The notes beneath the pieces were generated by a model that ran no database searches, was not told where the DNA came from, and worked only from the letters and a program-made list of their open reading frames with translations. Positions 1 to 41,286 of a stretch of 41,286 nucleotides of DNA are shown here, in pieces. How positions within the stretch are numbered: position 1 is the first letter of the stretch; the number at the start of each line of letters is the position of its first letter. This stretch comes from a virus (Duplodnaviria > Heunggongvirae > Uroviricota > Caudoviricetes). The DNA is taken from IMG/VR virus record IMGVR_UViG_2565956711_000007; one strand, written 5' to 3'. The position numbers and the translations under genes are program-made.

Positions 1-1284
1 TTACTTCTTCGCCTCTGCAACCACTTTACTACCCACGCCGCGGTTATTGTATTCCCACATGCGGTTGTAGTTAGTGTCATTCAGATTGCGCTGTATTTCG
101 TCGTTATCATCTACGCTGCCGGTATTACCCGCAAACGGACGATTAGAGATCACCGCATCGGCCCACGGTTTAGCCGTGTTAAAACCTTCGTTGATGGCGC
201 TATCACGGATCACCACCTGACCGTTGGTATTGGCATCAACATCCAGCGAGCGGCCCAGTTGCGCCACACCATCACCGAAAGCATTGAAACGGCTGTTTAC
301 GGCGAGGAAACCGTAGTAAATGTTGGACAGCGTAGCCGGTGCAAACACATACGCTTCTTGCTGAGTACGTGAGTTCACCACGCGGAATTCGGTGTTATCG
401 AACACCACTGCGCCGCGACCAGAAACGATATCCACATCCCCTTCAATGTAGCTGTTGGTCACCAGCGTACGCGGCTGACGATTCGTTTCCAGACGGTTCT
501 GCACACCGCTGTTGGTGACAAAGAAGGTGTTCTGACGACCGAGAATGTTAACGTTGTTAATCTGTACCTGGTCACCATCAGTACGCAGTGCCACCGCCGG
601 ATGGTTACCTGCATCTACGCTATCGCCCAGCGTGTTTTCGATGGTCAGATTTTGCAGTTGCAGGCCATTGTTTTGTGACCAGAAGACCGCAGAGCAGAGA
701 ACACCGATACTGTCGCTACGTTTGCTCTGGCAGCTATCGTACATATACCACGCTGGTTTACCTGGCATATATTTGCCGCGCGGGTTGACGTCGTGACGCC
801 AGTCGGCAGGGCTCATGCCACCATCAAGGGAAAGCCCAATCTTCACATCAATCGGTTTTTCACCTGTACCGTACAGAGTAATTCCACCCGGAGCGGCAGG
901 GACATATACCGTTCCCTGATACTCACCAGGCATCACGGCAATATACTGGCGCTTGTTGGTACGCTTGATAATTGCCGCATCTACCGCCGCCTGAATCGTG
1001 GTATGCGTTACACCTTGAGTGCCCGCCGGGCCGACAACAAATTCAGGTTGCGCAGGCAGGGTAATCGGGGAAGGATTCCACGCTGCAGCACCTGGTGTCA
1101 GGGATGCAAAATAGTGTTGAGCATCGAAATTCTGCGCTTCTTTTGCCGACAGAATCGGGCGAGAAGAGGTACCAGGCGCGGTTTGATCAGAAGGACGTTG
1201 ATCGGGCGGGGTTGAGCTACAGGCGGTCAGCGTCACGCCAAAAGCCAATGCCAGCGCCAGACGGGAAACTGAAAATGTGTTCAC
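1..1284 (-). CDS. ybhC: Host outer-membrane lipoprotein YbhC-like (pectinesterase family), flanking the prophage
   Basis: 427-aa ORF with lipoprotein signal (MNTFSVSRLALALAFGVTLTAC); lies about 45 nt from the lambda att core; recalled as the gene next to attB-lambda in E. coli (memory, not searched). Confidence 0.75.
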   Translation of the reverse strand: MNTFSVSRLALALAFGVTLTACSSTPPDQRPSDQTAPGTSSRPILSAKEAQNFDAQHYFASLTPGAAAWNPSPITLPAQPEFVVGPAGTQGVTHTTIQAAVDAAIIKRTNKRQYIAVMPGEYQGTVYVPAAPGGITLYGTGEKPIDVKIGLSLDGGMSPADWRHDVNPRGKYMPGKPAWYMYDSCQSKRSDSIGVLCSAVFWSQNNGLQLQNLTIENTLGDSVDAGNHPAVALRTDGDQVQINNVNILGRQNTFFVTNSGVQNRLETNRQPRTLVTNSYIEGDVDIVSGRGAVVFDNTEFRVVNSRTQQEAYVFAPATLSNIYYGFLAVNSRFNAFGDGVAQLGRSLDVDANTNGQVVIRDSAINEGFNTAKPWADAVISNRPFAGNTGSVDDNDEIQRNLNDTNYNRMWEYNNRGVGSKVVAEAKK

Positions 1285-1330
1285 AGGTTGCTCCGGGCTA
1301 TGAAATAGAAAAATGAATCCGTTGAAGCCT

Positions 1331-1345
1331 GCTTTTTTATACTAA
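1331..1345. other. attL core (lambda O region), junction of bacterial B arm and phage P' arm
   Basis: Exact GCTTTTTTATACTAA 15-mer; downstream sequence matches lambda P' arm (GTTG.CATTATAAAAAAGCATTGCTTATCAATTT). Confidence 0.9.
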
Positions 1346-1421
1346 GTTGTCATTATAAAAAAGCATTGCTTATCAATTTATTGCAACGAACAGGTCACTA
1401 TCAGTCAAAATAAAATCATTA
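1346..1421. promoter_or_regulatory. attL P' arm with IHF H' site and Int arm-type sites P'1-P'3
   Basis: TATCAATTTATTG (IHF-like) and AGGTCACTAT / CAGTCAAAAT arm-type repeats at about 1393-1411. Confidence 0.7.
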
Positions 1422-2489
1422 TTTGATTTCAATTTTGTCCCACTCCCTGCCTCTGTCATCACGATACTGTGATGCCATGGTGTCCGACTTATGCCCGAGA
1501 AGATGTTGAGCAAACTTATCGCTTATCTGCTTCTCATAGAGTCTTGCAGACAAACTGCGCAACTCGTGAAAGGTAGGCGGATCCCCTTCGAAGGAAAGAC
1601 CTGATGCTTTTCGTGCGCGCATAAAATACCTTGATACTGTGCCGGATGAAAGCGGTTCACGACGAGTAGATGCAATTATGGTTTCTCCGCCAAGAATCTC
1701 TTTGCATTTATCAAGTGTTTCCTTCATTGATATCCCGAGAGCATCAACATGCAATGTTGTAGGGATGGCAATTTTTACGCCTGTTTTGCTTTGCTCGACA
1801 TAAAGATATCCATCTACGATATCAGACCATTTCATTTCGCATAAATCCCCAACTCGCTGCCCGGTAACAACAGCCAGTTCCATTGCAAGTCTGAGCCAAC
1901 ATGGTGATGATTCTGCTGCTTGATAAATTTTCAGGTATTCGTCAGCCGTAAGTCTTGATCTCCTTACCTCTGATTTTGCTGCGCGAGTGGCAGCGACCGG
2001 GTTTGTTGTTATATGGCCTTCAGCTATTGCCTCTCGGAATGCATCGCTCAGTGTTGATCTGATTAACTTGGCTGACGCCGCTTTGCCCTCGTCTATGTAT
2101 CCATTGAGCATTGCCGCAATTTCTTTTGTGGTGATGTTTTCAAGTGGAGCATCAGGCAGACCCCTCCTTATTGCTTTAATTTTGCTCATGTAATTTATGA
2201 GTGTCTTCTGCTTGATTCCTCTGCTGGCGAGGATTTTTTCGTAGCGATCAAGCCATGAATGTAACGTAACAGAATTATCACTGTTGATTCTTGCTGTCAG
2301 AGGCTTGTGTTTGTGTCCTGAAAATAACTCAATGTTTGCCTGTATTGCTTCAGTAATTGCTATCCTCCTGTCTCTGCCTAATCCGAACTCTTTACCCGTC
2401 CTTGGGTCCCTGTAGCAGTAATATCCATTGTTTCTTATATAAAGGTTAGGGGGTAAATCCCGGCGCTCATGATTTCGCCTTCTTCCCAT
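1419..2489 (-). CDS. int: Integrase, lambda Int type (tyrosine recombinase)
   Basis: 356 aa; near-identical to recalled lambda Int (MGRRRNHERRDLPPNLYIRNNGYYCYRDPRTGKEF...); adjacent to att. Confidence 0.97.
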   Translation of the reverse strand: MGRRRNHERRDLPPNLYIRNNGYYCYRDPRTGKEFGLGRDRRIAITEAIQANIELFSGHKHKPLTARINSDNSVTLHSWLDRYEKILASRGIKQKTLINYMSKIKAIRRGLPDAPLENITTKEIAAMLNGYIDEGKAASAKLIRSTLSDAFREAIAEGHITTNPVAATRAAKSEVRRSRLTADEYLKIYQAAESSPCWLRLAMELAVVTGQRVGDLCEMKWSDIVDGYLYVEQSKTGVKIAIPTTLHVDALGISMKETLDKCKEILGGETIIASTRREPLSSGTVSRYFMRARKASGLSFEGDPPTFHELRSLSARLYEKQISDKFAQHLLGHKSDTMASQYRDDRGREWDKIEIK

Positions 2490-2685
2490 TTCTGATCCTC
2501 TTCAAAAGGCTACCTGTTACTGGTCGATTTAAGTCAACCTTTACCGCTGATTCGTGGAACAGATACTCTCTTCCATCCTTAACCGGAGGTGGGAATATCC
2601 TGCATTCCCGAACCCATCGACGAACTGTTTCAAGGCTTCTTGGGCGTCGCTGGCGAGCGTTCCACTCCTGAAGTGTCAAGTACAT
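2467..2685 (-). CDS. xis: Excisionase, lambda Xis type
   Basis: 72 aa MYLTLQEWNARQRRPRSLETVRRWVRECRIFPPPVKDGREYLF...; overlaps int start by 23 nt as in lambda. Confidence 0.95.
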   Translation of the reverse strand: MYLTLQEWNARQRRPRSLETVRRWVRECRIFPPPVKDGREYLFHESAVKVDLNRPVTGSLLKRIRNGKKAKS

Positions 2686-2710
2686 CGCAAAGTCTCCGCA
2701 ATTACACGCA

Positions 2711-2735
2711 AGAAAAAACCGCCATCAGGCGGTTT
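2711..2735 (-). terminator. Rho-independent terminator on the leftward transcript, upstream of xis
   Basis: Stem CCGCC / GGCGG with 4-nt loop followed by a U-run on the minus strand (plus-strand AAAAAACCGCCATCAGGCGG). Confidence 0.6.
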
Positions 2736-2892
2736 GGTGTTCTTTCAGTTCTTCAATTCGAATATTGGTTACGTCTGCATGTGCTATCTGCGCCCATATC
2801 ATCCAGTGGTCATAGCAGTCGTTGAAGTCCTCTGCTTCGATAACCCTGTTGAATGGTTCTCCATTCCATTCACCTGTGACTCGGAAGTGCAT
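2725..2892 (-). CDS. Small hypothetical protein (55 aa) upstream of xis
   Basis: Manual translation MHFRVTGEWNGEPFNRVIEAEDFNDCYDHWMIWAQIAHADVTNIRIEELKEHQTA; GGAG 8 nt upstream of ATG; stop lies inside terminator loop. Confidence 0.4.
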   Translation of the reverse strand: MHFRVTGEWNGEPFNRVIEAEDFNDCYDHWMIWAQIAHADVTNIRIEELKEHQTA

Positions 2893-3050
2893 TTATCATC
2901 TCCATAAAGCAAAACTCGCCGTAGCGAGTTCAGATAAAAGAAATCCCCGCGAGTGCGAGGATTGTTATTGTCTTTTCTTCGTGCATTTGTCGCACTTTCG
3001 GCACCATCCAGATAGGCACATCCGTCCGCAATTAACACATATAGGCCACA

Positions 3051-3329
3051 TCATTTTTCCTCTTTTGGTTTATGAATCTGAATGGTCATGCCGCTTTGAG
3101 TGGTGACTACAATGACAGAACCAGGCTGAAGACTGTTAAGATTGAATGCTTCGTAAAACGAATCCAAGGCCAGCGTTTTTTTATTCTTTCGGTTCCACCA
3201 ACGCCATCCCTTGCTACAGGCTACACTGACAATCCACTGCCCACTCCTGTAAGCCATATAAAACCAGATGAGCAAAACCTGAAGGAATGCTATCCAGTCA
3301 ATAATCGTATATTTCGCGAAGGAGTCCAT
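3051..3329 (-). CDS. Hypothetical membrane protein (N-terminal TM helix, beta-rich C-terminus)
   Basis: ATG at 3329 with AGGAGG 7 nt upstream; hydrophobic segment YTIIDWIAFLQVLLIWFYMAY; start overlaps upstream stop (TGATG). Confidence 0.5.
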   Translation of the reverse strand: MDSFAKYTIIDWIAFLQVLLIWFYMAYRSGQWIVSVACSKGWRWWNRKNKKTLALDSFYEAFNLNSLQPGSVIVVTTQSGMTIQIHKPKEEK

Positions 3330-4564
3330 CACTTCACCTCCTGCTGCGGTGCTGCTGGCATTTCACGCCAGTGCGTAACTGAGTGCGGATCCGGATATTC
3401 GGTGCCATCATCCCAGCGATTGCCATTCCACATTGCAGACCACATCTCACCGTCTTCATACATGACCATTACCGGAATTAACTTATCCGGCATTCGCTCA
3501 CTACAGCTTATCCAAGCATCCGGAGTTACCGGAGAATTGCCACCCTGAACAGTAGGCATATCCGGACCTTTGCGAATCGCCCTGGCAAGATCGATTGGGT
3601 CGTCGTACAACCAGTCACCTGTTTGCGGATGATTGGCTTCTGCCAATTGTGCAGCCCACTCCAGGCCGTCTTTGTGTCCTTGCAGATAGTCCAGCGGCAA
3701 CTCATCACGATTACTTACGGGTTCGATTTGTTCGGAATTACCGGACAACTGCATGGTACCTTCATTGGTGAGGGTACCATCTGCACCCTGAAGCATGGCG
3801 GCGCGGCAGGCATACTCAACGCCCTTAACTGCATCTGCGCAGTAGTTATAGCGATTGCATTCCACTAATTTCCGTTTGAGTTTTTCAATTGCCTGCGCGA
3901 CATCAGCCTGTATTACAGGAACTGGCGGAACGGCTGTTTGCTCTCGAACGTCATTAGTCGCTATCGGTTCTGCTGCCAACTGACTGGCATATTTGTTAAT
4001 GGTAACGATAAGCTCTTGCTCAGCCTCATCCAGACAATCACCGATACCTCGCCTGTCACCGTCAAAATCATCGAAATCGGCACGAATCTTGGCAACCTTC
4101 AGGATTGCGGACAACACCTCACTAGGAATTACCGGATAGTTGGTTGACGTTTCCGCGATTTCCCGAAAATTATTGGTTGACGAATTCTTGTTTTCCCGAA
4201 AGTTTCCGGACTGAAGCATGGCGGCGCGGCAGGCGTTCCAGCCTCTCACCTCTGCAATAGCGGCAACAGCATCAACCGTGTACATGCTAAGAGGATTAGG
4301 CATTGGTTTTTCTTCCGGTACTACTGGAACGGGGGGAGCGGCGTAGACCTCAATAATTCCATTATCAATAGGCCATTCTCCATCCTTGAGGTAGTCACTT
4401 GTGCCGTCAACTTGCTGTTCTGCAATGTGGAATGCACCTATTGGTTTTGCTTCGAGCGATGCCAGCGCAATCCGTGCCAGTTCCATTTGTTCACCACGGG
4501 TAAGCCCGTTTTCAAGCGGATTTTTAATGAACAATTCAATACGTTCTTTGGTAATAGTGCTCAT
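3329..4564 (-). CDS. Ea22-like accessory protein with internal duplication and DUF551-like C-terminus
   Basis: 411 aa; two copies of ACRAAMLQ motif encoded by a 24-bp perfect direct repeat (3788-3811 and 4211-4234); C-terminal W-rich region resembles phage DUF551. Confidence 0.55.
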   Translation of the reverse strand: MSTITKERIELFIKNPLENGLTRGEQMELARIALASLEAKPIGAFHIAEQQVDGTSDYLKDGEWPIDNGIIEVYAAPPVPVVPEEKPMPNPLSMYTVDAVAAIAEVRGWNACRAAMLQSGNFRENKNSSTNNFREIAETSTNYPVIPSEVLSAILKVAKIRADFDDFDGDRRGIGDCLDEAEQELIVTINKYASQLAAEPIATNDVREQTAVPPVPVIQADVAQAIEKLKRKLVECNRYNYCADAVKGVEYACRAAMLQGADGTLTNEGTMQLSGNSEQIEPVSNRDELPLDYLQGHKDGLEWAAQLAEANHPQTGDWLYDDPIDLARAIRKGPDMPTVQGGNSPVTPDAWISCSERMPDKLIPVMVMYEDGEMWSAMWNGNRWDDGTEYPDPHSVTHWREMPAAPQQEVK

Positions 4565-4567
4565 GGG

Positions 4568-4999
4568 TTAGTCCTCACCTTTCTGTTGCACTACCGGAAC
4601 CGATAAATCGACGCACCAGGAGATAACGCCGAATTGATCATCGTTCTGCGCTTCACCCCAAACGTAATATTTTGATCCTGGCCGACCCATTGCCGGGTCA
4701 AATACTTCTATGCCGCGTTCTGCCGTTAACGACATCAGAATCTGATGCAGGCCGCCTTTGATGTTCAGTGACGGAACGGTCAGGAAGTAAATAAACCCGT
4801 AAAGCAATTCGGCCTTGCGCTGGCTTCCGTAAAAATACGGGATTTTGTAATAATCCAGCGCGTCGTCGAGCCAGTCTGTTTTGTCGTGGAATTTCTGATG
4901 CCAGCGTTCCACTACCTCATCGACAGGTTGACCGGCAACCATTGCAACGCAGGTAGCCATGCAGGTGTTAAATGTTGGCTGCATTTGATGTTGAAGCAT
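4568..4999 (-). CDS. Putative papain-like (C39-type) cysteine peptidase domain protein
   Basis: 143 aa from ATG 4999; N-terminal Q....NTCMATCVAMV resembles the C39 peptidase Gln/Cys active-site motif; family assignment from motif only. Confidence 0.45.
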   Translation of the reverse strand: MLQHQMQPTFNTCMATCVAMVAGQPVDEVVERWHQKFHDKTDWLDDALDYYKIPYFYGSQRKAELLYGFIYFLTVPSLNIKGGLHQILMSLTAERGIEVFDPAMGRPGSKYYVWGEAQNDDQFGVISWCVDLSVPVVQQKGED

Positions 5000-5373
5000 C
5001 ACTCCCCCTTACCGATGCCAGCGGCGCTAAGCTTGGTATTCACATCACCTTCAAAAATAGGCAGTACACCAATTGCAGCGGCCCAGTTTTTAGCTAACTC
5101 AGGGTCAGATGTCTCGTCGGTGTAGTCTGATGCCCGCCACCCAATCAGTCGTTTCTGACCAGGAATGTCAGAGTTTCGCTTCTCCGTTGCTTGCTCTAGA
5201 GCATTAAGAAGTGTACGTATTTCATGCTGCTGAGTAGAGATGCTTGAGTCTTTGGCTTCCAGCTCATCAAGCAGCGCCAGCACATCCCGAGTGGGGACCA
5301 TAAAGTTCGGCATGAAGTTATCTTTTGCCTTTTCTGCTGTTAGGCGCAGCGCCTGTTTGTCGATGTTTCTCAT
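4999..5373 (-). CDS. Hypothetical protein
   Basis: 124 aa; AGGAGG 7 nt upstream of ATG 5373; stop overlaps next start. Confidence 0.5.
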   Translation of the reverse strand: MRNIDKQALRLTAEKAKDNFMPNFMVPTRDVLALLDELEAKDSSISTQQHEIRTLLNALEQATEKRNSDIPGQKRLIGWRASDYTDETSDPELAKNWAAAIGVLPIFEGDVNTKLSAAGIGKGE

Positions 5374-6107
5374 TGGGCGGCCTCCTGGCGGTCTATGCGT
5401 TCAATTTCAGCCAGAATAAGTGCGCCAGCTTTCACCAGGTCACGGCGTGGATTTGTCGGCTTCCACCATTCTGGTGTCCACGGCCAGCCAAATGGAATGC
5501 GGTTAAATGGATGGATGGCATTCAGTACGTAGCATGAGGATGCCCACAGTAACTGCGATTTGCTGTACTGGTCATCATGCTCAGGCGTCCATCCCTCAAC
5601 TGATTGATGGCGTTGACGCTCTGCAATTACTGACTGAACGGCATTGGATAGCGATTTCACACCCTGCGCACGCACTTCAGCCAGGAAAGCATCGGTGGCT
5701 GGGGTTTCTGGAATGGCGTCTGGAATAACCTCTGAGTAGACGCGTTCCATTGCCGACTCCCATCCGTAGTAACAAGCCGAATAGCCGTCGCGCTGGTAGC
5801 CGTGGTCTTCAACTCCACATCCCATGCCCTGGTCATGGTATTCAGGCTGATTGTCGGGATTAATGCAGTATTCAATGACCGACTTCATCCCCGCATTCTC
5901 CGCTGCCAGCGCAGTGCACTTGGCCTCAAGGTTATCAATCGTGATTCCAGCAGAACGACACTCCCGCAACGCCGTTTCCAGTTTTGATTCAAGTTCACCG
6001 AACTTACGGACAAGGTATTCAGCGTTTGTTTCGTTAACCTTTAAATCTCGTGGGATGCATTTACCTTTCAGAAAACCATCCATCTCAATTAGTGACATTT
6101 GTTTCAT
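5370..6107 (-). CDS. Hypothetical protein
   Basis: 245 aa ORF in the operon, ATGA-type overlap with upstream gene. Confidence 0.5.
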
Positions 6108-6286
6108 TTTTTCCCACTCCGAAACATCGCATTCAGATATTTGTTTTGATTCACTGACGGAAAAGCATTTCTCTTAAGCAATTCCTCTCTCGATGGCATT
6201 GGCTTTACGCGCTGGCGAATAATCATTTCTGCCGGAAGAATGCCGGGATTGTATGCAAGTCCTCTCATGGTAAATTCCTCAGTCAT
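6104..6286 (-). CDS. Hypothetical small protein (60 aa), start uncertain
   Basis: ATG 6286 overlaps stop of upstream ORF (ATGACTGA); no clear SD. Confidence 0.3.
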
Positions 6287-6572
6287 TACTGATAGCGCCA
6301 TAGCGTGAGCGGTAATTACGCAGGCGCGGGTCAATTTCAGGGAAGTGGGTATATGTGGCTTTGCGGAATGGTCGGATTGATGTCTGGTAAATTCGCTCGC
6401 GTTCTTCTTTCTCTGCAAGCCATATACAGTGACGAAATTCCTTTTCCTCTTTCGTTTCCTGCGGTAGCGACATTATCCGATCGTAGTTTTTTCTGAATTT
6501 ATCCAGCACCTCCGATACGGAATTGCCGGAACAGCGGCGCGCGTCGTCCGCACCATACAGAGGCGCTGGCAT
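6279..6572 (-). CDS. Hypothetical protein
   Basis: 97 aa; AGGAG 6 nt upstream of ATG 6572. Confidence 0.55.
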
Positions 6573-6585
6573 GATTTTCTCCTGA

Positions 6586-7065
6586 TTAAATTGCGTGAAT
6601 AGCGTGACGAGGGAAGGGGAGAGTTACTGGTTCCTCGTCTGGGTAGATAGGTTTGTTATGTTTGTGCCACTCGACATGACATGACTTGCAGAGCCACATC
6701 ACATCGGTTGGTTTGCTGTAGTCGCAGTGGTGCGCCTGTGGTTTACATTCTGATCCGCAGCACTCACATTGTGGTGGTCGGATTAGCTTACCGTCGCGCA
6801 AAAAATTACCCACAATGATGTGGGCTTTTCTTTTCCATGGGTTGCTCTGAATGAACCGCTTTTTGGCTGCGTTACACCGTTCTCTTCCGCGTTCCGATGA
6901 TTGATATTCTCTCCTTGCTGATACTCGATGTGGCAATCCAGCGCGTTCTTTGTCGTATTCAGCCAGGCAAGCCCGGCAAGCGGCAGTTAATCCATCTCTG
7001 GATGCTCTTCTGATTTGAAAGTCCCTTTCTTCCTTCTGTTGATGGCATCTTGAGCAGACTTTCAT
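6586..7065 (-). CDS. Putative HNH-type endonuclease / zinc-finger protein
   Basis: 159 aa; multiple CxxC pairs and HHCDY....WLCKSCHVEWH motif typical of HNH; AGGAG 6 nt upstream. Confidence 0.5.
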   Translation of the reverse strand: MKVCSRCHQQKEERDFQIRRASRDGLTAACRACLAEYDKERAGLPHRVSARREYQSSERGRERCNAAKKRFIQSNPWKRKAHIIVGNFLRDGKLIRPPQCECCGSECKPQAHHCDYSKPTDVMWLCKSCHVEWHKHNKPIYPDEEPVTLPFPRHAIHAI

Positions 7066-7074
7066 ATTCAGCTC

Positions 7075-7548
7075 CTAGAACGGAATATCCGAATCGTCGA
7101 AGTTCATAGGTGGTTCGCTGTGATTCCCATGCTGCTGAGATTGCTGTCTTTGTTGCTGGCCGTTATTTCGCTGAGGTGAAGACTGTTCATTGCCTCCTTG
7201 CTTGCCACCAAGCATTTGCATGGTTCCACCAACGCCCACGATGACTTCGGTAGTGAACCGATCCTGTCCGCTTTGATCCTGCCATTTTCTTGTCCGCAAT
7301 TTGCCTTCAAGATAAACCTCAGAGCCTTTTCGCAGATATTCGCTGGCAATTTCTGCCAGTTTCCCGTTCATTACCACGCGGTGCCACTCCGTCTGCTCCT
7401 TTTGCTCTCCAGTTTGCTTATCACGCCATTGTTCTGACGTAGCAACTGTAAGGTTTGCAAATGCCGTTCCTGATGGTGAATATCTGATTTCTGGATCATG
7501 CCCAAGGCGACCAATAATGATCACCTTATTTACGCCTCTGCTTGCCAT
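7075..7548 (-). CDS. ssb: Single-stranded DNA-binding protein
   Basis: 157 aa; OB-fold N-terminus, Gly/Gln-rich linker, acidic C-terminal tail DDSDIPF. Confidence 0.9.
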
Positions 7549-8256
7549 TTATGCCGCCTGTTTTAGCTCGTTAACTCTGATGTTCATTACCTGAACGCAT
7601 TTAGCCTGCGCATCCTCATTGCCAGCCATTAATTGCCAGTCATGCTGATAACGCTCGATGAGTTTTTTCTTGTCAGTTTCTGTTGATGCATAATCGCTGA
7701 AGTCTTTCAGGATTTGTTCGCAGTCAACCGATGGAGATGTCTGGTTGGTATTTTCTGGTGATGGTTTGTTATCTGATGCTGGGATTGCCCATCCCGGCAG
7801 CGATGGAGGGAGCCAGTAAAATCCTGTTCCATCCTTCAGTTTTGCCCTGTGCCACCCCTGTTTTTTATCAAGAGATGTTTGTGCGAAACCTTCCTCAAGG
7901 TTATACAGATACCGACCGATTCCCCACTGTACGGCAGCGCGCTTCATTGCACCGGAACGACCACCTTTGACGGCTTCTACCTGCGTGTTTTCAGCAGCAT
8001 CCCATTTGGTTACCCATTCGGAATCAATCCTGATTGATATGCCGCATTCAACGCCGCCGTTGTTAGGAATATCGCGGTATTCATTGCGCCATCCTGCTTT
8101 GCCACAAACATCGTCCAGGCGTTTCATGATTGCCCGGTTCGTGACATAAGCCAGCACCATAGCCCACACTTTGCCATCGCGTGTTTTACCGCTTTGCTGT
8201 ATTCGCCATTCGATATCTTCAGGGCTGAATGGCTCATCGAATTTATTCAAATCCAT
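7549..8256 (-). CDS. Rad52-family single-strand annealing recombinase (Sak/Erf-like functional slot)
   Basis: 235 aa; motif GKVWAMVLAYVTNRAIMKRLDDVCG...GISIRIDSEWVTKWDAAEN...GGRSGAMKRAAVQWGIGRYLY; sits beside ssb in the bet/erf position. Confidence 0.7.
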   Translation of the reverse strand: MDLNKFDEPFSPEDIEWRIQQSGKTRDGKVWAMVLAYVTNRAIMKRLDDVCGKAGWRNEYRDIPNNGGVECGISIRIDSEWVTKWDAAENTQVEAVKGGRSGAMKRAAVQWGIGRYLYNLEEGFAQTSLDKKQGWHRAKLKDGTGFYWLPPSLPGWAIPASDNKPSPENTNQTSPSVDCEQILKDFSDYASTETDKKKLIERYQHDWQLMAGNEDAQAKCVQVMNIRVNELKQAA

Positions 8257-8264
8257 AAATCACC

Positions 8265-8435
8265 TCAGAATGGACATGGCCCAAGAAAATAACGCTGATT
8301 TAATACTTCGACTCGGGACAAATTAAGGCATACCCGCATTCCTTCGCGGTCGCCATTATGTCGATACCAGAGAGCTTTTTGCGTGTACATGCGCCTCTGT
8401 AACTTGCTCTCCTTCACTGTGGTTGCAAGTGACAT
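8265..8435 (-). CDS. Hypothetical small protein (56 aa), overlaps next feature in another frame
   Basis: ATG 8435 with AAGGAG 6 nt upstream; MSLATTVKESKLQRRMYTQKALWYRHNGDREGMRVCLNLSRVEVLNQRYFLGPCPF. Confidence 0.3.
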   Translation of the reverse strand: MSLATTVKESKLQRRMYTQKALWYRHNGDREGMRVCLNLSRVEVLNQRYFLGPCPF

Positions 8436-8514
8436 GAATATCTCCTTCGTTACCGATTAATTCTTTCATCTGACGAATGAATTCTTCGTCTGACCAGTTA
8501 TCTGTAAAACTCAT
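8356..8514 (-). CDS. Hypothetical small acidic protein (52 aa), translationally coupled to kil-like gene
   Basis: ATG 8514 overlaps kil-like stop (ATGA); MSFTDNWSDEEFIRQMKELIGNEGDIHVTCNHSEGEQVTEAHVHAKSSLVST. Confidence 0.3.
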   Translation of the reverse strand: MSFTDNWSDEEFIRQMKELIGNEGDIHVTCNHSEGEQVTEAHVHAKSSLVST

Positions 8515-8663
8515 TTCCTGCGATACCACGGAAGGTTGATAGCTGATTTCATTGCTTTATTTGCTTCAAGCCACATTTTGGAATCACCAATAAATCTGGC
8601 TATTACTGCTTTGTTTTGTGCAGCACGAAGCATCTGGTGATTGATGGCTATTTCATTGCGCAT
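8511..8663 (-). CDS. kil: Kil-like small protein (putative host cell-division inhibitor)
   Basis: 50 aa MRNEIAINHQMLRAAQNKAVIARFIGDSKMWLEANKAMKSAINLPWYRRK; directly downstream of cIII as in lambda; FIGD.KMW motif recalled from lambda Kil (memory, uncertain). Confidence 0.45.
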   Translation of the reverse strand: MRNEIAINHQMLRAAQNKAVIARFIGDSKMWLEANKAMKSAINLPWYRRK

Positions 8664-8779
8664 AATAAGACCTCAACTCTTTTCCATCCGTCACGTAATT
8701 TACGGGTGATTCGTTCAAGTAAAGATTCATTTAGTTGGAAGGCACCCATGCGAGCGCCTCCCGCGATTGCGTAAATCAT
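8648..8779 (-). CDS. cIII: CIII-like protease (FtsH) inhibitor, short form
   Basis: 43 aa MIYAIAGGARMGAFQLNESLLERITRKLRDGWKRVEVLLCAMK; core ESLLERITRKLRDGWKR matches recalled lambda CIII helix; AAGGA upstream. Confidence 0.7.
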   Translation of the reverse strand: MIYAIAGGARMGAFQLNESLLERITRKLRDGWKRVEVLLCAMK

Positions 8780-8803
8780 GGGTGGTTCCTTATGTTGGTT
8801 TTA

Positions 8804-9772
8804 TTAGTAGGTTATTTTTGTTGCGAATACTTCGCCTTTTACGATGGCTGTTATGATATTTTTAGCAACATCTTCTGATGCGCCAACCTTGATAAGGTCA
8901 GCAAGTATTTTGTTATTTACTTCTTTCCGGTGAGCTTTATCCTTTGCTCTACGCTCTTCTTCTTCCTTGATTCTTTTTTCTTCTGCTATTCTGGCTTGCT
9001 CTTTTGCTTCAGCCTCGCGCCGGATTCGTTCAGCCTCCTCCTGTGCTTTTCTGCGTTCTGCTTCAATTGCTGCCTGCTTTTCTCTTTCAGCTCGTTCTGC
9101 TGCCTCTTTTGCTTCGCGCTGTGCTCGTTGCTCGGCTTCAATGCGTTCACGCTCTGCACGTTCCGCTGCGGCCTTAGCTTCTGCTTCTCGCCTTGCTGCT
9201 GCTTCAATTTCGGCTTTTGCCTTTGCTTCGGCTTCAGCTCTGGCTTTCTCTTCAGCTTCTCTTTTTAAGCGTTCTTCATGCTCTCGCTTTTCCTGCTCCG
9301 CTTTGAGTCTTGCCTCTTCTCTTTGGCGGTCAAATTCGCGATCCATCAAAATCGCTATTTCATGGTCAGACTCAATTTGCTTTGCGAGAGCTTCAGCTGC
9401 TGACTTAGCTTCTTCTTCGGCTTTAATCCGTGCCTGTTCCTCCTCATAATCAGTAAGAGGCTGGCGCGCCTTGGCTTTCAGTTCATCAAGGCGATCACGC
9501 ACTGTCTTGCGGTTAGCATCAATTAGCTTTGGAATTTCCTTCAGTTCAGCAACAAGGTCTTTGCCAAGACCATCGAGATATGTTTTCGTCTGCGCAACTT
9601 TATACGCCAGAGAAGCGATCTCCTTTCTGCCCTTTGCCGTTGTGATATCAGGCACAAAGGACATAACTTCACGTTCAACCTTTTGGAGAATTTCTTCAAT
9701 CTGGTCGGCAGACTGAAATACAGTCATTGCATTTGCTTTTTCAATAACAACTAAATCTGTTACTTCACTCAT
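8804..9772 (-). CDS. Hypothetical protein with long E/R/K/A-rich charged helix (single-alpha-helix or coiled-coil like)
   Basis: 322 aa from ATG 9772 (GGAGG 4 nt upstream); about 150-residue low-complexity EAERAEREKQAA-type segment between structured N- and C-terminal parts. Confidence 0.65.
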   Translation of the reverse strand: MSEVTDLVVIEKANAMTVFQSADQIEEILQKVEREVMSFVPDITTAKGRKEIASLAYKVAQTKTYLDGLGKDLVAELKEIPKLIDANRKTVRDRLDELKAKARQPLTDYEEEQARIKAEEEAKSAAEALAKQIESDHEIAILMDREFDRQREEARLKAEQEKREHEERLKREAEEKARAEAEAKAKAEIEAAARREAEAKAAAERAERERIEAEQRAQREAKEAAERAEREKQAAIEAERRKAQEEAERIRREAEAKEQARIAEEKRIKEEEERRAKDKAHRKEVNNKILADLIKVGASEDVAKNIITAIVKGEVFATKITY

Positions 9773-9784
9773 ATATCCTCCATC

Positions 9785-9811
9785 AAAAAAAATTGCCCTC
9801 ACACTGGAGGG
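9785..9811 (-). terminator. Rho-independent terminator (tL1-like) on leftward operon
   Basis: Stem GCCCTC / GAGGGC, 6-nt loop, followed by 7-U run on minus strand; sits just upstream of the SD of the following gene. Confidence 0.65.
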
Positions 9812-9916
9812 CAAAGAAGATTTCCAATAATCAGAACAAGTCGGCTCCTGTTTAGTTACGAGCGACATTGCTCCGTGTATTCACTCGTTGGAATGAATAC
9901 ACGGTGCTTATTCATA

Positions 9917-10387
9917 CTAATAAAACACCCAATTTTCTGTTTCTTTGTTGTGTCCAAAGTTATATTCAATATCTGGTGTTGATGTATCAATATTCTTCAT
10001 CCCATCAACAAGAGTTGATACAACAGCCAAATCTTGTTTGATTCTCATCAAATGGTATTTCTTCCGGCGCAATAAACTTTCAATGGCAAGTTTCTTCGTC
10101 GGGAACGCAAAAGATCTTTCTGCATTTTTTGCTACTTTCTTAATTGCATATCTATTTCTCCTTTGTTTCCATTCCTGTAACCACTGATTTGGTGCTGGTT
10201 TAAAATTAACAATCCAATGCGCAGGAACCAACCATGCATAATGCTCTGTCTGATGAAAAGCTATATATTGAAGTGCGAATATTTTGATTCCATCTTCTTC
10301 AACTGTCGCTTGGAATCTCCAGAAAACAGGCATTCCATCATGTTCAGTTTCTGATTCAGGAAAAGGTACGCTCCATGATTTTGTCAT
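9917..10387 (-). CDS. Hypothetical protein (156 aa), AT-rich, Trp-rich
   Basis: Intact ORF immediately following the upstream stop; visibly lower GC than flanks. Confidence 0.55.
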   Translation of the reverse strand: MTKSWSVPFPESETEHDGMPVFWRFQATVEEDGIKIFALQYIAFHQTEHYAWLVPAHWIVNFKPAPNQWLQEWKQRRNRYAIKKVAKNAERSFAFPTKKLAIESLLRRKKYHLMRIKQDLAVVSTLVDGMKNIDTSTPDIEYNFGHNKETENWVFY

Positions 10388-10390
10388 ATA

Positions 10391-10642
10391 TTACTCATCT
10401 CCAATGGCTTTGCTGATTGCTGACAGTGCTTTCGATACTTCATCAGGATAATGGTCATCCCAGTTTTGCTTGTATGCCTTGTTTAGCATCGCTTGCAGAG
10501 CTTCGAGCAAATCAGGAGCTGCCTCCATCAATCTCACATCACCTCGATGGATGGTTGTATCGTCAAACGTGAAATAAACCCCATCATCGTTAAATCCAGC
10601 GCCAACAACATTCCATGGCCTTTTCATTCTTCCTACTGTCAT
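10391..10642 (-). CDS. Hypothetical protein (83 aa)
   Basis: GAGGTGA 4 nt upstream of ATG 10642. Confidence 0.5.
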   Translation of the reverse strand: MTVGRMKRPWNVVGAGFNDDGVYFTFDDTTIHRGDVRLMEAAPDLLEALQAMLNKAYKQNWDDHYPDEVSKALSAISKAIGDE

Positions 10643-10674
10643 TATTCACCTCTGTTGTTTATGCCAAAGCAAAT

Positions 10675-10917
10675 TTAACCATCAACAAACTCTTCTGGTA
10701 ATTTATCAACCAGTTGATGACTTATTATCAGCCATTTGCCATCCTTCGTTTCGTATGCATATTTCTGGTCTTTTATCATCATGTGTTCGGCTACTGCCCT
10801 AACTGCCTGATCGGTGACATCTTCTCTCTTTCCTACCCACATTCCTTTTTCAGTGTTTAATGTTCCTTGAAAAATACGACCACTTAATGGGCTTGCGCCC
10901 ATAGTTTTTACTCTCAT
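10675..10917 (-). CDS. Hypothetical protein (80 aa)
   Basis: GAGG 8 nt upstream of ATG 10917. Confidence 0.5.
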   Translation of the reverse strand: MRVKTMGASPLSGRIFQGTLNTEKGMWVGKREDVTDQAVRAVAEHMMIKDQKYAYETKDGKWLIISHQLVDKLPEEFVDG

Positions 10918-10981
10918 GTATCAGTCCTCAAATAAGTGGTTTGCTGCCAAAACAATGAACCATCCGGAAATTCCAGATAGT

Positions 10982-11206
10982 TCATAATTCACTCTTCAAT
11001 ACTTCCAGCTTACTAATCGCCGAAAGATATCCGCGCTGATAGGGCATCATCATTCCTTCGAGCTTGCCACTTCTTAACTCCTCCCTGAGCAATTGTATTG
11101 CTTGATCAATAACCTCTGCCTTAGCGTCCTTTATGGCTTGCTTTCGGGGCTTTGCTTTCTGCTTTGGCAGATTTCTCAAGCATGATGGAATGTATGTCTG
11201 ATTCAT
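10982..11206 (-). CDS. Hypothetical protein (74 aa), basic N-terminus
   Basis: ATG 11206 with GAGG 6 nt upstream, directly after N stop. Confidence 0.5.
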   Translation of the reverse strand: MNQTYIPSCLRNLPKQKAKPRKQAIKDAKAEVIDQAIQLLREELRSGKLEGMMMPYQRGYLSAISKLEVLKSEL

Positions 11207-11209
11207 CAC

Positions 11210-11593
11210 TTACCTCGCCGTCAGTTGTTTTGATTTCCGGTAGCCTGCCGCGTAAATGGCTACGTTTGGAAGACATACACCAGTTTCTGGTTGCTTATGT
11301 CCAAACTCATTCGCGTACACAATGGCCGCTCGCTCCAGATTGCGTCTGTATTCTTTCTGTTGCCAGATCACGTCCTGTGCCATGAACTTAATTGGCTTAG
11401 CGTCTTCTATGCGCTCAGGCGTTTCGTGAGTACCTTTAGCCTGAATCTGCGCTCTGCTTAGAGTAGGGCGGTGTAATACTTCTGAACTTATTGCTTCTTC
11501 GCGGGCCAGTACGCCGTTAGCTAATGCCTTTGCCTTTAAACGCTCACGACGACGAGAACGTGAATTGCCTTTGAACTGAGTTCTGCGTGTCAT
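11210..11593 (-). CDS. N: Antitermination protein N (P22/phi21-like type)
   Basis: 127 aa; N-terminal arginine-rich motif SRSRRRERLKAKA; AGGAGG 5 nt upstream; preceded by P22-type nutL boxB. Confidence 0.8.
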   Translation of the reverse strand: MTRRTQFKGNSRSRRRERLKAKALANGVLAREEAISSEVLHRPTLSRAQIQAKGTHETPERIEDAKPIKFMAQDVIWQQKEYRRNLERAAIVYANEFGHKQPETGVCLPNVAIYAAGYRKSKQLTAR

Positions 11594-11854
11594 ATAGACC
11601 TCCTGATGAACTTTGGTGGTGTGGTGGCTGGTAGTCTAGCTCCAGCTTGTTGAGTCTCATTCGGAGGGGTATAACCGGCACCCCAGTGATTTTTCCATGC
11701 GACAACGTGCGCGTTATGGCGGCCTTATCGCCCGCGGCTCCCCATCTCGTCCACGCTATTGCTAGCGTTGGGAGCGCTTCACCGCTCAACAGTAGGTAAG
11801 CACTTGCCAGTGACTAGCTGGCTTCACCACACCCCAAAGTTCACTTTGGTTATT

Positions 11855-11869
11855 GCGCTTTGTCAGCGC
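11855..11869 (-). promoter_or_regulatory. nutL boxB hairpin (P22 type)
   Basis: Minus-strand GCGCTGACAAAGCGC, identical to the P22 nutL boxB sequence as I recall it; no canonical boxA found upstream. Confidence 0.7.
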
Positions 11870-11937
11870 CGTAGATTCATATTCGAATCGTTGTATATTC
11901 ACCGCCCTGGTGAGTAATGCGTCCTGCTGATGGCTTA

Positions 11938-12023
11938 AAGATAACTTAGGTTATAGGTGTGGTCAATAACCTAATTTATATTTTATGGTAAATAAGTTAT
12001 AAGTGATGGATAACAAAGGTATT
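11938..12023 (-). promoter_or_regulatory. pL promoter with OL operators
   Basis: Minus strand -35 TTGACC (11961-11966), 17-nt spacer, -10 TATCTT (11938-11943); operator-like ATAAC-N4-GTTAT at 11941-11954, degenerate copies at 11966-11979 and 12010-12023. Confidence 0.55.
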
Positions 12024-12152
12024 TTATTTTTGTAAATGTTGCTGATTGATTGGTGTTTGAGGGCTTGCGTGCGGGGTGAAGGTGTTACCTTTGGCTTGAT
12101 GCTTGTCTATGATGAGGATGGTTGATTGGGTGGTGAACGGCAGGAAAAGAAA

Positions 12153-12178
12153 ACCCGGCGCTGAGGCCGGGTGTTTTT
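12153..12178. terminator. Bidirectional rho-independent terminator ending the cI operon
   Basis: Stem ACCCGGC / GCCGGGT with 6-nt loop, T-runs on both sides; overlaps stop codon of the 98-aa ORF. Confidence 0.7.
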
Positions 12179-12473
12179 AGTCTTTTCTTTTGCTTAGCAT
12201 TTCGTCGATTTCTAAGTCAATACGATATTGATCTATTGCTTTTCTCTCGTTTGGGGTTGGTATTTTATACTGTTCAATTAGATCTGTTGTGTATTTTATT
12301 TCATCTAATGTTATTTTTATATCAGAGAGAATCTCTTTTATATCAATTATATGCTCTTCTTCTTTTGCGCGATTAGAGCTATGTTCAATCATTTGAGATA
12401 GCTTTTTGCTAATGCTTAGCAAAACAAAAAGAATGATGACCAAAACAACAACAAAAACTATCAGAAATTCCAT
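12177..12473 (-). CDS. Hypothetical small membrane protein in the rexAB slot, co-transcribed with cI
   Basis: 98 aa; N-terminal TM helix EFLIVFVVVLVIILFVLLSI then charged helical tail; GGAGGG RBS; 40 nt downstream of cI on same strand; strikingly AT-rich. Confidence 0.7.
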   Translation of the reverse strand: MEFLIVFVVVLVIILFVLLSISKKLSQMIEHSSNRAKEEEHIIDIKEILSDIKITLDEIKYTTDLIEQYKIPTPNERKAIDQYRIDLEIDEMLSKRKD

Positions 12474-12513
12474 TATCCCTCCGCACTTCCGTAAGTCTTC
12501 TTCTGATTATCGG

Positions 12514-13221
12514 TTACCAACTATGAGACGACCAGAATACTCTGCCAATAATCCTTACGGTTTCATGAAATTCATCTCTATCCATTACTTCATCCGGGTA
12601 CTCTTCGCGATTTATTGATCTGATTATCACCGATGTAGGGGTGGCGATTAATGTTTTTACTCGTAACAAATCAGACTGGCAAATAGCGTAGGTTTTACCA
12701 TCTCTGATTGTGGTATCTTGCGTGTTAACACCAACAACATCGCCATCGTGAAGGGTTGGTTCCATGCTTTGCCCTACAACCCTAACTAGCTTGGCTGATC
12801 TTTCAGATACTCCCATCTTTTTCAGATAGTGCTTTCTGAAAACCAAAGAGAACTCCGATGATTCCTCTAGCTCGCAGCTACCGCTTCCAGCTGAAAGCGA
12901 AACGTTAAGAAGAGGCAACGCAACAAACTCGTCATCGTTTCTTTTAATGTCTTCCCATACCACAGCTTTTAAAGATGACTCACGGACATTGGATGGTTCT
13001 TCATGTGCACCATCCCTCATTTCACCAATACCAGAACTAAGCCATTCAGGACGCACTTTTAAAGCATTGGCTAATTCAACCATCTTGCGAGATCCGTTTG
13101 TTTTACCGGACGACATCTTCTGTATGGCTGGCTGAGATATTCCAACCATGTCAGCAAGCTGTGATTGTGATACCCCTGCTGAGCTCATGGCTGCATTTAG
13201 TCTTTCTGCGAATGTTTTCAT
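12514..13221 (-). CDS. cI: CI-type prophage repressor (HTH plus S24 LexA-like autopeptidase domain)
   Basis: 235 aa from ATG 13221 (likely leaderless); HTH QSQLADMVGISQPAIQKM; S24 motif GQSMEPTLHDGDVVGVN; not the lambda cI sequence. Confidence 0.88.
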   Translation of the reverse strand: MKTFAERLNAAMSSAGVSQSQLADMVGISQPAIQKMSSGKTNGSRKMVELANALKVRPEWLSSGIGEMRDGAHEEPSNVRESSLKAVVWEDIKRNDDEFVALPLLNVSLSAGSGSCELEESSEFSLVFRKHYLKKMGVSERSAKLVRVVGQSMEPTLHDGDVVGVNTQDTTIRDGKTYAICQSDLLRVKTLIATPTSVIIRSINREEYPDEVMDRDEFHETVRIIGRVFWSSHSW

Positions 13222-13311
13222 ACCCACAAATCTATAACTACGGTTATCCAAAGTAAAATAACAAAGGTTATTGCTATTTTTTATAACTTGAGTTATCTTT
13301 GGTTATAACTA
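13222..13311. promoter_or_regulatory. OR region: divergent pRM and pR with three operators
   Basis: ATAAC-N4-GTTAT at 13234-13247, 13258-13271, 13283-13296; pR -35 TTGCTA (13271-13276) and -10 TATCTT (13294-13299); pRM -10 TAGATT 7 nt before the cI ATG. Confidence 0.65.
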
Positions 13312-13332
13312 ATGACCACAAGAGGTATGCTC

Positions 13333-13557
13333 ATGAATTTAGTAATTCAACGAGCCTTGAAAATTGTCGGTAGCCAAAAGCGCCTTGCCGACAAGTGTGG
13401 TGTAACGCAGCCAGCAGTACACAAATGGCTGAAAGGCGGGTTGGTCTCTCCAGAGAAAGTTACCGCCATCGTTAACGCCACTGGAGGGCAGATCAAGGCT
13501 TACGAAATTCGCCCCGATTTGCCACACCTGTTTCCAAAACCGAATCAGGCAGCATAA
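13333..13557 (+). CDS. cro: Cro-like repressor (HTH)
   Basis: 74 aa from ATG 13333 with GAGG 8 nt upstream; divergent from cI across the operators. Confidence 0.75.
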   Translation: MNLVIQRALKIVGSQKRLADKCGVTQPAVHKWLKGGLVSPEKVTAIVNATGGQIKAYEIRPDLPHLFPKPNQAA

Positions 13558-13564
13558 GTAACAC

Positions 13565-13610
13565 CGCTCTTTTCACAATGGACATTCGTCCTACGTCGCT
13601 GACAAAGCGA
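13565..13610 (+). promoter_or_regulatory. nutR (boxA-like CGCTCTTT and boxB hairpin)
   Basis: CGCTCTTT at 13565-13572; boxB TCGCTGACAAAGCGA at 13596-13610 with the same GACAA loop as nutL. Confidence 0.65.
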
Positions 13611-13695
13611 GTCCCAATATATCTGACCAACTAAGGCCATATGCGTTTCCACGCATACCTTTCAGCTAAATATTCACTATTGGAAATATTAAGAA

Positions 13696-13992
13696 ATGAC
13701 ACAAGCAAGTTACAGCAAGCCAACACAGCGAGAAATTGATCGCGCTGAAACTGATTTACTCATCAACCTGTCAACGCTTACCCAGCGCGGTCTGGCAAAG
13801 ATGATTGGCTGTCATGAATCGAAGATAAGCAGAACGGACTGGAGATTTATTGCTTCGGTCTTGTGTGCTTTCGGAATGGCATCAGACATCAGTCCGATTA
13901 GCAGGGCTTTTAAGTATGCGCTTGATGAAATCACAAAGAAAAAATCCCCGGCCGCCACCGAGGATTTTAAGCAAATTGATATGCAATTCTGA
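13696..13992 (+). CDS. cII: CII-like transcriptional activator
   Basis: 98 aa; C-terminus KKKSPAATEDFKQIDMQF resembles recalled lambda CII end KKRPAATERSEQIQMEF; HTH in middle. Confidence 0.8.
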   Translation: MTQASYSKPTQREIDRAETDLLINLSTLTQRGLAKMIGCHESKISRTDWRFIASVLCAFGMASDISPISRAFKYALDEITKKKSPAATEDFKQIDMQF

Positions 13993-14024
13993 GGTCATTA
14001 CTGGATCAATCCACAGGAGTCATT

Positions 14025-14870
14025 ATGACAAATACAGCAAAAATACTCAACTTCGGCAGAGGTAACTTTGCCGAACAGGAGCTAAGAGTGGCTGATATCG
14101 ATGATGGTTACACCAGATTCGCTAACGAGCTGCTGGAAGCTATCGCAAGTGCCGATTTAACCGCTCGCCAGTTGAAAGTTATGCTGGCCTACGTCCGGAA
14201 AACATATGGCTTCAATAAGAAAACAGATCGAATAGCCGATGAGCAAATTGCTCAGTTAACAGGACTGTCAAGGCAGAATGTTAACAAGGCTAAAAAAGAA
14301 CTGATTTCAATGAATTGCCTGTTTATGGATGGAAATCAAATCGGTGTAAACAGGGAGGTATCTGCGTGGCAATTCAGCAAGTGTCTCCAAGTTAGCAACT
14401 TTGTCTCGAAGTTAGAGACAAAAAATGTCTCCAAATTAGAGACACTCAATGTCTCGAAGTTAGAGACACACAAAAGACATTCTTTAAAGACAAAAGAAAA
14501 TATTAATAAACCCCCTATATCCCCCAAAAAAATTTCTCAGAAGTTCGACCCGCTAGAAACAGAGTTGCCTGATTGGTTATCGGCAGAAACATGGTTGTCG
14601 TGGGTTACCTATCGCAAGGAGATAGGTAAGTCGATCAAGTCTAAGCAAAGCGTCACTCAGGCTATCAACGTTCTAAGCAGAAGTCTGGAGAAGGGATATA
14701 CACCTGAAGAAATTATAAACCAGAGCATCGCCAGTGGTTGGCAGGGGATTTTTGAACCCAAGACTCCAAAGGGGAAATCTCAACCTAGGCCGCAGCAGCG
14801 AGCTATGCAGGAAAACTTTGCCGCCAAAGATTACGGGCAAACTGAAATGCCTTCATGGGCGCAGGAGTGA
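14025..14870 (+). CDS. O: Replication initiator O
   Basis: 281 aa; N-terminus MTNTAKILNFGRGNFAEQE close to recalled lambda O; origin iterons inside the gene. Confidence 0.9.
   Translation: MTNTAKILNFGRGNFAEQELRVADIDDGYTRFANELLEAIASADLTARQLKVMLAYVRKTYGFNKKTDRIADEQIAQLTGLSRQNVNKAKKELISMNCLFMDGNQIGVNREVSAWQFSKCLQVSNFVSKLETKNVSKLETLNVSKLETHKRHSLKTKENINKPPISPKKISQKFDPLETELPDWLSAETWLSWVTYRKEIGKSIKSKQSVTQAINVLSRSLEKGYTPEEIINQSIASGWQGIFEPKTPKGKSQPRPQQRAMQENFAAKDYGQTEMPSWAQE
14381..14535. repeat. Replication origin: four about 20-bp palindromic iterons plus AT-rich region
   Basis: Iterons around TGTCTCGAAGTTAGAGACA at 14381-14400, 14401-14420, 14426-14445, 14450-14470, followed by AT-rich 14471-14535. 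Confidence 0.8.
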
Positions 14871-14872
14871 AC

Positions 14873-15718
14873 ATGACGCTGGATGAAAAGATCTCCCAAC
14901 TGGAGAAAAAACTTGCAGAATTGAGTTCTCCGCCAATTGCTATCGAGCATACAGCTGTAGAAATTGGCACTGGCATCTGTGAAAAACACGGTGAGTTTGA
15001 GCAGCGTAACCGTTACTCGACTGGGCCAATTAAGTTTGCCTCAAGACCTAGCGAATGCCCGGAATGCATGGGAGATGAGCTTATTCGGCTACAGGCAGAG
15101 AAGATTAAAATCGACGAGGAATCACGTAAACGAAATGTCGATTTTTTGTTGAATAATCTTGATATTCCTGAACGATTCAAGGGTTGCACACTACAGAACT
15201 ACGAGCCAGTCAACGACGATGCAAAGAGAGTGCTCAGGGTGTGTCAGGCATACGCCAGCAAATGGCCTGAGAGGTTACAGAAAGGCGGTGGGCTGGTTAT
15301 GTGTGGAAAGCCTGGTACTGGAAAGAATCATCTTGCACTGGCTATCGCCCGGCACGCAATTACGGAACATCAAAGCTCAGCTATTTTCACAACGGCGCTG
15401 AAAATTGCCAGAGAATATAAATCAACATGGTCGAAAAACTCCACCCGCACAGAGGATGAAGTGATCCTACAGTTCACTAAACCTGACCTGCTAATTATCG
15501 ATGAGGTTGGTGTGCAGTTTGGAAGCGAGGCGGAAAAGATGATCATGTTCGAAATCATCAACACCCGCTACGAGCGCATGAAGCCAACAATCCTGATTAG
15601 CAACCAGAGCAAAGATGAACTGTCTGCATTCATTGGTGAGCGTGTTATTGACAGAATGAATGATGGCGGCGGATGCACCCTTGCGTTTACATGGGATAGT
15701 TACAGGAGCAGATCGTGA
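14873..15718 (+). CDS. DnaC-like helicase loader (IstB/AAA+ ATPase) replication protein
   Basis: Walker A GKPGTGKN, Walker B LLIIDEVG; N-terminal Cys cluster; ATG 14873 with AGGAG 5 nt upstream, overlapping O stop. Confidence 0.85.
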   Translation: MTLDEKISQLEKKLAELSSPPIAIEHTAVEIGTGICEKHGEFEQRNRYSTGPIKFASRPSECPECMGDELIRLQAEKIKIDEESRKRNVDFLLNNLDIPERFKGCTLQNYEPVNDDAKRVLRVCQAYASKWPERLQKGGGLVMCGKPGTGKNHLALAIARHAITEHQSSAIFTTALKIAREYKSTWSKNSTRTEDEVILQFTKPDLLIIDEVGVQFGSEAEKMIMFEIINTRYERMKPTILISNQSKDELSAFIGERVIDRMNDGGGCTLAFTWDSYRSRS

Positions 15719-16005
15719 CTGGAAAAGAAATCATCCTGGAATATCTGAAAACTCATGAACAATTCTCCCCACATGAATTAGCACTGATCACCGGAATACC
15801 AAATAACAGAATCGCTCAAGCAGCAAGGCATATGGTGAAACAAGGACATTTGAGTGTTGTTGAGCGTAAGTGGAAGACGGTTATTTATGCAAAACGCAAA
15901 GTGAAGAAGGAGCCAATTAAAAGAAATCCAGATGGTACGGGGTGGGGATGTGCAAATCCAATGACGGCGTTTATTAATAGGGCGCTTATGGAGGTAAGGC
16001 AATGA
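15715..16005 (+). CDS. Hypothetical protein (possible winged-helix)
   Basis: 96 aa; GTG start overlapping the preceding stop, AGGAG upstream. Confidence 0.5.
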   Translation: MTGKEIILEYLKTHEQFSPHELALITGIPNNRIAQAARHMVKQGHLSVVERKWKTVIYAKRKVKKEPIKRNPDGTGWGCANPMTAFINRALMEVRQ

Positions 16006-16331
16006 CCATCTACATCACTGAGCTAATAACAGGGGCCACTTACACAGTGGCCTTTTTATTTGAGGATAGAGATATGCCAAAGAAATATGACATGTATGAC
16101 TTGAGACAAATTCTTGAAGAAATGCGCGCCTACAACCCAAAGGCAGATGAGTATGGTGGGAAACACATTATACCCGGCTGGGCTGATCGTATCGAAGTTG
16201 CACTGAATCGGATGAATGCTGGCACATGCCAAAGATGCAACGGAACCGGAATGGAAGATAGCGGCGGAGTCCAACCATGGGGCGAGCCAATTCTTATTGA
16301 GTGTCAGTGTTGCGGAGGGAATCAATCGTGA
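16002..16331 (+). CDS. Hypothetical Cys-rich protein (start 16002 or 16074)
   Basis: ATG 16002 has GGAGGT SD; alternative ATG 16074 has GAGGA SD and follows a terminator-like hairpin. Confidence 0.5.
   Translation: MTIYITELITGATYTVAFLFEDRDMPKKYDMYDLRQILEEMRAYNPKADEYGGKHIIPGWADRIEVALNRMNAGTCQRCNGTGMEDSGGVQPWGEPILIECQCCGGNQS
16034..16057 (+). terminator. Terminator-like hairpin (tR2-like position)
   Basis: GGCCACT / AGTGGCC stem, 5-nt loop, then TTTTT. Confidence 0.45.
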
Positions 16332-16543
16332 AAGTTAAAACAGCAGAGCTGAGCGAAAAGCAATCAAAACATCTTTTTGAGCAATGGTTTGAAAGAACAT
16401 TTCGTACGCACATTAAAGAAAGAGCGCTACCTGCGATTGAACAACGCAAGCTGATGACCATGGCATGGTTCGGGTGGAGTGAAAGAAGCCTGTTGGGCGA
16501 TGAGGTAGACATTCCCGATGAGCTGATGGAGGTGGGAGAGTGA
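16328..16543 (+). CDS. Hypothetical protein
   Basis: GTG 16328 overlaps previous stop (GTGA) with GGAGGG upstream. Confidence 0.45.
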   Translation: MKVKTAELSEKQSKHLFEQWFERTFRTHIKERALPAIEQRKLMTMAWFGWSERSLLGDEVDIPDELMEVGE

Positions 16544-16758
16544 CTTGCATCAGAATACCTGGCGGAATTATTACTCTGAATGATTCCTACCGACTGCGCC
16601 TTGAAGATGGAACTTGTGTCTTTATGAGTTGGCATCATTACTGCGGTCCTGAGTTTTACAGAGACAGAAGCGAGCGCAGATATATCGATGAGTGGTGGGA
16701 AAATCCGCTAATTGTCAAAGCACTCGATTGGTTTGTTGGTCGCGGTGAAAAAGCATAG
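16540..16758 (+). CDS. Hypothetical protein
   Basis: GTG 16540 overlapping previous stop; GGAGGTGGGAG upstream. Confidence 0.45.
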   Translation: MTCIRIPGGIITLNDSYRLRLEDGTCVFMSWHHYCGPEFYRDRSERRYIDEWWENPLIVKALDWFVGRGEKA

Positions 16759-16788
16759 CAGCCAGCCTTCTGGCATGTGGAGGGGAAT

Positions 16789-17067
16789 ATGGAAGAGTCA
16801 CGGAAACAGTTTGAGCAGGAGATTAACAAAAAGTTTGGCGACCTTATCGACCAGCGTATCTGCAAAAATAGCGATGGCGATTATATGGCGTGGGATATGC
16901 AGGTAGCATGGTGGGCATGGCAGGCAAGCAGGCGGGCTATTGCGGTAAACCTCGGAAAGCCGATTTATGTGAAGCATAACGGTGACTATATCCATGCATG
17001 GCCAGCTTATAACGTTGATATAGCCATACGCGCCGCTGGTCTTACAGTAAAAGGGGACAGCAAGTGA
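16789..17067 (+). CDS. Hypothetical protein
   Basis: ATG 16789 preceded by GGAGGGG. Confidence 0.5.
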   Translation: MEESRKQFEQEINKKFGDLIDQRICKNSDGDYMAWDMQVAWWAWQASRRAIAVNLGKPIYVKHNGDYIHAWPAYNVDIAIRAAGLTVKGDSK

Positions 17068-17339
17068 GCGAGTTGAAACCTTGTCCGTTTTGTGGGAGCT
17101 CTGTGAAATGGTGTGGTGAGCATGAGCATGACCCATCAGATAATCATCTTTGCGATCATATTCAATGCACAAATGAACATTGCAGGGCTGATTTTAGCTT
17201 TATCTATGGGAATGATCTTCTTCCAGATGACTGCGAAGATATGTCACCAGAAGAGATGATGGATATTTTTCGCAAAAAAGCAGTTGGTTTGTACAACCAA
17301 AGGTCCAGCCATGAAACAAACAATCTTCCTTCGAAGTAA
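17064..17339 (+). CDS. Lar-like putative restriction-alleviation zinc-binding protein
   Basis: 91 aa; N-terminal LKPCPFCG motif plus further Cys/His; family recalled from memory. Confidence 0.45.
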   Translation: MSELKPCPFCGSSVKWCGEHEHDPSDNHLCDHIQCTNEHCRADFSFIYGNDLLPDDCEDMSPEEMMDIFRKKAVGLYNQRSSHETNNLPSK

Positions 17340-17664
17340 GCAGCAACAGCAGTCAGCAATAAACGCCATCCTCGCATCACCCCTCGACACCGACAAACCA
17401 GTAACCATCCGCATCTCCGACTACAAGCGCAACCTTGACCAGAACGCAAAATTTCACGCGATGCTGGCGGATATCGCACGTCAGGTTCAATGGTGCGATA
17501 AATGGTTAAAACCAGAACAATGGAAGGTTTTGTTGATCAGCGGTCATGCAGTGGCAACAAAGCAGGAAGCTGATGTTTTGCCCGGCCTTGAAGGCGAATA
17601 CGTCAACATTCGCGAAAGCAGCGCGCAGATGAGTGTGAAGCGTATGGCAAGTCTGATCGAGTAA
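17311..17664 (+). CDS. ninB: NinB-like recombination protein
   Basis: Motif DQNAKFHAMLADIARQVQW resembles recalled lambda NinB (DQNRKLWACLGDVSRQVEW). Confidence 0.7.
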   Translation: MKQTIFLRSKQQQQSAINAILASPLDTDKPVTIRISDYKRNLDQNAKFHAMLADIARQVQWCDKWLKPEQWKVLLISGHAVATKQEADVLPGLEGEYVNIRESSAQMSVKRMASLIE

Positions 17665-17955
17665 ATGGCTAATCTACGCAAAGAAGCACGTGGCAGAGAA
17701 TGCCAGGTACGTATTTACGGCATATGCAATGGCAATCCTGAAACTACAGTTCTGGCACATTACCGGATGGCTGGAATTTGCGGAACGGGAATGAAGCCGG
17801 ACGACCTGATCGGCGCATGGGCTTGTAGTGACTGCCACGCGGAGATCGACCGACGCACAAGGATTCTCGACAACAAAGACGCCAGACTTTACCACCTCGA
17901 AGGCGTGATCAGGACGCAGGCGATACTGCTGAAGGAGGGGAAGATTAAGCCATGA
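17665..17955 (+). CDS. ybcO: YbcO-like (DUF1364) putative nuclease
   Basis: 96 aa; RGRECQVRIYGICNGNPETTVLAH and CSDCHAEIDRR motifs match recalled DLP12 YbcO. Confidence 0.7.
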   Translation: MANLRKEARGRECQVRIYGICNGNPETTVLAHYRMAGICGTGMKPDDLIGAWACSDCHAEIDRRTRILDNKDARLYHLEGVIRTQAILLKEGKIKP

Positions 17956-18314
17956 ACGAATATCAGTTTGTGCTTCCATACCCGCCGTCGGTGAACACCT
18001 ACTGGCGAAGACGGGGAAGCCAATACTACATCAGCGATAAAGGCCAGAAATACCGAAAAGACGTTCAGCAAATCATCCGCCAACTCAAGTTAGACATTTT
18101 CACCAAATCACGACTCCGCATCAAAGTCATCGCAGACGTTCCAGACTCCCGCCGCCGCGACCTCGATAACATCCTGAAAGGTTTACTCGACTCACTTATC
18201 CACGCCGGATTTGCGGAAGACGACGAGCAATTCGATGACATTCGCGTAATTCGTGGTGTGAAAGTACCAGGCGGACGGCTTGGAATAAAAATCACCGAAC
18301 TGGAGAACGTATGA
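17952..18314 (+). CDS. rusA: RusA Holliday-junction resolvase
   Basis: 120 aa; DRRRRDLDN and GGRL motifs typical of RusA. Confidence 0.88.
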   Translation: MNEYQFVLPYPPSVNTYWRRRGSQYYISDKGQKYRKDVQQIIRQLKLDIFTKSRLRIKVIADVPDSRRRDLDNILKGLLDSLIHAGFAEDDEQFDDIRVIRGVKVPGGRLGIKITELENV

Positions 18315-18499
18315 ACGCCACAATTCAAACGATACCAGAGCTTCTTATCCAGACACGAGGCAATCAGACCGAAGTGGCGAGGATGCTTTCCTGCGCAAGA
18401 GGAACAGTGCTCAAGTACAACCGAGACAGCAAAGGCGAGCGTCACGTAATAGTTAACAGCGTCCTGATGGTCAAACAGGGCAAGAGGGGAAGACGATGA
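18311..18499 (+). CDS. ninH: NinH-like protein
   Basis: 62 aa; GNQTEVARMLSCARGTVLKY resembles recalled lambda NinH. Confidence 0.7.
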   Translation: MNATIQTIPELLIQTRGNQTEVARMLSCARGTVLKYNRDSKGERHVIVNSVLMVKQGKRGRR

Positions 18500-19119
18500 G
18501 ACTCGAAAGCGTAGCTAAATTTCATTCGCCAAAAAGCCCGATGATGAGCGACTCACCACGGGCCACGGCTTCTGACTCTCTTTCCGGTACTGATGTGATG
18601 GCTGCTATGGGGATGGCGCAATCACAAGCCGGATTCGGAATGGCTGCATTCTGCGGTAAGCATGAACTCAGCCAGAACGACAAACAAAAGGCTATCAACT
18701 ATCTGATGCAATATGCACACAAGGTATCGGGGAAATACCGTGGTGTGGCAAAGCTCGAAGGAAATACTAAGGCAAAGGTACTGCAAGTGCTCGCAACATT
18801 CGCTTATGCGGATTATTGCCGTAGTGCCGCGACGCCGGGTGCAAGATGCAGAGATTGCCACGGTACAGGTCGTGCGGTTGATATAGCAAAAACAGAGCAG
18901 TGGGGGAGAGTTGTTGAGAAAGAGTGCGGAAGATGCAAAGGAGTCGGCTATTCAAGAATGCCAGCAAGCGCTGCATATCGCGCTGTAACGATGCTAATCC
19001 CAAACCTTACTCAACCCACCTGGTCACGCACTGTTAAGCCGCTGTATGACGCTCTGGTGGTGCAATGCCACAAGGAAGAGTCAATCGCAGACAACATTTT
19101 GAATGCGGTCACACGTTAG
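18496..19119 (+). CDS. Q: Late antiterminator Q (lambda type)
   Basis: 207 aa; essentially the lambda Q sequence as recalled (MRLESVAKFHSPKSPMMSDSPRATASDS...). Confidence 0.95.
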   Translation: MRLESVAKFHSPKSPMMSDSPRATASDSLSGTDVMAAMGMAQSQAGFGMAAFCGKHELSQNDKQKAINYLMQYAHKVSGKYRGVAKLEGNTKAKVLQVLATFAYADYCRSAATPGARCRDCHGTGRAVDIAKTEQWGRVVEKECGRCKGVGYSRMPASAAYRAVTMLIPNLTQPTWSRTVKPLYDALVVQCHKEESIADNILNAVTR

Positions 19120-19161
19120 CAGCATGATTGCCACGGATGGCAACATATTAACGGCATGATA

Positions 19162-19190
19162 TTGACTTTTTGAATAAAGTTGGGTAAATT
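19162..19190 (+). promoter_or_regulatory. Late promoter pR' with overlapping qut site
   Basis: -35 TTGACT (19162-19167), 17-nt spacer, -10 TAAATT (19185-19190); sequence matches recalled lambda pR'. Confidence 0.85.
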
Positions 19191-19196
19191 TGACCA

Positions 19197-19390
19197 AACG
19201 ATGGGTTAATTCGCTCGTTGTGGTAGTGAGATAAAAAGAGGCGGCGCTTACTACCGATTCCGCCTAGTTGGTCACTTCGACGCATCGTCTGGAACTCCAA
19301 CCATCGCAGGCTGAGAGGTCTGTAAAATGCAATCCCGAAACAGTTCGCAGGTAATAGTTAGAGCCTGCATAACGGTTTCGGGATTTTTTA
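19197..19390 (+). ncRNA. 6S RNA (short pR' leader transcript ending at tR')
   Basis: Distance from predicted start to tR' U-run is about 194 nt, as in lambda. Confidence 0.6.
19332..19390 (+). terminator. tR' rho-independent terminator
   Basis: ATCCCGAAAC ... GTTTCGGGAT long hairpin followed by TTTTTT. Confidence 0.85.
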
Positions 19391-19928
19391 TGTCTGTGCA
19401 ACAGGTAAGAGCATTGAGCCGATAATCGTGAAGAGTCGGCGAGCCTGGTTAGCCAGTGCTCTTTCCGTTGTGGTGAATACGCAGGCTGATGCGTTAATCA
19501 GGTGAACGAGACACCCGCCGGTCCGTGATATGGCACACTGTGCCGGTCATATCTGCCGCGGTTAGGTTTACGAGGATTTCGTAAAGCTGGTCTAGGGTGA
19601 AGCCGTGAAAGCGGAGGAAGTAAAACGAGGCGTCGGTACACGCCTATCGTCATTAAGTCGGAGTTCAGCACCGACCGCCACAACCCAACCTGAGCCGTAG
19701 CCACTGGCTGTCCTGAATTCATCAGTGATAGTTATGCTGCGTCCTTCTACACATGACCTTCGTGAAAGCGGGTGGCAAGAGGTTGCGCTAACAACCTCCT
19801 GCCGTTTTGCCCGTGCATATCGTTCACGAACAAATCTGATTACTAAACACAGTAGCCTGGATTTGTTCTATCAGTAATCGACCTTATTCCTAATTAAATA
19901 GAGCAAATCCCCTTATTGGGGGTAAGAC

Positions 19929-20252
19929 ATGAAGATGCCAGAAAAACATGACCTGTTAGCCGCCATTCTCGCGGCAAAGGAACAAGGCATCGGGGCAATC
20001 CTTGCGTTTGCAATGGCGTACCTTCGCGGCAGATATAATGGCGGTGCGTTTACAAAAACAGTAATCGACGCAACGATGTGCGCCATTATCGCCTGGTTCA
20101 TTCGTGACCTTCTCGACTTCGCCGGACTAAGTAGCAATCTCGCTTATATAACGAGCGTGTTCATCGGCTACATCGGTACTGACTCGATTGGTTCGCTTAT
20201 CAAACGCTTCGCTGCTAGAAAAGCCGGAGTAGGAGATGGTGGAAATCAATAA
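19929..20252 (+). CDS. S: Holin S (S107 antiholin start at 19929, S105 holin start at 19935)
   Basis: [20 protein letters not shown]..., dual-start Met-Lys-Met motif; lambda S as recalled. Confidence 0.95.
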
Positions 20253-20712
20253 TCAACGTAAGGCGTTCCTCGATATGCTGGCGTGGTCAGAGGGAACTGA
20301 TAACGGACGTCAAAAAACCAGAAATCATGGTTATGACGTCATTGTTGGCGGAGAGCTATTCACTGATTACTCCGATCACCCTCGCAAACTTGTCACGCTA
20401 AACCCCAAACTCAAATCAACAGCCGCCGGACGTTACCAGCTTCTTTCCCGTTGGTGGGATGCCTATCGTAAGCAGCTTGGCCTGAAAGACTTCTCTCCGA
20501 AAAGTCAGGACGCTGTGGCACTGCAACAGATTAAAGAGCGTGGCGCTTTACCGATGATTGATCGCGGTGATATTCGTCAGGCTATCGACCGTTGCAGCAA
20601 TATCTGGGCTTCACTGCCGGGCGCTGGTTATGGCCAGTTCGAGCATAAGGCTGACAGCCTGATTGCAAAATTCAAAGAGGCTGGCGGAACGGTCAGAGAG
20701 ATTGAGGTATGA
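20236..20712 (+). CDS. R: Endolysin R (lytic transglycosylase)
   Basis: 158 aa, lambda R-like [26 protein letters not shown]. Confidence 0.95.
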
Positions 20713-21146
20713 GCAGAGTCACCGCGATTATCTCCGCTCTGGTTATCTGCATCATCGTCTGCCTGTCATGGGCTGTTAATCATTACCGTGATAACGCCAT
20801 TACCTATAAAGAACAGCGCGATAAAGCCACGTACATCATCGCTGACATGCAGAAGCGTCAACGTGATGTAGCAGAACTCGACGCCAGATACACAAAGGAG
20901 CTTGCTGATGCTAACGCGACTATCGAAAGTCTCCGTGCTGATGTTTCTGCTGGTCGTAAGCGCCTGCAAGTCGCCGCCACCTGTGCAAAGTCAACGACCG
21001 GAGCCAGCAGCATGGGCGATGGAGAAAGCCCAAGACTTACAGCAGATGCTGAACTCAATTATTACCGTCTACGAAGCGGAATCGACAGGATAACCGCGCA
21101 GGTTAACTACTTGCAGGAATACATCAGGACGCAATGCCTTCGATGA
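20709..21146 (+). CDS. Rz: Rz i-spanin
   Basis: 145 aa, N-terminal TM; first 35 residues match recalled lambda Rz, remainder diverged. Confidence 0.9.
20908..21093 (+). CDS. Rz1: Rz1 o-spanin lipoprotein embedded in +1 frame of Rz
   Basis: AGGAG 7 nt upstream of ATG 20908; lipoprotein signal with Cys (LLVVSAC), Pro-rich mature part. Confidence 0.7.
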
Positions 21147-21319
21147 TAGCGATAATTTTACTCATCATCCTTCACATCTGGCTCTGTAGACAGGGTGGTG
21201 ATCACTTCTGGAGTGAATCCAGATTAAACATCTCATTGCTGATGCTTGATATTGAGCATCTGGCGCGCGGTAAGGGGCTGCGTTGAGATAAGAGCCAGTC
21301 ATTACAAATACCAGGGTTT

Positions 21320-21346
21320 AGCCTCGCATTCGCGGGGCTTTTTTAT
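21320..21346 (+). terminator. Rho-independent terminator after lysis cassette
   Basis: 8-bp stem (one G-U), loop ATTC, then TTTTTT. Confidence 0.6.
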
Positions 21347-21491
21347 ATCTGCAACAAACGCGCTTCACACGCGCGACTTCTGAACACAGAACCTTTCAGG
21401 ATGACCCTTGAGGATGCCGGTTTGGTGATCGGTGCCTTTCTGTGGGCCGGAATCCTGTGTGACAAGGTTCATCACTAAAAGGTAATCACTG

Positions 21492-22022
21492 ATGAAGTAC
21501 CCAACAGTTATTGTCAATGGTGTGTCCGTTCGTGTTGATGAGGATGGACGCTACAACTTAAACGATCTCCATGCAGCAGCAGTTGCAAATGGAGAGGCTA
21601 CAGAGCAACAGCGCCCAAGCCAGTTTTTGCGTAGCGCGCAGATAAAACGCTTCATAAAAGCACTGGAGGCCAAAGTGCAAAAAAGCACTTTGGAACAAAT
21701 TCAACCACTTAAAATAATCAAAGGTGGTGCAGAACCAGGTGTGTGGGGTGTTGAACTTCTGGCAATCAGATATGCAGCATGGATTAAGCCGGAATTTGAA
21801 ATCGAAGTTTATGAAGTTTTCAAAACGGTTGTCCGTCTCGGCGTTGGCGCAATGTCCCGTCTGAATAGAATCGATCACATCATCAATACTGAAACCAAAG
21901 CGATAAGCCAGTGCGCAAGCCAAATGGCTAAGTGGGGCGTTGGTGGGCGAAAAAGATTGCTTCATGTTGCACGCGAGAGAGCGGCAAATGAAGTGCAAAT
22001 GTATTTGCCCGGGATGGTGTGA
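21492..22022 (+). CDS. KilA-N domain protein
   Basis: 176 aa; N-terminal VRVDEDGRYNLNDLH motif, shared with the N-terminus of the ant-position protein. Confidence 0.6.
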   Translation: MKYPTVIVNGVSVRVDEDGRYNLNDLHAAAVANGEATEQQRPSQFLRSAQIKRFIKALEAKVQKSTLEQIQPLKIIKGGAEPGVWGVELLAIRYAAWIKPEFEIEVYEVFKTVVRLGVGAMSRLNRIDHIINTETKAISQCASQMAKWGVGGRKRLLHVARERAANEVQMYLPGMV

Positions 22023-22278
22023 TTTCGCAGGTTAATCCAGTTTTTGCATTACGGCAGCACCGCGAAACAACCCAAGCCAGAAAGTGGGGAAATAACACTG
22101 GCAGCCACTGAAAGATGAACCTCCAGCCTTATGGCAAAAAAGATTCTTTGTGGTGGCGGACTGATGGAAAGACATCGGTTATTGCAGAGGCCATTCAATG
22201 AGTGGTCTCGACAATGGCTTATACCCTATACGGGATAACTTAATTGATATCCCTTTTAACGGATAAACGGAGCCAACA

Positions 22279-22521
22279 ATGGCAGAGATTATTCCCATGA
22301 CTGAAGAACAGAAATTCCAGTTAGAGATTTACAAACTGGTCATGAACCAGAACGCAGCAGCAGAAGAAGCATTTCAGTTCATTGGCACTGACGAACTGAA
22401 GCTTGAGCTATTCAAAATTCACTTCCAGTCAGGCGGCGCTAATTCAGATATCACGACCCGTACTATCGAAGCGGTGCGTAAATCGAAGGAAGCGTTAGAC
22501 CTGTTCACCGCTGGAGTGTGA
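22279..22521 (+). CDS. Hypothetical protein (80 aa)
   Basis: GGAG upstream; stop abuts next gene. Confidence 0.5.
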   Translation: MAEIIPMTEEQKFQLEIYKLVMNQNAAAEEAFQFIGTDELKLELFKIHFQSGGANSDITTRTIEAVRKSKEALDLFTAGV

Positions 22522-22522
22522 T

Positions 22523-22912
22523 ATGGCTAAGGCCAAATGGCACAAACTCCCGGCGTTCACCATTCCGCTGTTTCAAAGTGCACACGTCTACCTCGCAACA
22601 ACCAGAGAACAGTTTCAGCACGCTGATAAATTCCTTGGCGGCAGCGGGGATGAGAAGCCATTCAATCTTGGGCTTGCAAGCAACTATGAAAACACTGATA
22701 CGGGTGAGAGATGCTATCTGATTGGAGTATTCGATCAGCAGATCGCTACGCTCGTTCATGAGTGCGCCCACGTCTGCTTTTACGTTTGCTCTGATGTCGG
22801 CGTGACGACAAGGCCTGAAGATGCCAACGAGACGTACTGTTACATGCTGGACAGGATGGTTAATCACTTCCTGCCATTCATTCAGGAGAAACAAGATGTA
22901 TCACTGGAATAA
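22523..22912 (+). CDS. Small putative zinc metallopeptidase-like protein (HExxH)
   Basis: 129 aa; motif LVHECAHVCF (HExxH); GGAG 4 nt upstream. Confidence 0.55.
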   Translation: MAKAKWHKLPAFTIPLFQSAHVYLATTREQFQHADKFLGGSGDEKPFNLGLASNYENTDTGERCYLIGVFDQQIATLVHECAHVCFYVCSDVGVTTRPEDANETYCYMLDRMVNHFLPFIQEKQDVSLE

Positions 22913-23090
22913 TCAATCCCCTTATTGCCAATGCCAACGCTGCCCGTGCTGCGGGAAGATTGTTAACCAATTTACTGGCAACAATTTCTTCAAGACTGGT
23001 TATGGATATGGTGTTGCGGGTAGCGTTAATTGCTCTGGGGCTGCTGCTGAAACGACATCAAACACAGGCAAGCAGGAAGGAGCTAAGTAA
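22896..23090 (+). CDS. Small Cys-rich, Gly-rich hypothetical protein
   Basis: 64 aa; AGGAG 7 nt upstream of ATG 22896; CQCQRCPCCG cluster. Confidence 0.4.
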   Translation: MYHWNNQSPYCQCQRCPCCGKIVNQFTGNNFFKTGYGYGVAGSVNCSGAAAETTSNTGKQEGAK

Positions 23091-23184
23091 TGGTAATCAA
23101 AGTTTGTTCATGCTCTCAGGGCTTCGACAACCCATCCAAATTCCGCGAAGAGTGGGATAAGCAAACAGAAGGGAAATAATCAAT

Positions 23185-23673
23185 ATGGCAGCACCAAAGG
23201 GCAACCGATTTTGGGAGGCCCGCAGCAGTCACGGGCGCAACCCGAAATTCGAATCGCCTGAGGTGCTGTGGGAAGCATGCTGCGAATATTTCACATGGGT
23301 GGAAGAGCATCCACTGTGGGAAATGAAAGCATTCTCGTATCAGGGTGAAGTGACGCAAGAGCCTATCGCCAAGATGCGTGCAATGACGCTCACCGGCCTA
23401 TGCCTGTTCCTCGATATAGCCGATGAAACATGGCGAAGATTTCGCGCTGACGAAGATTTTTGTGGGGTCACCACGCGAGCAGAGAAAGTCATCTACGACC
23501 AGAAATTCTCCGGCGCAGCTGCTGACCTTCTCAACGCTAATATCATCGCCCGTGATTTGGGCCTCAAAGAGCAGTCGCAAGTTGAAGACGTGACACCTGA
23601 TAAGGGAGATCGCGATAAGCGACGCTCTCGTATCAAGGAGCTATTCAACCGTGGAACTGGACGCGATTCTTGA
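23185..23673 (+). CDS. Terminase small subunit (P22 gp3-like)
   Basis: 162 aa, same length as P22 gp3; directly precedes TerL. Confidence 0.8.
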
Positions 23674-25150
23674 TAACCTGAGCGACGAAGAGCAAATCGA
23701 ATTGCTCGAGCTACTCGAAGAAGAAGAGAACTACCGGAACACACACCTGCTATATGAATTTACGCCATACAGCAAACAGCGTGAGTTCATCGACGCCGGA
23801 CATGACTATCCAGAGCGATGTTTTATGGCTGGTAACCAGCTTGGTAAGTCATTTACTGGTGCTGCTGAAGTCGCGTTTCACCTTACCGGGCGTTATCCTG
23901 GCACAAAAGGCTATCCTGCTGATGGTAAATATGGTGGGGAGTGGAAAGGTAAGCGTTTCTATGAGCCTGTTGTCTTCTGGATTGGCGGCGAGACAAACGA
24001 GACTGTAACCAAAACGACTCAACGCATCCTGTGCGGTCGTATCGAAGAGAATGATGAGCCAGGCTACGGTTCCATACCTAAAGAAGACATCATTAGCTGG
24101 AAGAAGTCTCCTTTCTTTCCGAACCTTGTTGATCATCTTCTGGTTAAGCATCACACAGCTGATGGCGTTGAAGATGGCATTTCAATCTGCTACTTCAAAC
24201 CATACTCGCAAGGCCGTGCTCGCTGGCAGGGTGACACAATCCACGGCGTGTGGTTTGACGAAGAGCCACCATACAGCATTTATGGCGAAGGGCTTACCCG
24301 TACCAACAAATACGGGCAATTCTCAATTCTGACGTTTACCCCGCTGATGGGGATGTCTGACGTTGTTACCAAGTTCCTGAAGAATCCCAGCAAGTCGCAG
24401 AAAGTGGTCAACATGACCATCTATGACGCTGAGCACTACACAGACGAACAGAAAGAGCAAATCATCGCATCCTATCCCGAGCATGAGAGAGAGGCGCGTG
24501 CTCGCGGTATTCCTACGATGGGTAGCGGGCGAATCTTCCAGATACCGGAAGAGACGATTAAGTGTCAGCCGTTCGAGTGTCCTGATCACTTCTACGTAAT
24601 TGGCGGGATGGATTTCGGATGGGATCACCCGCAGGCGCAGGTTCAGCTTTGGTGGGATAAGGATGCAGACACAATCTACGTTTCACGCGTGTGGAAGGCG
24701 AAAGAAAAGACAGCCGTTCAGGCGTGGGGAGCCGTTAAACCATGGGCGCATAAAGTGCCAACCGCATGGCCCCATGACGGAAACCAGCACGAGAAGGGCG
24801 GCGGTGAGCAGCTCAAAGGGCAGTATGCGGACGCTGGATTTATGATGTTGCAGGAGCATGCGACATGGCCTGATGGCGGTAATGCTGTTGAGCCTGGAAT
24901 CACTGAATTGCGCGACATGATGCTAGATGGTCGCTTCAAGGTATTCAACACCTGTGAACCATTCTTTGAGGAGTTCCGCCTCTATCACCGTGATGAAAAC
25001 GGGAAAATCGTCAAGCTTAACGACGACGTGCTATCAGCCGTTCGCTATGCATACATGATGCGCCGCTTCGCCAAAATGATGCGCGACATCAAAAAACCAA
25101 AAGAGAAAAAGATACCAGCCCCAATCAGGCCCATCGCACGGAGAACTTAA
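23651..25150 (+). CDS. Terminase large subunit (P22 gp2-like)
   Basis: 499 aa; ATPase then nuclease domain; GTG start overlapping TerS end. Confidence 0.9.
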
Positions 25151-27316
25151 ATGGCCGACGAAAACAGACTCAATTCCATTCTGTGTAAGTTTGACGCAGA
25201 CTGGATGGCGAGCGATGAAGCCAGAACCGAGGCGACAAATGACCTGTATTTTAGCCGAGTGTCGCAATGGGATGACTGGCTATCAAACTACACCACCCTG
25301 CAATATCGCGGACAATTCGATGTTGTCCGCCCGGTGGTCAGGAAGCTGGTCGCAGAGATGCGCCGGAACCCTATCGACGTTCTCTTCCGACCAAAAGACG
25401 GTGCTAATCCTGATGCAGCCGATGTGTTGATGGGGATGTATCGTACTGATATGCGCCATAACACGGCAAAAATTGCCGTTAACGTTGGCGTTCGTGAGCA
25501 GATAGAGTCCGGCGTTGGTGCATGGCGTCTGGTCACGCAGTACGAAGACAACGATCCAACAAGCAACAATCAGGTAATTCGACGCCTGCCAATTCATGAA
25601 GCCTGCTCACACGTCATATGGGACGCCAACAGCAAGCAGATGGATAAGAGCGACGCTAAGCACTGCACGGTGATTAACGCCTTGTCGCGCAATGGCTGGA
25701 AAGAGTTCGCAGAGGATTACGGTATTGATCCGGACACCTTGCCATCTTTCCAGAATCCGAACGATACATGGCTGTTTCCGTGGGTATCGAATGATGTCGT
25801 CTACGTCGCTGAGTATTACGAGGTCGAAGAGAAGAAAGAGAAAGTCTTCATCTACCGCGACCCGCTGACAGGTGAGCCGGTCAGCTATTACCAGCAGGAT
25901 ATCAAAGACGTCATCGACGACCTGGCTAATCGTGGATTCATTAAGGTAGCAGAGCGCAAGGTGAAGCGTCGGCGTGTGTATAAGTCGATCATCACCTGCA
26001 CGCAGATACTGAAAGACCGCGAGAAGATAGCCGGAGAGCATATTCCAATCGTTCCAGTGTATGGCGAATGGTCATTCGCTGGTGACAAGGAGTGCTACGA
26101 AGGAGTGGTAAGGCTGACGAAAGACGGTCAACGCCTTCGTAACATGATCATGTCGTTCAACGCCGATATTGTTGCTCGTTCACCGAAGAAGAAACCGACC
26201 TTCTTCCCTGAGCAAATCGAAGGCTACGAATACATGTACGGTGGAAATGATGACTATCCGTACTATCTGCAGAACAGGACCGATGAAAACGGTAACGACC
26301 TGCCGATTGGTCCAATCTCCTACATGGAAAACCCTGAAGTGCCGCAAGCCAACGCTTACATGCTTGAGGCTGCCACCAACGCAGTGAAAGAGGTGGCTAG
26401 TCTTGGTGTGGATGCGCAGGCAGCAAACTCTCAGGTCGCTTTCGATACCGTCAATCAACTGAACATGCGGGCAGACCTTGAGACATACGTGTTTCAGGAT
26501 AACCTGGCTACCGCAATGCGACGTGATGGCGAGATTTATGCCTCAATGGTCAACGATATTTATGACGTTCCTCGCCATGTAACGCTGACACTTGAAGATG
26601 GTAGCGAGAAAGACGTTCAACTCTACGCGCAAGTTGTCGATTACCAGTCCGGCAATGTGGTCACACTCAACGACATTCGCGGTCGCTATGAGTGCTATAC
26701 AGACGTTGGGCCATCCTTCCAGAGCATGAAGGAACAGAATCGCGCAGAGATTCAGGAGTTGCTAACCAAGGTTCCGCAAGGTACTCCAGAGTTCCAGATG
26801 CTGATGCTGCAATACTTCACGTTGCTTGACGGTAAAGGCGTCGAGATGATGCGAGAGTACGCGAACAAGCAACTGGTGATGATGGGGCTGAAGAAACCAG
26901 AAACACCTGAAGAGATGGAGATGGTGCAGCAGGCACAACAACAGCCGCAGCAGCCATCAGCAGAGCAAATTCAGGCGCAAGGTATCCTTCTGCAAGGTCA
27001 GGCTGAATTGCTCAAGGCAGAGAACCAACAGGCGCAGATTCAGGTTGAAGCCGCCAAGGTTGAAGCCCAAAACCAACTCAACGCCGCGAAGATTGCAGAA
27101 ATCTTCAACAATATGGACCTCGACAAGCAGGCAGAACTGCGTGAGTACCTCAAGCTCGTAGGTCAATTACAGCAACAGCGCAGCAAAGATGCTCGTGCTA
27201 ACGCTGAGCTGCTTCTTAAAGATGCAGACCAGACTCATTCACAACGCATGGATTTCGCGAATCTTATGCGTCAAGTTCAAATCCCCTCCGGCGGAGTAGC
27301 CGAGACACCTCAATAA
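25151..27316 (+). CDS. Portal protein (P22 gp1-like)
   Basis: 721 aa; strong similarity to recalled P22 portal throughout, including Q-rich C-terminal barrel. Confidence 0.95.
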
Positions 27317-27329
27317 GAGAGAGTTAATC

Positions 27330-28241
27330 ATGGACCAAACCACCGACATTCAGGCTTCTGAAGAATTAACCCTGCCCGGCAATCATGCAGCGGCATCTGC
27401 TGATGGCTTAGTTGTCGATAATGCCAACGACAACGCAGGTCAGGAAGAAGGCTTCGAGATTGTCCTGAAAGACGATGAGAAACCAAAACAAGACCCGGCA
27501 ACTAATGCTGAATTTGCCCGTCGCCGCATCGAACGCAAACGCCAGCGTGAGCTTGAGCAGCAGATGGAAGCGGTTAAGCGTGGAGAGTTGCCGGAGCACC
27601 TGCGGGTGAACCCTGAGTTACCAAAACAACCAGACCCTAACGATTATCTTTCCGAAGATGCACTGGCTAAGTTCGACTATGACCAGAGCCGCGCACTGGC
27701 TGCCTTCCAGCAGGCAAACAGTGAATGGCAGATCAAGGCTATGGACGCACGAAGCCAGGCTGTCGCCGAGCAGGGTCGCAAAACTCAGGAGTTCACCCAG
27801 CAATCAGCGCAATACGTCGAGGCAGCCCGTAAGCACTACGACGCAGCGGAAAAGCTCAATATCCCTGACTATCAGGAGAAAGAGGACGTATTCATGCAAC
27901 TGGTGCCGCCAGCAGTCGGTGCCGACATCATGCGCCTCTTCCCGGAGAAATCCGCCGCTCTCATGTATCACCTTGGTGCTAATCCTGAGAAAACACGCCA
28001 GTTGATGGCGATGGACGGGCAATCCGCGCTGATTGAACTCACTCGACTGTCAGAACGTTTAACTCTCAAGCCTCGAGCCAAGCCTGTTTCAGAAGCCCCG
28101 TTACCTGATGAACCCATTCAGGGACACGCTGTTGCTGCAAATATCTCTGCGATTGAAAAGCAGATGGAAGCGGCAGCAAACAAAGGGGATGTAGAGACGT
28201 ACCGCAAGCTCAAGGCGCAACTGAATAAAGGAATTCGATAA
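27330..28241 (+). CDS. Scaffolding protein (P22 gp8-like)
   Basis: 303 aa; close to recalled P22 gp8. Confidence 0.92.
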
Positions 28242-29536
28242 TGGCATTAAATGAAGGTCAACTGGTCACGTATGCTCTGGATGAAATCATCGAAACCGTC
28301 CAGAACCTGACGCCAATGGCGTCAAAAGTGACAAAATACACCCCTCCGGCAGAATCCATGCAGCGTTCAAGCAACACCGTGTGGATGCCTGTTGAGCAGG
28401 AAGCGCCAACCCAGACTGGCTGGGATTTAACTGGCAACGCAACCGGGATTCTGGAACTCTCCGTGAAATGCAACATGGGCGATCCGGATAACGATTTCTT
28501 CGAGCTTCGTGCAGATGACCTGCGTGATGAGCGTTCTTACCGTCGCCGCATCCAGGCATCCGCCAAAAAACTGGCGAATAACATTGAGTCAGCGATTGCC
28601 AAACAGGCAACTGAAATGGGCTCGCTTGTTGTTCACGATACCCGCGCAATTGGTCCATCTACTGGCCTGTCTGGCTGGGATTTTGTGTCTGATGCAGAGC
28701 GCCTGATGTTCTCCCGTGAGCTAAACCGCGATATGGGCATCAGTTACTTCCTGAACCCTGACGATTACCGCAAAGCAGGCCGCAACCTGGTAGATGGTGA
28801 CATCTTCGGGCGCGTTCCTGAAGAAGCGTATCGCAACGGTACTATTCAGCGTCAGATTGCTGGCTTTGATGAAATTCTTCGCTCACCGAAACTTCCGGCA
28901 GTTACCAAGTCAACCGCTACTGGTGTAACTGTGTCTGGTGCGCAGAAGTTTAAGCCGCAGGCATACACCCTTGATACCGATGGTAACAAAGAGAACGTCG
29001 ACAACCGTGTTGCAACGGTGACCGTATCCTCCACCACCGGATTTAAGCGCGGCGACAAAATCAGCTTCACTGGTGTGAAATTCCTGTCTCAGATGGCGAA
29101 GAACGTGCTGACTGATGATGCGACTTTCTCAATCACCCGTGTGATCGATGGTACTCACATCGAAATCACGCCGAAACCGATTGCACTGGATGACGCGTCA
29201 CTGACAAAAGAAGAGAAGGCTTACGCTAACGTAAACACCTCTCTTGCTGATACCACTCCGGTAAACGTTCTGAACGTGGCAACAACCACCGCTAACGTGT
29301 TCTGGGCTGATGACTCAATCCGACTGCTGTCTCAGCCTATCCCGGTAACCCATGAGCTGTTTGCTGGCATGAAAACGTCTTCCTTCAGCATTCCTGGTAT
29401 TGGTGTTAACGGCATCTTCGCAACGCAGGGTGATATCAACACTCTGTCTGGTAAGTGCCGTATTGCTGTGTGGTATTCAGCATGTGCTGTACGACCAGAG
29501 GCAATTGGTGTTGGTCTGCCTAACCAGACCGCGTGA
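28241..29536 (+). CDS. Major coat protein (P22 gp5-like)
   Basis: 431 aa; MALNEGQ.VT...DEIIET... as in P22 coat. Confidence 0.95.
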
Positions 29537-29544
29537 TAACCAGA

Positions 29545-29566
29545 GGGAGCTTCGGCTCCCTTTTCT
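29545..29566 (+). terminator. Rho-independent terminator right after coat gene
   Basis: GGGAGC TTCG GCTCCC then TTTTCT. Confidence 0.65.
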
Positions 29567-29579
29567 ATTGGAGATACCA

Positions 29580-30173
29580 ATGAGCGTAATGATTTTTCAG
29601 GCTGGCGGAGATACCAAAATCTGGGGGCGCAAGCTGAAAACGAAAACCGTTGATCCTGATGATGTAGCTGTGCACTTAGCAAATGGCTGGTATAAGCACC
29701 CTGACGATGTTCCTGATGATCCTCTTGTTGGTGATCAAATTGGGAGTGTTGGCGGAGGTGAAACTTCCCCAGTTGATATGGGCGAAGTGTCCGACGGTTA
29801 TCACACTTTTAACGAGCTTTACGCTCACCGAGTGCGCCTCTTCTCATCGCTGATGCATGCTTACGCTGAGCTTTCGTGGTGGTCTCGCAAACACAGTGAC
29901 GGTGAAGAGTGGGATGGCTGGATCATTGCTGGTATCACCACTCCAGAAGGCGAAATCACTTATCACCTACCTGTTGAAGAAATCGAGTTCCTTCCTGAAG
30001 GTACTGAGCTTGAGTTCGGGAAAGAGTGGGATGGTCATGAAGCAAATGATGTTCTTGGACGACTCCTGAGTTTGCGTCCGGCTATTGCAGAGCCAGAGCC
30101 AGAAGAAAAACAGCGTAAAAAGCCTGGTCGAAAACCTAAGGCGGCAGCAGATGAACCTGACAACGAAGGGTGA
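29580..30173 (+). CDS. Hypothetical acidic protein between coat and gp4
   Basis: 197 aa from ATG 29580 (GGAG 6 nt upstream); longer tool ORF from 29400 runs through the terminator. Confidence 0.55.
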
Positions 30174-30651
30174 TTTAGTCCTTGCAGCATTACGTAAGCT
30201 CGGTGTTGCATCAAATGCCACGTTAACCGATGTCGAACCGCAGTCTATGGAAGACGGCGTCAACGACCTTGAAATGATGATGGCTGAATGGCTTGGCGGT
30301 GATGTGTCACCTGGTATCAACGTTGGCTACATTTTTGCTGATGCAGATGTCGCTCCGGATCCGGGCGATGAGCACGGTTTATCAAATAACGCTATCAATG
30401 CCGTCATTTTCAACCTTGCCTGCCGCATTGCTCCGGATTATGCGCTGGAATCGTCAGCAAAACTTATAACCACTGCCAGATACGGGAAAGAGCGACTCGT
30501 CAAACTGTCTGCAATGGACAGAGCAAAAGCCGCTAAATGTAAGTCCGGTTATCCAAACCGTATGCCTGTTGGTAGCGGTAACCAGTTGGCGAAGTGGAAC
30601 GGTTGGAATTACTTCCACCGGAAGGAACCTTGCGATAACGGGAGCGAATAA
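30148..30651 (+). CDS. Head-to-tail adaptor / tail accessory factor (P22 gp4-like)
   Basis: 167 aa from ATG 30148; [26 protein letters not shown] as in P22 gp4. Confidence 0.85.
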
Positions 30652-32070
30652 ATGCCGATTCAGCAACTTCCGCTTATGAAAGGTGTCGGCAAAGACTTTC
30701 GAAACGCTGACTATATCGACTATCTGCCAGTGAATATGCTGGCTACACCCAAAGAAATACTCAACAGCAGCGGATATCTTCGCTCATTCCCGGGCATTGC
30801 CAAACGTTCTGATGTGAATGGTGTATCGCGCGGTGTCGAGTACAACATGGCGCAGAATGCTGTTTATCGCGTGTGTGGTGGCAAGTTGTATAATGGCGAA
30901 AGCGAGGTCGGTGATGTTGCCGGAAGTGGTCGCGTATCAATGGCGCATGGGCGAACATCTCAGGCGGTAGGCGTTAATGGTCAACTGGTCGAGTATCGCT
31001 ATGATGGCACGGTTAAAACAGTCTCAAACTGGCCTACAGACAGCGGATTCACTCAGTATGAGTTAGGTTCGGTTCGCGACATTACGCGCTTACGTGGGCG
31101 TTATGCGTGGTCAAAAGACGGAACTGATTCATGGTTTATCACTGACCTTGAAGACGAATCGCACCCTGACCGATACAGTGCGCAATATCGCGCAGAATCG
31201 CAGCCTGACGGCATCATCGGCATAGGTACATGGCGAGACTTCATCGTCTGCTTTGGTTCATCGACGATTGAATATTTTTCCCTGACAGGTGCAACCACCG
31301 TTGGTGCCGCTTTGTATGTCGCACAGCCATCGCTGATGGTGCAGAAAGGTATTGCCGGGACTTACTGCAAAACGCCGTTTGCTGATTCGTATGCGTTCAT
31401 CAGCAATCCGGCAACTGGTGCGCCGTCTGTATACATCATTGGCTCCGGTCAGGTGTCACCAATCGCCAGCGCGAGCATTGAGAAAATTCTCCGCTCCTAC
31501 ACTGCTGATGAACTGGCTGATGGTGTGATGGAGTCTCTGCGATTTGATGCGCATGAGCTGCTGATTATCCATCTTCCGCGCCATGTTCTGGTGTACGACG
31601 CATCTTCAAGCGCCAATGGTCCGCAATGGTGTGTGCTGAAAACAGGCCTGTATGACGATGTGTACCGCGCTATCGACTTCATTTACGAAGGCAATCAGAT
31701 AACGTGCGGCGATAAGCTGGAATCGGTTACTGGCAAATTGCAGTTCGATATCAGCAGCCAGTATGGGCTTCAACAGGAACACCTGCTGTTTACTCCACTG
31801 TTCAAAGCGGATAACGCCAGAGTGTTCGACCTTGAGATTGAATCGTCAACTGGCGTTGCGCAGTATGCTGACCGCCTTTTTCTCTCTGCAACCACTGACG
31901 GCATCAATTACGGGCGTGAGCAGATGATTGAGCAGAATGAACCGTTCGTTTACGACAAACGCGTTTTGTGGAAGCGAGTAGGGCGCATCAGGAAAAATGT
32001 CGGCTTCAAATTGCGCGTTATCACGAAGTCACCTGTCACTCTGTCTGGCTGCCAGATAAGGATTGAGTAA
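30652..32070 (+). CDS. Tail hub protein (P22 gp10-like)
   Basis: 472 aa, same length and position as P22 gp10. Confidence 0.85.
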
Positions 32071-32771
32071 TGGCTGATTCGAATCTCAACACCCCTGTTA
32101 TTGTGCAGGCGACGCGGCTCGATACATCAATACTTCCACGCAATATCTTCTCGCAGTCGTATCTGCTTTACGTTATTGCACAGGGCACTGATGTTGGTAA
32201 CGTAGCTAACAAGGCCAACGAGGCCGGACAGGGTGCTTATGACGCACAAGTCAGGAACGATGAGCAGGATGTGATTCTGGTCGATCACGAAGAAAGAATT
32301 CGTCAGCTCCGCATTGAAGTAGATGACCATGAAATCCGTATTGCTGCGAATACTGCGGCAATTGCAGCGCTGGATGTCAGACTAACCACGGCTGAGGGAG
32401 AAATAGTCACCTTACAGGATGACGTCAGCGCTCTTGATGGCCGGGTTACGACTGCTGAGAGCAACATTTCTGCATTACAGGACGACTATGTATCGAAAAC
32501 AGCCACTGCAACACAATCGCTGGCATCTCCCCTCAATGTAACAACATCCTATTCGGTCGGCGGCACCAAGGTTATTGGTGCTCGTCAGACAGGGTGGACG
32601 CCGGGAACTGGTACCGCCAATCTCGGCACTTTCAATGCCGATCAGTCATTCACTGTCGGCGCGGCATACTCACAGGCAGAGGTTAAGGCCATTGCCAATG
32701 CGCTTATAGCGGCTCGCAAACGCATTCTGGCGCTTGAGCAGGCCATGAGAACCCACGGACAAATCGACTAA
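32070..32771 (+). CDS. Tail needle / cell-envelope penetrating protein (P22 gp26-like)
   Basis: 233 aa; N-terminus [18 protein letters not shown] and coiled-coil heptads as in gp26. Confidence 0.9.
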
Positions 32772-32779
32772 GGACACCC

Positions 32780-33148
32780 ATGTTAACAAAAATCGATGCT
32801 CTCACCGGGCAGGGGTTGATGCGCCTGTGGGGCGTCCCTTCATGGCCTGATTTCGATGCCAGTTACTGGCTTTGGGAGGTTTGCGGAGTGTTCGTGACGA
32901 TTGACCATGGCGACCACGTCGACCTACACATGGCGATGAAGCCTGGCGAGCGCCACCGATGCCGGGATGCCGTGGCGGATGTATTGGGGATGATTGGCGA
33001 CCGGGAAGTGCATGCACTGATTGAGGATCAGTACAAGAAGGTCACTAACCTGGCAAAAAAAATGGGATTCCGTCACGAAGGGATGTTCACAGGTGAACGC
33101 CTCGACGGTTCCGTGACAAAAGTAATCAAAATGGTGAGGTTTGTATGA
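32780..33148 (+). CDS. Virion protein in P22 gp14 position
   Basis: 122 aa; AAGGA SD; assignment by position only. Confidence 0.5.
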   Translation: MLTKIDALTGQGLMRLWGVPSWPDFDASYWLWEVCGVFVTIDHGDHVDLHMAMKPGERHRCRDAVADVLGMIGDREVHALIEDQYKKVTNLAKKMGFRHEGMFTGERLDGSVTKVIKMVRFV

Positions 33149-33741
33149 GCTTTGTAGGCAAGGCGCTAAATAGCGTTGTGGGTGGCATCACTGGCGCTAA
33201 TAAGGCCGCCGATGCTCAGATAGGCGCGGCGAAAGACTCTAACCAGATGGCCTGGAATATCTACCAGGACCAGAAGAAAACCAACCAGCCATTCCTGAAT
33301 GCAGGATTGACCGGTTTAACAGGGTTGCAGGGTATTGCAGGTAAGCCAATCGACCGTAACGCCTCGCTCGCTGAGTATTACGCGTCTCCGGAATACCAAA
33401 TGCTTAGCGACCAGGCTCGCTATCAAAGCCTTAATGCTGCGGAGGCAACCGGCGGCCTGGGGTCAACCGCTACCGGGAATATGCTCGCTTCTATTGCACC
33501 ACAGCTCGGGCAAAACTACCTGTCAATGCTGACCGATCAGCAGAACAACATGTACGGCCAGTTGCTCGGCCTCACTAACGTAGGGCTTTCTGCGGCAGGA
33601 GCTAACAACGCGGCGGCTGGCGATTACTCAAACGCTTATGGCAATAACATGCAGCAGATCGGGGCTTCCAAAGCAGGCAAGGCGCAATCCGGCTTCAATT
33701 CGCTTATGCAGATTGGTGGCGTGGCTTCTGGCTTCTACTAA
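33145..33741 (+). CDS. Ejection (internal) protein, gp7 position
   Basis: 198 aa; Gly/Ala/Asn-rich; by position. Confidence 0.6.
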   Translation: MSFVGKALNSVVGGITGANKAADAQIGAAKDSNQMAWNIYQDQKKTNQPFLNAGLTGLTGLQGIAGKPIDRNASLAEYYASPEYQMLSDQARYQSLNAAEATGGLGSTATGNMLASIAPQLGQNYLSMLTDQQNNMYGQLLGLTNVGLSAAGANNAAAGDYSNAYGNNMQQIGASKAGKAQSGFNSLMQIGGVASGFY

Positions 33742-33757
33742 ATATCAGAGGTGAATG

Positions 33758-35062
33758 ATGGTTGTCGAACCTATTGATTATTCTGCGTCCACTGGTCGCG
33801 CACTGCTTCAAGGGCTTACTGCTGGCCGGGCAATTCAGGGGATGCGTCAAACTTCTCAGGAGATGGATGCGGCAGCACAGCAACGAGAGCGCCAGCAAGC
33901 CGCATATACTGCGTTGCAGAATGCCAGGCCGGAGGATTTACCAGCGCTGCGCATGCAGTATCCAGAGTTTGCAGATGTTATTCAGAAAGAAATCGGCATT
34001 CAGGATGCTGAACATGCAGCGTTCGTTAATAAGGCGCTCAATAACCTCTCGGTGGCCTATGCATCAGGTAACCCGCAGATGATGCAGCAAGCCATTCATT
34101 CCGGCGCCCCGGCATTAGCTTCGATGAATGTTCCAGCTGATGAAGCTTGGCAGCTCTATCAGAGCGATCCGCAGCAGTTCGGCTCCCTGTTGAAAGCGTC
34201 AATGTACGCAACGATGCCTATTGAGAAGCAGGTAGATGCGCAGCAGAAAGAAGCTGAACTTAAGGAGGACGCCCGCCAGGCTGACATGCAGAACGCCACC
34301 ACGCGACAGGGGCAGCAGCTCTCATATGGCGCTCAGATGGCTCGTCTGAATCACGATAAATACGTATACAGGCAGTCACAGGCGGCGCTTAAAAAATATG
34401 GCGACGTTCAGGACATGGACACCCTGGCGTTAAACTCTCAAATCGCCTCTACGGGAGTTGACCCTTTAACCGGCAAGCCAGCAACCGGCGCGCGAATGGG
34501 GCAGGCCAGAAAGTGGCTTGAGGGTAATAACGGCTATAACGAAGCGCTAATCACTGGCGAAAGGGGGATCGAGAAGATTGATTCCGTACTGGGTAAGCCA
34601 GAATTAGAAGGCATTGGCAGGTATGCGGGAAGGATGCCTGATGCAACCACCTCAGAAGAGGGCCTGTCGAACAGGAACGCCATTGAAGAGCTTAAGTCTG
34701 GCGCTTTCGTTCAGAACGTTCAGATGCTCAGAGGCTTGGGAGCACTGTCGAACGCAGAAGGCAGCAAGCTCGAAAACCTGATCGCCCGCCTCGATGTTAC
34801 ACAACCAGCTGACGTGGTGAAAAAGCAGCTTGGAGAAATTCGCAGCCAATATTCTGTACTGCAAAAGGTGGCAGGCCGTGAAGCTGAGTCCATGGGCTAC
34901 AGCTCGCAGGGTTACGATACCTATGTGTCAGAAAGGCAAGCGCAGAAGGATCAACCGCAGGCAGGCGCAGCAGGGCAGTCAACTCGTGAAGGCATGACAG
35001 CCACAAATCCAAAAACGGGGCAGCAAATCATTTATAGGAATGGGAAATGGCAACCGATGTAG
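33758..35062 (+). CDS. Ejection protein, gp20 position
   Basis: 434 aa from ATG 33758 (GAGGTG 5 nt upstream); by position. Confidence 0.65.
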   Translation: MVVEPIDYSASTGRALLQGLTAGRAIQGMRQTSQEMDAAAQQRERQQAAYTALQNARPEDLPALRMQYPEFADVIQKEIGIQDAEHAAFVNKALNNLSVAYASGNPQMMQQAIHSGAPALASMNVPADEAWQLYQSDPQQFGSLLKASMYATMPIEKQVDAQQKEAELKEDARQADMQNATTRQGQQLSYGAQMARLNHDKYVYRQSQAALKKYGDVQDMDTLALNSQIASTGVDPLTGKPATGARMGQARKWLEGNNGYNEALITGERGIEKIDSVLGKPELEGIGRYAGRMPDATTSEEGLSNRNAIEELKSGAFVQNVQMLRGLGALSNAEGSKLENLIARLDVTQPADVVKKQLGEIRSQYSVLQKVAGREAESMGYSSQGYDTYVSERQAQKDQPQAGAAGQSTREGMTATNPKTGQQIIYRNGKWQPM

Positions 35063-37017
35063 GATTACCTGAAGGTTTTGTACTGGATAGTCAGTCTGAC
35101 AATTCACAATTGCCAGAAGGTTTTGTGCTTGATTCGCAGCCATCTACTGATAATTCACTTGCATCAGGATATGCACAGCTTGCTACTCAGCAGAAGGAAG
35201 GTCTAGATCGCTCTGCTGAGCAAGGGGCTGGGTTAGGTGCTGCAATGCGCGATGCCGTTACTGGTGAAAGCCGGATGACACCAGAAATGGAGAGATTGCA
35301 AAATGTTGGTTCTGCTCCAGAGCTTAATAGCCTAAGCACCGACGCGCTGCGTGCTGGATGGGGTCAACTATTTGGCTCCGACGCTTCACAGGAGAAGATC
35401 CTACAAAGCATGGGCGGGAAAATCAGACAGGATGAGAAGGGTAATTCCATCGTCACTCTTCCTTCTGGCGAATATGCACTTAACAAGCCTGGCCTGTCAC
35501 CGCAGGATGTAACGTCATTCCTGGCAAACGCCCTTGCATTCACCCCAGCAGGCAGAGCAGGGTCTGTTGCAGGTGCAACGTTAAAGTCAGGTGCTACTGA
35601 TTTAGCCATACAGGGGGTTACACAGGCGGCAGGCGGTGAGGACATCAATCCAGCTCAAGCTGCAATTTCCGCTGGCCTTGGTGGGGTATTGAAAGGAGCT
35701 GAAAACACCGCAAGCGCTGTGTCCCGTTCGGCCATGGGTAAGATAGCACCTGAAAAGCAGGCGCAGATTGATTTTGCCAGGCAGAACAACCTGCCACTGA
35801 TGACAACAGATCTTGTGGAACCGGGAACAAATATTGGTAAGCAAGCACGAGCTATGGCTGAGCGAATCCCAATAGCCGGAACAGGTGGGATAAGAAATGC
35901 ACAGCAAAAGGCCAGGGAAGATTTAGTTAGAACATTTAGCGATAATGTTGGCGGAATATCTGACGCACAACTTTACCAATCAGCTACTCGTGGTCAGCAG
36001 CAATTTATTCAGGCTGCTGGCAAGAGGTACGACAGGATCATCAGTTTGATGGGGGATACTCCTGTTGACATCACTGGAACAGTGAAAGCAATTGATGATC
36101 AGATTTCCAAGTTAACTCGCCCAGGAGTATCGCAAGACCGCTCAGCTGTTTCTGTCCTTCAACAGTTTAGAAATGACATCACCAGCGGTCCAAATAACCT
36201 GCAATTAGCTAGAGAAAACCGCACAAACTTACGTAAGCGCTTTATGGCAGCACCTGACGAGGTCGATAGAGATACGCTGGAGAAAGCTGCGCAGTCTGTT
36301 TATAACGCATACACAACGGACATGAAAAAAGCGGTTGGCGCAAAACTAGGTGCGAAGGAAGCGCAAAACATGTCGCGTGTTGATCGTTCTTGGGCAAAGT
36401 TCAACGACATGATGAGCAATACACGTGTCCAAAAAGCTATTCAGAGTGGTAAAACAACGCCAGAAGATGTCACTAAACTAGTATTCAGCCAAAGCCCAGC
36501 GGAAAGGGCGCAACTTTATAGATTGCTTGATGACAAGGGGAGGCAGAATGCTAGGGCTGCAATTGTTCAAAGAGCCATGGATAAAGCTGTGAAACCTAAT
36601 GGGGAACTGAGCGTTGAGAATTTCATTAATGAAATGCATCGAAATAGGAAGCAGGCAGCGACTTTCTTTCGTGGTGAGCACGGAAAACAACTTGATGGGG
36701 TGATTAAATATCTTGACTCAACAAGGCAGGCGGCAACAGCAGCGGCTAGCCCTCTTACAGGACAAATGTTCGCTGGCCCAGCAGCCTTGGTGACAGCTCT
36801 AACCTCATCAATTAGCCCTCCAGTGGCAAAGGTAGCGGCAGTCGGCACTGCGATTGGGTTGGGTGGTAGAGCATATGAATCAAGAGCAATGAGAAATGCA
36901 TTGCTAAAACTTGCTAATACCCCAAAGGGAAGTACAGCCTATGATCGAGCTATCAGAAATGTATCTGAGAAACTAGCTCCAATAATGCAGGCCTCTGTTG
37001 AAAAGGGTCAGCAATGA
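35047..37017 (+). CDS. Ejection protein, gp16 position, with N-terminal duplicated LPEGFVLDSQ motif
   Basis: 656 aa; 30-nt direct repeat at 35065-35094 and 35110-35139. Confidence 0.7.
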   Translation: MATDVGLPEGFVLDSQSDNSQLPEGFVLDSQPSTDNSLASGYAQLATQQKEGLDRSAEQGAGLGAAMRDAVTGESRMTPEMERLQNVGSAPELNSLSTDALRAGWGQLFGSDASQEKILQSMGGKIRQDEKGNSIVTLPSGEYALNKPGLSPQDVTSFLANALAFTPAGRAGSVAGATLKSGATDLAIQGVTQAAGGEDINPAQAAISAGLGGVLKGAENTASAVSRSAMGKIAPEKQAQIDFARQNNLPLMTTDLVEPGTNIGKQARAMAERIPIAGTGGIRNAQQKAREDLVRTFSDNVGGISDAQLYQSATRGQQQFIQAAGKRYDRIISLMGDTPVDITGTVKAIDDQISKLTRPGVSQDRSAVSVLQQFRNDITSGPNNLQLARENRTNLRKRFMAAPDEVDRDTLEKAAQSVYNAYTTDMKKAVGAKLGAKEAQNMSRVDRSWAKFNDMMSNTRVQKAIQSGKTTPEDVTKLVFSQSPAERAQLYRLLDDKGRQNARAAIVQRAMDKAVKPNGELSVENFINEMHRNRKQAATFFRGEHGKQLDGVIKYLDSTRQAATAAASPLTGQMFAGPAALVTALTSSISPPVAKVAAVGTAIGLGGRAYESRAMRNALLKLANTPKGSTAYDRAIRNVSEKLAPIMQASVEKGQQ

Positions 37018-37034
37018 GTTTTAGCCAAGGATGG

Positions 37035-37136
37035 CTAGTTGCTTTCTAAATCTTTAACTCGCTTCTTGAGAGCCACTAACTCTGCATAGAGTGCGCAACA
37101 GGCTATGCCAAGCACGAATACGATTATTTCTAACAC
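37035..37136 (-). CDS. Putative small hydrophobic peptide (33 aa)
   Basis: GTG start with AGGAGG 5 nt upstream; MLEIIVFVLGIACCALYAELVALKKRVKDLESN; too short for the ORF track. Confidence 0.25.
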   Translation of the reverse strand: MLEIIVFVLGIACCALYAELVALKKRVKDLESN

Positions 37137-37160
37137 ACTAGCCTCCTATAAGGAAATGCC

Positions 37161-37346
37161 ATGACCATAGAAGAACGCCTGAACAACATCGAGTTGAATC
37201 AAACCCTGCTTGACCAGCGCCTTTCAGATCTTGAGCTTAAAGATCTTGATGCGCAAATATCAGAAGCAGAAGCCAAGCTCTCCAGCTTAAACCACCGTAA
37301 GAAGCAAATCCGCAATAGAATTACTCAGGGACGCGGAAGTTGTTGA
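37161..37346 (+). CDS. Hypothetical coiled-coil protein (61 aa)
   Basis: AAGGA 6 nt upstream of ATG 37161. Confidence 0.4.
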   Translation: MTIEERLNNIELNQTLLDQRLSDLELKDLDAQISEAEAKLSSLNHRKKQIRNRITQGRGSC

Positions 37347-37355
37347 AATCATAGT

Positions 37356-37673
37356 CTATTTTTTCTCAGAGCTCATATTGTAATAGGTGGTATAAATAGA
37401 GATTGATTTCTGACATGCTTCAAGAAATTGCTGCGGAGTCATCCCAAGCCTTGCTTGCTCTGTAGTAAGGAATCTCTGTAAGAATTCATTCCCACCCGGC
37501 ATGTTTGTAGATTCTTGGAATATTGCCATTTGTTTGATTGCACCACACATACCAGCCATTTTCGAAGCTATCATGAGGCCTTGTATTTCATCAAAACTGC
37601 TATCGTCTGATTTTGTTTCTGCGTTAGCTATGCTCGAGAGACACAGGAGCAATAGGATAGCGATACGTTTCAT
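37356..37673 (-). CDS. Secreted small protein (signal peptide, two Cys), co-transcribed with mnt
   Basis: MKRIAILLLLCLSSIANA signal; ATG overlaps mnt stop (ATGA); AT-rich. Confidence 0.6.
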   Translation of the reverse strand: MKRIAILLLLCLSSIANAETKSDDSSFDEIQGLMIASKMAGMCGAIKQMAIFQESTNMPGGNEFLQRFLTTEQARLGMTPQQFLEACQKSISIYTTYYNMSSEKK

Positions 37674-37921
37674 TTTTCACCATTGCCATGCATACATTTT
37701 AACTTCTCAACATCATGCTCAAGCTCTATCAGTCGCGATGCTATAGTTGCAAGATCTAGTGCTTGAATGTGTTTGTTTTTTTCGGTCCATGCTTCAAGTG
37801 CTGCGACCATCTCAGCATTTAATGAACGAGAATTAGCCTCAGCCAGTTCAATAAGACGTTCCTTTATCTCTACAGGAAGCCTCAGATTCACTTGAGGGTT
37901 TTTGTACTTACGATCAGACAT
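37670..37921 (-). CDS. mnt: Mnt-like ribbon-helix-helix repressor
   Basis: 83 aa (same as P22 Mnt); RHH N-terminus QVNLRLPVEIKERLIELAEANSRSLNAEMVAAL. Confidence 0.75.
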   Translation of the reverse strand: MSDRKYKNPQVNLRLPVEIKERLIELAEANSRSLNAEMVAALEAWTEKNKHIQALDLATIASRLIELEHDVEKLKCMHGNGEK

Positions 37922-38026
37922 CGGCGCATCCTGAATAATTTTTTACCACAGGATATGTAGGTATCTATTGACTATCAATGCGTACCTAAATACTATGTAT
38001 GCGTACCACATACAACGGAGGATGCA
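37922..38026. promoter_or_regulatory. Divergent Pant / Pmnt promoter and operator region
   Basis: Pant -35 TTGACT (37968-37973), 17-nt spacer, -10 TACTAT (37991-37996); palindrome ATTGA-CTA-TCAAT (37967-37979); direct repeats TGCGTACC at 37979-37986 and 38000-38007. Confidence 0.6.
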
Positions 38027-38167
38027 ATGAAGGTAAAAACACTGCGTATGCCAGAGAAGCTAGAAAAAATTCTTGAAGAAAAAGCAAAGGAAGAGTGTCG
38101 CTCATTCAGCGCAGAAGTAATTAAACGGGTGCTGGACAGCCTGAGGAGAGAGGGGATAACGGTGTGA
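38027..38167 (+). CDS. arc: Arc-like ribbon-helix-helix repressor
   Basis: 46 aa [46 protein letters not shown]; GGAGG 5 nt upstream; too short for ORF track. Confidence 0.7.
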
Positions 38168-38191
38168 TTCGCTTGGATGCGGCAAAGAAAT

Positions 38192-38292
38192 CAAAACAGT
38201 GAAGCCCCAACTGCTGGAACAGTCAGGGCTTCGGTATCAACAAAACTTACGAGGTATTATTGATATGTCAAGCTTAGCAAAGTCAACTGTAA
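38192..38292 (-). ncRNA. Predicted sar-like antisense RNA covering the ant ribosome-binding site
   Basis: Minus-strand -35 TTGACG (38321-38326), 16-nt spacer, extended -10 TGcTATTAG (38299-38307); hairpin 38201-38232 then U-rich tract. Confidence 0.35.
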
Positions 38293-39155
38293 ATTGCACT
38301 AATAGCATCATCATTTCTGACGTCAAGATTCATATGGATTCAGAGGGTCGTTACTCGCTTAATGACCTTCATGTAGCATCTGGAAAGGAGGAAAAACATC
38401 AGCCAGCTTTCTTCATGCGTAGAAATGAAACTATTGAATTGATTAATGAAATTTTTAATTCTGCGGATATGCAGAATAAGAATCCCGTCCTTTCTAAGAA
38501 AGGTAGATATGGTGGAACCTACGTTTGCAAGGAGCTTGTTTACTCCTACGCCATGTGGATTAGCGCAGCCTTTGCGCTGAAGGTTATCCGTGCATATGAC
38601 GCAATGGTTACTACCACACAAGAGAGGAAGGCTATTGGCGGTAAAACTTCAGTAGCTGAACGCACACCGCTACGCGATGCAGTAAACATGCTGGTAGGAA
38701 AGAAAGGACTTCGCTATGACGATGCATACAATATGGTTCATCAGCGTTTTGGTATTGACAGCATTGATGAACTTTCAATTGAACAAATCCCGCTGGCCGT
38801 AGAGTACATCCACAGGGTAGTGCTTGAAGGCGAGTTTATCGGCAAACAAGAGAAGAAAGCAAACGAGCTTTCTGCAAAAGAAGCAAACAGCCTTGTATGG
38901 CTATGGGATTATGCTAACCGTTCACAGGCATTATTCCGCGAACTGTATCCGGCATTAAAACAAATTCAATCGAACTATTCCGGCAGATGCTACGACTACG
39001 GTCATGAATTCTCGTATGTTATCGGAATGGCGAGAGACGTTTTAATAAACCACACACGAGATGTTGATATTAATGAACCAGACGGACCAACGAATCTTTC
39101 CGCATGGATGAGACTTAAGAATAAAGAATTACCTCCTTCAGTACATAACTACTGA
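38265..39155 (+). CDS. ant: Antirepressor Ant-like protein with KilA-N-type N-terminal domain
   Basis: 296 aa from ATG 38265; follows arc as in P22 immI; N-terminal [10 protein letters not shown] motif. Confidence 0.7.
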
Positions 39156-39173
39156 CAGATAACCAACGCAACG

Positions 39174-39197
39174 ACCCAGCTTCGGCTGGGTTTTTTT
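39174..39197 (+). terminator. Rho-independent terminator after ant
   Basis: ACCCAGC TTCG GCTGGGT then TTTTTTT. Confidence 0.85.
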
Positions 39198-39333
39198 ATG
39201 CCCAAAATTCACCGTAGCTACTCAGCGGCTATGGCCTTGAGAGATAGCACTACACAAAAAGTGTAGTGCAAAAAGCAAACAAATACTCACCGTAGCCACG
39301 CTGCGGCGATTACTTGTATCTGGAGCAAATTAA

Positions 39334-41286
39334 ATGACAGACATTACAGCCAATGTTGTAGTGAGTATGCCTTCGCAACTCTTCACTATGGCACGTTCTT
39401 TTAAAGCCGTAGCCAATGGTAAAATTTATATCGGTAAAATTGACACTGACCCGGTAAATCCAGAAAACCAGATTCAGGTTTATGTGGAGAACGAAGACGG
39501 TTCTCACGTTCCTGTTTCGCAACCAATCATCATTAACGCTGCTGGTTATCCGGTATATAACGGACAGATTTCCAAATTCGTAACTGTGCAAGGCCATTCT
39601 ATGGCTGTTTATGATGCATATGGTGCTCAGCAATTCTATTTCCCTAATGTGCTGAAGTATGACCCTGATCAATTTTCTGTATGGGCAAAAAATCATTTCA
39701 GACTTAACTTCTATTTTAAGTCTGATATTAGTTTTTCATCAGGTGGACATATTGATGATGAGCGCTATGCTGTTCTTTATGATAACGATCCTGATGGAAA
39801 CATGTATTTTTATGCCAGGAAATATATAGCAGAAGGCGGTTATGATGTTGATGCTGGAAGCCATCCAGATGATAATTGGATATGCGTTGGACTACTTAAT
39901 GGCTTTAACTTAAACACCCCAGAGAACTTCGGCGCCAAACCTTATTCTGAAAGTGATTGTTTAAATGCAATTAACATGGCAATTAAAACAGGGTTTATTG
40001 AGTTAACGCCTGGTTGTACATATTTTGTTAGCGATGAAGTTGTTATCCCATCGTATTTAGTGATGGAAACAAACGGCGCAACTATTAAAGCGATGAGTGG
40101 CTATTCATGGGGTGGAAAGGCTGTAGTTCGCGCCAGCAAAAAACCAGTAGGAACATCCCCGGATCTTTCATTGCCTGAACAACAAGTTCGTGGAATTAGA
40201 CACATTGGTACATTAAATATTGATGCTAACAATGTTGCGCCTTACGGTTTTTATGGTTTTGGTGTAGTTGCAGAATCTGCCACAGACATTATATATGCTT
40301 ATAATGCCACAGAAGTTGGAATTGTACTTCTTGGGAGTTGGTATCATAAAGTAAATCAATATATGGGAATTGATTGTGCAAGAGGTGTATCTTTGGCGCA
40401 TGGTTTCTCCGGTGAAACCGGAGATGTAAACGTTAATGGTGTTGAATTTGGTGTCGTCGCCGCGTATAACACATCAAAATCTTTGTCCTATGGGTATGAT
40501 CCGTATTCATCATCTTTAACCCCACAACTCATAGGTGCCGGTGTCACCCTCGGGCAAGGATTGGCATCAAGAATAGGAACATTAATAGCTGAAACCACAG
40601 CAGGCGCTGGTTTAGCTACTGTTAACGCTGTTAGTTGGTCTGTTGGTTCTATGTACTTCGAAAAATGCAGTGAAGCGCTTGAAGATAGTGCAGAGCCTGA
40701 TATTGCGATATTATCAACTACAGGAAATGTCGAGGACCACGTATTTGACGTCGGTAATATCCATTTTGGCATAGGGACTGGTATACTGCAAAGAGCGACG
40801 GCAAGTGAGTTTCTCAACATCCAATCCATATACCGTATAGACAATAAAAAAACATGGCATAGTTCTTCAAAGGCGTCTTCAAGTTTTGTAAATTTCGTAA
40901 ACTATTACGTTCTCAACCCTTATGATTACGTTAAACCGGTTCAACTGACTAATGACGTAGGCAAGGATGTTATAAGTTCATCGGCAATGCTTAACTTTAA
41001 GGATTTTTCAAATACGCCAAATATCCCATTTTTTTATACTGGCGGTGATCTTGATATTAATATAAGCATATCAGAGGGTTCGATTATTGGGCTTGGTATT
41101 CAGGTTCAGTCTGAAGATGGAATTGAATATATAACATGCACATCATCACCGTTTTCAGCAAAGCTAACAAAAAGGAGAAATGCTTATTCTGTTTATTGGG
41201 TATCAATGGGAACTCCAGTTCAAGCAGCTACTGGCATGGGGGCGATTATAATAACAAAACAAAAAACTTCTCAATGGCTTCGTTAG
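39334..41286 (+). CDS. Tailspike protein (P22 gp9-type head-binding domain, divergent receptor-binding domain)
   Basis: 650 aa; first about 115 residues match recalled P22 tailspike N-terminus ([12 protein letters not shown]...[20 protein letters not shown]); remainder AT-rich and unrelated to what I recall of P22. Confidence 0.9.

Follow-up and report, generated by a model that had tools for sequence, protein, structure and literature searches.

A P22-like temperate prophage with lambda-like integration, late antitermination and lysis genes at the lambda attachment site of Escherichia coli

Could a prophage that sits in the lambda attachment site and joins lambda-like genes to the virion genes of a short-tailed P22-type phage be a direct hybrid of the two, or is it another arrangement of the genes that lambdoid phages share? 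The window analysed here, a stretch of 41,286 nucleotides, very probably comprises the host gene ybhC and a temperate lambdoid prophage, 40.3 kb long and almost complete here, that occupies the lambda attachment site of E. coli (Table 1). The prophage is of the P22-like (Lederbergvirus-type) podovirus kind, a name that denotes type rather than strict genus membership by whole-genome identity, as P22 aligns at the nucleotide level to no more than about 33% of it. Module identity comes from this analysis, and functions from the named homologues. An earlier note had read the DNA as a mosaic of lambda-type integration, Q and lysis modules with a P22-type podovirus virion module, and every test run agrees with that reading.

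Table 1. Features of the window, with coordinates, strand and basis of assignment (aa, amino acid identity)
Feature	Coordinates	Strand	Basis
ybhC, host flank, not phage	1..1284	-	100% aa to ybhC of E. coli GB089
attL (B-O-P'): 15-bp core GCTTTTTTATACTAA (1331-1345) and lambda P' arm	1331..1418	.	alignment to lambda attP
int, lambda-type tyrosine integrase, 356 aa	1419..2489	-	99% aa to lambda and HK97 Int; Pfam Phage_integrase and lambda Arm-DNA-bind_1
xis, excisionase, 72 aa	2467..2685	-	99% aa to lambda, 100% to HK97; Pfam Exc E = 4e-41
Early-left accessory ("ea") genes: lambda orf55 homologue, DUF4752, 411-aa DUF551 protein, Ead/Ea22-like, abc2	2725..6572	-	PHROG and Pfam, all unknown-function families
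abc2	6279-6572	-	93-99% aa to P22, HK620 and N7 proteins
Sf6-type recombination module: endonuclease-like gene, SSB, Erf	6586..8256	-	99% aa to Sf6 genes 26-28
kil	8511-8663	-	100% aa to Sf6 and HK97 kil
cIII	8648-8779	-	ORF with motif ESLLERITRKLRDGWKR
Coiled-coil protein like Sf6 gene 33	8804-9868	-	
HK97 gp45 homologue	9917-10387	-	
Three small accessory genes	within 8804..11209	-	stretch 8804..11209: PHROG families without known function
N antiterminator, HK97 type, 127 aa	11210..11593	-	98% aa to HK97 N; Pfam N_peptide
nutL boxB hairpin GCGCTGACAAAGCGC	11855..11869	-	one exact match in window
OL operators, ATAAC-N4-GTTAT type	11941..12024	.	pattern search
98-aa gene downstream of cI	12177..12473	-	phrog_18389 E = 6e-62
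cI repressor, HTH and S24 peptidase	12514..13251	-	Pfam Peptidase_S24 and HTH_3
OR1-3 operators, ATAAC-N4-GTTAT, three copies at 24-25 bp spacing	13234..13296	.	pattern search
cro	13312..13557	+	phrog_35 transcriptional repressor; Pfam YdaS_toxin, HTH_3, P22_Cro
nutR: boxA CGCTCTTT (13565-13572), boxB TCGCTGACAAAGCGA (13596-13610)	13565..13610	+	direct sequence reading
cII	13696..13992	+	100% aa to HK97 cII; Pfam Phage_CII
O-like replication initiator	14025-14870	+	98-99% aa to phage N7 (with loader); Pfam Phage_rep_O
DnaC/IstB-like helicase loader	14855-15718	+	98-99% aa to phage N7 (with initiator); Pfam IstB_IS21
nin region: small genes, NinB (17284-17664), HK97 gp66-like gene, RusA (17952-18314), NinH	15715..18499	+	
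Q late antiterminator, lambda type, 207 aa	18496..19119	+	99% aa to lambda, 96% to P22, 99-100% to HK620, HK97, N7, IME10, APC_JM3.2; Pfam Antiterm
pR' (-35 TTGACT, -10 TAAATT), qut/pause region, tR' terminator	19162..19391	+	base-by-base alignment to lambda 44490-44890
S holin	19929-20252	+	97% aa to lambda
R endolysin	20236-20712	+	99% aa to lambda
Rz	20709-21146	+	aa 59% lambda, 90% P22, 98% Sf6
Rz1 lipoprotein, embedded in Rz	about 20908-21093	+	lipobox LVVSAC in ORF
Variable cassettes, lysis to packaging genes: Sf6 gene 65-like, KilA-N, DUF2560/ORF80, phrog_1365 gene	21134..23090	+	Pfam, PHROG
KilA-N protein	21492-22022	+	Pfam KilA-N E = 7e-18
DUF2560/ORF80	22279-22521	+	PHROG
phrog_1365 gene	22523-22912	+	PHROG
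P22-subtype head and neck: gp3 TerS, gp2 TerL, gp1 portal, gp8 scaffold, gp5 coat, WDGH-domain gene, gp4, gp10, gp26 needle	23185..32771	+	Pfam
WDGH-domain gene	29580-30173	+	Pfam WDGH
gp4	30151-30651	+	59% aa to P22
Gene-14-slot protein, 122 aa, different sequence family	32780..33148	+	phrog_17333
Ejection proteins: gp7-like 198 aa, gp20-like 435 aa, gp16-like 656 aa	33145..37017	+	phrog_598, phrog_2534, phrog_770
61-aa coiled-coil-like protein, P22 sieA position	37161-37346	+	phrog_7586 and phrog_19844 (for this gene and the 105-aa gene)
105-aa protein, P22 sieA position, Sec-type signal peptide MKRIAILLLLCLSSIANA	37356-37673	-	signal peptide read from translation; start/stop overlap with mnt
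immI region	37670..39155	.	Rfam, PHROG, Pfam
mnt-like	37670-37921	-	PHROG Arc/Mnt
arc-like	38027-38167	+	PHROG Arc/Mnt
sar antisense RNA	38198-38263	-	Rfam RF00262, 58.4 bits vs gathering score 43
ant	about 38265-39155	+	Pfam KilA-N and P22_AR_C
Tailspike, 650 aa	39334..41286	+	Pfam Head_binding E = 4e-67

The prophage starts at 1331, the first base of the core GCTTTTTTATACTAA, and leftward lies the E. coli attB B arm adjoining ybhC. To the right of the core attL differs from lambda attP by 2 mismatches and is otherwise identical, while to the left it is unrelated. An intact attR is present in a 100%-identical locus (L013, GCA_000488015.1), where the lambda P arm with its sib/tI hairpin, the core and B' are followed by ybhB-bioA; taken with attL of the window it gives a core-to-core prophage length of 40,293 bp. 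Four other, different P22-like prophages were found at the same attR junction. Could a lambda-like and a P22-like prophage have been wrongly joined during assembly? Nothing specific favours this, although E. coli often carries several lambdoid prophages with repeated segments: the first 25 kb of the window (ybhC included) finds matches in 5,426 of 5,426 complete E. coli genomes, at a median of 3 places per genome. However, the last 11,953 bases of the window recur without a difference in a 2.88-Mb NCBI scaffold; there, beyond the tailspike, come a proper attR and then ybhB, which match the attL beside ybhC in the window. Gene order is canonically lambdoid all along, and in the closed GB089 genome the interval from ybhC to ybhB is laid out alike, making an assembly artefact extremely improbable.

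Whole-window blastn against lambda, P22, HK620 and Sf6 recovered both the lambda-like and the P22-like blocks. Lambda aligns to 4,381 of about 39,956 prophage bases, in three main matches and two short patches. Positions 1331-2968 (att core, P' arm, int, xis and orf55) correspond to lambda 27724-29361 at 97.6%, 18486-19478 (Q, pR', qut and tR') match at 96.7%, and 19679-20957 (S, R and the 5' part of Rz) at 93.1%. Aligned to lambda 44490-44890, the late promoter region shows 96% column identity, with the -35 and -10 hexamers conserved along with the AACGAT element and the hairpin of the terminator. The description of int, xis, att, Q, pR', S, R and the start of Rz as lambda-like is borne out by these matches and by the protein identities (97% for S, 99% for Int, Xis, Q and R).

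Nucleotide identities of 93-98% over int/xis/att, Q/pR' and S/R could point to a recent cross between lambda itself and a P22-like phage, an inter-type recombinant that would deserve notice where a routine mosaic would not. Yet for each module a nearer phage exists: HK97 for int/xis/att (98.4%, against 97.6% for lambda), the P22-like phage IME10 for Q through Rz (98.0%) and Sf6 for the whole lysis cassette (97.0%). Lambda-type genes are also already present in P22-like and other phages (PMC2629481). Lambda-type Q occurs in P22, HK620, HK97, N7, IME10 and APC_JM3.2 (96-100%), although not in Sf6 or Huey, and S and R of this type in HK620, Sf6, N7, IME10, APC_JM3.2 and Huey. The Q proteins of P22 and epsilon34 are 96-99% identical to lambda Q and have the same specificity by experiment (PMC2629481). 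Huey, an isolated temperate Lederbergvirus, has lambda-type int/xis (99% at the amino acid level; PMC11990801), and the complete, closed genome of E. coli GB089 holds, between ybhC and ybhB, a prophage with the same combination of int/xis, Q, S, R and P22-type gp3 to gp10. The junction in Rz, moreover, coincides with a boundary sequence of Sf6. A direct hybrid is therefore very improbable.

That junction, a switch from lambda-like to P22-like sequence in sliding-window identity, lies at about 20,775-20,825, 70-115 nt into Rz, and is the boundary sequence bsq7 already annotated in Sf6. The earlier note had placed the junctions at the ends of Rz and at the KilA-N gene. P22 similarity does end at the Rz stop codon, and gene 3 is separated from the lysis genes by two unrelated cassettes, the KilA-N gene among them; none of eight reference phages matches 21375-22048, which holds the KilA-N gene, or 22527-23114, and conserved boundary segments border both. 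The switch itself, however, is inside Rz, and the P22-type block proper begins only at gene 3, at about 23115-23185.

The immunity region has other relatives, as had been proposed for cI and for the N/nut system. Positions 11940-13560 (cI, cro and operators) are 99.5% identical to the Stx1a-converting phage Stx1a_10051, matching a Stx1a-phage immunity type. A search for ATAAC-N4-GTTAT gave 5 matches, all within OL or OR, against 0.8 expected by chance. By eye, a degenerate third OL site can be read at 12011. The actual start of cI is probably downstream of its TTG. The 98-aa gene next to it, likely expressed in the prophage, has no match in Pfam, PADLOC or NCBIfam; a terminator-like hairpin follows it at about 12150-12177. 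N, close to HK97 N and without a match to lambda N, has an arginine-rich N terminus and a C-terminal tail like P22 gp24. The boxB GCGCTGACAAAGCGC is of P22 type, and the identical 15-mer precedes both gene 24 of P22 and the N gene of HK97. From 13552 to 14032 identity to HK97 is 96.9%.

Leftward, 6265-9907 is 98.3% identical to Sf6 at the nucleotide level, and no nucleotide match in eight reference phages was found for 3345-4442 and 4578-5890, nor for 16066-17310 in the nin region. We take the motif ESLLERITRKLRDGWKR of the cIII ORF to resemble lambda CIII. Five scanned genes of 8804..11209 have no PADLOC match.

The virion cluster follows P22 order, genes 3-2-1-8-5-4-10-26-[14]-7-20-16, then immI with sar RNA and the tailspike. 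Head and neck proteins match Pfam GP3_package, Terminase_6N/6C, P22_portal, Phage-scaffold, P22_CoatProtein, P22_Tail-4, Phage_stabilise and WDGH, with amino acid identities to P22 of 87% for gp3, 92% for gp2, 78% for portal, 84% for scaffold, 73% for coat, 93% for gp10 and 76% for the needle; blastn matches to P22 cover 23179-29563 at 78% and 30126-32707 at 77%. From gp2 through gp10 the proteins are 98-100% identical to IME10 and APC_JM3.2 (gp3 80-87%). No long-tail genes (tape measure, tail tube) occur among the late-region ORFs, and those scanned all belong to P22-type or unknown-function families. The claim of a P22-like virion thus holds for terminase, portal, scaffold, coat and needle (73-92%) and for immI, where the mnt-arc-ant region of Salmonella phage Emek is 96.3% identical over about 42% of 36990-38650. 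The ejection proteins, by sequence, are P22-like at family level only, and the tailspike is not P22-like beyond about residue 115.

On the identical locus, precomputed Pfam matches give P22_gp7 and Phage_P22_gp16. Identity to P22 is 43% for gp7 and 31% for gp16, the latter being 91% identical to N7. In P22, tblastn finds no match for gp20, which is 52% identical to HK620 gp20. The gene-14-slot protein has no tblastn match to reference gp14, and hhalign against gp14/DUF2824 was not significant. Its AlphaFold model (pLDDT 91.4) has a GNAT-like fold, with GNAT acetyltransferases and a phage protein of the DUF2824 family as its matches. P22 similarity of the tailspike is confined to the head-binding domain (residues 1 to about 115), and PDB matches, which begin at residue 1, stop at about residue 130. 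Over residues 124-650 the protein shares 79% identity with tailspikes of two 150-kb myoviruses, UP17 and the Phapecoctavirus TSP7_1; the receptor-binding domain is unrelated to that of P22 and resembles Phapecoctavirus tailspikes. Of the two small genes at the P22 sieA position, neither has a PADLOC or NCBIfam match; in Pfam the 105-aa protein matches nothing, and the 61-aa protein only DUF3847, below threshold.

Could the prophage be cryptic, complete in appearance but inactive in at least one essential function, and so give no infectious podovirus particles? The gene-14-slot, gp7 and gp20 proteins are unusually divergent and far from any isolated phage (32700-35150 reaches at most 67-80% identity to phage records, in short stretches only). 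The segment 32740-34310 is found in 0 of 5,426 complete E. coli genomes, and that these proteins assemble with a head and neck of P22 subtype is an assumption. The P22 pac sequence was not found at up to 3 mismatches. Against a defect, however, very different ejection proteins are reported to stand in for their P22 counterparts when virions assemble and inject (PMC10883804), and the gene-14-slot family is present in many Enterobacterales prophages. A length of 40.3 kb is typical of the phage type. attL and attR look intact, as do all the essential genes expected, judged by homology, a comparison that can miss inactivating point mutations. Genes with a functional relative align over about 100% of their length, neither an IS element nor a truncation was observed, and Pfam/PHROG assignments cover nearly every late gene and regulator. 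A defective prophage is thus unlikely, and 1331-41286 looks like an intact short-tailed P22-type temperate phage.

How might such an intact phage work? Lambda-type Int would have recombined attP with attB between ybhC and ybhB, with Xis for excision. A LexA-like CI of the Stx1a-phage immunity type would repress pL and pR through the ATAAC-N4-GTTAT operators until inactivated, presumably by RecA-stimulated self-cleavage, and a second switch, the P22-style immI (Mnt, Arc and sar RNA), would hold the antirepressor Ant off. After induction, HK97-type N would antiterminate at nut sites carrying the P22-type boxB, the O-like initiator and DnaC-like loader would replicate the genome, and lambda-type Q at pR'/qut would allow readthrough of tR' into S, R, Rz, Rz1 and the P22-order virion operon. 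Headful packaging via gp3/gp2 into a gp1/gp8/gp5 head may then lead to closure by gp4, gp10 and the gp26 needle and loading with gp7, gp20 and gp16. Adsorption would use six tailspike trimers, with a receptor domain common to Phapecoctavirus myoviruses. No sequence evidence against this explanation was found.

The best matches thus form a patchwork of HK97, lambda, IME10, Sf6, N7, APC_JM3.2, a Stx1a phage and Emek, which as part of the whole explanation is most likely the product of ordinary lambdoid recombination at conserved boundary sequences. Because HK97, IME10 and Sf6 are each nearer, and no module has lambda as its nearest relative, "lambda-like" as judged from these comparisons denotes a shared lambdoid gene pool, and lambda is not the donor. 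In combining lambda-like with P22-like modules the prophage follows the usual mosaic pattern of lambdoid phages, an ordinary one with close precedents already known.

Blastn comparison of the window with lambda, P22, HK620 and Sf6 at whole-genome scale, together with per-gene tblastn and the order of Pfam families, confirms the mosaic that the earlier note had read from the sequence: lambda-type integration, Q and lysis modules joined to P22-type virion modules, with lambda and P22 blocks as claimed. ORF listing and composition give a lambdoid layout, with a leftward block at 1419-13251 and a rightward block at 13312-41286; the window holds no tRNA by tRNA scan, and no RNA other than sar reaches the Rfam gathering threshold. 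Counting two short patches, the lambda blocks add up to 4,381 bases, or some 11% of the prophage portion of the window. P22 matches over 23179-29563 at 78% (genes 3, 2, 1, 8 and 5) and over 30126-32707 at 77% (genes 4, 10 and 26), and further in the Q gene, part of the holin gene, the 3' part of Rz, ORF80 and the end of ant. The share of the prophage aligning by blastn is 33% for P22, 20% for HK620 and 21% for Sf6; the ICTV genus threshold is about 70% whole-genome nucleotide similarity. The genus Lederbergvirus is highly mosaic (PMC11990801). Its accepted members are just as mosaic among themselves.

Could the prophage be a direct hybrid of lambda and P22? Tiling by best match per stretch over eight reference phages led us to reject this, since each 'lambda-like' module has a closer match in another phage. 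The int/xis/att module is closest to HK97 (98.4% nucleotide identity) and Q through Rz to the P22-like coliphage IME10 (98.0%), while lambda is the best match for 2723-2968 only. The same tiling places the recombination module closest to Sf6 (98.3%), the replication genes to N7 (98.3%) and the head genes to APC_JM3.2 (97.1%). The prophage is an ordinary mosaic lambdoid of the P22-like kind.

The integration module is the sole one without a counterpart in classical P22-like phages, and precedents for it exist elsewhere. Int and Xis are each 99% identical in amino acids to lambda by tblastn, and the Pfam families Arm-DNA-bind_1, Phage_integrase and Exc are found, including the lambda arm-binding N-terminal and tyrosine recombinase catalytic domains. 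By blastn, 1331-2968 (att core, P' arm, int, xis and orf55) is 97.6% identical to lambda. Base 1331 is the first base of the 15-bp core GCTTTTTTATACTAA, with the attB B arm (GAAGCCT) to its left and the lambda P' arm to its right, the latter showing 2 mismatches in about 90 bases of the attL alignment. This is the arrangement of attL: at the junction, in a site that falls between ybhC and ybhB, the core is flanked by the P' arm towards int and by the E. coli B arm towards the host DNA. Among the best 15 matches in complete E. coli genomes, eight cover ybhC, the integrase and a P22-type large terminase at a single location. Exact look-up of the tailspike protein retrieved four distinct P22-like prophages in unrelated assemblies (loci L012, L014, L016 and L017) that carry a 650-aa tailspike identical to the window's and have the same lambda attR/ybhB junction (locus position 12291); a fifth with the identical tailspike (L015) adjoins ampE/nadC instead. 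These loci suggest that the tailspike and the att end travel together or recombine repeatedly.

Since the window stops exactly at the stop codon of the 650-aa tailspike gene, the right end of the prophage falls outside it. The end was found in scaffold KI530595.1 of the draft assembly GCA_000488015.1 (L013), reached through the exact tailspike protein and 100% identical over the window's last 11,953 bases. In this copy attR lies 338 bases past the tailspike stop and consists of the lambda P arm with the sib/tI hairpin and arm sites, the core and the B' arm CTTGAGCGAAACGGG, followed by ybhB and bioA. From the core of attL in the window to that of attR in L013, the prophage measures 40,293 bp. 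Genes having close functional relatives align over their entire length, the prophage has kil, cIII and Rz1 (lipobox LVVSAC), and no IS element or truncation was seen in it; on these grounds it is probably functional. The sequence GAAGATTTATCTGAAGTCGTTA, which we take to be the P22 pac site, has no match in the window at up to three mismatches; with gp3 sharing no more than 87% identity with its P22 counterpart, this is not counted as a sign of defect. We infer a podovirus morphology, as the neck, needle and tailspike genes are of P22 type and none of the late-region genes scanned is a long-tail gene. No record in the phage collection or among 5,426 complete E. coli genomes covers at least 80% of either half of the prophage, the best coverage being about 59-65%. 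The exact genome is new among the sequenced phages and complete E. coli genomes searched; its kind is already known.

Features of the window discussed in the text, with coordinates on the strand as presented
Feature	Coordinates	Strand	Description
ybhC, host gene	1-1284		100% amino acid identity to ybhC of E. coli GB089
98-aa gene	12177-12473	-	directly downstream of cI; phrog_18389; strong terminator-like hairpin at about 12150-12177 after the gene
KilA-N gene	21492-22022		Pfam E = 7e-18; in a 674-base segment without match in the eight reference phages, conserved boundary segments on both sides
WDGH gene, 197 aa	29580-30173	+	Pfam WDGH E = 1e-39; between the coat gene and gene 4
Divergent segment	32740-34310		gene-14 slot, gp7 and 5' part of gene 20
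Gene-14-slot protein, 122 aa	32780-33148	+	phrog_17333
gp7-like protein, 198 aa	33145-33741	+	43% identical to gp7 of P22, HK620 and Sf6
Small neighbour of the 105-aa protein	37161-37346	+	at the P22 sieA position
105-aa protein	37356-37673	-	Sec-type signal peptide MKRIAILLLLCLSSIANA; phrog_19844; in the place of P22 sieA, its start overlapping the mnt stop codon

The late control region is of lambda type. Q is 99% identical in amino acids to lambda Q, and 18486-19478, with Q, pR', qut and tR', is 96.7% identical in nucleotides by blastn. Base-by-base alignment of pR' (96% to lambda) finds the -35 TTGACT, the -10 TAAATT, the AACGAT pause element and the tR' hairpin all kept, elements from which late antitermination of the lambda Q/qut type is predicted. 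A lambda-type Q, 96-100% identical, is also found in P22, HK620, HK97, N7, IME10 and APC_JM3.2. The Q proteins of P22, epsilon34 and a Paratyphi prophage have been reported as 96-99% identical to lambda Q, and the lambda Q specificity of P22 gp23 has been demonstrated by experiment (PMC2629481).

In the lysis genes, S is 97%, R 99% and Rz 59% identical in amino acids to lambda by tblastn, and 19679-20957, covering S, R and the 5' part of Rz, matches lambda at 93.1% by blastn; lambda-type S and R also occur in HK620, Sf6, N7, IME10, APC_JM3.2 and Huey. In a sliding window, identity to lambda stays above 92% until about 20,823 and then drops to 36-78%, and identity to P22, below 50% before about 20,724, rises there to 78-98% and holds to the Rz stop at 21146, so that the lambda-to-P22 switch lies 70-115 nt inside Rz. 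The Sf6 record annotates 'bsq7; boundary sequence' at that switch (Sf6 37312-37359, with Sf6 Rz starting at 37243), and the entire lysis cassette, 19690-21308, is 97% identical to Sf6. Junctions had been proposed at the ends of Rz and at the KilA-N gene, which is partly right: P22-like identity does stop with Rz, and the KilA-N gene lies in a segment unmatched in the references, but the switch itself is within Rz and the P22-type block proper starts only at about 23115-23185. Elsewhere the KilA-N slot holds a Rha regulator (APC_JM3.2, T43), other KilA-N proteins (HK620, HK97), ORF201 (P22) or a DUF551 protein (GB089).

The immunity region and N bear out the view that cI and the N/nut system are of types other than lambda's, since cI, cro and the operators match a Stx1a phage and N matches HK97. 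The stretch 11940-13560 (OL, the 98-aa gene, cI, OR and cro) is 99.5% identical to the Stx1a-converting phage Stx1a_10051. cI has HTH and S24 peptidase domains, and the operator motif ATAAC-N4-GTTAT has five matches, all in OL or OR, against 0.8 expected by chance. As this immunity region is common to a podovirus prophage and some Shiga-toxin phages, they should be homoimmune; the prophage might confer immunity to, or recombine with, Stx1a-converting phages that share it. The cI and cro of SH2026Stx1 are 94.5% identical to those of the window. N shares 98% amino acid identity with that of HK97, and tblastn finds no match to lambda N; the nutL boxB GCGCTGACAAAGCGC (11855-11869, minus strand) is identical in P22 and HK97, and nutR comprises boxA CGCTCTTT and boxB TCGCTGACAAAGCGA. 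N itself (11210-11593, minus strand) resembles P22 gp24 in its arginine-rich N terminus and its C-terminal 20 residues, the middle being unlike.

Accessory genes are scattered through these regions. The 98-aa gene occupies the position where other lambdoid phages hold rexAB or other prophage-expressed genes; it has no family match beyond its PHROG and no defence match. PADLOC found no defence system among ten accessory or prophage-expressed candidates, and neither did NCBIfam for the several of them scanned with it; the ten include the 98-aa gene, the WDGH gene, the signal-peptide protein and some ea genes. None of the eight reference phages matches the early-left and nin stretches 3329-5373 (minus strand) and 16066-17310 (plus strand) at nucleotide level; these stretches encode a 411-aa protein with a C-terminal DUF551 and proteins of 144 and 124 aa in PHROG families of unknown function, with a weak Lar-like match at 17064-17339.

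The virion genes follow the P22 order TerS-TerL-portal-scaffold-coat-gp4-gp10-gp26, with the Pfam families GP3_package, Terminase_6N/6C, P22_portal, Phage-scaffold, P22_CoatProtein, P22_Tail-4 and Phage_stabilise in sequence. Amino acid identity to P22 by tblastn is 87% for gp3, 92% for gp2, 78% for the portal, 84% for the scaffold, 73% for the coat, 59% for gp4, 93% for gp10 and 76% for the needle gp26. The label 'P22-like' accordingly holds for terminase, portal, scaffold, coat and needle (73-93%), but for the ejection proteins at family level only. At the position of the WDGH gene, P22 and APC_JM3.2 have only an ORF of 69-88 aa; the same gene is in the GB089 prophage (98% amino acid identity).

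The ejection proteins that follow the gene-14 slot, the place of P22 gene 14 between the needle gene and gene 7, belong to phrog_598 (gp7), phrog_2534 (gp20) and phrog_770 (gp16), and Pfam P22_gp7 and Phage_P22_gp16 match the identical L013 proteins. Set against the identity of the gp7 homologue (see table), gp7 of five model phages is mutually 65-94% identical (PMC10883804); the same study exchanged E-proteins of Sf6, HK620 and CUS-3 into P22 or a P22 hybrid. gp20 has no tblastn match to P22 and is 52% identical to HK620, and its homologue here lacks the Inj_translocase Pfam match that its relatives have; gp16 is 31% identical to P22 gp16 and 91% to that of N7. The 122-aa gene-14-slot protein has no tblastn match to gp14 of the references, and its hhalign comparison with gp14/DUF2824 is not significant (probability 0.1%). 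The fold of its AlphaFold model (pLDDT 91.4) is GNAT-like, and Foldseek also pairs it with a DUF2824 phage protein (E = 3e-5), so that the 122-aa protein is plausibly a compact structural counterpart of gp14; its relatives are in Citrobacter, Morganella, Yersinia and Pectobacterium genomes and in metagenomes. Megablast with the divergent segment as a whole matches none of the 5,426 complete E. coli genomes, and about 50,700 phage records offer nothing close, only short, weak matches of 67-80%. This divergence of the ejection proteins is unusual in degree, not in kind.

In the immI region the P22-like features predicted for it are all found: sar RNA, Arc-family repressors on opposite strands (mnt, arc) and an Ant with P22_AR_C. 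The sar antisense RNA, which in the immI arrangement is expected to overlap the start of ant, lies at 38198-38263 on the minus strand and scores 58.4 bits against an Rfam gathering score of 43. Ant (38265-39155, plus strand) is a hybrid, KilA-N in its N-terminal half and P22_AR_C in its C-terminal half, and about 53% of the protein matches P22 Ant at 85% amino acid identity; the P22-like prophages L012 and L016 have Bro-N or P22_AR_N where this Ant has KilA-N. sieA is absent from the window, and there is no gtrABC, as checked in L013. The 105-aa protein at the sieA position is probably expressed from the prophage, given that its start overlaps the mnt stop codon. It has no Pfam, PADLOC or NCBIfam match and is a candidate conversion or exclusion factor. 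We think there is only a slim chance that either the divergent segment is a distinct ejection-protein type from another Enterobacterales lineage or the 105-aa protein is a new prophage-encoded exclusion factor. An ejection-protein type of that kind, if indeed imported, might change how DNA is delivered or allow the phage to evade SieA-like superinfection exclusion.

The tailspike was expected to be P22-like, which is true of residues 1 to about 115, the P22 head-binding domain (Pfam Head_binding E = 4e-67), but not of its receptor-binding domain, which is unrelated to that of P22. The PDB matches of the head-binding domain are the N-terminal domains of the P22 and Sf6 tailspikes. Residues 124-650 (39700-41286) share 79% amino acid identity with tailspikes of two 150-kb myoviruses, vB_EcoM_UP17 and TSP7_1; taxonomy look-up places TSP7_1 in Phapecoctavirus. 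The receptor domain is also about 41% identical to tail fibre proteins of the 40-kb phage records TM1, EFA-1 and EFA-2, and is unrelated to the tailspikes of P22, HK620 and Sf6. Its DNA occurs in only two of the 5,426 complete E. coli genomes, one of them in a P22-like prophage at argW with IntS; in a larger assembly collection the exact tailspike protein is in at least six different P22-like prophages, the window's included. A receptor domain common to this prophage and large virulent Phapecoctavirus phages is another receptor-domain exchange across very different phage types.

Several known systems share parts of this arrangement. The prophage of E. coli GB089 (NZ_CP013663, 943.7-984 kb, closed genome, ybhC/ybhB) sits at the same site with int/xis 99-100% identical in amino acids, a lambda-type Q (99%), S/R/Rz (96-100%), gp3 (87%), gp2, portal, scaffold and coat (99-100%), gp4 and gp10 (97-99%), gp16 (92%), an immI region and a tailspike with the head-binding domain. 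It differs in its own immunity region, N, nin genes and replication genes (toprim primase-helicase), a classical DUF2824 gp14, gp7 and gp20 of another type and another tailspike receptor domain; about 49% of the window's prophage bases align to it by megablast. Escherichia phage Huey (PQ850609) is an isolated temperate Lederbergvirus from the BASEL study, a P22-like podovirus forming turbid plaques (PMC11990801). It has lambda-type int/xis (99% amino acid identity), an att region 98% identical in nucleotides from base 1331 and S/R/Rz at 98-100%, but virion genes of the Sf6/CUS-3 subtype (portal 34%, coat 26%), a phage 21/Sf6-type Q, other immunity and replication modules and no immI region.

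For the late region the closest sequenced phages are the P22-like coliphages IME10 and APC_JM3.2, with gp2, portal, scaffold, coat, gp4 and gp10 at 98-100% amino acid identity and Q, S and R at 98-100%. The integrase of IME10 is IntS (argW type) and that of APC_JM3.2 another one, both unlike the window's lambda-type enzyme; the two also have classical gp14/gp7, other ejection proteins, other immunity regions and other tailspike receptor domains. P22 shares the late order 3-2-1-8-5-4-10-26-(14)-7-20-16-immI-9, Q (96%), an identical nutL boxB and sar RNA with mnt/arc/ant. Unlike the window's prophage, it integrates at thrW by an unrelated integrase, has the gene 19 lysozyme in place of a lambda R-type endolysin, c2 immunity and an unlike tailspike receptor domain, with gp7, gp20 and gp16 at most 43% identical or undetectable. 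Lambda and HK97 share int, xis, att (97.6% and 98.4% nucleotide identity), Q-pR'-qut-tR', S, R and the general lambdoid regulatory layout, and HK97 also N, cII and several early genes at 98-100% amino acid identity. Both are long-tailed siphoviruses with cos packaging, and none of their head or tail genes is in the window.

Modular exchange among lambdoid phages has reportedly been known from the genome papers on HK97/HK022, Sf6, HK620 and epsilon34 onwards, and as one more case of it the prophage has little import beyond annotation. The lambda attachment site of E. coli often holds P22-like podovirus prophages, besides lambda- and HK97-like siphoviruses; with P22-like prophages frequent there, a long tail should not be assumed for an 'att-lambda prophage'.

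Follow-up and report, generated by a model that had tools for sequence, protein, structure and literature searches.

Two small overlapping open reading frames in a lambdoid phage of the Sf6 type, between its kil and annealase genes

Lambda Gam is a coiled-coil dimer of 138 aa. For another small phage protein, Arf of P22 (47 aa, PHROG 2445), an accessory recombination function was reported that is genetically defined (Poteete et al. 1991, as cited in PMC12315714); according to the same citation, Arf aids recombination and is not essential for it. Lambdoid recombination modules include a class, with mEp234 as its prototype, in which an SSB and an annealase are present and an anti-RecBCD gene is not recognised (PMC12315714). 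In HK620, an ORF upstream of sak4 that had originally been annotated 'arf', now HkaM, is dispensable for recombineering with Sak4 and SSB and has been termed an orphan, and Sak4 itself is dependent on the six C-terminal residues of its SSB (PMC5928155).

The locus described here comes from a virus of the class Caudoviricetes (IMG/VR record IMGVR_UViG_2565956711_000007); the whole stretch of 41,286 nucleotides that was analysed is referred to as the window. Between kil and the gene of the annealing protein it carries two small ORFs, A and B, which share 80 nt in different frames. We consider it probable, at roughly 70%, that the phage, a lambdoid one resembling Sf6, has here two distinct small genes belonging to its early-left (PL) recombination module, which are carried on one transcript and started by different routes of initiation.

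Layout and identity of the interval

Along the minus strand, a cIII homologue of 43 aa (8648..8779; Pfam Lambda_CIII, E 4e-15) lies upstream of kil (50 aa, 8511..8663, minus strand; Pfam Lambda_Kil, E 1.7e-20; PHROG 2055, E 1e-35). There follow ORF A, whose 52 codons specify a small, acidic product of 52 aa (8356..8514, minus strand; PHROG 2123, E 3.5e-40), ORF B, with 56 codons for a basic product of 56 aa modelled as a helical hairpin (8265..8435, minus strand; PHROG 1723, E 9.4e-36), and the gene of a Rad52/22-family single-strand annealing protein of 235 aa (7549..8256, minus strand; Pfam PF04098, E 7e-26; PHROG 1097, E 1.5e-129). A bacterial-type SSB (7075..7548) comes after the annealase gene. 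The stop codon of kil, TGA at 8513..8511, and the ATG of ORF A at 8514..8512 together form the tetranucleotide ATGA, and ORF A ends with TAA at 8358..8356. ORF B extends from its ATG (8435..8433) to a TGA (8267..8265) in the +1 frame relative to A, with a distance of 79 nt from start to start. Its Shine-Dalgarno sequence AAGGAG (8442..8447, minus strand) is located inside ORF A and is separated from the B ATG by the 6-nt spacer ATATTC. The shared stretch of 80 nt (8356..8435, minus strand) comprises codons 27-52 of A with its stop and codons 1-27 of B, and the annealase gene starts at 8256, 8 nt past the B stop. In all these respects the first-pass annotation had described the interval correctly: a 52-codon ORF overlapping the stop of a kil-like gene as ATGA, a 56-codon ORF that starts inside it in another frame behind an AAGGAG, and an overlap of 80 nt between annealase and kil.

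No terminator was detected between kil and the annealase gene, and the single weak promoter-like match there is below the expectation from shuffled sequence. An RNA structure around the ribosome binding site of B might have tied B to the translation of A, but the predicted one (minimum free energy -27.8 kcal/mol, z = -0.69) is not notable either, so that nothing suggests a further layer of regulation of A and B. An ORF of 354 aa at 8804..9868 (minus strand) is homologous to Sf6 gene 33 and to Orf53 of phage D3; it contains a long, highly charged repeat region rich in E, A, K and R, a homologue carries the label 'TolA' in one record, and another homologue directly precedes B in a Kluyvera locus (L094).

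The 2.9 kb around A and B are 98.4% identical to Shigella phage Sf6, where A is gene 30 and B is gene 29, with record notes that point to HK97 genes 42.1 and 42. Both are also annotated in mEp235, HK022, HK106, Sf101 and CUS-3. The two ORFs are therefore Sf6 gp30 and gp29 and their homologues, already known as annotated ORFs. The homologues in Sf6, HK97, HK022 and the mEp phages are the same genes. The region in the window has 97-98% DNA identity to Sf6 and the same 80-nt overlap, and the coordinates of A and B relative to kil and the annealase gene in Sf6 are those of the window. The window allele differs from Sf6 by two substitutions in the tail of A and by a run of five adenines, and in no other material respect. 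Matches to the PHROG families are full-length for both proteins (residues 1-51 of 52 for A, residues 1-56 of 56 for B), and the 62-aa Salmonella form and the Serratia/Yersinia-type form of B match PHROG 1723 as well. Pfam and NCBIfam gave no match for A, B, Arf or a 35-aa form of A from HK140. The PHROG label 'recombinase' of the A and B families is backed by no Pfam or NCBIfam match, and no experimental basis for it was found. Nor was a paper testing gene A or gene B found in the literature surveyed, to which the Sf6 and HK97 genome papers do not belong.

The stretch is present in 853 of 5,426 complete E. coli genomes, and many Stx-converting and P22-like phages have it too. In the E. coli genomes RefSeq PGAP places no hypothetical protein, one or two on it, and often either both ORFs or one of the two go without annotation; among the RefSeq hits H186-H200, near-identical DNA is annotated with kil only, with one hypothetical protein or with two. 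ORFs of 50 codons arise abundantly by chance in the window, 5 kb of it alone holding 77 ORFs of at least 25 aa. A and B therefore prove nothing by their mere presence, and the support for them must come from comparison with related sequences.

Gene B and the shared stretch

Protein searches recovered B in a 56-aa form and, from Salmonella and Citrobacter, in a 62-aa form; the hosts of the family belong to Escherichia, Salmonella, Enterobacter, Citrobacter, Kosakonia, Yersinia, Serratia, Kluyvera and Pseudocitrobacter. Homologues in viral contigs were obtained by scans with divergent single B proteins, a scan with the B alignment having returned only copies of 100% identity. Residues S10, R14, A21, R25, E43, N46, L51, P55 and F56 are invariant, and the C-terminus is conserved as NQRYFLGxxPF. 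Across twelve lineages the synonymous sites are saturated (pS 0.6-1.0) and pN amounts to 0.03-0.5; the ratio pN/pS is about 0.1-0.4 in both halves of the gene, the first 27 codons and the rest behaving alike. Among 54 Sf6-like haplotypes, the unique part of B has accumulated 14 synonymous and 5 nonsynonymous changes, as compared with 4 and 14 in the unique part of A (Fisher p = 0.003).

B does not need A as a neighbour. In 46 of 135 distinct loci it occurs without A, including Salmonella phage S9-5, Kluyvera, loci of the Serratia/Yersinia type and most of the Salmonella loci with the 62-aa form, and the first 18 codons of B are conserved at the protein level even in loci that lack A. In the Serratia/Yersinia-type loci it is the stop of a Kil-like gene that overlaps the B ATG. 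A GGAG, GAGG or GGGG motif is found 5-9 nt before the B ATG in each of the 28 distinct upstream contexts. The AlphaFold2 model of B, built on an alignment of 49 sequences, is a helical hairpin with helices at residues 7-27 and 30-49 (pLDDT 91.7), in which the conserved C-terminal tail is less ordered than the helices. Foldseek comparison of this model with the PDB and BFVD gave no match at E <= 0.001; what it returned were generic helical hairpins (Rop, designed binders, ferritin-like helices), uninformative with respect to function. Judged by sequence comparison, B is a real, independent and solid gene.

Within B, a patch of about 70 nt (window 8290..8360, compared with mEp235, L003, 1650-1720) has diverged by about 50% between Sf6-like and mEp235-like phages, and its flanks are nearly identical. 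It represents a mosaic joint inside the gene, and most of the changes are synonymous or conservative in frame B. A comparison of Sf6 with mEp235 for suppressed synonymous change in the overlap is confounded by this mosaicism and was discarded; for the same reason, the analysis of the overlap made use of more distant lineages that carry A.

Dual coding of the 80 nt was considered and rejected, constraint being confined to frame B and synonymous change not being suppressed. Of nine polymorphisms in the overlap, eight are synonymous in B and nonsynonymous in A, one is nonsynonymous in both, and none is synonymous in A and nonsynonymous in B (binomial p = 0.001). The B-silent ones change A by S>R, T>A, A>T/P/S, E>K, S>G and P>T. 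Between the A-bearing lineages, the overlap has pN/pS of 0.18-0.44 when read in frame B and of 0.98-2.65 when read in frame A, the differences cluster at position 3 of the B codons, and frame-B pS remains at 0.57-1.03, which is not a suppressed rate. The length of the overlap itself varies among loci from 29 to 95 nt, and in one lineage (L265) A stops after 29 nt of it. Furthermore, the A frame is open across the B start even in Salmonella loci without the N-terminal module of A, and in those loci the open frame can be regarded as a by-product of the B sequence. The C-terminal half of A is most simply read as an unconstrained run-on, terminated by whichever stop in its frame B happens to contain first. 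As constraint acts in frame B only, the overlap is an ordinary one and ought to be left out of any tally of dual coding.

A different view of the two frames is suggested by phage HK97, where two 1-nt insertions join codons 1-43 of A to codons 19-56 of B (L002 1516-1767, aligned to window 8265..8514). The product is the 83-aa gp42, and the own frame of B is destroyed. Because HK97 lacks the first 18 codons of B, the N-terminus of B is not indispensable for a viable laboratory phage. Other fusions exist as database proteins of 81-82 aa with many different junctions, most of them singletons and one, P0021, present on 36 contigs; they, like the insertions of HK97, could be real alleles or sequencing errors. 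A run of five adenines in the window, CGCAAAAAGC (8376..8380, minus strand), replaces the AGAAA of Sf6 and of the consensus, changing codon 46 of A from E to K and leaving B unaltered; only 2 of the 54 haplotypes have it.

One might therefore ask whether the true product is an A-B fusion made by programmed +1 ribosomal frameshifting in the overlap, A and B being halves of a single gene. HK97 encodes such a fusion in a single frame, fusions of 82 aa recur in databases, P0021 with its 36 contigs among them, B invariably lies in the +1 frame with respect to A, and on the adenine run of the window tRNA-Lys could conceivably slip by +1, out of frame A and into that of B. That run, however, is specific to the window allele, the consensus reading CGCAGAAAGC, and a conserved slippery site is not apparent among the alleles compared. 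The junctions differ (residues 26, 29, 43, 46-50), as sporadic indels or sequencing errors would have it and a fixed site would not, and the overlap varies from 29 to 95 nt. B moreover has its own conserved Shine-Dalgarno sequence and ATG, occurs where A is missing, and keeps its first 18 codons as protein there. We regard frameshifting as exceedingly improbable, and the reading of A and B as two separate genes is retained in what follows.

ORF A, its N-terminal module and its start

The part of A that appears to matter is its N-terminal module, codons 1-21, MSFTDNWSDEEFIRQMKELIG (8452..8514, minus strand), which carries an Arf-like SDEEFI motif and a helix predicted at residues 9-20. The module follows the motif MS(F/I)(T/A)D(N/T)W(S/T)(D/E)(D/E)xF(I/V)RxM and recurs in four diverged lineages that carry B: that of the window, a Pseudocitrobacter lineage (L093), L263 and L265. 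Between the four, codons 2-21 show pN/pS of 0.11-0.57, with 0.11-0.32 in most pairs and pS up to 0.92, and protein-level constraint in A is limited to about these 21 N-terminal codons. In some homologues of 8452..8490 the stretch EFIRQMK (21 nt) is duplicated in tandem and in frame, with two copies in P0049 and three in P0036. The structure model of A, which is based on a shallow alignment, consists of one helix (residues 9-20) and a tail whose pLDDT is below 50.

The start of A is equally characteristic. In all 89 distinct related loci A begins with ATGA or GTGA on the stop of an upstream gene, which may be kil, a cIII-like gene, KilR or an ORF of 75 aa of unknown nature; in related phages without kil (L005, L006) A starts on the stop of the cIII-like gene. 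This invariable arrangement fits translational coupling. The module is also found with other tails, as an ORF of 35 aa in HK140, before a RecT module, of 60 aa in SPN9CC and of 35 aa in L265, and the lengths of A encountered altogether are 35, 52, 53, 54, 56 and 60 aa. In HK140 no B lies downstream. The module there is an unannotated acidic ORF of 35 aa (L005 1501-1608) ending in EKDDDSDSE, placed between the cIII-like gene and a 103-aa ORF that precedes RecT and whose start it overlaps by 23 nt.

On the other hand, A has evident weak points. In the 54 Sf6-like haplotypes, the 4 synonymous and 14 nonsynonymous changes in its unique 79 nt are not distinct from neutral expectation (p = 0.51), even though codon position 3 holds 12 of these 18 changes (p = 0.009); one haplotype carries a nonsense allele and three carry W7C. 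The neutral ratio and these alleles mean that A is at best weakly constrained within the Sf6-like clade. The family is small as well: a profile search of 1.84 billion proteins yielded 29 representatives at 50% identity.

These observations lend some weight to the view that only B encodes a functional protein, and that A is translated, or merely open, through reinitiation at the ATGA after kil or cIII. If translation of A matters at all in that case, it would act in cis, keeping the mRNA open or occluding the ribosome binding site of B, and the peptide would be dispensable. The near-neutral ratio in the unique region, the nonsense and W7C alleles, the length range of 35-60 aa with an unconstrained tail, the 46 of 135 loci in which B does without A, the tiny size of the A family and the frequent omission of A by PGAP can all be accommodated in this way. 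What is difficult to accommodate is that the amino acids of the module are kept between lineages while the synonymous sites turn over, that the module is met in front of unrelated sequences, in HK140 without any B behind it, and that it has the SDEEFI motif in common with P22 Arf, for which the literature cited above reports an accessory recombination function. An effect in cis would also sit more easily with some notable RNA structure around the B ribosome binding site than with the observed z of -0.69. A function confined to B is a credible contender, but an unlikely one. A is the weaker gene of the two and, to judge from its conservation between lineages, probably real.

The question raised by the first-pass annotation, whether both genes are real or only one, is answered by the comparative data in a way that favours both, with a qualification: B is supported over its whole length and A over about 21 N-terminal codons that lie outside the overlap, and dual coding of the overlap is dismissed. 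Coding-type conservation in one frame alone, which that annotation had named as evidence against the pair, is what the 80 nt show, in frame B; outside them the module of A is conserved too.

For two separate genes the following course of events can be envisaged. The PL transcript would serve for the translation of both A and B. After termination at the stop of the gene upstream, which in the window is kil, ribosomes would reinitiate at the ATGA and start A, whose functional part is presumably the Arf-like module of some 21 residues, an amphipathic, acidic helix; the rest of A would be an unstructured and unconstrained tail that ends at the first in-frame stop within B. B would have an initiation of its own, at the strong Shine-Dalgarno sequence that lies within A, giving a basic helical hairpin with the invariant C-terminal PF that may be functionally tied to whichever annealing protein follows. 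The acidic helix of A and the basic hairpin of B would then both serve the recombination module.

Taken at the level of sequence, the pair is ordinary: previously annotated small phage genes whose overlap is constrained in a single frame. The result bears mainly on annotation, where pipelines call zero, one or two genes at this place. B deserves a call in every case; A deserves one too, as a short Arf-like gene with no information in its C-terminal half.

Annealase genes and comparison with known systems

The lead of wider value is that B is linked to annealase genes, which belong to three families. In every distinct locus but one, the gene after B encodes a single-strand annealing protein, at a gap of 7-16 nt or with an overlap of 13-17 nt, and these proteins belong to Rad52_Rad22, to ERF (two sequence types) or to the AAA_24/Sak4-like family. 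In the exception, phage S9-5 (L004 1690-2160), an HNH homing-endonuclease gene (Pfam HNH_3) sits exactly between B and erf, and this insertion is the sole break found in the adjacency. The linkage is the strongest clue from which a function of B might be guessed, and it makes B a candidate accessory factor that might find use in recombineering built on Rad52-like, Erf or Sak4 proteins.

Members of the B family all end in Pro-Phe, often after an acidic residue (GEQPF, SELPF); in the window this C-terminus lies at 8265..8288. The end resembles the C-terminal tip of SSB, and the SSB of the window ends with DDSDIPF (7075..7095). From the adjacency to three annealase families, the invariant P55-F56 and the published dependence of Sak4 on the tail of its SSB, one may conjecture that B is a dedicated small cofactor common to unrelated annealases, acting through its PF tip as SSB does through its DIPF tip. 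By mimicking the SSB tail or competing with it, B could load the annealase on SSB-coated ssDNA or displace host nucleases that interact with SSB. We consider such a cofactor rather improbable. If the idea is true, lambdoid recombination modules have a fifth component, B, that has gone unrecognised.

Several described proteins invite comparison with B. Kil (Pfam PF06301) is a small helical protein of the same operon, and its helix-GD-helix looks like B by eye; a relationship was rejected, as hhalign of the B family against Kil gave a probability of 3%. HkaM of HK620 is, like B, a small orphan ORF adjoining an annealase gene. HK620 was not among the matches listed for a tblastn search with a B-family protein (60 of the 69 matching records being listed), and the similarity of HkaM to B is one of position only.

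With lambda Gam, to whose region the first-pass annotation had compared the slot, A and B share a place on the map, after kil and before the gene of the annealase, and nothing else: similarity of sequence or fold is absent, and the sizes are 138 aa as against 52 and 56 aa. Apart from the position, a functional equivalence, in which B (most plausibly) or A would inhibit RecBCD or another host nuclease, could be argued from the mEp234-type modules, which have SSB and annealase and no recognised anti-RecBCD gene (PMC12315714), since mEp234 carries both A and B. Yet Pfam and NCBIfam returned no match of A or B to Gam, GamL, Abc2 or MuGam, nor to any other family, and the fold search with the B model, without a match at E <= 0.001, gave generic helical hairpins only. 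B is, furthermore, present in modules that already have Abc2 (HK97, L263). An anti-nuclease of the Gam kind is for these reasons very unlikely; the comparison stands as one of position and fails for the proteins.

As regards A, the likeness to P22 Arf is closer. Both proteins are small and acidic, and both genes come after kil and before an annealase gene. The start of P22 arf, like that of A, overlaps the end of kil (arf 2369-2512, kil 2502-2690 in L096), and an N-terminal (W/F)SDEEFI is common to both proteins. Against the Arf profile (PHROG 2445) the window protein scores weakly, with E 0.038, and three homologues with 0.062, 0.04 and 8.4e-4, the alignment always pairing residues 4-27 with profile positions 2-25; hhalign gave a probability of 57% and E 1e-4 over 19 columns only. 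In the reverse direction, all 29 matches of the A-family profile among the 1.84 billion proteins were A variants, indel variants or low-complexity sequences, and Arf did not appear. With the similarity weak and the reverse search negative, A is called Arf-like and not a member of the Arf family. The C-terminal halves of the two proteins are unrelated, and P22 has no B gene, Arf directly abutting erf. By analogy, the likeness of the A module to Arf suggests an accessory recombination role, and the order kil-arf-erf of P22 is a nearer analogue of the present locus than the gam region of lambda.

Follow-up and report, generated by a model that had tools for sequence, protein, structure and literature searches.

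The four open reading frames (ORFs A–D) that follow the antiterminator gene N in this phage are real genes. At about even confidence, we favour the reading that they fill the ral/sieB accessory slot as independent cargo passed on horizontally, expressed early from pL and probably encoding binders directed against host defences or rival phages. In the window, that is, the whole stretch of 41,286 nucleotides that was analysed, the four genes lie between N and a strong intrinsic terminator. Their families are already catalogued and uncharacterised.

Four genes between N and the first strong terminator

The first-pass annotation had described four ORFs of 74, 80, 83 and 156 aa lying head to tail behind N, and this arrangement was confirmed on the minus strand. 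The features of the region are as follows.

11938–11966, minus strand: candidate pL promoter, TTGACC-17-TATCTT, consensus match only
11855–11921, minus strand: nutL, an exact copy of the 67-nt nutL annotated in 933W
11210–11593, minus strand: antiterminator N, 127 aa, 933W/H-19B type (Pfam N_peptide 2.1e-15, phrog_271 3e-39)
10982–11206, minus strand: ORF A, 74 aa, ATG at 11206, stop at 10982
10955–10985, minus strand: 14-bp hairpin over the A stop codon, then UGUUUUGG, a weak U-tract
10675–10917, minus strand: ORF B, 80 aa
10391–10642, minus strand: ORF C, 83 aa
9917–10387, minus strand: ORF D, 156 aa
9785–9814, minus strand: intrinsic terminator, stem 9793–9814, T8 9785–9792
8804–9772, minus strand: 322-aa coiled-coil protein (phrog_1376) of the downstream flank, then cIII and kil
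8675–8779: cIII homologue, downstream flank

On the coding strand, the order from 5' to 3' is nutL, N, A–D with their Shine–Dalgarno (SD) sequences, and the terminator, and the candidate pL is positioned between nutL and the terminator that ends the cI transcript (12153–12172). The 109 nt around nutL (11822–11930) are 100% identical to those of 933W and phi24B, and N shares 98–100% identity with 933W N and with the N of 80 IMG/VR loci. ORF A starts 3 nt past the N stop behind GAGG, a spacer of 64 nt with GAGGA separates it from B, and a spacer of 32 nt with GAGGTG separates B from C. ORF D starts 3 nt past the C stop, behind a weaker GGAG/GAG. The SD sequences, described earlier as decent, include this weaker one of D; given it and the 3-nt spacing, translational coupling between C and D is plausible.

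All four ORFs match PHROG families (E 4e-17 to 9e-112), and against diverged homologues pN lies far below pS for A (0–0.006 vs 0.07–0.09), B (0.10–0.16 vs 0.76–0.82) and D (0.21–0.27 vs 0.77–0.90), the three ORFs for which these figures are given. A–D are therefore not chance ORFs. Additionally, all four products are hydrophilic (GRAVY −0.46 to −0.59), and neither an enzyme signature nor a membrane segment was found in A–D.

In a consensus scan, the coding strand of the A–D block had no sigma-70-like site, and no Rfam family was found in 8500–13500. Lying on the N strand, tightly packed behind N and with no promoter of their own detected, A–D would be silent in the lysogen and would be transcribed from pL along with N after infection or induction. 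Because the first strong intrinsic terminator stands only past D, much of A–D expression is probably independent of N antitermination. The hairpin at 10955–10985 (MFE −22.4 kcal/mol, z = −2.9 in an 83-nt context) may act as a partial terminator or as a site of RNA processing, and might stop part of the transcripts after A, which would run against N-independent expression of A–D.

The strong terminator noted earlier near 9785–9811 is present at 9785–9814. Specifically, its 8-bp stem (TTGCCCTC/GAGGGCAA, 5 GC pairs, 6-nt loop) together with T8 has an MFE of −18.1 kcal/mol (z = −2.5) and the make-up of an intrinsic (Rho-independent) terminator, the first strong one on the minus strand downstream of nutL. 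GCCCTC..GAGGGC plus a T-run stands behind the variable cargo in most loci with the same N, whichever cargo they carry, and the HK97 record annotates a putative terminator at the equivalent place. The RBS (GGAGG) and ATG (9772) of the 322-aa protein come directly past the T-run, and its open frame extends upstream to 9868. In lambda, a near-identical hairpin lies between ral and ea10 at lambda 33,931–33,952 (TTGCCCTCCAGTGTGAGGGCGA in lambda versus ...GGGCAA in the window); we take it to belong to the tL2 cluster, not to tL1. Since the hairpin of the window is the counterpart of the lambda one past ral, the earlier label "tL1-like" is apt only in the sense of the first intrinsic terminator after N in this phage, and not as a statement about sequence.

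The interval behind N is a hypervariable accessory slot

The slot was compared across 80 IMG/VR loci with at least 99% identical N, a set that comprises the window's own contig and 79 others. In these same-N loci, the N-to-terminator stretch is hypervariable, with dozens of gene sets; it holds D alone, ral alone, A–B, A with other genes, orf184, an Nmad5 protein (PF18757, 1.1e-68), a 62-aa Zn-ribbon protein or a 149-aa membrane protein. The set A-B-C-D occurs only in the window's own contig among them, and there is no record in 50,697 phage records and 5,426 E. coli genomes that covers 80% or more of it. Phages that share both the downstream genes and an N of at least 99% identity lack any or all of A–D. 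Other arrangements are N-A-x-ral-D in phi367, 24-sieB-ral-B in SE1 and N-ral-C in Sf101. With variable content between conserved flanks and ral co-located, the four genes correspond to accessory-region cargo in the sense of Silas et al.

That ral and sieB occupy the N-proximal position in lambda, as the first-pass annotation stated, is borne out: sieB, orf28 and ral lie between N and the matching hairpin, in the same pL-operon position as A–D, and this content is non-essential and phage-variable, like that of the window slot. A–D show no sequence similarity to lambda Ral, SieB, orf28 or Ea10, and lambda has about 750 nt without a leftward ORF after N, whereas in the window ORFs are packed from 3 nt past the N stop. 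The P22 slot, which contains sieB/esc, ral, orf78, orf87 and gene 17 (annotated "allows growth on Fels-2 lysogen"), has an architecture like that of the window, with an antiterminator, several small ORFs, a terminator, cIII and kil. However, the P22 terminator hairpin is unlike that of the window in sequence, P22 sieB has a promoter of its own and runs on the opposite strand whereas A–D are on the N strand, and only C among A–D has a P22 counterpart. Proteins about 99% identical to D are encoded directly between the same N and the same terminator in 933W (L0079), HK97 (gp45), phi24B (vb_24B_11c) and H-19B (an unannotated ORF); there, D begins 62 nt past N, whereas A, B and C are inserted between the two in the window.

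The ral region with orf184 described by Silas et al. is the same genomic region as the window slot, and their library contained Ral (orf87), orf184, UDP0047, UDP0123 and UDP0057 (10.1101/2023.04.06.535777). UDP0047 is related to the membrane protein of the slot, and UDP0123 and UDP0057 come from the Sf101 slot. The gene orf184 triggers the gop-beta-cII abortive-infection system (10.1101/2023.04.06.535777). Matched here to u70, a separate family of cargo in this slot, orf184 is not one of A–D.

Searches against known families and the literature

BLASTP of A–D against Ral, SieB and Ea10 gave no match at E < 0.1, in line with the earlier remark that none of the four resembles the ral or sieB products. 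Against lambda and P22 Ral (64–66 aa, Cys-containing), the best BLASTP values were E 0.12–0.43 over 37–45 aa. A tblastn search of the window with lambda Ral returned nothing, and ral and sieB are absent from the window by tblastn; the sole match of lambda SieB, inside D (E 0.04), is spurious, being out of frame and containing a stop codon. None of A–D has the SieB-type features, namely a membrane protein of about 190 aa encoded on the strand opposite N with its own promoter.

PADLOC on A–D gave nothing significant (best E 0.015), Pfam, NCBIfam and PADLOC searches returned nothing for A, C and D, and PDB sequence searches, whether run with the single proteins or with profiles of their families, produced only noise (E > 0.04). 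Literature searches on L0079, DUF7446, HK97 gp45, vb_24B_11c and anti-defence lambdoid genes yielded nothing on A–D. The first-pass annotation had called the ORFs unknown and had proposed a sensitive homology and structure search. Such searches found no function for them, the D model being without a PDB match, but they place C in the P22 orf78 family and B in DUF7446. "Unknown" is accordingly right for function and wrong for sequence: D has carried an annotation ever since the 933W and HK97 genomes were deposited, and B and C have Pfam families.

ORFs A and B are conserved small proteins

ORF A is basic (pI 9.7), has no Pfam family and matches phrog_5305 (E 4.6e-38). The search found only 41 homologues, each from Enterobacteriaceae; none of the 41 has a Pfam match of its own, one 102-aa fragment being tagged with PF24233, the family of B. 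The family alignment has 24 invariant columns, and A occurs behind at least two N types.

ORF B belongs to Pfam DUF7446 (PF24233; 5.4e-29, 100.3 bits vs a cut-off of 24.1), with a match spanning profile positions 2–70 of 70, and to phrog_1578 (E 2e-39). It is uniformly conserved, at 73–100% identity over 48 of 49 other loci, with two outliers at 64% and 49%. Additionally, B is found behind at least five different N types, often directly after ral. A and B are conserved small proteins without further functional clue.

ORF C contains a hypervariable cassette

ORF C is acidic (pI 4.8) and matches phrog_1273 (E 4.4e-17). Its membership of the P22 orf78 family PF27050 (Phage_P22_Y8K6) comes from the annotation carried by 120 of 120 homologues among the matches listed, including proteins 99% identical to C, and a profile built from the C family matches P22 orf78 at E 2.4e-13. 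P22 orf78 and C are true homologues that have the AAPELLEAL joint and the AIGKALGKE tail in common. Two segments of C stand out.

10493–10530, minus strand: conserved recombination joint, codons for LMEAAPDLLEALQ, from DNA comparison of variants
10427–10492, minus strand: hypervariable cassette, codons 51–72

Among 70 C homologues that share at least 85% identity over residues 1–50, cassette identity falls below 30% in 54, and the cassettes comprise 46 distinct segments of 16–36 aa. The joint is the sole stretch that C keeps in common with variants whose 5' halves (L174b) or 3' parts (L174a, L175) are unrelated, and it is the only DNA-level similarity to P22 orf78; similarity of the C DNA to L174a and L175 ends at about nt 151 of the gene. 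One phage has two C paralogues. In this arrangement, a conserved N-terminal module and a C-terminal tag would flank a swappable cassette, which may act as a specificity determinant.

At the nucleotide level, ORF C is about 97% identical to Sf101 gp34, listed as UDP0123 by Silas et al. This homologue was included in their 200-gene screen of accessory genes and is absent among the genes with a reported phenotype, and motif searches of the supplement found no homologues of A, B or D (10.1101/2023.04.06.535777). The first-pass annotation had named homology to known accessory proteins as evidence against its proposal; such homology exists for C, to a screened gene without reported phenotype, and none was found for A, B and D in the supplement of that screen.

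ORF D is AT-rich and encodes a basic protein with a predicted fold

The 156-aa ORF had been singled out as lower in GC than its neighbours, which is correct: its GC content is 36.3% (GC3 29%), compared with 39.5–49% in the neighbours and 47.7% in the window, and ranks in the lowest 1.1% of 471-bp windows. ORF D is 933W L0079, HK97 gp45 and phi24B vb_24B_11c, and it matches phrog_1636 over positions 1–156 of 156 (E 8.6e-112), as do 72 of 72 aligned D relatives. The protein is basic (pI 9.25; family median 8.9), and the family keeps Lys or Arg at positions 24, 75, 76, 83, 84, 87, 92, 98, 108, 109 and 117. Near-invariant residues are only G33, T47, K87 and A101, so that a catalytic set is absent. 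The predicted structure is confident (pLDDT 96) and has no PDB match; an earlier AF2 model built with close homologues only (pLDDT 62) was set aside. Taken together, D would be a basic, non-catalytic protein with a predicted fold that has no PDB counterpart, and its conserved Lys/Arg surface suggests a candidate binder of nucleic acid or of an acidic partner.

Across very different phages, D relatives extend down to 18–28% identity with a well-defined predicted fold. In virulent phages, they come first or second in an early operon. Replication and recombination genes adjoin them in virulent and temperate phages alike: the relative in NX263 precedes a DNA-binding protein and a beta-clamp-like gene, that in Vibrio PvVp04 is beside RecE and a replication initiator, and that in Brenneria comes after YqaJ. 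In Pectobacterium and Brenneria prophages, a D homologue of 57–63% identity adjoins xis-int. These neighbourhoods indicate that D is not tied to N, and a role as a helper in DNA transactions fits them equally well. A tblastn search with a distant D relative returned only one cultured phage. D matched neither N4 gp2 (the ssDNA-binding recruiter of N4 RNAPII) or other N4 early proteins nor P22 gp17, and the only domain fusion seen among D-family members was a repeat-protein artefact.

What the four genes may do

In the reading we favour, A–D would be small, early-acting binding proteins against host or rival-phage factors, serving counter-defence or inter-phage conflict. The presence of ral, sieB/esc, gene 17 and orf184 in the same slot supports it, although a shared location counts for little where phage regions are mosaic. 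Against it stand the occurrence of D away from N, the fact that UDP0123 was screened without reported phenotype, and the strong, uniform purifying selection on A, B and D, unlike the rapid change of many anti-defence proteins. All of these would fit a role in the phage's own DNA transactions or gene control early in infection, with D as a basic DNA or RNA binder and A–C as minor regulators, as would the conserved K/R positions of the basic D family and the occurrence of its relatives near replication and recombination genes in virulent and temperate phages. We regard such a role as possible but doubtful: A–D are dispensable on comparative grounds, since same-N phages lack any or all of them, the characterised occupants of the slot are all conflict genes, and the hypervariable cassette of C is hard to explain for a housekeeping helper.

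That A–D, or at least D, are morons, i.e. exclusion or defence genes expressed in lysogeny like sieB and rexAB, seems unlikely to us. The foreign base composition of D (36.3% GC) and the terminator directly after it are both moron hallmarks, and sieB does sit in the slot of lambda and P22; but in the consensus scan the coding strand had no promoter-like site inside the block or just ahead of it, the genes share one strand with tight spacing inside the repressor-controlled pL operon, and sieB itself differs in lying on the opposite strand with its own promoter. Moreover, the products have no membrane segments, PADLOC found nothing significant (best E 0.015), and members of the D family are common among virulent phages, where there is no lysogen to be protected. 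The slot is extremely mosaic, C contains an intragenic recombination joint and the A family is narrow, all of which would suit selfish passengers of little or no function that hitch-hike between recombination-prone boundaries. We consider it very improbable that some of the ORFs are of this kind, given that A, B and D are under purifying selection across synonymous divergence that is saturated, and given the conservation of the D family, with its well-defined predicted fold, to 18–28% identity.

Beyond the favoured reading of A–D as conflict cargo, we put forward two bolder proposals only tentatively and with some doubt: D may found a structurally new, phage-wide, basic early family that counters a defence or takes over a host process through binding to nucleic acid or to an acidic protein of the host and, separately, the swappable C cassette of 16–36 aa may set specificity for polymorphic targets in the host or in rival phages. 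If either is true, it would mean a new mechanism inside one of the best-studied phage operons.

Implications

Although the lambdoid pL operon is a textbook system, the genes that occupy this slot are uncharacterised. The practical value of the analysis is a short, argued list of candidates, not a discovery in itself. On that list, D is the most interesting, as it is present in major Shiga-toxin phages (933W, H-19B, phi24B and many other Stx phages) and in HK97, belongs to a widespread family and has a predicted fold without a solved relative. The C cassette would be a compact natural case of specificity swapping. If A–D do counter defences or rival prophages, the four genes would influence the range of E. 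coli strains that Stx phages infect and convert.

Four ORFs occupy the interval between N and a strong terminator

The window, a lambdoid E. coli phage of mosaic make-up, is 100% identical to the IMG/VR contig IMGVR_UViG_2778261297_000006; its early region resembles those of HK97, N7 and IME10, and its late region looks P22-like by ORF sizes. In its leftward early (pL) operon, four ORFs, A to D, lie between the antiterminator gene N and a hairpin followed by T8; we call this interval the slot and the genes within it cargo.

Features of the leftward early region
12514-13251 (-), cI-like repressor, upstream of an AT-rich 98-aa ORF and then a bidirectional terminator
12153-12172, bidirectional terminator after the 98-aa ORF
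11938-11966 (-), candidate pL-like promoter match
11855-11921 (-), nutL, identical to the nutL annotated in 933W
11210-11593 (-), N (Pfam N_peptide, 2e-15)
10982-11206 (-), ORF A
10675-10917 (-), ORF B
10391-10642 (-), ORF C
10427-10530 (-), recombination joint and hypervariable cassette inside ORF C
9917-10387 (-), ORF D
9785-9814 (-), slot-closing terminator (hairpin and T8), 3' of the four ORFs

Every element described by the first-pass annotation was found where it had been placed, including the strong terminator and the head-to-tail packing, with 3 nt between the N stop and A, 64 nt between A and B, 32 nt between B and C, and 3 nt between the C stop and D. The Shine-Dalgarno sequences, described as decent throughout, are clear for A, B and C and weaker for D. 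The low GC content of D was likewise confirmed, at 36.3% (GC3 29%) against a window mean of 47.7%, within the lowest 1.1% of same-size windows. The term "unknown ORFs" holds for function but not for sequence, as all four belong to families already catalogued. A to D are genes rather than chance ORFs, because all four have strong PHROG matches and pN lies far below pS against diverged homologues for A (0-0.006 versus 0.07-0.09), B (0.10-0.16 versus about 0.8) and D (0.21-0.27 versus 0.77-0.90). Overall, the annotation was an accurate finding with a reasonable interpretation.

The genes past the slot terminator are, in order, one for a coiled-coil protein of 322 aa, then cIII and kil, and beyond kil two ORFs of 235 and 157 aa match the places of a Rad52/Erf-type annealing protein and ssb annotated in a closely matching prophage (L001). 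The 322-aa protein (8804-9772, -), a long Lys/Glu/Ala-rich coiled coil that matches phrog_1376 and carries the RefSeq names "TolA" or "coiled-coil domain-containing", starts directly after the terminator T-run, and in related phages its gene alternates with an ea10/ssb-like gene at one position. On the other side of N, the 98-aa ORF (12177-12473, -) is the regional GC minimum (29.6%), encodes an N-terminal hydrophobic helix and matches phrog_18389, a family without assigned function; flanked by the cI-like repressor and the bidirectional terminator, it sits in the rexAB/stk position of lysogeny-expressed genes.

The slot has a recurrent boundary and exchangeable contents

A to D are real and dispensable genes that are exchanged independently; they lie in the pL operon between N and the terminator and are very probably cargo of the slot. 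Gene content from N to cIII or kil was catalogued in 80 IMG/VR loci with N at least 99% identical, the window's own contig counted; the GCCCTC..GAGGGC terminator with its T-run recurs in most of them, and the genes between N and terminator differ widely. The commonest set is D alone, 62 nt past N, which is the 933W and HK97 layout, and other sets are ral alone, A-B, and A with other genes. Further cargo comprises paralogues of the C family, a membrane protein (149 aa), a Zn-ribbon protein (62 aa) and an acidic protein (107 aa). Roughly 10 of the 80 loci encode an Nmad5 protein of 207 aa in the slot (PF18757, "nucleotide modification associated domain 5", E 1e-68; for example 5156-5779 of locus L110). 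Among these loci, A, B, C and D occur together only in the window's own contig, and none of the phage records or complete E. coli genomes searched extends over 80% or more of the block. Each of the four neighbours ral in some phage, as in phi367 (N-A-x-ral-D), SE1 (24-sieB-ral-B) and Sf101 (N-orf28-ral-C).

In lambda, a near-identical hairpin that differs at one stem base lies between ral and ea10 (33,931-33,952; 1132-1153 of the lambda locus L084), which makes the slot the counterpart of the lambda sieB-orf28-ral interval and bears out the view that this N-proximal place holds anti-restriction and exclusion genes. As had been noted, none of A to D resembles Ral or SieB, and the lambda and P22 comparison extends this to Ea10 and gp17. 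We take the lambda hairpin to be a member of the tL2 cluster, not tL1, so that "tL1-like" serves as functional shorthand and not as a statement of orthology. The layout of P22 is the same, and a terminator is annotated there behind gene 17. The slot-closing hairpin, near-identical in lambda, is found in many phages 3' of cargo that is unrelated, and so behaves like a fixed border of the mosaic or an anchor for recombination. P22 gp17 homologues (family u34) lie just past the terminator in some same-N loci, and gp18 of the virulent phage N4 (7668-7982 of locus L228) is annotated as similar to P22 gp17, which is itself the anti-Fels-2 exclusion function.

D belongs to a basic family with a novel predicted fold, and C carries a hypervariable cassette

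The proposed homology and structure search found no solved relative of A, B, C or D by sequence or profile; it did yield a confident model of D, all of whose significant BFVD matches are uncharacterised. D (156 aa, pI 9.25) shares about 99% identity with 933W L0079, HK97 gp45 and phi24B vb_24B_11c, and the same ORF is present, unannotated, in H-19B. Its close relatives all lie in prophages of Enterobacterales. Of the 87 proteins that a profile found among 1.84 billion representatives, about 70 are relatives of 130-155 aa with 18-28% identity; all fall into function-unknown PHROGs and have no Pfam model. The AlphaFold2 model from a deeper alignment (pLDDT 96, pTM 0.83) contains three long antiparallel strands (residues 19-30, 33-46 and 50-55), a fourth strand (83-86), and two short helices besides one of 33 residues (98-130), and it ends in an ordered C-terminal tail. 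It has 12 significant matches in BFVD, and those named come from phages of Erwinia, Achromobacter, Delftia, Rhizobium, Sinorhizobium and Tenacibaculum. The family is basic throughout (median pI 8.9), with Lys or Arg conserved at positions 24, 75, 76, 83, 84, 87, 92, 98, 108, 109 and 117 and only G33, T47, K87 and A101 near-invariant, which points to a binding protein rather than an enzyme.

C (83 aa, pI 4.8; phrog_1273 and PF27050, "Phage_P22_Y8K6") is homologous to P22 orf78, the gene after ral in that phage. In its family, a hypervariable segment separates a conserved N-terminal module, which closes with AAPDLLEALQ, from a conserved C-terminal AAISKALGEE. Specifically, 54 of 70 homologues with at least 85% identity over residues 1-50 are under 30% identical at residues 51-72, and the middle segments behind these 70 near-identical N-terminal halves come in 46 distinct versions, 16-36 aa long. 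At least four unrelated N-terminal modules also carry the middle segment of the window's C. DNA similarity to two variants (93-97%) ends at about gene nt 151 and similarity to a third starts at about nt 113, so the intervening stretch of roughly 38 nt, coding LMEAAPDLLEALQ, is a recombination joint common to C variants; it is the sole part of C with DNA similarity to P22 orf78. One phage (L174) carries two C paralogues with different modules.

A (74 aa, pI 9.7, phrog_5305) represents a narrow family of 41 homologues (E ≤ 0.001), exclusively in Enterobacteriaceae and lacking a Pfam model. B (80 aa) contains a complete DUF7446 domain (PF24233, 100 bits) and is uniformly conserved; the N genes that precede it are of at least five types, and it frequently comes directly after ral. 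A defence-system search gave no match for any of the four, and a literature search found no paper on them.

Expression and possible roles of the four genes

In a lysogen, A to D would be repressed, and after infection or induction they would be transcribed at once together with N. Since the ORFs are closely packed and the first strong intrinsic terminator comes only behind D, their expression would largely bypass the need for N antitermination, unless Rho-dependent stops or a hairpin after A limit it. That 14-bp hairpin (10955-10985, -; G-U pairs included) spans the ORF A stop codon, is followed by UGUUUUGG and may act inside the operon as a partial terminator or as a processing site of the RNase III type.

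Judged by their company and features, A to D may be small binding proteins for host-phage or phage-phage conflict, a reading to which we give close to an even chance. D follows N in E. coli phages and adjoins xis-int in Pectobacterium and Brenneria prophages. In a Vibrio phage and in NX263, a phage of Salmonella, a D relative comes first or second in an early operon. The main rival reading, that D and perhaps others assist the phage's own DNA transactions, is possible but rather unlikely. Moron or exclusion genes, and mere passengers, fit more poorly; the former is improbable and the latter more so.

Such hotspots have been defined as accessory regions, and 200 accessory genes have been screened (Silas et al., bioRxiv 10.1101/2023.04.06.535777). 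In that library, orf184, a ral-region gene that triggers the gop-beta-cII abortive-infection system, belongs to the 107-aa acidic cargo family of the slot, and UDP0123 is Sf101 gp34, with about 97% nucleotide identity to C. Among the genes given a phenotype there, neither UDP0123 nor its neighbour UDP0057 is named; a follow-up paper, checked for orf123 only, does not mention orf123, and motif searches of the gene table found no homologues of A, B or D. A to D are catalogued "known unknowns" within a recognised accessory region, to which the present analysis adds a slot defined by conserved boundaries, the cassette build of C, and the finding that the D family, carried by Stx phages, is widespread and structurally novel.

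What the first reader, a model, noticed from the sequence alone, without database searches (positions are those of the whole stretch)
11608..11842. Long-range inverted repeat pairing the nutL region with the N ribosome-binding region
Plus-strand GAACTTTGGTGGTGTGGTG (11608-11626), about 10 nt upstream of the N SD on the transcript, is the reverse complement with one bulge of CACCACACCCCAAAGTTC (11825-11842), which lies just 3' of boxB on the transcript. The distal arm can alternatively form a local hairpin (CCAAAG TTCA CTTTGG, 11833-11848). This resembles the RNase III-processed leader structure that regulates N translation in lambda.
Basis: partly seen in the sequence, partly recalled or inferred. 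Interest (0 to 1): 0.45.

Follow-up and report, generated by a model that had tools for sequence, protein, structure and literature searches.

The report
Lambda-type RNase III stem before N
The inverted repeat is real and is this prophage's copy of the well-known phage lambda leader helix that joins the nutL site to the N ribosome-binding site and is cut by RNase III, so it is a conserved but essentially ordinary regulatory element.

Summary
On the leftward (pL) transcript, 11844-11825 pairs with 11626-11606. This gives 20 bp with one bulged A (11617). Every core pair has probability >=0.995. The helix has 19 Watson-Crick pairs, against at most 13 in 300 shuffles.

It is not a new structure. 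Lambda's own N leader carries the same arms (GCUUUGGGGUGUGUG / CACACACC-A-CCAAAGC) at the same place, between nutL boxB and the N Shine-Dalgarno. That is the RNase III-sensitive structure of the lambda literature.

Among 39 distinct arm pairs from lambda, HK544, 933W/HK97, Salmonella and IMG/VR phages, 14 pairs show compensatory changes (covariation 0.29 vs 0.12 shuffled, 0/500). P22-type leaders, examined separately, keep the helix with different inner arms.

The sequence between the arms is replaceable: 18 unrelated cassette families were found. The window combines a 933W-type nutL and N with an HK544-type cassette.

The likely function is inferred by homology. The helix places the N-nutL complex next to the RBS and hinders ribosome entry. 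RNase III cleavage would uncouple them. Cleavage itself could not be tested here.

Verdict: new member of a known kind, modest interest. A side finding is a tRNA-like cassette in the same slot in three other phage contigs.

The parts
11938..11966 (-). pL promoter (-35 TTGACC, 17-nt spacer, -10 TATCTT). The transcript start is inferred at A11931 (AUCAGCAGGACGCA, as in lambda).
   Evidence: The promoter scan finds this as the only site in 11100-12300. The start sequence is identical to lambda, HK106 and HK544 leaders. HK106 is annotated with pL +1 at the same base.
11855..11869 (-). nutL boxB hairpin GCGCUGACAAAGCGC (P22/933W/H-19B type), the presumed binding site of the N arginine-rich motif.
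   Evidence: Exact match, with a second, 2-mismatch copy in nutR at 13596-13610. It forms a hairpin in every fold. HK106 annotates the same sequence as nutL boxB.
11834..11849 (-). Local hairpin CCAAAG-UGAA-CUUUGG. It uses the outer half of the 5' arm and is a predicted co-transcriptional intermediate.
   Evidence: It is in the MFE of every nascent transcript from +100 to +320 and is displaced at +326. Its equilibrium probability in the full leader is about 0. It is present in all nutL types examined.
11825..11844 (-). 5' arm of the long-range helix (GU-GAACUUUGG-GGUGUGGUG). It contains the GGUGUG 'boxC-like' motif downstream of boxB.
   Evidence: The motif is GGUGUGUG in lambda.
11627..11824 (-). 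Interior cassette (198 nt, a multibranch fold with no excess stability of its own). It is an exchangeable module 99% identical to that of HK544/HK633.
   Evidence: z = -0.32 alone against -5.41 with the arms. Mosaic table. It belongs to cassette family 3 of 18. No Rfam or tRNA hit.
11606..11626 (-). 3' arm (CACCACACC-A-CCAAAGUUC-AU) with the conserved bulged A at 11617. It ends 1-3 nt before the SD.
   Evidence: The bulge is conserved as A (G in the BP-4795 group) in 39 arm pairs.
11591..11604 (-). N ribosome-binding site: SD AGGAGG (11604-11599) and AUG (11593-11591).
   Evidence: ORF 11210-11593. The computed opening energy of -18..+12 falls from 17.4 to 7.2 kcal/mol if the leader is cut at the inferred site.
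11210..11593 (-). N antiterminator gene (127 aa, H-19B/933W/HK97 type; arginine-rich motif RSRRRER at residues 12-18).
   Evidence: Translation. The first 300 nt are 100% identical to EDL933-Stx (933W). The motif matches that reported for H-19B N in PMC3526286.

Best explanation
The two arms form the closing helix of the N-leader RNA. It is the homologue of lambda's RNase III-sensitive structure between nutL and the N ribosome-binding site.

Shown here:
- The helix is thermodynamically dominant.
- Its sequence is homologous to lambda's.
- It is maintained by compensatory substitutions across lambdoid phages, while the enclosed sequence is freely replaced.

Inferred by homology with lambda (Steege 1987; Kameyama 1991; Wilson 1997, 2002; recalled, not re-read here):
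1. During transcription the 5' arm is first held in the small local hairpin.
2. When the 3' arm emerges about 215 nt later, the long helix forms by strand displacement.
3. The helix brings boxB, with bound N and Nus factors, to within about 15 nt of the Shine-Dalgarno. Its base sits 1-3 nt from the SD.
4. Ribosome entry is therefore hindered, and N can repress its own translation.
5. Host RNase III cuts the helix near the bulged A. Transferring my recalled lambda cut sites (+88/89 and +197/198) gives about 11834|11833 and 11616|11615.
6. Cleavage detaches nutL from the RBS, frees the RBS and raises N synthesis. This ties N level to host RNase III activity.
For: - Structure: pair probabilities >=0.995. 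The helix is in the MFE of 361-nt, 368-nt and 241-nt constructs. z = -5.41 with the arms against -0.32 without them. Helix length 19 against at most 13 in shuffles.
- Homology: lambda has GCUUUGGGGUGUGUG...CACACACC-A-CCAAAGC in the same order between boxB and the SD. Leaders of lambda, 933W, HK106, HK544, BIS08P22, Oslo, 118970_sal4, SI8 and BP-4795 all fold with this helix. So do P22, 1H12, SH2026Stx1 and Cronobacter phage ENT47670.
- Covariation: on 39 distinct arm pairs, 14 of 22 pairs change on both sides. The score is 0.290 against 0.123 shuffled (0/500) and 0.03-0.10 for slid controls. RNAalifold independently predicts the same 16-bp helix with the bulge. Examples: GAUGCGAUG/CAUCGCAUC (epsilon34), GAAAGCG/CGCUUUC (SI8), ACUGGCG/CGCCAGU (P22).
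- RBS: the computed opening energy drops after the inferred cut, more than in lambda.
- Literature available here: N bound at nutL, about 200 nt upstream, represses N translation, and the intervening RNA is highly structured (PMC5725501). RNase III regulates lambda N mRNA, and the binding-only mutant rnc70 does so too (PMC8708148). E. coli RNase III substrates are helices of about 20-22 bp (PMC3867540).
Against: - No experimental data exist for this phage or for any 933W/H-19B-type leader in the searchable library.
- RNase III sites cannot be predicted from sequence. The lambda cut positions I transfer are from memory, because the primary papers were not retrievable.
- The interior is a 198-nt multibranch region, not the simpler interior of lambda.
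- N autoregulation has been shown only for lambda N. H-19B-type N is reported (recalled: Neely and Friedman 2000) to need fewer Nus factors, so the repression complex may differ.
- P22-type leaders carry a G.G mismatch in the outer helix. L220 and L221 have one mismatch in the outer helix. The outer half is therefore not inviolable.
- Sampling caveat: the loci were fetched with the exact 3'-arm 15-mer, so arm invariance in that subset is by construction. The covariation comes from the protein- and BLAST-based samples.
- Method caveat: where several 5' anchors existed, my script chose the one most complementary to the 3' arm. This is a mild bias towards pairing.
Confidence: 0.75

Rival explanations
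1. The arms are conserved only at the DNA level, as short homology patches ('linker' sequences) where lambdoid phages recombine. Their complementarity would then have no RNA function.
For: The mosaic breakpoints fall exactly at the arms. The window is 99-100% 933W-like outside the arms and 99% HK544-like inside. Eighteen cassette families combine freely with different boxB and N types.
Against: Phages whose inner arms differ in sequence keep perfect complementarity. DNA homology patches do not require that. The conserved bulge, the fixed position next to the SD and the known lambda biochemistry also argue for an RNA role. The two ideas are compatible: a functionally constrained helix also acts as a crossover site.
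Confidence: 0.05
2. The 5' arm matters as a linear protein-binding element of nutL (boxC, GGUGUG) for the antitermination complex. Its pairing with the distal arm would be incidental.
For: nut sites are described as boxA, boxB and boxC (PMC2724277). Lambda nutL has GGUGUGUG and lambda nutR has GGUGUAUG downstream of boxB. rrn boxC is UCUGUGUGGG.
Against: P22, SI8/S135 and the epsilon34 group have no GGUGUG at this place, yet they keep a complementary helix. The window's nutR has no such motif. In lambda nutR the motif is itself paired with an adjacent CACACC. For rrn boxC, the helix rather than the sequence is what matters (PMC10250234).
Confidence: 0.07
3. The functionally important structure is the local hairpin (11849-11834). 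It would act as a pause, weak terminator or attenuator just after nutL (possibly lambda's 'tL0'), and the distal arm would serve only to dissolve it.
For: The CAAAG/CUUUG hairpin is present in all nutL types despite different boxB and loop sequences. In L196 and P22-type leaders the apex pair covaries for the local hairpin (CCAAAC/GUUUGG) at the cost of a G.G mismatch in the long helix. It persists in predicted nascent folds until +320. A weak terminator tL0 'accompanying nutL' is mentioned in PMC7315355.
Against: No U-tract follows the hairpin (GGGUGUGG), and the terminator scan does not call it. It is only -4.8 to -6.4 kcal/mol. Its sequence hardly varies, so covariation cannot support it. 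This idea does not explain the strongly covarying inner arms. It is more likely an added feature than a rival.
Confidence: 0.08
4. The arms mimic a tRNA acceptor stem with discriminator A and CCA. The leader would then be processed by tRNA enzymes (RNase P and 3' trimming) rather than by RNase III.
For: The 3' arm reads helix-A-CCA-AAG in nearly all leaders. In three contigs the slot holds a cloverleaf that ARAGORN calls a tRNA, and the Rfam tRNA model scores above threshold on the one contig tested (L167); its acceptor stem is made of the arms. Family 6 cassettes have a canonical T-arm abutting the arm.
Against: The window's cassette gives no tRNA signal. Neither do the ten other leader loci scanned. 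The CCA is base-paired to the 5' leader. L220 and L221 have CCC or CCU instead of CCA. Lambda's site is an established RNase III substrate.
Confidence: 0.03

Closest known systems
Phage lambda N-leader RNase III-sensitive structure (Steege et al. 1987 J Biol Chem 262:17651; Kameyama et al. 1991 Mol Microbiol 5:2953; Wilson et al. 1997 Genes Dev 11:2204 and 2002 EMBO J 21:4154). The citations were seen; the content is recalled.
   Same: Same transcript (pL) and the same order: nutL boxB, small hairpin, long-range helix, SD, N. The outer arm sequence is the same (CUUUGG-GGUGUG / CACACC-A-CCAAAG), with the same bulged A, and the helix base abuts the RBS.
   Different: The N protein and boxB are of the H-19B/933W/P22 specificity class, not lambda's. 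The interior is 198 nt of unrelated sequence, against 84-98 nt in lambda. The helix base is 3 nt from the SD, against 8 nt in lambda, so the predicted RBS occlusion is stronger. There are no experimental data.
E. coli rrn 16S leader-trailer helix containing boxC, the primary RNase III processing stalk (PMC10250234; PMC8632103).
   Same: A nut-like site is followed by a GU-rich boxC strand. That strand pairs with a distant complement to enclose a 'cargo' RNA in an RNase III substrate. The helix matters more than the boxC sequence. Tethering by the antitermination complex is proposed to deliver boxC to its partner.
   Different: The cargo there is 16S rRNA (1.5 kb), and the helix serves ribosome assembly. 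Here the cargo is a short replaceable spacer, and the helix controls translation of the downstream gene. Element order is boxB-boxA-boxC in rrn and boxA-boxB-boxC in phage.
suhB leader: Nus-factor/BoxA-mediated translational repression (Baniulyte et al. 2017, PMC5725501).
   Same: A nut-type element in a 5' leader represses translation of the downstream ORF. The authors draw the parallel with lambda N/nutL and note that the structured spacer could compact the loop.
   Different: There is no long-range helix or RNase III step, and no phage N protein.
Mosaic junctions of lambdoid phage genomes (modular exchange at short conserved sequences; general knowledge, for example HK97/HK022 comparative genomics).
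   Same: The sharp identity breaks coincide with short conserved sequences, here the two arms.
   Different: These junction sequences lie inside a non-coding leader, are mutually complementary, and covary as RNA.

Membership tests
Lambda-type N-leader RNase III-sensitive structure | Lies on the pL transcript between nutL boxB and the N ribosome-binding site | tested here: met
   pL 11966-11938, boxB 11869-11855, helix 11844-11606, SD 11604-11599, N 11593-11210
Lambda-type N-leader RNase III-sensitive structure | Stable long-range helix whose base abuts the N RBS | tested here: met
   20 bp with one bulge; pair probability >=0.995; ends 1-3 nt before the SD; 19 bp against at most 13 in shuffles
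Lambda-type N-leader RNase III-sensitive structure | Sequence homology of the arms with lambda's | tested here: met
   The 5' arm is 16/18 identical and the 3' arm 16/17 identical to lambda, while nutL, interior, RBS and N are 36-64%; side-by-side sequences
Lambda-type N-leader RNase III-sensitive structure | Helix conserved by compensatory change among relatives | tested here: met
   14 pairs with double-sided changes, 0/500 shuffles reach the score, slid controls are low; RNAalifold agrees; P22-type inner arms are fully different yet complementary
Lambda-type N-leader RNase III-sensitive structure | Cleaved by host RNase III in vivo and in vitro | not testable with these tools
   Needs cleavage assays or 5'-end mapping in rnc+ and rnc- hosts
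Lambda-type N-leader RNase III-sensitive structure | Modulates N translation (RBS hindrance; N autorepression relieved by cleavage) | not testable with these tools
   Computed accessibility only: the -18..+12 opening energy is 17.4 kcal/mol in the full leader and 7.2 after the inferred cut
E. coli RNase III substrate (generic) | Roughly two helical turns (about 20-22 bp) of mostly regular dsRNA | tested here: met
   20 bp plus a 1-nt bulge; criterion from PMC3867540
E. coli RNase III substrate (generic) | No antideterminant base pairs in the proximal and distal boxes relative to the scissile bonds | not tested
   The cleavage site is not known independently, so box positions cannot be assigned
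nut-site boxC | GU-rich GGUGUG-type motif shortly downstream of boxB | tested here: met
   GGGGUGUGGUG at 11835-11825, starting 20 nt after boxB ends at 11855. Lambda nutL has GGUGUGUG and lambda nutR has GGUGUAUG. The identification of boxC as this motif is recalled; the existence of boxC is in PMC2724277
tRNA / tRNA-like element (for the window's own cassette) | Cloverleaf detectable by ARAGORN or the Rfam tRNA model | tested here: not met
   ARAGORN finds 0 genes in the window. No tRNA hit at E<=10 in 11000-12600
Intrinsic terminator (for the local hairpin 11849-11834) | GC-rich hairpin followed by a U-tract | tested here: not met
   Not called by the scan. The hairpin is followed by GGGUGUGG
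Any Rfam family | Covariance-model match | tested here: not met
   Nothing credible in the window leader or in 10 homologous leader loci. The lambda N-leader structure is not an Rfam family

The most novel reading that the evidence does not exclude
The two arms are a fixed 'socket', the phage counterpart of the rRNA boxC leader-trailer helix. Unrelated RNA 'cargo' modules are swapped into it by recombination. One recurrent cargo is a cloverleaf tRNA-like RNA whose acceptor stem is built from the arms themselves. Cargoes could be released as discrete stable RNAs with functions of their own. Alternatively, different cargoes could couple N expression to different host RNA-processing pathways: RNase III for most, and RNase P with 3' trimming for the tRNA-like one.
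Probability: 0.12. Interest if true: 0.6.

Novelty: new member of a known kind. Interest (0 to 1): 0.3.

Why it matters
N is the first gene expressed from pL, and its level sets the pace of lytic development. In 933W/H-19B-type Stx phages that includes the cascade leading to toxin expression. If this leader is processed like lambda's, N synthesis in such prophages is tied to host RNase III activity and hence to growth conditions. For genome annotation, the result gives a simple signature of N leaders across lambdoid phages: CUUUGG + N7-9 ... N7-9 + A + CCAAAG, ending just before the SD. It also shows that the region between the arms is an exchangeable module. This explains why BLAST sees these leaders as two short conserved patches around unrelated sequence.

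Tried and rejected
- Rfam scans of the window leader and of 10 homologous leader loci gave no family.
- Primary lambda papers and reviews (PMID 12145215, PMC126142, PMC275398, PMC6311387, PMC4424060, PMC4027172, PMC28323, PMC3545037) are not held. The lambda cut sites and details of autoregulation therefore rest on my recollection, plus secondary statements.
- RNAduplex between the leader halves was useless as a chance statistic, because it allows large loops (observed -80 against shuffled -76 +/- 7). I replaced it with a longest-helix statistic.
- I tested whether the interior is a specially structured RNA. It is not (z = -0.32).
- I tested whether the window's cassette is tRNA-like. It is not.
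- I tested whether the local hairpin is an intrinsic terminator. It has no U-tract and is not called.
- I looked for a boxC-like motif at the window's nutR. There is none.
- The genome-contig scan for the tRNA-like cassette returned only an ordinary Chlamydiota tRNA-Trp.
- Literature searches for RNase III with Stx or 933W N leaders, and for tRNA-like elements in nutL regions, found nothing relevant.

Full report
CONTEXT. The window is a lambdoid prophage.
- On the minus strand there is a pL-type promoter (11966-11938).
- The transcript start AUCAGCAGGACGCA, inferred at 11931, is identical to lambda's.
- A P22/933W-type boxB lies at 11869-11855.
- The 127-aa N gene lies at 11593-11210. Its first 300 nt are 100% identical to the N gene of the EDL933 Stx phage.
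- Its arginine-rich motif RSRRRER (residues 12-18) is that of H-19B N (PMC3526286).
- The whole 431-nt promoter-leader stretch is 100% identical to a prophage of E. coli O19:H7 strain 730V1. Only 6 of 5,426 complete E. coli genomes cover at least 80% of it.

OBSERVATION.
- On the RNA, 11844-11825 pairs with 11626-11606: 20 bp with the single bulged A11617.
- The helix is in the MFE of three different constructs. Every core pair has probability 0.995-1.0.
- A helix of 19 Watson-Crick pairs with one bulge compares with a median of 8 and a maximum of 13 in 300 dinucleotide shuffles.
- The 241-nt arm-to-arm RNA has z = -5.41. The 198-nt interior alone has z = -0.32. The excess stability therefore lies entirely in the arms.

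WHAT IT IS.
- Lambda's own leader (L005) reads: boxB, then UUCAAAGC-AGAAG-GCUUUG, then GGGUGUGUG, then the interior, then CACACACC-A-CCAAAGC, then 8 nt, then AGGAG, then AUG.
- The local hairpin, both arms, the bulged A and the position next to the RBS are therefore homologous to the window's.
- By my recollection of Steege 1987, Kameyama 1991 and Wilson 2002, this is the RNase III-sensitive structure of the lambda N leader.
- Those papers could not be opened. Their existence and gist are confirmed by secondary sources. N bound to nutL, about 200 nt upstream, represses N translation, and the intervening RNA is highly structured (PMC5725501). RNase III, including the binding-only mutant rnc70, regulates N mRNA (PMC8708148).

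COMPARATIVE EVIDENCE.
- I collected leaders in three ways: by N-protein homology in IMG/VR, by the 3'-arm 15-mer, and by BLAST against phage records.
- The leaders of lambda, 933W, HK106, HK544, four Salmonella phages and BP-4795 put the same helix in their MFE. So do P22, 1H12, SH2026Stx1 and a Cronobacter phage.
- Thirty-nine distinct arm pairs were aligned as A1.
- For the 22-pair structure I imposed, 83.9% of cells pair, against 36-44% when the partner is slid. Fourteen pairs show double-sided changes. The covariation score is 0.290 against 0.123 +/- 0.010 in shuffles (0/500).
- RNAalifold independently returns a 16-bp helix with the same bulge, and 8 of its pairs have compensatory changes.
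- The outer half (CUUUGG/CCAAAG) and the bulge are almost invariant.
- The inner half is cassette-specific but always complementary. Examples are GGUGUGGUG/CACCACACC (window), GAUGCGAUG/CAUCGCAUC (epsilon34, 118970_sal4), GGUGAAU/AUUCACC (Oslo, BP-4795), GAAAGCG/CGCUUUC (SI8) and ACUGGCG/CGCCAGU (P22).
- Caveat 1: loci carry the canonical 3' arm by construction.
- Caveat 2: my anchor-picking favoured the most complementary 5' site where several existed.

MOSAIC STRUCTURE.
- Against 933W, the window is 99% identical in nutL, 100% in the 5' arm, the RBS and N, but unalignable in the interior (194 against 98 nt).
- Against HK544, which has a lambda-type nutL and lambda N, the pattern is the reverse. 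The interior is 193/194 identical, while nutL, RBS and N are 57-63%.
- Across 171 leaders the interiors fall into 18 unrelated families of 50-208 nt.
- The window's family occurs with four boxB types and at least three downstream genes.
- The arms are thus both the functional helix and the crossover points. The interior behaves as replaceable filler.

MECHANISM (inferred).
1. MFE folds of nascent transcripts keep the local hairpin from +100 to +320. The inner arms pair by about +312-320. The outer helix displaces the hairpin at +326.
2. In the folded leader, boxB lies about 10 nt from one strand of the helix base and the SD 1-3 nt from the other strand.
3. This would place an N-Nus complex at nutL beside the RBS, as proposed for lambda.
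4. The computed cost of opening -18..+12 is 17.4 kcal/mol in the full leader. It is 7.2 kcal/mol in an RNA starting at the inferred cut. The lambda values are 10.2 and 6.5 kcal/mol.
5. The helix length fits E. coli RNase III substrates (PMC3867540).
6. I recall the lambda cuts as +88/89 and +197/198. These give a 2-nt 3' overhang across the bulge. Transferred to the window, they fall at 11834|11833 and 11616|11615. This step is memory plus homology, not a result.

RELATION TO boxC AND rRNA.
- nut sites are said to comprise boxA, boxB and boxC (PMC2724277).
- The GGUGUG(U/G)UG of the 5' arm is, by my recollection, lambda's boxC.
- In lambda nutR the same motif (GGUGUAUG) pairs with an adjacent CACACC.
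- In rrn operons, boxC (UCUGUGUGGG) sits in the 5' strand of the leader-trailer helix that RNase III cuts. There the helix, not the sequence, is what matters. The antitermination complex is proposed to deliver boxC to its distal partner (PMC10250234; PMC8632103).
- The N leader is the same design with a short, exchangeable cargo.

RIVALS.
- DNA-only homology patches do not explain the covariation.
- A linear boxC protein site does not explain leaders that lack GGUGUG yet keep the helix.
- The local hairpin may have a role of its own. It is universally present. In L196 and P22-type leaders its apex pair is kept (CCAAAC/GUUUGG) at the cost of a G.G mismatch in the long helix. However, it has no U-tract and is weak.
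- A tRNA-mimic reading is unsupported for the window.

SIDE FINDING.
- In three IMG/VR contigs with different nutL and N types (L167, L220, L221), the slot holds a cloverleaf.
- ARAGORN calls it tRNA-Pro(agg) in all three. Rfam's tRNA model scores 34.8 bits on L167, above the threshold of 29.
- Its acceptor stem is formed by the conserved arms, followed by A-CCA, A-CCC or A-CCU. Its anticodon arm is aberrant.
- I found no mention of this in the searchable literature.

VERDICT. The element is the homologue of a long-known lambda regulatory structure in a phage of different N/nut specificity and with a different interior. It is a new member of a known kind and of modest interest (0.3). The exchangeable-cargo architecture and the tRNA-like cargo are the only parts that might surprise a specialist.

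Noticed in passing
L167 369-450 (-); L220 8562-8645 (+); L221 487-568 (+): A cloverleaf tRNA-like module sits in the N-leader slot of three lambdoid contigs with different nutL and N types. ARAGORN calls it tRNA-Pro(agg), and Rfam tRNA scores 34.8 bits (threshold 29) on L167. The conserved arms form its acceptor stem. The anticodon arm is aberrant. In L220 and L221 the outer 3' arm is CCCAAG or CCUAAG, one mismatch against CUUUGG.
   Followed up: partly
L096 and L206 (BIS08P22), just 5' of the 3' arm: Cassette family 6 ends in a canonical T-arm (G[C/A]UGG-UUCGACU-CCA[G/U]C) stacked directly on the arm helix, with a compensatory C-G to A-U change between the two members. The window has GCUGG-AGCUAGACUA-CCAGC at the same place (11646-11627). 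No tRNA-model hit in L206 at E<=10 (L096 was not scanned with Rfam).
   Followed up: partly
L215 (P22), L216, L217, L218, L196: P22-type nutL regions have GUUUGG instead of CUUUGG. The change is compensated in the local hairpin (CCAAAC) but not in the distal arm (CCAAAG), which leaves a G.G mismatch in the long helix. This suggests selection on the local hairpin itself.
   Followed up: partly
L053 (IMGVR_UViG_3300045988_069239): The leader appears tandemly duplicated. N codons 1-4 (AUGACACGCAGA) run straight into the 3' half of a second boxB, followed by a second local hairpin and 5' arm.
   Followed up: no
L109, L189: Leaders that keep the 3' part of a cassette, the 3' arm and lambda N, but have unrelated sequence in place of nutL and the 5' arm. 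These may be deleted or rearranged prophages in which the helix cannot form.
   Followed up: no
window 11874-11889 (-): The dyad GAUUC-GAAUAU-GAAUC lies upstream of boxB and forms a hairpin in all folds. By my recollection this corresponds to the spacer dyad symmetry described for H-19B nut sites (Neely and Friedman 2000).
   Followed up: no
window 11899-11913 (-): A 5'-proximal hairpin UCACC-AGGGC-GGUGA at +19..+33 of the leader. Lambda has CCACC-AUGAA-GGUGA at the equivalent place.
   Followed up: no
window 13565-13610 (+): nutR: boxA-like CGCUCUUUU (13565-13573) and boxB variant UCGCUGACAAAGCGA (13596-13610). No GGUGUG/boxC-like motif follows, unlike lambda nutR.
   Followed up: partly
window 12153-12172 (both strands): A GC-rich hairpin with T-runs on both sides, that is a bidirectional terminator-like site, between the 98-aa ORF (12177-12473, -) and the pL region.
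   Followed up: no
window 11937-12000: Repeated ATAAC(C/T)TAAGTTAT-type half-palindromes (repeat finder I1, I10, D1) overlap pL. These are presumably the oL operators of the 245-aa repressor encoded at 12514-13251 (-).
   Followed up: no

Follow-up and report, generated by a model that had tools for sequence, protein, structure and literature searches.

A predicted lambda-style switch with 434-like ATAAC-N4-GTTAT operators in the immC region of a P22-like prophage

In phage lambda, the divergent cI and cro genes surround a three-site OR and OL lies upstream of N, as in the locus described here. The lambda operators are 17 bp long (TATCACCGC...), however, and those of OR are spaced by 23 and 24 bp, versus 14-bp operators spaced by 24 and 25 bp here. 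In phage 434 (structures 2or1, 1per, 1rpe), OR and OL each comprise three symmetric operators of 14 bp, and repressor and Cro have a recognition-helix motif in common, all features found again in the present locus. In contrast, its operators read ACAA-N6-TTGT (half-site ACAA(G/T), versus ATAAC here) and its OR spacing is 23/22 bp. The P22 c2 operators are of the ATTTAAG...CTTAAAT type, unlike ATAAC-N4-GTTAT, the annotated oR1-3 operators of 933W are CGTACTGAAAGTACG-like, and OR of H-19B harbors GATAAAT-type repeats next to a cI with an unrelated N-terminus. The early-region layout of 933W and H-19B (Shi and Friedman 2001) is similar to that of our locus. Phage HK639 (GenBank HM208537) has a record without annotated operators. 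No description of the ATAAC-N4-GTTAT motif was found in the literature on Stx1/cI operators, VT1-Sakai, immunity groups and HK639, in which King et al. 2011 may mention operators, and a full-text search for the operator strings and ATAACNNNNGTTAT returned only an unrelated S. aureus paper.

The window, i.e., the whole stretch of 41,286 nucleotides that was analysed, carries N, OL, cI, OR, cro, cII, O, and a DnaC-like gene in the lambdoid order. With good confidence, this is the immC control region of a prophage that is P22-like/lambdoid, and it is organised in the manner of the lambda switch. The N antiterminator gene, first of the pL operon (11210-11593, minus strand; Pfam N_peptide, 2.1e-15), encodes a protein identical across all 127 residues to N of phage 933W. 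Directly downstream of cI, at the position of rex in lambda, lies a 98-residue ORF with an N-terminal membrane helix (12177-12473, minus strand). It belongs to phrog_18389 (unknown function; 6e-62), possesses a GGAGGG before its ATG, and gave no match in a Pfam search. An intrinsic terminator identified by a terminator scan (12153-12172, minus strand; a 7-bp stem with 6 GC pairs, then a T run) is predicted to end the cI-orf98 (pRM) transcript ahead of OL; lambda also carries an extra gene and a terminator downstream of cI. The cII activator gene (13696-13992, plus strand; Pfam Phage_CII, 4e-33) harbors within its 5' end a pRE-like TTGC-N6-TTGC cII box directed toward cI (13705-13718, minus strand). 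This placement is that of the annotated boxes of 434 and P22, and the lambda box is likewise located within cII. No stx gene was noticed in the window.

Four perfect ATAAC-N4-GTTAT sites, 14-bp palindromes of two-fold symmetry that we predict to be operators, are present in the window versus 0.07 expected, and none of 100 shuffles contained four or more. One is upstream of N (OL1, ATAACTTAGGTTAT, 11941-11954) and three are between the divergent cI and cro genes (OR3, ATAACTACGGTTAT, 13234-13247; OR2, ATAACAAAGGTTAT, 13258-13271; OR1, ATAACTTGAGTTAT, 13283-13296). Allowing one mismatch adds a single site, ATAACCTAATTTAT (OL2, 11966-11979), beside the perfect OL site, and all five sites with at most one mismatch in 41 kb thus fall within OL or OR. 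Sites with two mismatches elsewhere in the window are near chance (23 found versus 14 expected), and the case for the weaker OL sites is therefore one of conservation in relatives, not of statistics. These counts bear on an alternative in which the palindromes are repeats that reflect chance or the composition of AT-rich intergenic DNA, or else serve a DNA-binding protein of the host. The AT-richness of the intergenic regions and the near-chance number of two-mismatch sites fit such an origin, whereas the excess of perfect sites, with none outside OL and OR, does not. The Fur box and other host-factor consensus sites are not known to fit the half-site spacing.

Conservation weighs further against that alternative. 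Most IMG/VR loci were fetched with a pattern needing two perfect sites, so that their conservation is partly by construction, and the unbiased loci are the Cro-retrieved and BLAST-retrieved ones only. Searching genome contigs with Cro yielded four loci, in prophages of Enterobacter, Serratia, Xenorhabdus, and Symbiopectobacterium (Cro 74-84% identical), all with matching operators; as the search gave just these four, the host range stated here is a minimum. In these loci, picked by protein only, the half-site bases are kept at 118 of 120 positions (98%), versus 67 of 132 (51%) for the other positions of the same 63 bp. The OR spacers are exactly 10 and 11 bp in all 47 distinct OR sequences, and almost all strong sites of the group have T2 and C5 in the half-site, the known exceptions being OR2 of PA28 (ACAAC) and OR2 of the Xenorhabdus locus (AGAAC). 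With the constant spacing, and with changes of the recognition helix being tracked by half-site changes in neighbouring phage groups (see below), an origin by chance or as host-protein sites is highly improbable. Of 5426 complete E. coli genomes, 187 (~3%) carry operators of this type.

OR occupies the 111-bp gap between cI (minus strand) and cro (plus strand). The sequence-only reading had placed three 14-bp sites at 13234, 13258, and 13283, and these positions were confirmed, with centre-to-centre spacings of 24 and 25 bp. OR3 is located within the proposed pRM, the centre of OR2 is ~43 bp upstream of the cI ATG, and OR1 sits between the -35 and -10 of pR. The central four base pairs contain, on average across relatives, 2.55 G/C of 4 in OR3, 1.30 in OR1, and 0.98 in OR2. 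The pR -35 hexamer TTGCTA (13271-13276, plus strand) has 1 bp in common with OR2, and HK639-type relatives display TGGACA at this position. The first three bases of the pR -10 hexamer TATCTT (13294-13299, plus strand) are the last three of OR1. The pR hexamers score 8/12 in a consensus scan, under the threshold of 9; in the 47 distinct ORs, the -10 reads TATCTT, TATGAT, TATATT, TATTAT, or TATTTT, always TATnnT. The HK639 record places a "putative pR" (TTGGGT-N17-AGTAAT) farther downstream than this conserved, operator-overlapping predicted promoter. Its position is not kept in our window or in several subgroups, and it was rejected as pR here. A candidate fourth OR site was also discarded: GTTATAAC at 13302-13309 and a two-mismatch site at 13293-13306 overlap OR1 and do not occur in HK639-type or other relatives.

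The proposed pRM hexamers were read by eye. The -35, TTTACT (13252-13257, minus strand), directly adjoins OR2, as the pRM -35 of lambda adjoins an OR2-like site, and GTAAAATAAC is kept there in most relatives. The -10, TAGATT (13229-13234, minus strand), ends 7 nt before the cI ATG, and its equivalent in HK639-type ORs, TATATT, is 6 nt from the ATG. The cI mRNA would thus be leaderless or nearly so, with transcription apparently starting at the cI AUG or 1 nt ahead of it, whereas 434 cI is annotated with a leader and a ribosome-binding site.

At OL, one perfect and two degenerate sites had been proposed; the perfect site and the one-mismatch site stand, and beyond those lie two weaker elements. 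OL1 is likewise perfect in relatives, the motif itself having been the basis for their selection. The last three bases of OL1 are the first three of the pL -10 hexamer TATCTT (11938-11943, minus strand), and AAAGATAAC is kept at this place in OL of relatives. The pL -35 hexamer TTGACC (11961-11966, minus strand) overlaps OL2 by 1 bp, relatives carrying TTGCCA or TTGACC at this position, and TTGACC-N17-TATCTT passes the consensus promoter scan (9/12, threshold 9). GTTATCTTT occurs at 13292-13300 (plus strand) and at 11937-11945 (minus strand), in agreement with the earlier view that operators lie over the -10 regions of both pR and pL, where they overlap conserved promoter-like hexamers. OL2, its centre 25 bp from that of OL1, has an imperfect right half in all relatives (TTTAT, ATTAT, or CTTAT), so that it is kept as a weaker site. 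The OL3 candidate GGTAAATAAGTTAT (11987-12000, centre 21 bp from OL2) retains the right half GTTAT alone. This GTTAT is present in every listed relative, HK639-type phages having ATCACATAAGTTAT, with one mismatch. The OL4 candidate ATAACAAAGGTATT (12010-12023, two mismatches, centre 23 bp from OL3) is weakly indicated, its ATAAC half being retained in most, not all, relatives. Both OL3 and OL4 are weak as sites in this window.

The cI repressor (235 residues; 12514-13221, minus strand) is composed of an HTH_3 domain and a Peptidase_S24 domain (Pfam, 1.4e-17 for the latter). The C-terminal domain is of the LexA-like, self-cleaving type, with the Ala111-Gly112, Gly-Gln-Ser152-Met, and Lys189 motifs, and the S24 cleavage site at Ala111-Gly112 is as in lambda. 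The S24 assignment made earlier is therefore correct, but calling this cI unrelated to lambda cI was an overstatement: BLASTP aligns the two at 23% identity over 227 residues (E 3e-4), with HTH and S24 in both. The N-terminal HTH domain is 434-like, with the 434 repressor as its closest match (E 8e-8 to 7e-7 with 434 repressor DNA-binding domains in phmmer searches of PDB sequences), and that of P22 c2 matches only at E 0.0098. Its recognition helix is S29-Q-P-A-I-Q-K35. Among 48 distinct cI proteins, whose N-terminal domains range from 54 to 100% identity, [ST]QPA[IV]QK is found in 47, the remaining one having A for Q. Cro (74 residues; 13333-13557, plus strand; Pfam YdaS_toxin, 1.1e-17, and HTH_3) displays the helix T-Q-P-A-V-H-K, and [ST]QPAVHK is found in 28 of 29 distinct Cro proteins. 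The HTH domains of cI and Cro align (E 5e-8) and have the motif [ST]QPA[IV].K in common. Binding of the operator sites by cI is predicted.

The likeness to 434 raises the question of whether the specificity is distinct at all. The repressor might cross-react with a 434-like set of operators (ACAA-N6-TTGT or ACAAC-N4-GTTGT), making this prophage homoimmune with a known group. The homologous N-terminal domain, the 14-bp operators with A at positions 1, 3, and 4, the ACAAC left half in OR2 of PA28, and the helix core of phage PhiR26_1, which differs solely by Pro to Ala, all speak for cross-reaction. At the level of contacts, Gln30 and Arg45 of cI align with 434 Gln28, at helix position 1, and Arg43, whereas Pro31 and Lys35 replace the 434 contact residues Gln29 and Gln33 (SQPAIQK versus TQQSIEQ over the aligned residues). 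The 434 immunity region, from which six annotated operators were extracted, contains no ATAAC-N4-GTTAT at up to two mismatches, and the near-invariance of T2 and C5 in strong sites also sets the group apart. Cross-reaction is therefore judged unlikely. The comparison with other known lambdoid operators gave the same outcome: none of the annotated lambda operators resembles the motif, no site at up to two mismatches is present in the extracted OR and OL of P22, and no ATAAC-N4-GTTAT site is present in the 933W operators or in the operator region of the H-19B immunity region.

Neighbouring phage groups display other pairs of helix and operator. PhiR26_1 has the helix SQAAIQK and operators ACAAC-N4-GTTKT, and in Lambda_4C10 and BTP1 the helix is AQPTIWR, with operators of which ATACGCTTGCGTAT is an example. 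Three sites 23-25 bp apart are present in both PhiR26_1 and Lambda_4C10, the matches in BTP1 being weak, with 2-3 mismatches, and differently spaced. Across these groups, half-site changes in the predicted operators track recognition-helix changes. A broader reading, "imm639", is offered tentatively, at somewhat less than even chances. It would be a widespread, biochemically uncharacterised group in which a module for DNA binding, made up of the operators, the N-terminal domain of cI, and Cro, is combined with at least three S24 C-terminal lineages, and which belongs to a helix/operator series (SQAAIQK/ACAAC; SQPAIQK/ATAAC; TQQSIEQ/ACAA) where one to two helix changes would accompany single base changes. 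If true, it would provide a usable system for studying the origin of new immunity specificities.

These operators may not be the whole of immunity. The window also carries an immI region (mnt/arc/ant), placed as in P22, with the head genes on one side and the tailspike on the other. It encodes two ribbon-helix-helix proteins, one Mnt-like (37670-37921) and one Arc-like (38027-38167), together with an Ant (38199-39155) that has KilA-N and P22_AR_C domains. The immunity phenotype would then not depend on the immC operators alone. We give even chances to a bipartite system of the P22 kind, in which the operators are real and Ant, under Mnt/Arc control, can override cI. Such a system adds to the operator reading without contradicting it, the effect of Ant on cI being putative.

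The operator reading predicts the following lambda-style switch. The cI and Cro proteins would act as dimers on the 14-bp ATAAC-N4-GTTAT operators. In the lysogen, cI at OR1/OR2 and OL1/OL2 would block pR and pL, as judged from position: OR2 and OL2 each share 1 bp with a -35, and OR1 and OL1 provide the TAT of a -10. By analogy with lambda, cI at OR2, adjoining the proposed pRM -35, probably stimulates pRM, and occupancy of OR3, inside pRM, would turn it off. RecA-stimulated cleavage of cI at Ala111-Gly112 would lead to prophage induction. Cro, with the shared helix motif on identical sites, would switch pRM off, and pR and pL at a later stage, and cII at its TTGC-N6-TTGC box would drive establishment transcription.

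The locus extends the catalogue of lambdoid immunity groups by one well-defined specificity, and the workings of such switches are viewed as before. Knowledge of the operators may allow prediction of homoimmune prophages, hence of mutual exclusion or co-repression, and the design of reporters for Stx1 prophage induction. It would also improve the annotation of genes now labelled just "XRE family transcriptional regulator".

The operators, their spacing, and the recognition helices are also found in HK639 and in the Stx1 phages Stx1a_10051, SH2026Stx1, and PA28. The immunity-region DNA of the latter three is 99.5%, 94.5%, and 78.5% identical to that of the window, with matching half-sites and positions, although OR2 of PA28 is a hybrid site, ACAACAATTGTTAT. 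They differ in the genes between cI and OL, and the window belongs to a P22-like prophage. In HK639, the half-sites, the 10/11-bp spacers, and GTTATCTTT at OR1 and OL1 are all as here; its OR reads ATAACCGAGGTTAT / ATAACAAAGGTTAT / ATAACTTGGGTTAT, then CTTT, and OL1, OL2, and OL3 have the same layout. The HK639 cI N-terminal domain is 85% identical to ours, with an identical SQPAIQK core, and its Cro is 84% identical, with the [ST]QPAVHK helix in both phages. In contrast, the cI C-terminal domain (VSAGPG...GDSMCP type) shares only ~25% identity, and cooperativity and mixed oligomers may differ between the two repressors. HK639 also uses put-like antiterminator RNAs, not N, and has other neighbouring genes. 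As HK639 and the Stx1 phages combine the same immC with other virion modules, immC behaves as an independent module. The group separate from lambda, 434, and P22 that had been proposed is supported by the absence of the motif from their operators, but it is not new, being shared with these phages. Judged by operators and helices, the predicted specificity differs from those of lambda, 434, P22, 933W, and H-19B, and is that of HK639 and of widespread Enterobacterales prophages, in what appears to be a switch of the lambda kind whose 14-bp operators are 434-like yet differ in specificity.

Genes in the 11.2-15.7 kb segment are ordered as in a lambdoid early region: N (11210-11593, minus strand, Pfam N_peptide), an intergenic control region, a 98-aa membrane ORF (12177-12473, minus strand), cI (12514-13221, minus strand; 235 aa, HTH_3 and Peptidase_S24 domains), a 111-bp cI-cro gap, cro (13333-13557, plus strand, YdaS/Cro-like HTH), cII (13696-13992) and, last, an O-like replication gene with a DnaC-like loader. 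The region is a standard lambdoid cI/cro immunity (immC) switch, whose operators resemble those of 434 in geometry but use a half-site of their own. From sequence, the specificity appears to be that of coliphage HK639 and of a family of Enterobacterales prophages that includes Stx1 phages.

The operators follow the palindrome ATAAC-N4-GTTAT. Perfect copies start at 11941, 13234, 13258 and 13283, four against 0.07 expected, a number reached in none of the shuffled sequences. Allowing one mismatch adds only 11966-11979, which places the full set of five within the two control regions and none elsewhere in the 41 kb. At two mismatches the count is near chance level (23 vs 14); one of these sites, 12010-12023, is located in OL. 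The three 14-bp palindromes claimed for OR by the sequence-only reading are confirmed (OR3 13234-13247, OR2 13258-13271, OR1 13283-13296), with centre-to-centre distances of 24 and 25 bp. Its wording for OL, one perfect plus two degenerate sites, is fair; OL1 lies at 11941-11954, OL2 at 11966-11979 and a candidate OL3 at 11987-12000. Besides these, TTATCTTTGGTTATAAC at 13293-13309 combines a two-mismatch site overlapping OR1 with an everted GTTATAAC, just where pR transcription is expected to begin. Only the subtype of the window and phage SH2026Stx1 has this element; relatives of the HK639 type and others lack it, and a fourth OR operator is improbable.

Both early promoters are interlocked with these sites. 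A consensus scan detects pL on the minus strand (-35 TTGACC 11966-11961, N17, -10 TATCTT 11943-11938); pR, on the plus strand (-35 TTGCTA 13271-13276, N17, -10 TATCTT 13294-13299), matches 8/12 positions, under the scan threshold. The -10 element said to be shared by the two, GTTATCTTT, is indeed present at 13292-13300 (+) and 11937-11945 (-). In each case TAT, the first half of the -10 hexamer, belongs to the operator, and the next operator overlaps the -35 hexamer by 1 bp. A putative pRM, placed by eye on the minus strand (-35 TTTACT 13257-13252, N17, -10 TAGATT 13234-13229), would end its -10 only 7 nt from the cI ATG, which no usable Shine-Dalgarno precedes; cI mRNA from this promoter would thus have no leader, or almost none. 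The pRM mRNA of lambda is likewise leaderless or nearly so, and the P22 record, with an RM 5' end 4 nt from c2, resembles this prediction. A pRE-like TTGC-N6-TTGC box lies on the minus strand at 13705-13718, within the start of cII, where the 434 and P22 records annotate cII/C1 boxes. Two further minus-strand boxes, upstream of int (2698-2711, pI-like) and inside a 207-aa gene 23/Q-like ORF (18783-18796, paQ/a23-like), complete the three canonical cII-dependent promoter places. The window total of six such boxes is not above chance, and their placement is the notable feature.

Comparison with relatives supports a function for the sites. Of 5426 complete E. coli genomes, 187 carry the immunity region, which is 99.5% identical in the Stx1a-converting phage Stx1a_10051, 94.5% in SH2026Stx1 and 78.5% in PA28, whose operators (cI 85% identical) keep the half-sites with the central 4 bp altered. 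In HK639 the cI N-terminal domain and Cro are 85% and 84% identical to those of the window, OR reads ATAACCGAGGTTAT / ATAACAAAGGTTAT / ATAACTTGGGTTAT followed by CTTT, and the OL layout is the same. The "putative pR" of its record (TTGGGT-N17-AGTAAT; L124, the HK639 locus, 2907-2935) may be a misplaced annotation: TGGACA-N17-TATCTT, the promoter that overlaps the operators and is kept in each of the 47 OR variants, lies upstream of it. A pattern scan of IMG/VR returned more than 80 loci, with a bias towards perfect sites. Searching species-representative genomes with Cro alone, a retrieval unbiased as to operator sites, yielded prophages of Enterobacter bugandensis, Serratia marcescens, Xenorhabdus hominickii and a Symbiopectobacterium. 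All four carry the three OR sites at identical offsets, and within the same 63 bp 118/120 half-site bases match the window against 67/132 other bases. The 47 distinct OR sequences compared invariably have spacers of 10 and 11 bp and a TATnnT hexamer after OR1. The central 4 bp of these contain on average 2.55 G/C in OR3, 1.30 in OR1 and 0.98 in OR2. By analogy with 434, whose operator affinity is tuned by central base composition, OR3 is predicted to be the weak site. In OL, OL1 is perfect in all relatives, but these were chosen by a pattern requiring it. The right half of OL2 is always imperfect (TTTAT, ATTAT or CTTAT). Relatives always retain a GTTAT half-site 21 bp beyond OL2 (OL3, a one-mismatch site in the HK639 type but just a half-site in the window), and usually an ATAAC half after it (OL4).

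The N-terminal domain of cI aligns with the DNA-binding domain of 434 repressor (E 8e-8 to 7e-7). 434 Gln17, Gln28 and Arg43 are conserved there as Gln19, Gln30 and Arg45, and Pro31 and Lys35 stand in place of 434 Gln29 and Gln33. In published 434 complexes, Gln28 reads A1, Gln29 position 2, and Gln33 positions 4 and 5. This pattern would fit an operator keeping A1, A3 and A4 but having T2 and C5. The recognition helix [ST]QPA[IV]QK occurs in all 48 distinct operator-linked cI proteins, bar one with A for Q, at N-terminal domain identities of 54 to 100%; 28 of 29 distinct Cro proteins have [ST]QPAVHK, and the cI and Cro HTHs align with each other (E 5e-8). Among solved structures, the closest to this Cro are Xfaso1 Cro (3bd1, E 5e-5) and further proteins of the Cro family known for fold switching between all-alpha and alpha+beta. 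The assignment of cI to the S24 type stands; the view that it is unrelated to lambda cI does not, the two being distant homologues (23% identity, E 3e-4). With Ala111-Gly112, Ser152 in GQSM and Lys189, cI is expected to undergo RecA-dependent self-cleavage. The most interesting side result is that cI is mosaic by domain, a single DNA-binding module (recognition helix and operator type) being combined with S24 C-terminal domains of at least three lineages, as seen by comparing loci L007, L010, L123, L005 and L126-L128 with the window: Ala-Gly/GQSMEP (the window cI), Cys-Gly/G[DN]SMEP (about 45% identity to the former) and the HK639 type, VSAGPG/GDSMCP (about 25%).

The 98-aa ORF, directly 3' of cI, occupies the position of lambda rexAB. 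It has an N-terminal transmembrane helix, its own GGAGGG ribosome-binding site and a 3' intrinsic terminator (12153-12473 covers both), is a member of phrog_18389 (unknown function) and lacks a Pfam match. Relatives carry other genes at this place; the ORF may serve in exclusion or lysogenic conversion. On the other side of OL, N matches its Stx2 phage 933W counterpart at 100% identity and adjoins an HK639-type immunity region, which implies a recombination junction somewhere between N and OL. The remainder of the window is P22-like, with a P22 portal and tailspike head-binding domain and, between head/ejection genes and tailspike, a P22-type immI region (37670-39155) encoding Mnt-like (37670-37921, minus strand) and Arc-like (38027-38167) proteins and the antirepressor Ant (38199-39155, KilA-N and P22_AR_C domains). 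Immunity is thus probably bipartite, as in P22.

The searchable literature, which did not extend to the HK639 paper, yielded no description of the motif, and the HK639 GenBank record annotates promoters, not operators. A specificity unlike those of lambda, 434 and P22, as first proposed, is borne out by comparison with the annotated 434, lambda and 933W operators, the annotated P22 operator regions and H-19B OR, none of which contains the motif even at two mismatches. The 434 operators are ACAA-N6-TTGT, those of lambda 17 bp long and those of 933W CGTACTGAAAGTACG-like. E. coli strain H19 (NZ_AP027165.1 3180278-3181919) carries the immunity region at 99.5% identity; Stx1 phage H-19B came from an E. 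coli strain of that name, and if the strains are one and the same, heteroimmunity between the two prophages is expected, H-19B having different operators. In neighbouring groups, helix and half-site covary: PhiR26_1 pairs SQAAIQK with ACAAC-N4-GTTKT, and Lambda_4C10 and BTP1 pair AQPTIWR with ATACG-type sites. The layout of three 14-bp sites at 23-25 bp intervals is retained in PhiR26_1 and Lambda_4C10; BTP1 gives weak matches at other spacings. Arranged around the 434 type, these neighbouring groups make up a natural series of specificities.

Follow-up and report, generated by a model that had tools for sequence, protein, structure and literature searches.

A gene for a predicted small membrane protein in the slot behind a prophage repressor: a candidate for lysogen-expressed phage exclusion

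The slot between the cI repressor and the N gene of the E. coli prophage analysed here (the window, 41,286 nucleotides of a Caudoviricetes virus, IMG/VR record IMGVR_UViG_2565956711_000007) holds a single 98-aa ORF, 12177-12473, which selection at its codons identifies as a real protein-coding gene and which we regard as a promising candidate for a new gene of phage exclusion expressed in lysogens. Breakpoints in homology define the ORF as an exchangeable cassette between the repressor stop codon and the repressor-operon terminator, where lambda has rexAB. That this is a gene, and that it rides as a passenger in the repressor operon, is very probable, and it is likely that its product comprises a membrane tether and a cytoplasmic domain. 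The full explanation that we favour, an exclusion factor that is both tethered and embedded in the operon, is put forward tentatively and could easily prove wrong. Accessory genes of the repressor operon are known as a kind; what is new is this uncharacterised occupant. The features of the region are as follows.

11210-11593, minus strand: N gene, downstream of the pL-like promoter.
11938-12023: OL operators (11941-11954, 11966-11979 and 12010-12023) and a pL-like promoter, TTGACC-17-TATCTT (11966-11938, minus strand), both from pattern search.
12143-12178: terminator of Rho-independent type and bidirectional shape (stem-loop 12153-12172, with T-runs on both strands), corresponding to tIMM in the repressor operon.
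12173-12511: exchangeable cassette of spacer plus ORF, extending from the terminator stem to the cI stop, from blastn breakpoints.
12177-12473, minus strand: 98-aa ORF including the stop codon, from the ORF list (WP_000394868.1; UniProt A0A136R0S6; PHROG 18389).
12192-12347, minus strand: conserved helix-loop-helix domain, codons 43-94, motif EIKYTTDLIExYK(I/L)PTPxERKxIDQYRIDxEIDEM, predicted from alignments, dN/dS and AlphaFold.
12411-12467, minus strand: predicted single hydrophobic transmembrane anchor, codons 3-21, FLIVFVVVLVIILFVLLSI (Kyte-Doolittle 19-residue maximum 3.67).
12474-12513, minus strand: 40-nt spacer between cI and the ORF, with a GGAGGG Shine-Dalgarno sequence (12477-12482).
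12514-13221, minus strand: cI-type repressor (HTH_3 and Peptidase_S24; Pfam 7.8e-07 and 1.4e-17; PHROG 4, 4.5e-53), the upstream gene of the presumed operon.
13234-13306: OR, between cI and cro (PRM/PR region), with four operator-like palindromes of the form ATAAC-N4-GTTAT, from pattern search.
13312-13557, plus strand: cro.

The ORF opens with ATG and, as had been read from the letters alone, starts on the cI strand 40 nt past the cI stop. Its dN/dS is 0.15 against the Citrobacter orthologue at locus L003 and 0.13 against the orthologue at L005, at dS values of 0.8-2.0, and is 0.06 across the C-terminal 56 codons (codons 43-98), while the alignment of relatives 72-99% identical contains 39 invariant columns. 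The frame is also longer than chance would readily provide, 98 open codons having a probability of 1.3e-4 at the composition of the ORF and an open run of at least 98 codons appearing, in any frame, in 28 of 2000 shuffles of the segment; purifying selection against the orthologues, however, is much the stronger coding evidence. The exact protein was found on at least 1000 public contigs. It could be argued that the ORF has no protein function and is an accidental open frame in an AT-rich spacer, or that the functional element is an RNA or an AT-rich tract bound by H-NS. Such a view draws on the extreme AT-richness of the ORF, on its purely ‘hypothetical' annotation across databases and on the 14% of its codons that are rare (8 ATA, 4 CTA and 2 AGA). 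The low dN/dS at high dS argues strongly against it, as do the retention of frame, length and motif in other taxa down to 24% identity, the Shine-Dalgarno sequence in place and an Rfam scan of the window that returned nothing other than sar. The non-protein reading is thus strongly disfavoured, and we accord it hardly any probability.

Geometry and conserved linkage suggest that the ORF is co-transcribed with cI. The Shine-Dalgarno sequence lies 3 nt ahead of the ATG, and the 40-nt spacer, which appears unstructured (-12 kcal/mol, z = +0.84), contained no terminator-like site in a terminator scan and no promoter-like site in a promoter scan. A weak promoter-like site, TTGGCA-17-CATAGT (12548-12520, minus strand), is located inside the 3' end of cI, in a scan that yielded fewer sites than did shuffled sequence; some independent transcription of the ORF from this site may thus occur. 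At the other end of the gene, the terminator has a 7-bp stem with six GC pairs that starts 4 nt past the ORF stop, and its fold energies are -13.7 (minus strand) and -18.7 kcal/mol, with z about -2; its shape is called bidirectional because a T-run is present on both strands. The sequence-only reading had proposed the ribosome-binding site, the uninterrupted spacer and the bidirectional hairpin, all of which withstood scrutiny. It had also placed the hairpin just before OL/pL, which is correct as to order but loose as to distance, since the nearest operator (12010-12023) and the pL-like -35 element (at 11966) are 130-190 nt away. Apparently possessing neither a promoter nor a terminator of its own, the ORF is presumably transcribed with cI. 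In the scheme that we propose, transcription would start at PRM in lysogens and at PRE while lysogeny is being established, and translation would begin from the ORF's own Shine-Dalgarno sequence. Motifs resembling boxA of nutL were not found in the pL leader at up to one mismatch. An antisense or small-RNA explanation was dropped, as there was no Rfam match and the terminator geometry was wrong; the terminator of the plus strand is placed upstream of the antisense strand, so that no antisense transcription unit is apparent.

The content of the slot is exchangeable. In blastn comparisons with three prophages that carry the same cI allele but other cargo, homology ends at 12172 and resumes at 12512, and the cassette so delimited contains this one ORF. 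The alternative cargo behind the same allele consists of a DUF3024 protein and a 177-aa protein, or of 120-aa and 42-aa proteins, and one such cargo matches the PADLOC defence candidate PDC-S43 (6.4e-41); in the related phages L and Pocitis76 (a Hafnia phage) the slot is empty. The slot therefore varies among phages of the same immunity. The terminator is also present in prophages with other cargo and is part of the shared immunity framework. The ORF has the placing of an accessory gene of the repressor operon, being on the same strand as the repressor, between its stop codon and the terminator and upstream of OL/pL. Its assignment to the rexAB slot is endorsed by a Citrobacter prophage with a repressor 78% identical to lambda cI, in which an orthologue occupies exactly the place of rexA-rexB. 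The cI-N slot is a mosaic hotspot of genes transcribed from PRM, and the residents rexAB, bstA, stk of 933W and hex of 434 agree with the proposal that in other lambdoid prophages it holds lysogen-expressed exclusion or abortive-infection genes (PMC8585504; PMC3564112).

The GC content of the ORF is 29.6%, compared with 43.4% for cI, 49.0% for N and 47.7% (SD 4.7) for the window, and no other 297-nt segment in all 41 kb is as low. The AT-richness relative to cI and N on which the sequence-only reading remarked is thus genuine, but the recent acquisition that it took from this does not hold. All lineages of the family have 30-36% GC despite dS values of 0.8-2.0, and its association with a single cI allele is fixed within E. 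coli, being seen in 98/98 complete genomes that include the cassette together with the neighbouring end of cI, as well as in 31/31 IMG/VR contigs. AT-richness is thus a stable property of the family, leaving recent acquisition unsupported. The description of the gene as a moron stands in part: it is an accessory gene for a predicted membrane-anchored protein, and its departure from the mean composition of the window is what is expected of a classical moron in the Hendrix/Juhala sense. Such a moron is, however, an autonomous transcription unit, whereas the ORF appears to use the promoter and terminator of the repressor operon, the only nearby promoter-like match being inside cI and the terminator being shared with other cargo.

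The product, of 11.6 kDa, is predicted to reside in the inner membrane by means of a bare anchor helix at its N terminus. One N-terminal transmembrane helix followed by a highly charged helical tail had been anticipated, and this is what hydropathy (3.67 at residues 3-21), the 32 charged residues among the 76 of the tail and an all-helical AlphaFold model (mean pLDDT 82) indicate. The model places helices at residues 45-68 and 74-96 (pLDDT 75-93); in a second model, built on a deeper alignment, helices 1 and 2 are merged with no other change. In 17/17 family members there is no lysine or arginine before the anchor and there are 1-3 after it, which by the positive-inside rule suggests an N-out/C-in orientation, with the conserved domain predicted to face the cytoplasm. 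Of residues 43-94, 38/52 are invariant among relatives 72-99% identical, and the helix-loop-helix motif can still be seen in relatives at 24-46% identity. No part of the protein is less conserved than the anchor helix, which is purely aliphatic, has no conserved motif of polar or small residues and retains across the family nothing but its hydrophobicity. The combination of a variable anchor with an almost invariant cytoplasmic domain suggests that the transmembrane helix is probably a mere tether and that the helical domain binds a conserved partner at the membrane. The helix-loop-helix domain would, in our proposal, be held at the cytoplasmic face of the membrane, where it probably binds that partner. 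A type I toxin or holin-like protein was considered and rejected, as the transmembrane segment is the least and the soluble domain the most conserved region, no antisense unit is apparent and there was no Rfam match.

Databases label the 98-aa protein hypothetical and nothing more. It matches PHROG 18389 over its full length (6.4e-62, 206.7 bits, residues 1-98 on profile positions 1-98 of 98), a family likeness that is silent on mechanism since this PHROG has no annotated function. The earlier failure to place the protein in a named family was reproduced by profile and structure searches (Pfam, NCBIfam, PADLOC, PDB and viral structures), which gave no match beyond PHROG 18389, and no clear match to a described exclusion protein emerged from Pfam, NCBIfam or PADLOC. 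Nothing exceeded the cut-off in Pfam or NCBIfam; sub-threshold matches to DUF5385, MscL and ZorB in these collections and PADLOC were discarded as products of transmembrane or coiled-coil composition. None of the PADLOC-DB v2 defence models matched significantly, the best being ZorB/MotB (E = 0.017, 12.6 bits), on the transmembrane segment only. The PDB sequence-profile search returned designed coiled coils and similar compositional matches and nothing else, while Foldseek with the AlphaFold model gave 0 matches in the PDB and 0 in BFVD. A PspB-like small anchored regulator was rejected at an hhalign probability of 6.8% over 17 columns, the PspB query being an approximate sequence. The literature searched did not mention WP_000394868, A0A136R0S6 or phrog_18389, and the accession was absent from the DefensePredictor supplements.

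These data bear on the possibility that the protein is a Rex-like abortive-infection effector, in which the domain would sense an infection cue and the transmembrane helices would oligomerise and depolarise or permeabilise the membrane, such that the infected cell dies. The slot is the same as that of rexAB, a single-pass membrane helix accompanied by a coiled-coil-like helix would suit such an effector (the designed coiled-coil matches in the PDB reflect composition only), and a precedent is Pdp(Sau) of S. aureus, reported to be a prophage-encoded, membrane-anchored abortive-infection protein (PMC10127798). An aliphatic and poorly conserved helix without polar or small-residue motif, however, fits an anchor better than the lining of a pore, RexB homology was rejected at a BLASTP E of 22, searches of Pfam, PHROG and PADLOC gave no Rex match, and the cassette lacks a partner sensor gene. 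We thus regard a Rex-like effector as improbable.

Among enterobacteria, each relative examined is located 1-45 nt downstream of an HTH+S24 repressor, on the same strand, and is followed by a terminator; the hairpin CCGGC...GCCGG also lies 3' of the homologues at L003, L005 and two further loci (L040 and L042). The partner repressors comprise six alleles of three lineages, with pairwise identities ranging from non-significant to 59%. This linkage raises the question of whether the protein modulates its own switch in the manner of Hex, stabilising lysogeny or tuning induction, for example through RecA-stimulated repressor autocleavage or by sequestering a switch component at the membrane. In phage 434 the PRM transcript carries Hex at the equivalent place, and Hex both prevents RecA-stimulated autocleavage and acts in the exclusion of heterologous phage (PMC3564112); in all enterobacterial loci examined, moreover, the family is directly behind S24-type repressors. 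It should be emphasized, however, that Hex is repressor-specific (PMC3564112), whereas here the repressors are extremely divergent, some pairs showing no significant similarity, and the cytoplasmic domain is nearly invariant. Moreover, distant relatives have no repressor nearby, and phages with related repressors function with an empty slot. A Hex-like role in the switch is thus quite improbable.

The distant relatives (24-34% identity) are found outside prophage repressor operons: one follows a sigma-54 activator, another is beside a SHOCT protein and an IS200 transposase, and a third is in an unannotated Pelagicoccus locus. The ancestral role thus need not be anti-phage. Two scans of GTDB representative genomes gave no confirmed relatives. 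About 2% of complete E. coli genomes have the gene, and among its carriers are the EHEC O26:H11 reference strain 11368, strain H19 and a phage that converts to Stx1a production. In the O26 strains H19 and RM8426 it is intact within a decaying P22-like prophage, whose integrase is broken by an internal stop and which also has pseudogenes and an inserted IS600.

What, then, might the protein do? We propose that a lysogen-expressed exclusion factor shields the lysogen, and hence the prophage, from other phages. Its most likely mode of action would be interference, on the cytoplasmic side, with some inner-membrane component of the host on which incoming phages depend; a sensor of phage proteins that evolves rapidly, or a pore-forming toxin, is less likely. 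Circumstantial support comes, by analogy, from the slot itself, which is shared with rexAB, bstA, stk and hex, each of which is co-transcribed with a repressor and acts in exclusion or abortive infection, and, equally circumstantially, from the alternative cargo that matches PDC-S43 and from the intact state of the gene in the decaying O26 prophage. Against exclusion, the very strong purifying selection evident on the cytoplasmic domain is unlike the pattern expected of an arms race, there is no detectable similarity to known exclusion or defence proteins, and the distant relatives identified lie outside repressor operons. An exclusion role is accordingly possible but somewhat doubtful.

Several of the same observations could also be accommodated by a lysogenic-conversion factor that acts on host physiology, the tethered domain modulating a membrane process (envelope or proton-motive-force stress, a transporter, a membrane protease or cell division) to a benefit that is independent of phages. 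Indeed a dN/dS of 0.06 on the cytoplasmic domain is as expected of binding to a conserved host partner, the distant relatives reside in non-prophage chromosomal contexts, the O26 gene has outlasted the integrity of its prophage, and bstA, a resident of the same slot, was initially tied to virulence phenotypes (PMC8585504). The protein resembles no known small membrane protein of stress or regulation, however, PspB included, and the functionally characterised residents of the slot that the cited papers name, rexAB, bstA, stk and hex, all confer an exclusion or abortive-infection phenotype (PMC8585504; PMC3564112). We consider a host-physiology role unlikely.

At its most ambitious the exclusion proposal would make the protein the founding member of an undescribed, single-gene exclusion family embedded in repressor operons. 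In such a family the tethered, near-invariant helix-loop-helix (IKYTTDxIExYKxPxxxER) would disable a conserved host component required for phage DNA entry or early development, perhaps with Hex-like stabilisation of lysogeny, and the family would derive by capture from small membrane proteins of the chromosome, with later spread to lambdoid and P22-like prophages of differing immunity in E. coli, Citrobacter and other hosts, EHEC O26 and an Stx1a phage included. Taken as a whole this extended version is speculative and rather unlikely. The ORF is nevertheless a compact occupant of a slot in which rexAB, bstA, stk and hex each revealed a different way by which prophages defend their host, and its comparative support is unusually strong, combining the same position behind six repressor alleles with strong purifying selection. 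At 98 aa and with one conserved motif it is genetically easy to test. Were it to exclude phages, the gene would affect the spread of Stx and other temperate phages in pathogenic E. coli and the response to therapeutic phages; were it to have another role, it would provide a counter-example to the assumption that cargo of the cI-N slot is defensive.

How closely the gene resembles known systems differs from case to case. The svsR small RNA at the 3' end of cI in prophage NC-SV (PMC12803456) was rejected as a counterpart, being a different element from the ORF cassette. Lambda rexA-rexB occupies the same slot, which the cI stop bounds on one side and, upstream of OL/pL, the operon terminator on the other; both systems have a membrane component and for both PRM expression in lysogens is presumed. 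RexB is, however, a multi-spanning membrane protein, and Rex pairs a 279-aa cytoplasmic sensor with the 144-aa RexB as membrane effector, whereas the cassette contains no second gene and encodes one 98-aa, single-pass protein with no sequence homology to RexA or RexB, its transmembrane helix being anchor-like rather than channel-like. In phage 434, too, one accessory gene immediately follows the repressor; this gene, hex, is on the PRM transcript, and its co-transcription with the repressor was demonstrated by RT-PCR (PMC3564112). Its product is about 158 aa long, hex and the end of cI overlap, and the purified material was a soluble fragment acting on repressor autocleavage (PMC3564112); the 98-aa protein, in contrast, is predicted to be membrane-anchored and accompanies unrelated repressors, and is likened to Hex by position alone. 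BstA is a much larger, soluble protein. In the Salmonella prophage BTP1 its gene is downstream of the repressor and is followed by its own Rho-independent terminator, a synteny kept across prophages of diverse Gram-negative bacteria, and the protein localises to sites of phage DNA replication and has a cognate self-immunity element, aba (PMC8585504). No similarity between BstA and the 98-aa protein was detected, and the two share no Pfam or PADLOC match. The mode of action that we propose is closest, by analogy, to that of P22 SieA, T4 Imm, HK97 gp15 and lactococcal Sie2009, which are also small inner-membrane proteins, some of them repressor-adjacent, although none has sequence or profile similarity to the 98-aa protein. 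Several of these proteins have their functional part on the periplasmic side or more than one transmembrane helix; the conserved domain of the family described here is predicted, in contrast, to face the cytoplasm.

A lambdoid immunity region lies on the minus strand of the window, and in it the 98-codon gene that we term ORF98 is immediately downstream of the repressor.

11210-11593, N antiterminator
11941-12023, three further ATAAC-N4-GTTAT operators, around a pL-like promoter
12177-12473, minus strand, ORF98, 98 aa
12514-13221, minus strand, repressor cI, with HTH_3 and Peptidase_S24 domains
13234-13306, four ATAAC-N4-GTTAT operators, between cI and cro
13312-13557, cro, divergent from cI

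ORF98 starts 40 nt past the cI stop, preceded by a GGAGGG at 12477-12482, and the spacer between the two genes contains neither a terminator-like site nor a stable fold (z = +0.84). A hairpin at 12153-12172, 4 nt past the ORF98 stop, has a 7-bp stem with 6 GC pairs, T-runs on both strands and an energy of -13.7 kcal/mol on the coding strand. The GC content of the gene is 29.6%, compared with 43.4% for cI, 49.0% for N and a window mean of 47.7% (SD 4.7), making ORF98 the AT-richest 297-nt stretch of the 41 kb. The description in the sequence-only reading (spacer, Shine-Dalgarno, no intervening terminator, hairpin, AT-richness, one transmembrane helix and a charged tail) proved accurate on re-check; the hairpin is indeed bidirectional in shape, but its placement 'just before OL/pL' was loose, the real distance being 130-190 nt. 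A weak sigma-70-like site, TTGGCA-17-CATAGT (9/12), is present at 12520-12548 on the minus strand within the last cI codons, a position similar to that of lambda pLIT, and could provide ORF98 with some cI-independent transcription; the promoter scan overall returned 3 sites versus 4.8 in shuffles, fewer than in shuffled sequence. At 345 nt and 53% GC, the stretch separating the pL-like promoter from the start of N (11594-11938) is an unusually long and GC-rich leader. It contains no boxA-like motif at one mismatch or fewer and no Rfam match, and nutL was not located.

It could be argued that ORF98 is a non-functional reading frame, a view that we find scarcely credible. A run of 98 open codons has a probability of 1.3e-4 at the composition of the gene, and this length was reached in any frame by 28 of 2000 shuffles. 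E. coli and Citrobacter have relatives at 72-99% identity. Comparison with the Citrobacter freundii orthologue gave a dS of 0.84, a dN of 0.13 and a dN/dS of 0.15 (0.06 across the last 56 codons versus 0.35 for the first 42), while a second orthologue returned a dN/dS of 0.13. On these comparisons ORF98 is a real gene, the evolutionary evidence being decisive. When 1.8 billion representatives were searched exhaustively with a profile, 14 clusters were recovered, 67% to 24% identical to the ORF98 protein, which have a common architecture with the motif I-K-Y-(T/V)-T-D-x-I-E-x-Y-K-(L/I)-P-x3-E-R-x2-(I/L)-D-x4-D-x-E-I. At least 1000 public contigs encode the protein with identical sequence (WP_000394868.1; UniProt A0A136R0S6). 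It is labelled hypothetical or uncharacterised everywhere, the one exception being a name that IMG assigned automatically to a cluster member. Its sole family assignment is PHROG 18389, function unassigned, and it is not mentioned in the literature and supplements open to searching. No confirmed relative was found among 100,044 GTDB species-representative genomes, and so the family is sparse. Distant members that retain the motif at 24-34% identity are encoded away from prophage repressor operons (L046 1-1756, L045 644-1570 and L006 4505-5351): one directly follows a response-regulator-type sigma-54 activator, another follows a SHOCT-domain protein, with an IS200 transposase close by, and another belongs to a Pelagicoccus (Verrucomicrobia) locus that lacks annotation.

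Every enterobacterial relative with readable context is directly 3' of an HTH_3+Peptidase_S24 repressor, on the same strand and with a gap of 1-45 nt. These repressors comprise six alleles in three lineages, and certain pairs share no significant similarity.

Window type
Type of comparison loci L005 and L040, 29-38% identical to the window type
Lambda-cI type, in L003 (a Citrobacter prophage; 78% identical to lambda cI) and L041
Repressor of L042, grouped by BLAST with the lambda-cI type at ~31% identity

At the DNA level L042 most resembles the immunity region of two P22-like Salmonella phages, L and ST64T. Each relative has a GC content of 30-36%, versus 46-49% for its locus, and is directly followed by a CCGGC...GCCGG hairpin and T-run. 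As one relative sits behind an orthologue of lambda cI and immediately before a terminator, it occupies the exact place of rexA-rexB in lambda. The recent acquisition previously proposed from base composition is not upheld, as the AT-richness is stable across lineages that have diverged to a dS of 0.8-2.0.

In E. coli the cassette (spacer plus ORF98) is linked to a single cI allele in 98/98 of the complete genomes where a single match covers both the cassette and the adjoining cI 3' end, and the same allele is beside it in all 31 IMG/VR contigs. Elsewhere the window cI allele is accompanied by different cargo genes: those for a DUF3024 protein and a 177-aa protein (Stx1 phage SH2026Stx1 and strain F8704-2), or those for 120-aa and 42-aa proteins (another strain).

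L044 3124-3465, minus strand, 113-aa DUF3024 protein behind a near-identical cI allele in E. coli F8704-2
L001 2624-2965, the same DUF3024 gene in phage SH2026Stx1

The DUF3024 protein, after which the unannotated 177-aa protein is encoded, matches the PADLOC defence candidate PDC-S43 (6.4e-41). Pairwise blastn placed the breakpoints at 12172 and 12512, and therefore the exchangeable unit is the spacer and ORF98 alone; the terminator is part of the framework common to these prophages. In Salmonella phage L and Hafnia phage Pocitis76 the slot is empty, the terminator directly following the repressor stop. Thus, ORF98 is an insertion in the repressor operon, presumably using the promoter and terminator of that operon, and the classical self-contained moron is rejected.

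From the terminator to the outermost OL operator (12025-12152) runs a non-coding tract with a strong GT skew (plus-strand GC skew ~+0.39). Its place holds an opposite-strand ORF of 65-78 aa in L003, L005, Salmonella phage L (orf42) and Pocitis76, which in L003 terminates at the same bidirectional hairpin. In the window the tract has frames of 25-29 aa only, and a short transcript could still end at the adjacent plus-strand hairpin.

Of 5426 complete E. coli genomes, 98-99 contain the cassette, which is chromosomal in all; carriers include O26:H11 11368, H19, RM8426, one O111:H8 strain and O19:H7 730V1. A single GenBank phage record, the Stx1a-converting phage Stx1a_10051, contains it. The immunity module (11919-13400) is mosaic too, and occurs in different backbones. 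In the O26 strains checked, H19 and RM8426 (L007), the cassette prophage is P22-like and decaying, with several pseudogenes in both; in that of H19 (L050 9905-26322) an internal stop breaks the integrase and IS600 has inserted into the nin region. Despite this degeneration, both copies retain intact and identical cI and 98-aa genes. The window is likewise a P22-like prophage, with an integrase, a P22-like tailspike N-terminus and the following features.

25151-27316, P22-like portal
28241-29536, P22-like coat
38198-38263, minus strand, sar RNA (Rfam, 58.4 bits, E = 1.3e-09), antisense to the Ant gene start
38199-39155, plus strand, Ant anti-repressor (PHROG 245/2812)

As the sar RNA is antisense to Ant, the window has a P22-type immI besides immC. 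A 354-aa pL-operon protein (8804-9868, minus strand; PHROG 1376/21365, function unassigned) consists almost wholly of E/A/K/R repeats in its central ~150 residues.

The ORF98 protein contains a single very hydrophobic helix (residues 3-21; Kyte-Doolittle 3.67) and a tail in which 32 of 76 residues are charged. AlphaFold predicts an all-helical protein (helices 2-38, 45-68 and 74-96; mean pLDDT 82). Comparison with PspB and with RexB ruled out similarity to either. Because no K/R precedes the hydrophobic helix and 1-3 occur in the 12 residues that follow it (17/17 aligned members), the positive-inside rule suggests an N-out/C-in anchor with the conserved domain in the cytoplasm. The anchor conserves hydrophobicity alone, being purely aliphatic without a polar or small-residue motif, whereas residues 43-94 are nearly invariant among close relatives. 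Such a pattern is better explained by a tether and binding domain than by a pore-forming helix, and suits a conserved partner more than a phage protein that evolves fast. We consider a Rex-like abortive-infection membrane effector improbable.

We propose that cI and ORF98 would be transcribed together, from PRM in lysogens and PRE during establishment, ending at the hairpin; co-transcription is inferred from the arrangement of the genes and from their linkage, which persists across unrelated repressors. ORF98 would be translated from its own Shine-Dalgarno and its product inserted as the N-out/C-in tether, such that the cytoplasmic helix-loop-helix could bind a conserved partner at the inner membrane face. 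The outcome that we tentatively favour is exclusion of superinfecting phages, on the circumstantial grounds that the characterised slot residents named below have exclusion or abortive-infection functions, that one alternative cargo behind the same cI matches the defence candidate PDC-S43 and that ORF98 has outlasted prophage decay. The non-prophage contexts of the distant relatives point instead to a phage-independent host-physiology factor, which we regard as rather unlikely, and a Hex-like modulator of induction seems more doubtful still. With respect to exclusion phenotypes, the svsR sRNA within the cI 3' end of lambdoid prophage NC-SV has been credited with limiting phage infection (PMC12803456, 2026); an svsR-like element in the cI 3' end (12514-12600), or carriage of the cassette by NC-SV, would if true be a possible confounder.

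Cargo in the cI-to-N slot will not surprise the specialist. ORF98 is a well-defined and cheap experimental target, since it is linked to six heteroimmune repressors, has clean boundaries and a strongly constrained 56-residue domain predicted to be cytoplasmic, and is carried by EHEC O26 and an Stx1a phage. The characterised residents of the slot that PMC8585504 and PMC3564112 name, rexAB, bstA, 933W stk and 434 hex, all provide repressor-co-transcribed exclusion or abortive-infection functions. ORF98 resembles these PRM-operon accessory genes in position but, on comparison with RexB and on Pfam, PHROG and PADLOC searches, its product matched none of their protein families.

Follow-up and report, generated by a model that had tools for sequence, protein, structure and literature searches.

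A probable acidic, divergent member of the Lar zinc-ribbon family encoded in the nin region of a P22/lambda-like prophage

The window, that is, the whole stretch of 41,286 nucleotides of viral DNA that we analyzed (Caudoviricetes; IMG/VR record IMGVR_UViG_2565956711_000007), is a P22/lambda-like prophage. Its genes include N, cI/cro/cII, O, a DnaC-type loader, nin genes, Q and lysis genes, together with a gene for a P22-type anti-RecBCD protein (Abc2). This study concerns an open reading frame of the nin region at 17064-17339 on the plus strand, which encodes an acidic protein of 91 residues. From the list of open reading frames, the family scans and the dN/dS values, we describe its product as a zinc-ribbon protein that is very likely a divergent member of PF14354, and we refer to the gene and the protein as Lar-like. 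The full protein sequence, as translated from 17064..17339 (+), is MSELKPCPFCGSSVKWCGEHEHDPSDNHLCDHIQCTNEHCRADFSFIYGNDLLPDDCEDMSPEEMMDIFRKKAVGLYNQRSSHETNNLPSK. It contains seven cysteines (residues 7, 10, 17, 30, 35, 40 and 57) and six histidines. The LKPCPFCG motif that had been picked out in a sequence-only reading of this DNA corresponds to residues 4-11, and the additional cysteines and histidines mentioned there are present as well.

The gene overlaps both of its neighbors. At its 5' end, the GTG start codon (17064-17066) and the TGA stop codon of the upstream gene (17065-17067) share the tetranucleotide GTGA (17064-17067, +), and a Shine-Dalgarno-like AAGGGGA (17051-17057, +; by reading of the sequence) lies 6 nt 5' of the GTG. 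A GTGA start/stop arrangement is typical of translational coupling, and the Lar-like gene is probably coupled to the upstream gene. The sequence-only reading had presented the coupling as a fact; the overlap is indeed there, and the coupling itself is deduced from it. At its 3' end, the gene overlaps the start of ninB, as had also been noticed. The overlap measures 29 nt (17311-17339, +) and encodes residues 83-91 and the stop codon of the Lar-like gene. The ninB ATG lies at 17311, and residue 1 of the ninB product is already covered by the Pfam NinB match (E 3.4e-46). Some gene callers use a shorter start, the GTG at 17103, which gives a 78-residue form and would drop C7, P8 and C10. We rejected this form because residues 4-13, including these three, are conserved in the homologues and because the homologues that we checked start at an aligned ATG. 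For the homologues with a computed dN/dS, the ATG start aligns residue for residue with the N-terminus of the Lar-like protein, which supports the GTG start at 17064.

The open reading frame at 17064-17339 (+) is a real gene. Full-length homologues form 17 clusters at 90% identity and come from Escherichia, Atlantibacter, Enterobacter, Citrobacter, Proteus, Providencia and Serratia. The gene is under strong purifying selection, with dN/dS values of 0.07-0.17: 0.069 against the Enterobacter homologue (81% amino acid identity; the synonymous sites are near saturation in this comparison) and 0.165 when the Proteus and Providencia phage homologues are compared with each other. Conservation does not extend to the tail, as the homologues end differently over residues 83-91, and the functional part of the protein therefore comprises about 82 of the 91 residues. 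At the nucleotide level, similarity to the coliphages HK620, H-19B, HK633 and others (92-93.5%) spans 17311 to 17663. It starts exactly at the ninB ATG and stops just before the end of the ninB stop codon (17662-17664), so the last 29 nt of the Lar-like reading frame belong to the ninB module. We read the junction between the 3' end of the Lar-like gene and ninB as a mosaic joint and not as a conserved gene pair.

The identical Lar-like protein is encoded in about 14 E. coli contigs, and in the six E. coli loci shown its gene lies between a phiTE_015-family gene (PF26207) and ninB. Among complete E. coli genomes, one out of 5426 (strain ET479) has the gene. The comparison covered 30 other homologous loci (phages, prophages and viral contigs), among them L014, which is the window phage itself. 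In all 30, the homologue lies on the same strand, with the replication genes on one side and the Q antiterminator on the other. Its immediate neighbors vary: roughly 13 of the loci have ninB no more than about 1 kb downstream, and in Serratia other genes separate the homologue from ninB. No promoter- or terminator-like site was found inside or opposite the Lar-like gene, so we regard the gene as a passenger of the delayed-early rightward operon rather than as a self-contained cassette. The directly upstream gene of the window (16789-17067, +; ATG at 16789) encodes 92 residues and is assigned to PF26207 (Phage_phiTE_015) and PHROG 343. A relative of it occupies the directly upstream position in only two of the 30 loci, L014 and L015, the relative in L015 being 31% identical. 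We considered whether the upstream gene and the Lar-like gene form a two-gene system and rejected the idea, since beyond the six E. coli loci the only upstream relative outside the window phage is that of L015. Separately, the local Pfam scan of the upstream gene did not report PF26207, and the Serratia prophages have a phiTE_015-family member elsewhere in the nin region.

The protein can be divided into five segments. The predicted first zinc knuckle, C7-P-F-C10 (17082-17093, +), has C7, P8 and C10 invariant among the 17 homologues and aligns with the CPFC of RalR, the protein of the Rac prophage also known as Lar. A branch-specific insert follows, W16-C17-G18...H28-x-C30-x-H32 (17109-17159, +), a putative second metal site that RalR lacks. 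Across the same 17 homologues, W16, C17, G18, E19, E21, P24, D26, H28 and C30 never vary in this part of the protein, and the conservation of H32 is 90% or more. The predicted second zinc knuckle, C35-T-N-E-H-C40 (17166-17183, +), has C35, N37 and C40 invariant and aligns with the CxxC of the Lar family. Residues 48-68 (17205-17267, +) form an acidic insert with a net charge of -8 and a conserved LLPDD...EE, which short members of the Lar family lack. Finally, a C-terminal helix in the AlphaFold2 model covers residues 62-82 (17247-17309, +) and ends in Y77-N78-Q79-R80; R70, N78 and R80 are invariant. The whole protein has a pI of 4.87 and a net charge of -9, and the pI values of its subfamily range from 4.3 to 5.3. 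Together, C7, C10, C35 and C40 and the W-C-G/H-x-C-x-H cluster offer eight potential ligands, which we infer to be enough for two metals, and the cluster is probably the second metal site.

The AlphaFold2 model, built from the 17-sequence alignment, has a mean pLDDT of 85.7 and a pTM of 0.72. It predicts short strands at residues 14-16 and 33-35, the long helix at 62-82 and disorder from residue 85; the tail (83-91) is not confidently modelled, with pLDDT below 50 at residues 85-91. Our search for a solved structure related by sequence to the Lar-like protein returned none, and the best Foldseek match of the model against the PDB had an E-value of only 0.64. Against viral models the best match was a "Restriction alleviation protein", a weak one (E 0.05, prob 0.95). 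The protein matched no nuclease fold and no HNH family. A weak PADLOC match to PtuB (E 0.0067) is attributed to the Cys/His composition. We also considered an IBR/RING-like double zinc domain, for which the matches to the Ariadne RING2 (E 1.1) and to the Emi2 zinc-binding region were both insignificant; they are a hint only that the eight ligands could hold two metals.

To which family the protein belongs is answered in steps. In the Pfam scan, it matched PF14354 (Lar_restr_allev) with 28.6 bits, exactly the gathering score, over profile positions 2-35 of 58, and it matched PHROG 599 ("Lar-like restriction alleviation protein") over residues 2-87 with an E-value of 2.5e-7. The narrower models fell short: 17.2 bits for NCBIfam TIGR03655 (anti_R_Lar; cut-off 39.6) and 12 bits for the RalR equivalog NF007260 (cut-off 113). 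All 17 subfamily members match PF14354, the best with an E-value of 5.2e-9. An exhaustive profile search of 1.84 billion representatives returned 57 proteins at E <= 1e-3, including 30 short proteins with the consensus CPFCGG...WCG.....D.H.CH.I.C..CG..F........WN.R, which we call the "WCG" branch. All 30 match PF14354 (best E 2.6e-14), and two intermediates, P0032 and P0036, exceed the Pfam cut-off over the entire profile. Aligned by hhalign, the window subfamily and the "WCG" branch reach a probability of 99.8% (E 9.5e-30) over 75 columns, with RFNxR placed on WNxR and the acidic insert appearing as a gap. The "WCG" branch and the RalR clade score 97.6% over 60 columns, full length including WNKR. 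The direct comparison of the window subfamily with the RalR clade gives 82.7% over 16 columns at the N-terminus only, and the Lar-like protein was not among the results of a homology search that started from RalR.

Two features that mark the family are recognizable in the sequence and the model. The zinc ribbon, a CPFCG knuckle with a second Cys pair, is represented by the invariant C7-x2-C10 and C35-x4-C40, and the C-terminal helix with (W/F/Y)N-x-R is represented by Y77-N78-Q79-R80 at the end of the predicted helix 62-82. We consider it very likely that the Lar-like protein belongs to the Lar zinc-ribbon family PF14354, with the support being transitive only. Within the family it stands in a distinct acidic branch, in which its own subfamily adds the LLPDD...EE acidic insert. 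The Lar-family assignment of the sequence-only reading thus agrees with the PF14354 score of 28.6 bits, the PHROG 599 E-value of 2.5e-7 and the chain of profiles that reaches the RalR clade, and the homology search that it had named as a check returned a family match. The assignment is already known, since the NCBI and UniRef entries for this exact sequence, and for most of the subfamily, carry the name "Lar family restriction alleviation protein". That a known family has one more divergent, uncharacterised member is an ordinary finding.

To our knowledge, Rac Lar/RalR is the only family member that has ever been tested for restriction alleviation, and the literature that we searched contained no experiments on the acidic "WCG" branch of PF14354. 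Rac Lar relieves restriction by EcoKI and also increases modification (King & Murray 1995, as related in PMC3177214, PMC2993543 and PMC12707154). The Ral protein of lambda has the same phenotype, alleviating type IA restriction and enhancing modification (PMC3177214, PMC2993543, PMC12707154), and the mechanism of Lar has been called unknown (PMC3177214). Under the name RalR, the Rac protein has also been reported as a DNase toxin, in which DNA cleavage is lost with K52Q and mutations at residues 14, 37, 39, 49, 51 and 52 make the protein less toxic (PMC4041452).

The Lar-like protein resembles RalR in several respects. Both are small and have a (K)PCPFCG knuckle near the N-terminus, another Cys pair some 20-28 residues after it and, at the C-terminus, a helix that finishes with (W/Y)N-x-R. 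Both are encoded in an early operon of lambdoid prophages of enterobacteria. The differences are larger. BLASTP against E. coli K-12 RalR aligned eight residues, LKPCPFCG on VKPCPFCG. The Lar-like protein has 91 residues and RalR 64; the former has a pI of 4.9 and a net charge of -9, whereas RalR has a pI of 9.1 and a net charge of +5 (9.1-9.4 for the pI in the RalR clade). RalR lacks both the WCG...H-x-C-x-H cluster and the acidic insert, and E19, E21, P24, D26, H28, N37, F44 and F46, invariant in the Lar-like subfamily, have no counterpart in it. By way of two alignments, W50-N51-K52-R53 of RalR corresponds to Y77-N78-Q79-R80 of the Lar-like protein. The N and the R of this motif are invariant in the Lar-like subfamily, but the position of K52 is variable and is Q79 in the Lar-like protein, and K52Q is the inactive RalR mutant. 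The operons differ as well: the Lar-like gene belongs to the rightward operon (nin region), while ralR lies in the leftward operon of Rac, adjoining recT. From these comparisons we conclude that the Lar-like protein is not orthologous to Rac Lar/RalR. The Rfam scan of the window returned a single RNA family, sar, and no counterpart of RalA, the small antitoxin RNA that pairs with RalR in a type I toxin-antitoxin system (RalA may have no Rfam model). This sar antisense RNA (RF00262, 58.4 bits; 38198-38263, -) is a marker of the P22-type immI/ant region.

Closer relatives are found among the short PF14354 members with WCG...HxCH (such as P0032, P0036 and P0040; 67-80 residues), which have their full-length architecture in common with the Lar-like protein, down to the additional Cys/His cluster and a (W/F)NxR at the C-terminus. 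The short members are mostly acidic too, with a median pI of 4.9. They differ in that their second knuckle is C-x2-C, in contrast to the C-x4-C of the window subfamily, and in that the window subfamily adds an acidic insert of about 10 residues (LLPDD...) before the helix. The Ral protein of lambda and P22 (66 residues) is, like the Lar-like protein, a small early lambdoid protein, but it has no sequence relationship to it, it is basic (pI 8.8, computed from the ET479 prophage), and its gene adjoins N in the leftward operon and not the nin region.

The Lar-like module of about 80 residues is not restricted to free-standing genes. Nine representative proteins of 230-380 residues (P0018-P0026) contain it internally, with E-values from 1e-28 to 1e-31. 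They begin with MTTITKE... and have linkers, AAMLQGSQPVSNRDELP or GNSPVIPD, between their modules. After the Lar-like module comes either a dATP/dGTP pyrophosphohydrolase domain (PF04447) or DUF551, and the pyrophosphohydrolase part matches phage proteins annotated as EaA. In these EaA-type modular early proteins of P22-like phages (DUF550/PF04447, DUF551) the module is thus internal, unlike in the window, where it makes up a gene of its own. Therefore the module seems also to circulate as a cassette in multi-domain early proteins. Deposited phages and 29 genome loci contained the pyrophosphohydrolase part only and no fused form, and in an earlier genome scan for the fused form some patterns matched, with no confirmed relative among them.

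With regard to function, our best single guess is restriction alleviation, which we propose tentatively and somewhat short of an even chance. The sequence-only reading had named the gene an anti-restriction candidate; the family on which it relied holds, and for the function the available evidence is distant family membership and nothing beyond it. Rac Lar and lambda Ral alleviate EcoKI restriction, which makes binding of a type I enzyme the likeliest single role of the Lar-like protein. The gene would be transcribed within the delayed-early rightward (nin) operon of the prophage, and its product, a small metal-stabilised protein-binding module, would bind the host type I restriction-modification enzyme. 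The bound enzyme would shift from cutting unmodified phage DNA to methylating it, and replicating phage genomes would thereby be protected. That the Lar-like protein cuts DNA itself is unlikely. The position between the replication genes and Q implies that the gene is expressed early, together with replication, when new unmethylated DNA appears. In addition, a tblastn search found no lambda-Ral homologue in the whole window, so a Ral-like role is not otherwise covered there. The sister prophage of E. coli ET479 holds a Ral-family gene (L001 154-354, leftward operon) as well as the Lar-like gene, which argues against simple redundancy of the two.

The same ET479 prophage is one of several observations that favor a different target. 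It is possible, at somewhat lower probability than restriction alleviation, that the protein serves counter-defence or host takeover, that the acidic two-metal branch blocks some host enzyme or defence that is not type I restriction, and that the label "Lar" is misleading. The presence of Ral beside the Lar-like gene in ET479 fits this explanation, as do the charge of the Lar-like protein, opposite to that of both RalR and Ral, its putative extra metal site, and the invariant E19, E21, P24, D26, H28, N37, F44 and F46 that RalR does not share. So does the occurrence of the same module inside modular early proteins, beside PF04447 or DUF551. In phage Bas63, a Lar-like gene was conditionally essential in a manner unrelated to intact type I systems, as it mattered on hosts that had none (PMC11482910). 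Nevertheless, there is no positive evidence for any particular alternative target, the protein has no significant match to a PADLOC or anti-defence family, and the C-terminal (W/F/Y)NxR helix held in common with RalR suggests a shared functional surface. Closely related is the suggestion, which we also hold to be possible but on balance doubtful, that the acidic branch with WCG...H-x-C-(H/D)-H differs in function from Lar/RalR and is a portable protein-binding module with two zinc ions, directed at a target other than type I enzymes. Lambdoid phages may use such a module both as a gene of its own in the nin region and as a cassette in EaA-type proteins.

We think it improbable that the protein is instead an accessory of recombination or replication, acting with NinB/Orf or with other DNA-metabolism proteins. 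What speaks for this role is mostly adjacency: ninB is the next gene downstream in the window and is no more than about 1 kb away, on the same side, in roughly 13 of the 30 loci, and ralR adjoins recT in Rac. A Lar-like domain also replaces the C-terminal domain of one DnaE1 polymerase (PMC3919608). However, the adjacency to ninB in the window is the mosaic joint, with the coliphage homology starting exactly at the ninB ATG, and across the loci the neighbors vary, many having no ninB nearby and the Serratia loci having intervening genes.

A RalR-type toxin, that is, a Mg/Ca-dependent non-specific DNase that damages host DNA and is possibly controlled by an antisense or trans-acting sRNA, is slightly more improbable still. 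The Lar-like protein and RalR have their Pfam family in common, and R49, N51 and K52 of RalR are located at its C-terminal WNKR (PMC4041452), to which the invariant N78 and R80 of the Lar-like subfamily belong by alignment. Against a toxin, the score for the RalR equivalog is 12 bits where 113 are required, the net charge of -9 is unfavorable for DNA binding (RalR, +5), and Q79 takes the position of K52 just as in the inactive K52Q mutant. In addition, there is no Rfam sRNA near the gene and no promoter on either strand inside it, and the gene is probably coupled to its upstream neighbor, within an operon whose other members are ordinary nin genes. The least probable of these explanations is a zinc ribbon of the Ogr/Delta or Elf1 type that would act as a transcription factor or bind RNA polymerase, as only generic zinc-ribbon matches, all of them insignificant, point to it.

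On the one hand, the Lar-like gene is one more accessory "moron" of the highly mosaic nin region and of little practical weight. On the other hand, the name "restriction alleviation" has spread over a large family from a single experiment of 1995 on Rac Lar, and this founding protein, since described as a DNase toxin, has only eight contiguous residues in common with the Lar-like protein. The acidity, the insert and the probable second metal site of the acidic branch could mean a different target. The branch could show whether the Lar family name predicts function, and it could give a second handle on how Lar/Ral-type proteins push type I enzymes towards methylation.

Some further observations concern the sister prophage and the neighboring genes. 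In ET479 (L001, NZ_CP100950.1), the Lar-like reading frame at 6525-6800 is unannotated, and several neighboring phage genes are flagged as frameshifted. The ET479 match comprises 860 bases against 861 in the query, one base short, and this suggests that the frameshifts are sequencing indels rather than real pseudogenes. The ninB gene of the window (17311-17664, +), which encodes an Orf-family recombination mediator, is a 117-residue allele with a truncated C-terminus. It ends in MASLIE*, whereas the full-length allele of the sister prophages has 136 residues and ends in ...MASLIEYTTAWAIGQGVRFTDRRYE, so that 19 C-terminal residues are missing from the former. At the junction GAGTA|AATGGCT, ninB is fused directly to the TAA-ATG of ybcO/DUF1364 (17665-17955). 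It looks like a deletion removed the 3' end of ninB together with the genes in between, which in L006 and L008 are ninE, ninF and a 70-residue reading frame. The truncated allele recurs in L005, L007 and L014 and is thus inherited, not an assembly error. Upstream, four small overlapping reading frames on the plus strand, at 15715-16005, 16002-16331, 16301-16543 and 16540-16758, gave no significant Pfam or PADLOC match. They encode 96, 109, 80 and 72 residues, respectively, and the product of 109 residues has a C-terminal Cys cluster, CQRCNGTG...CQCCGG, that is reminiscent of a zinc finger.
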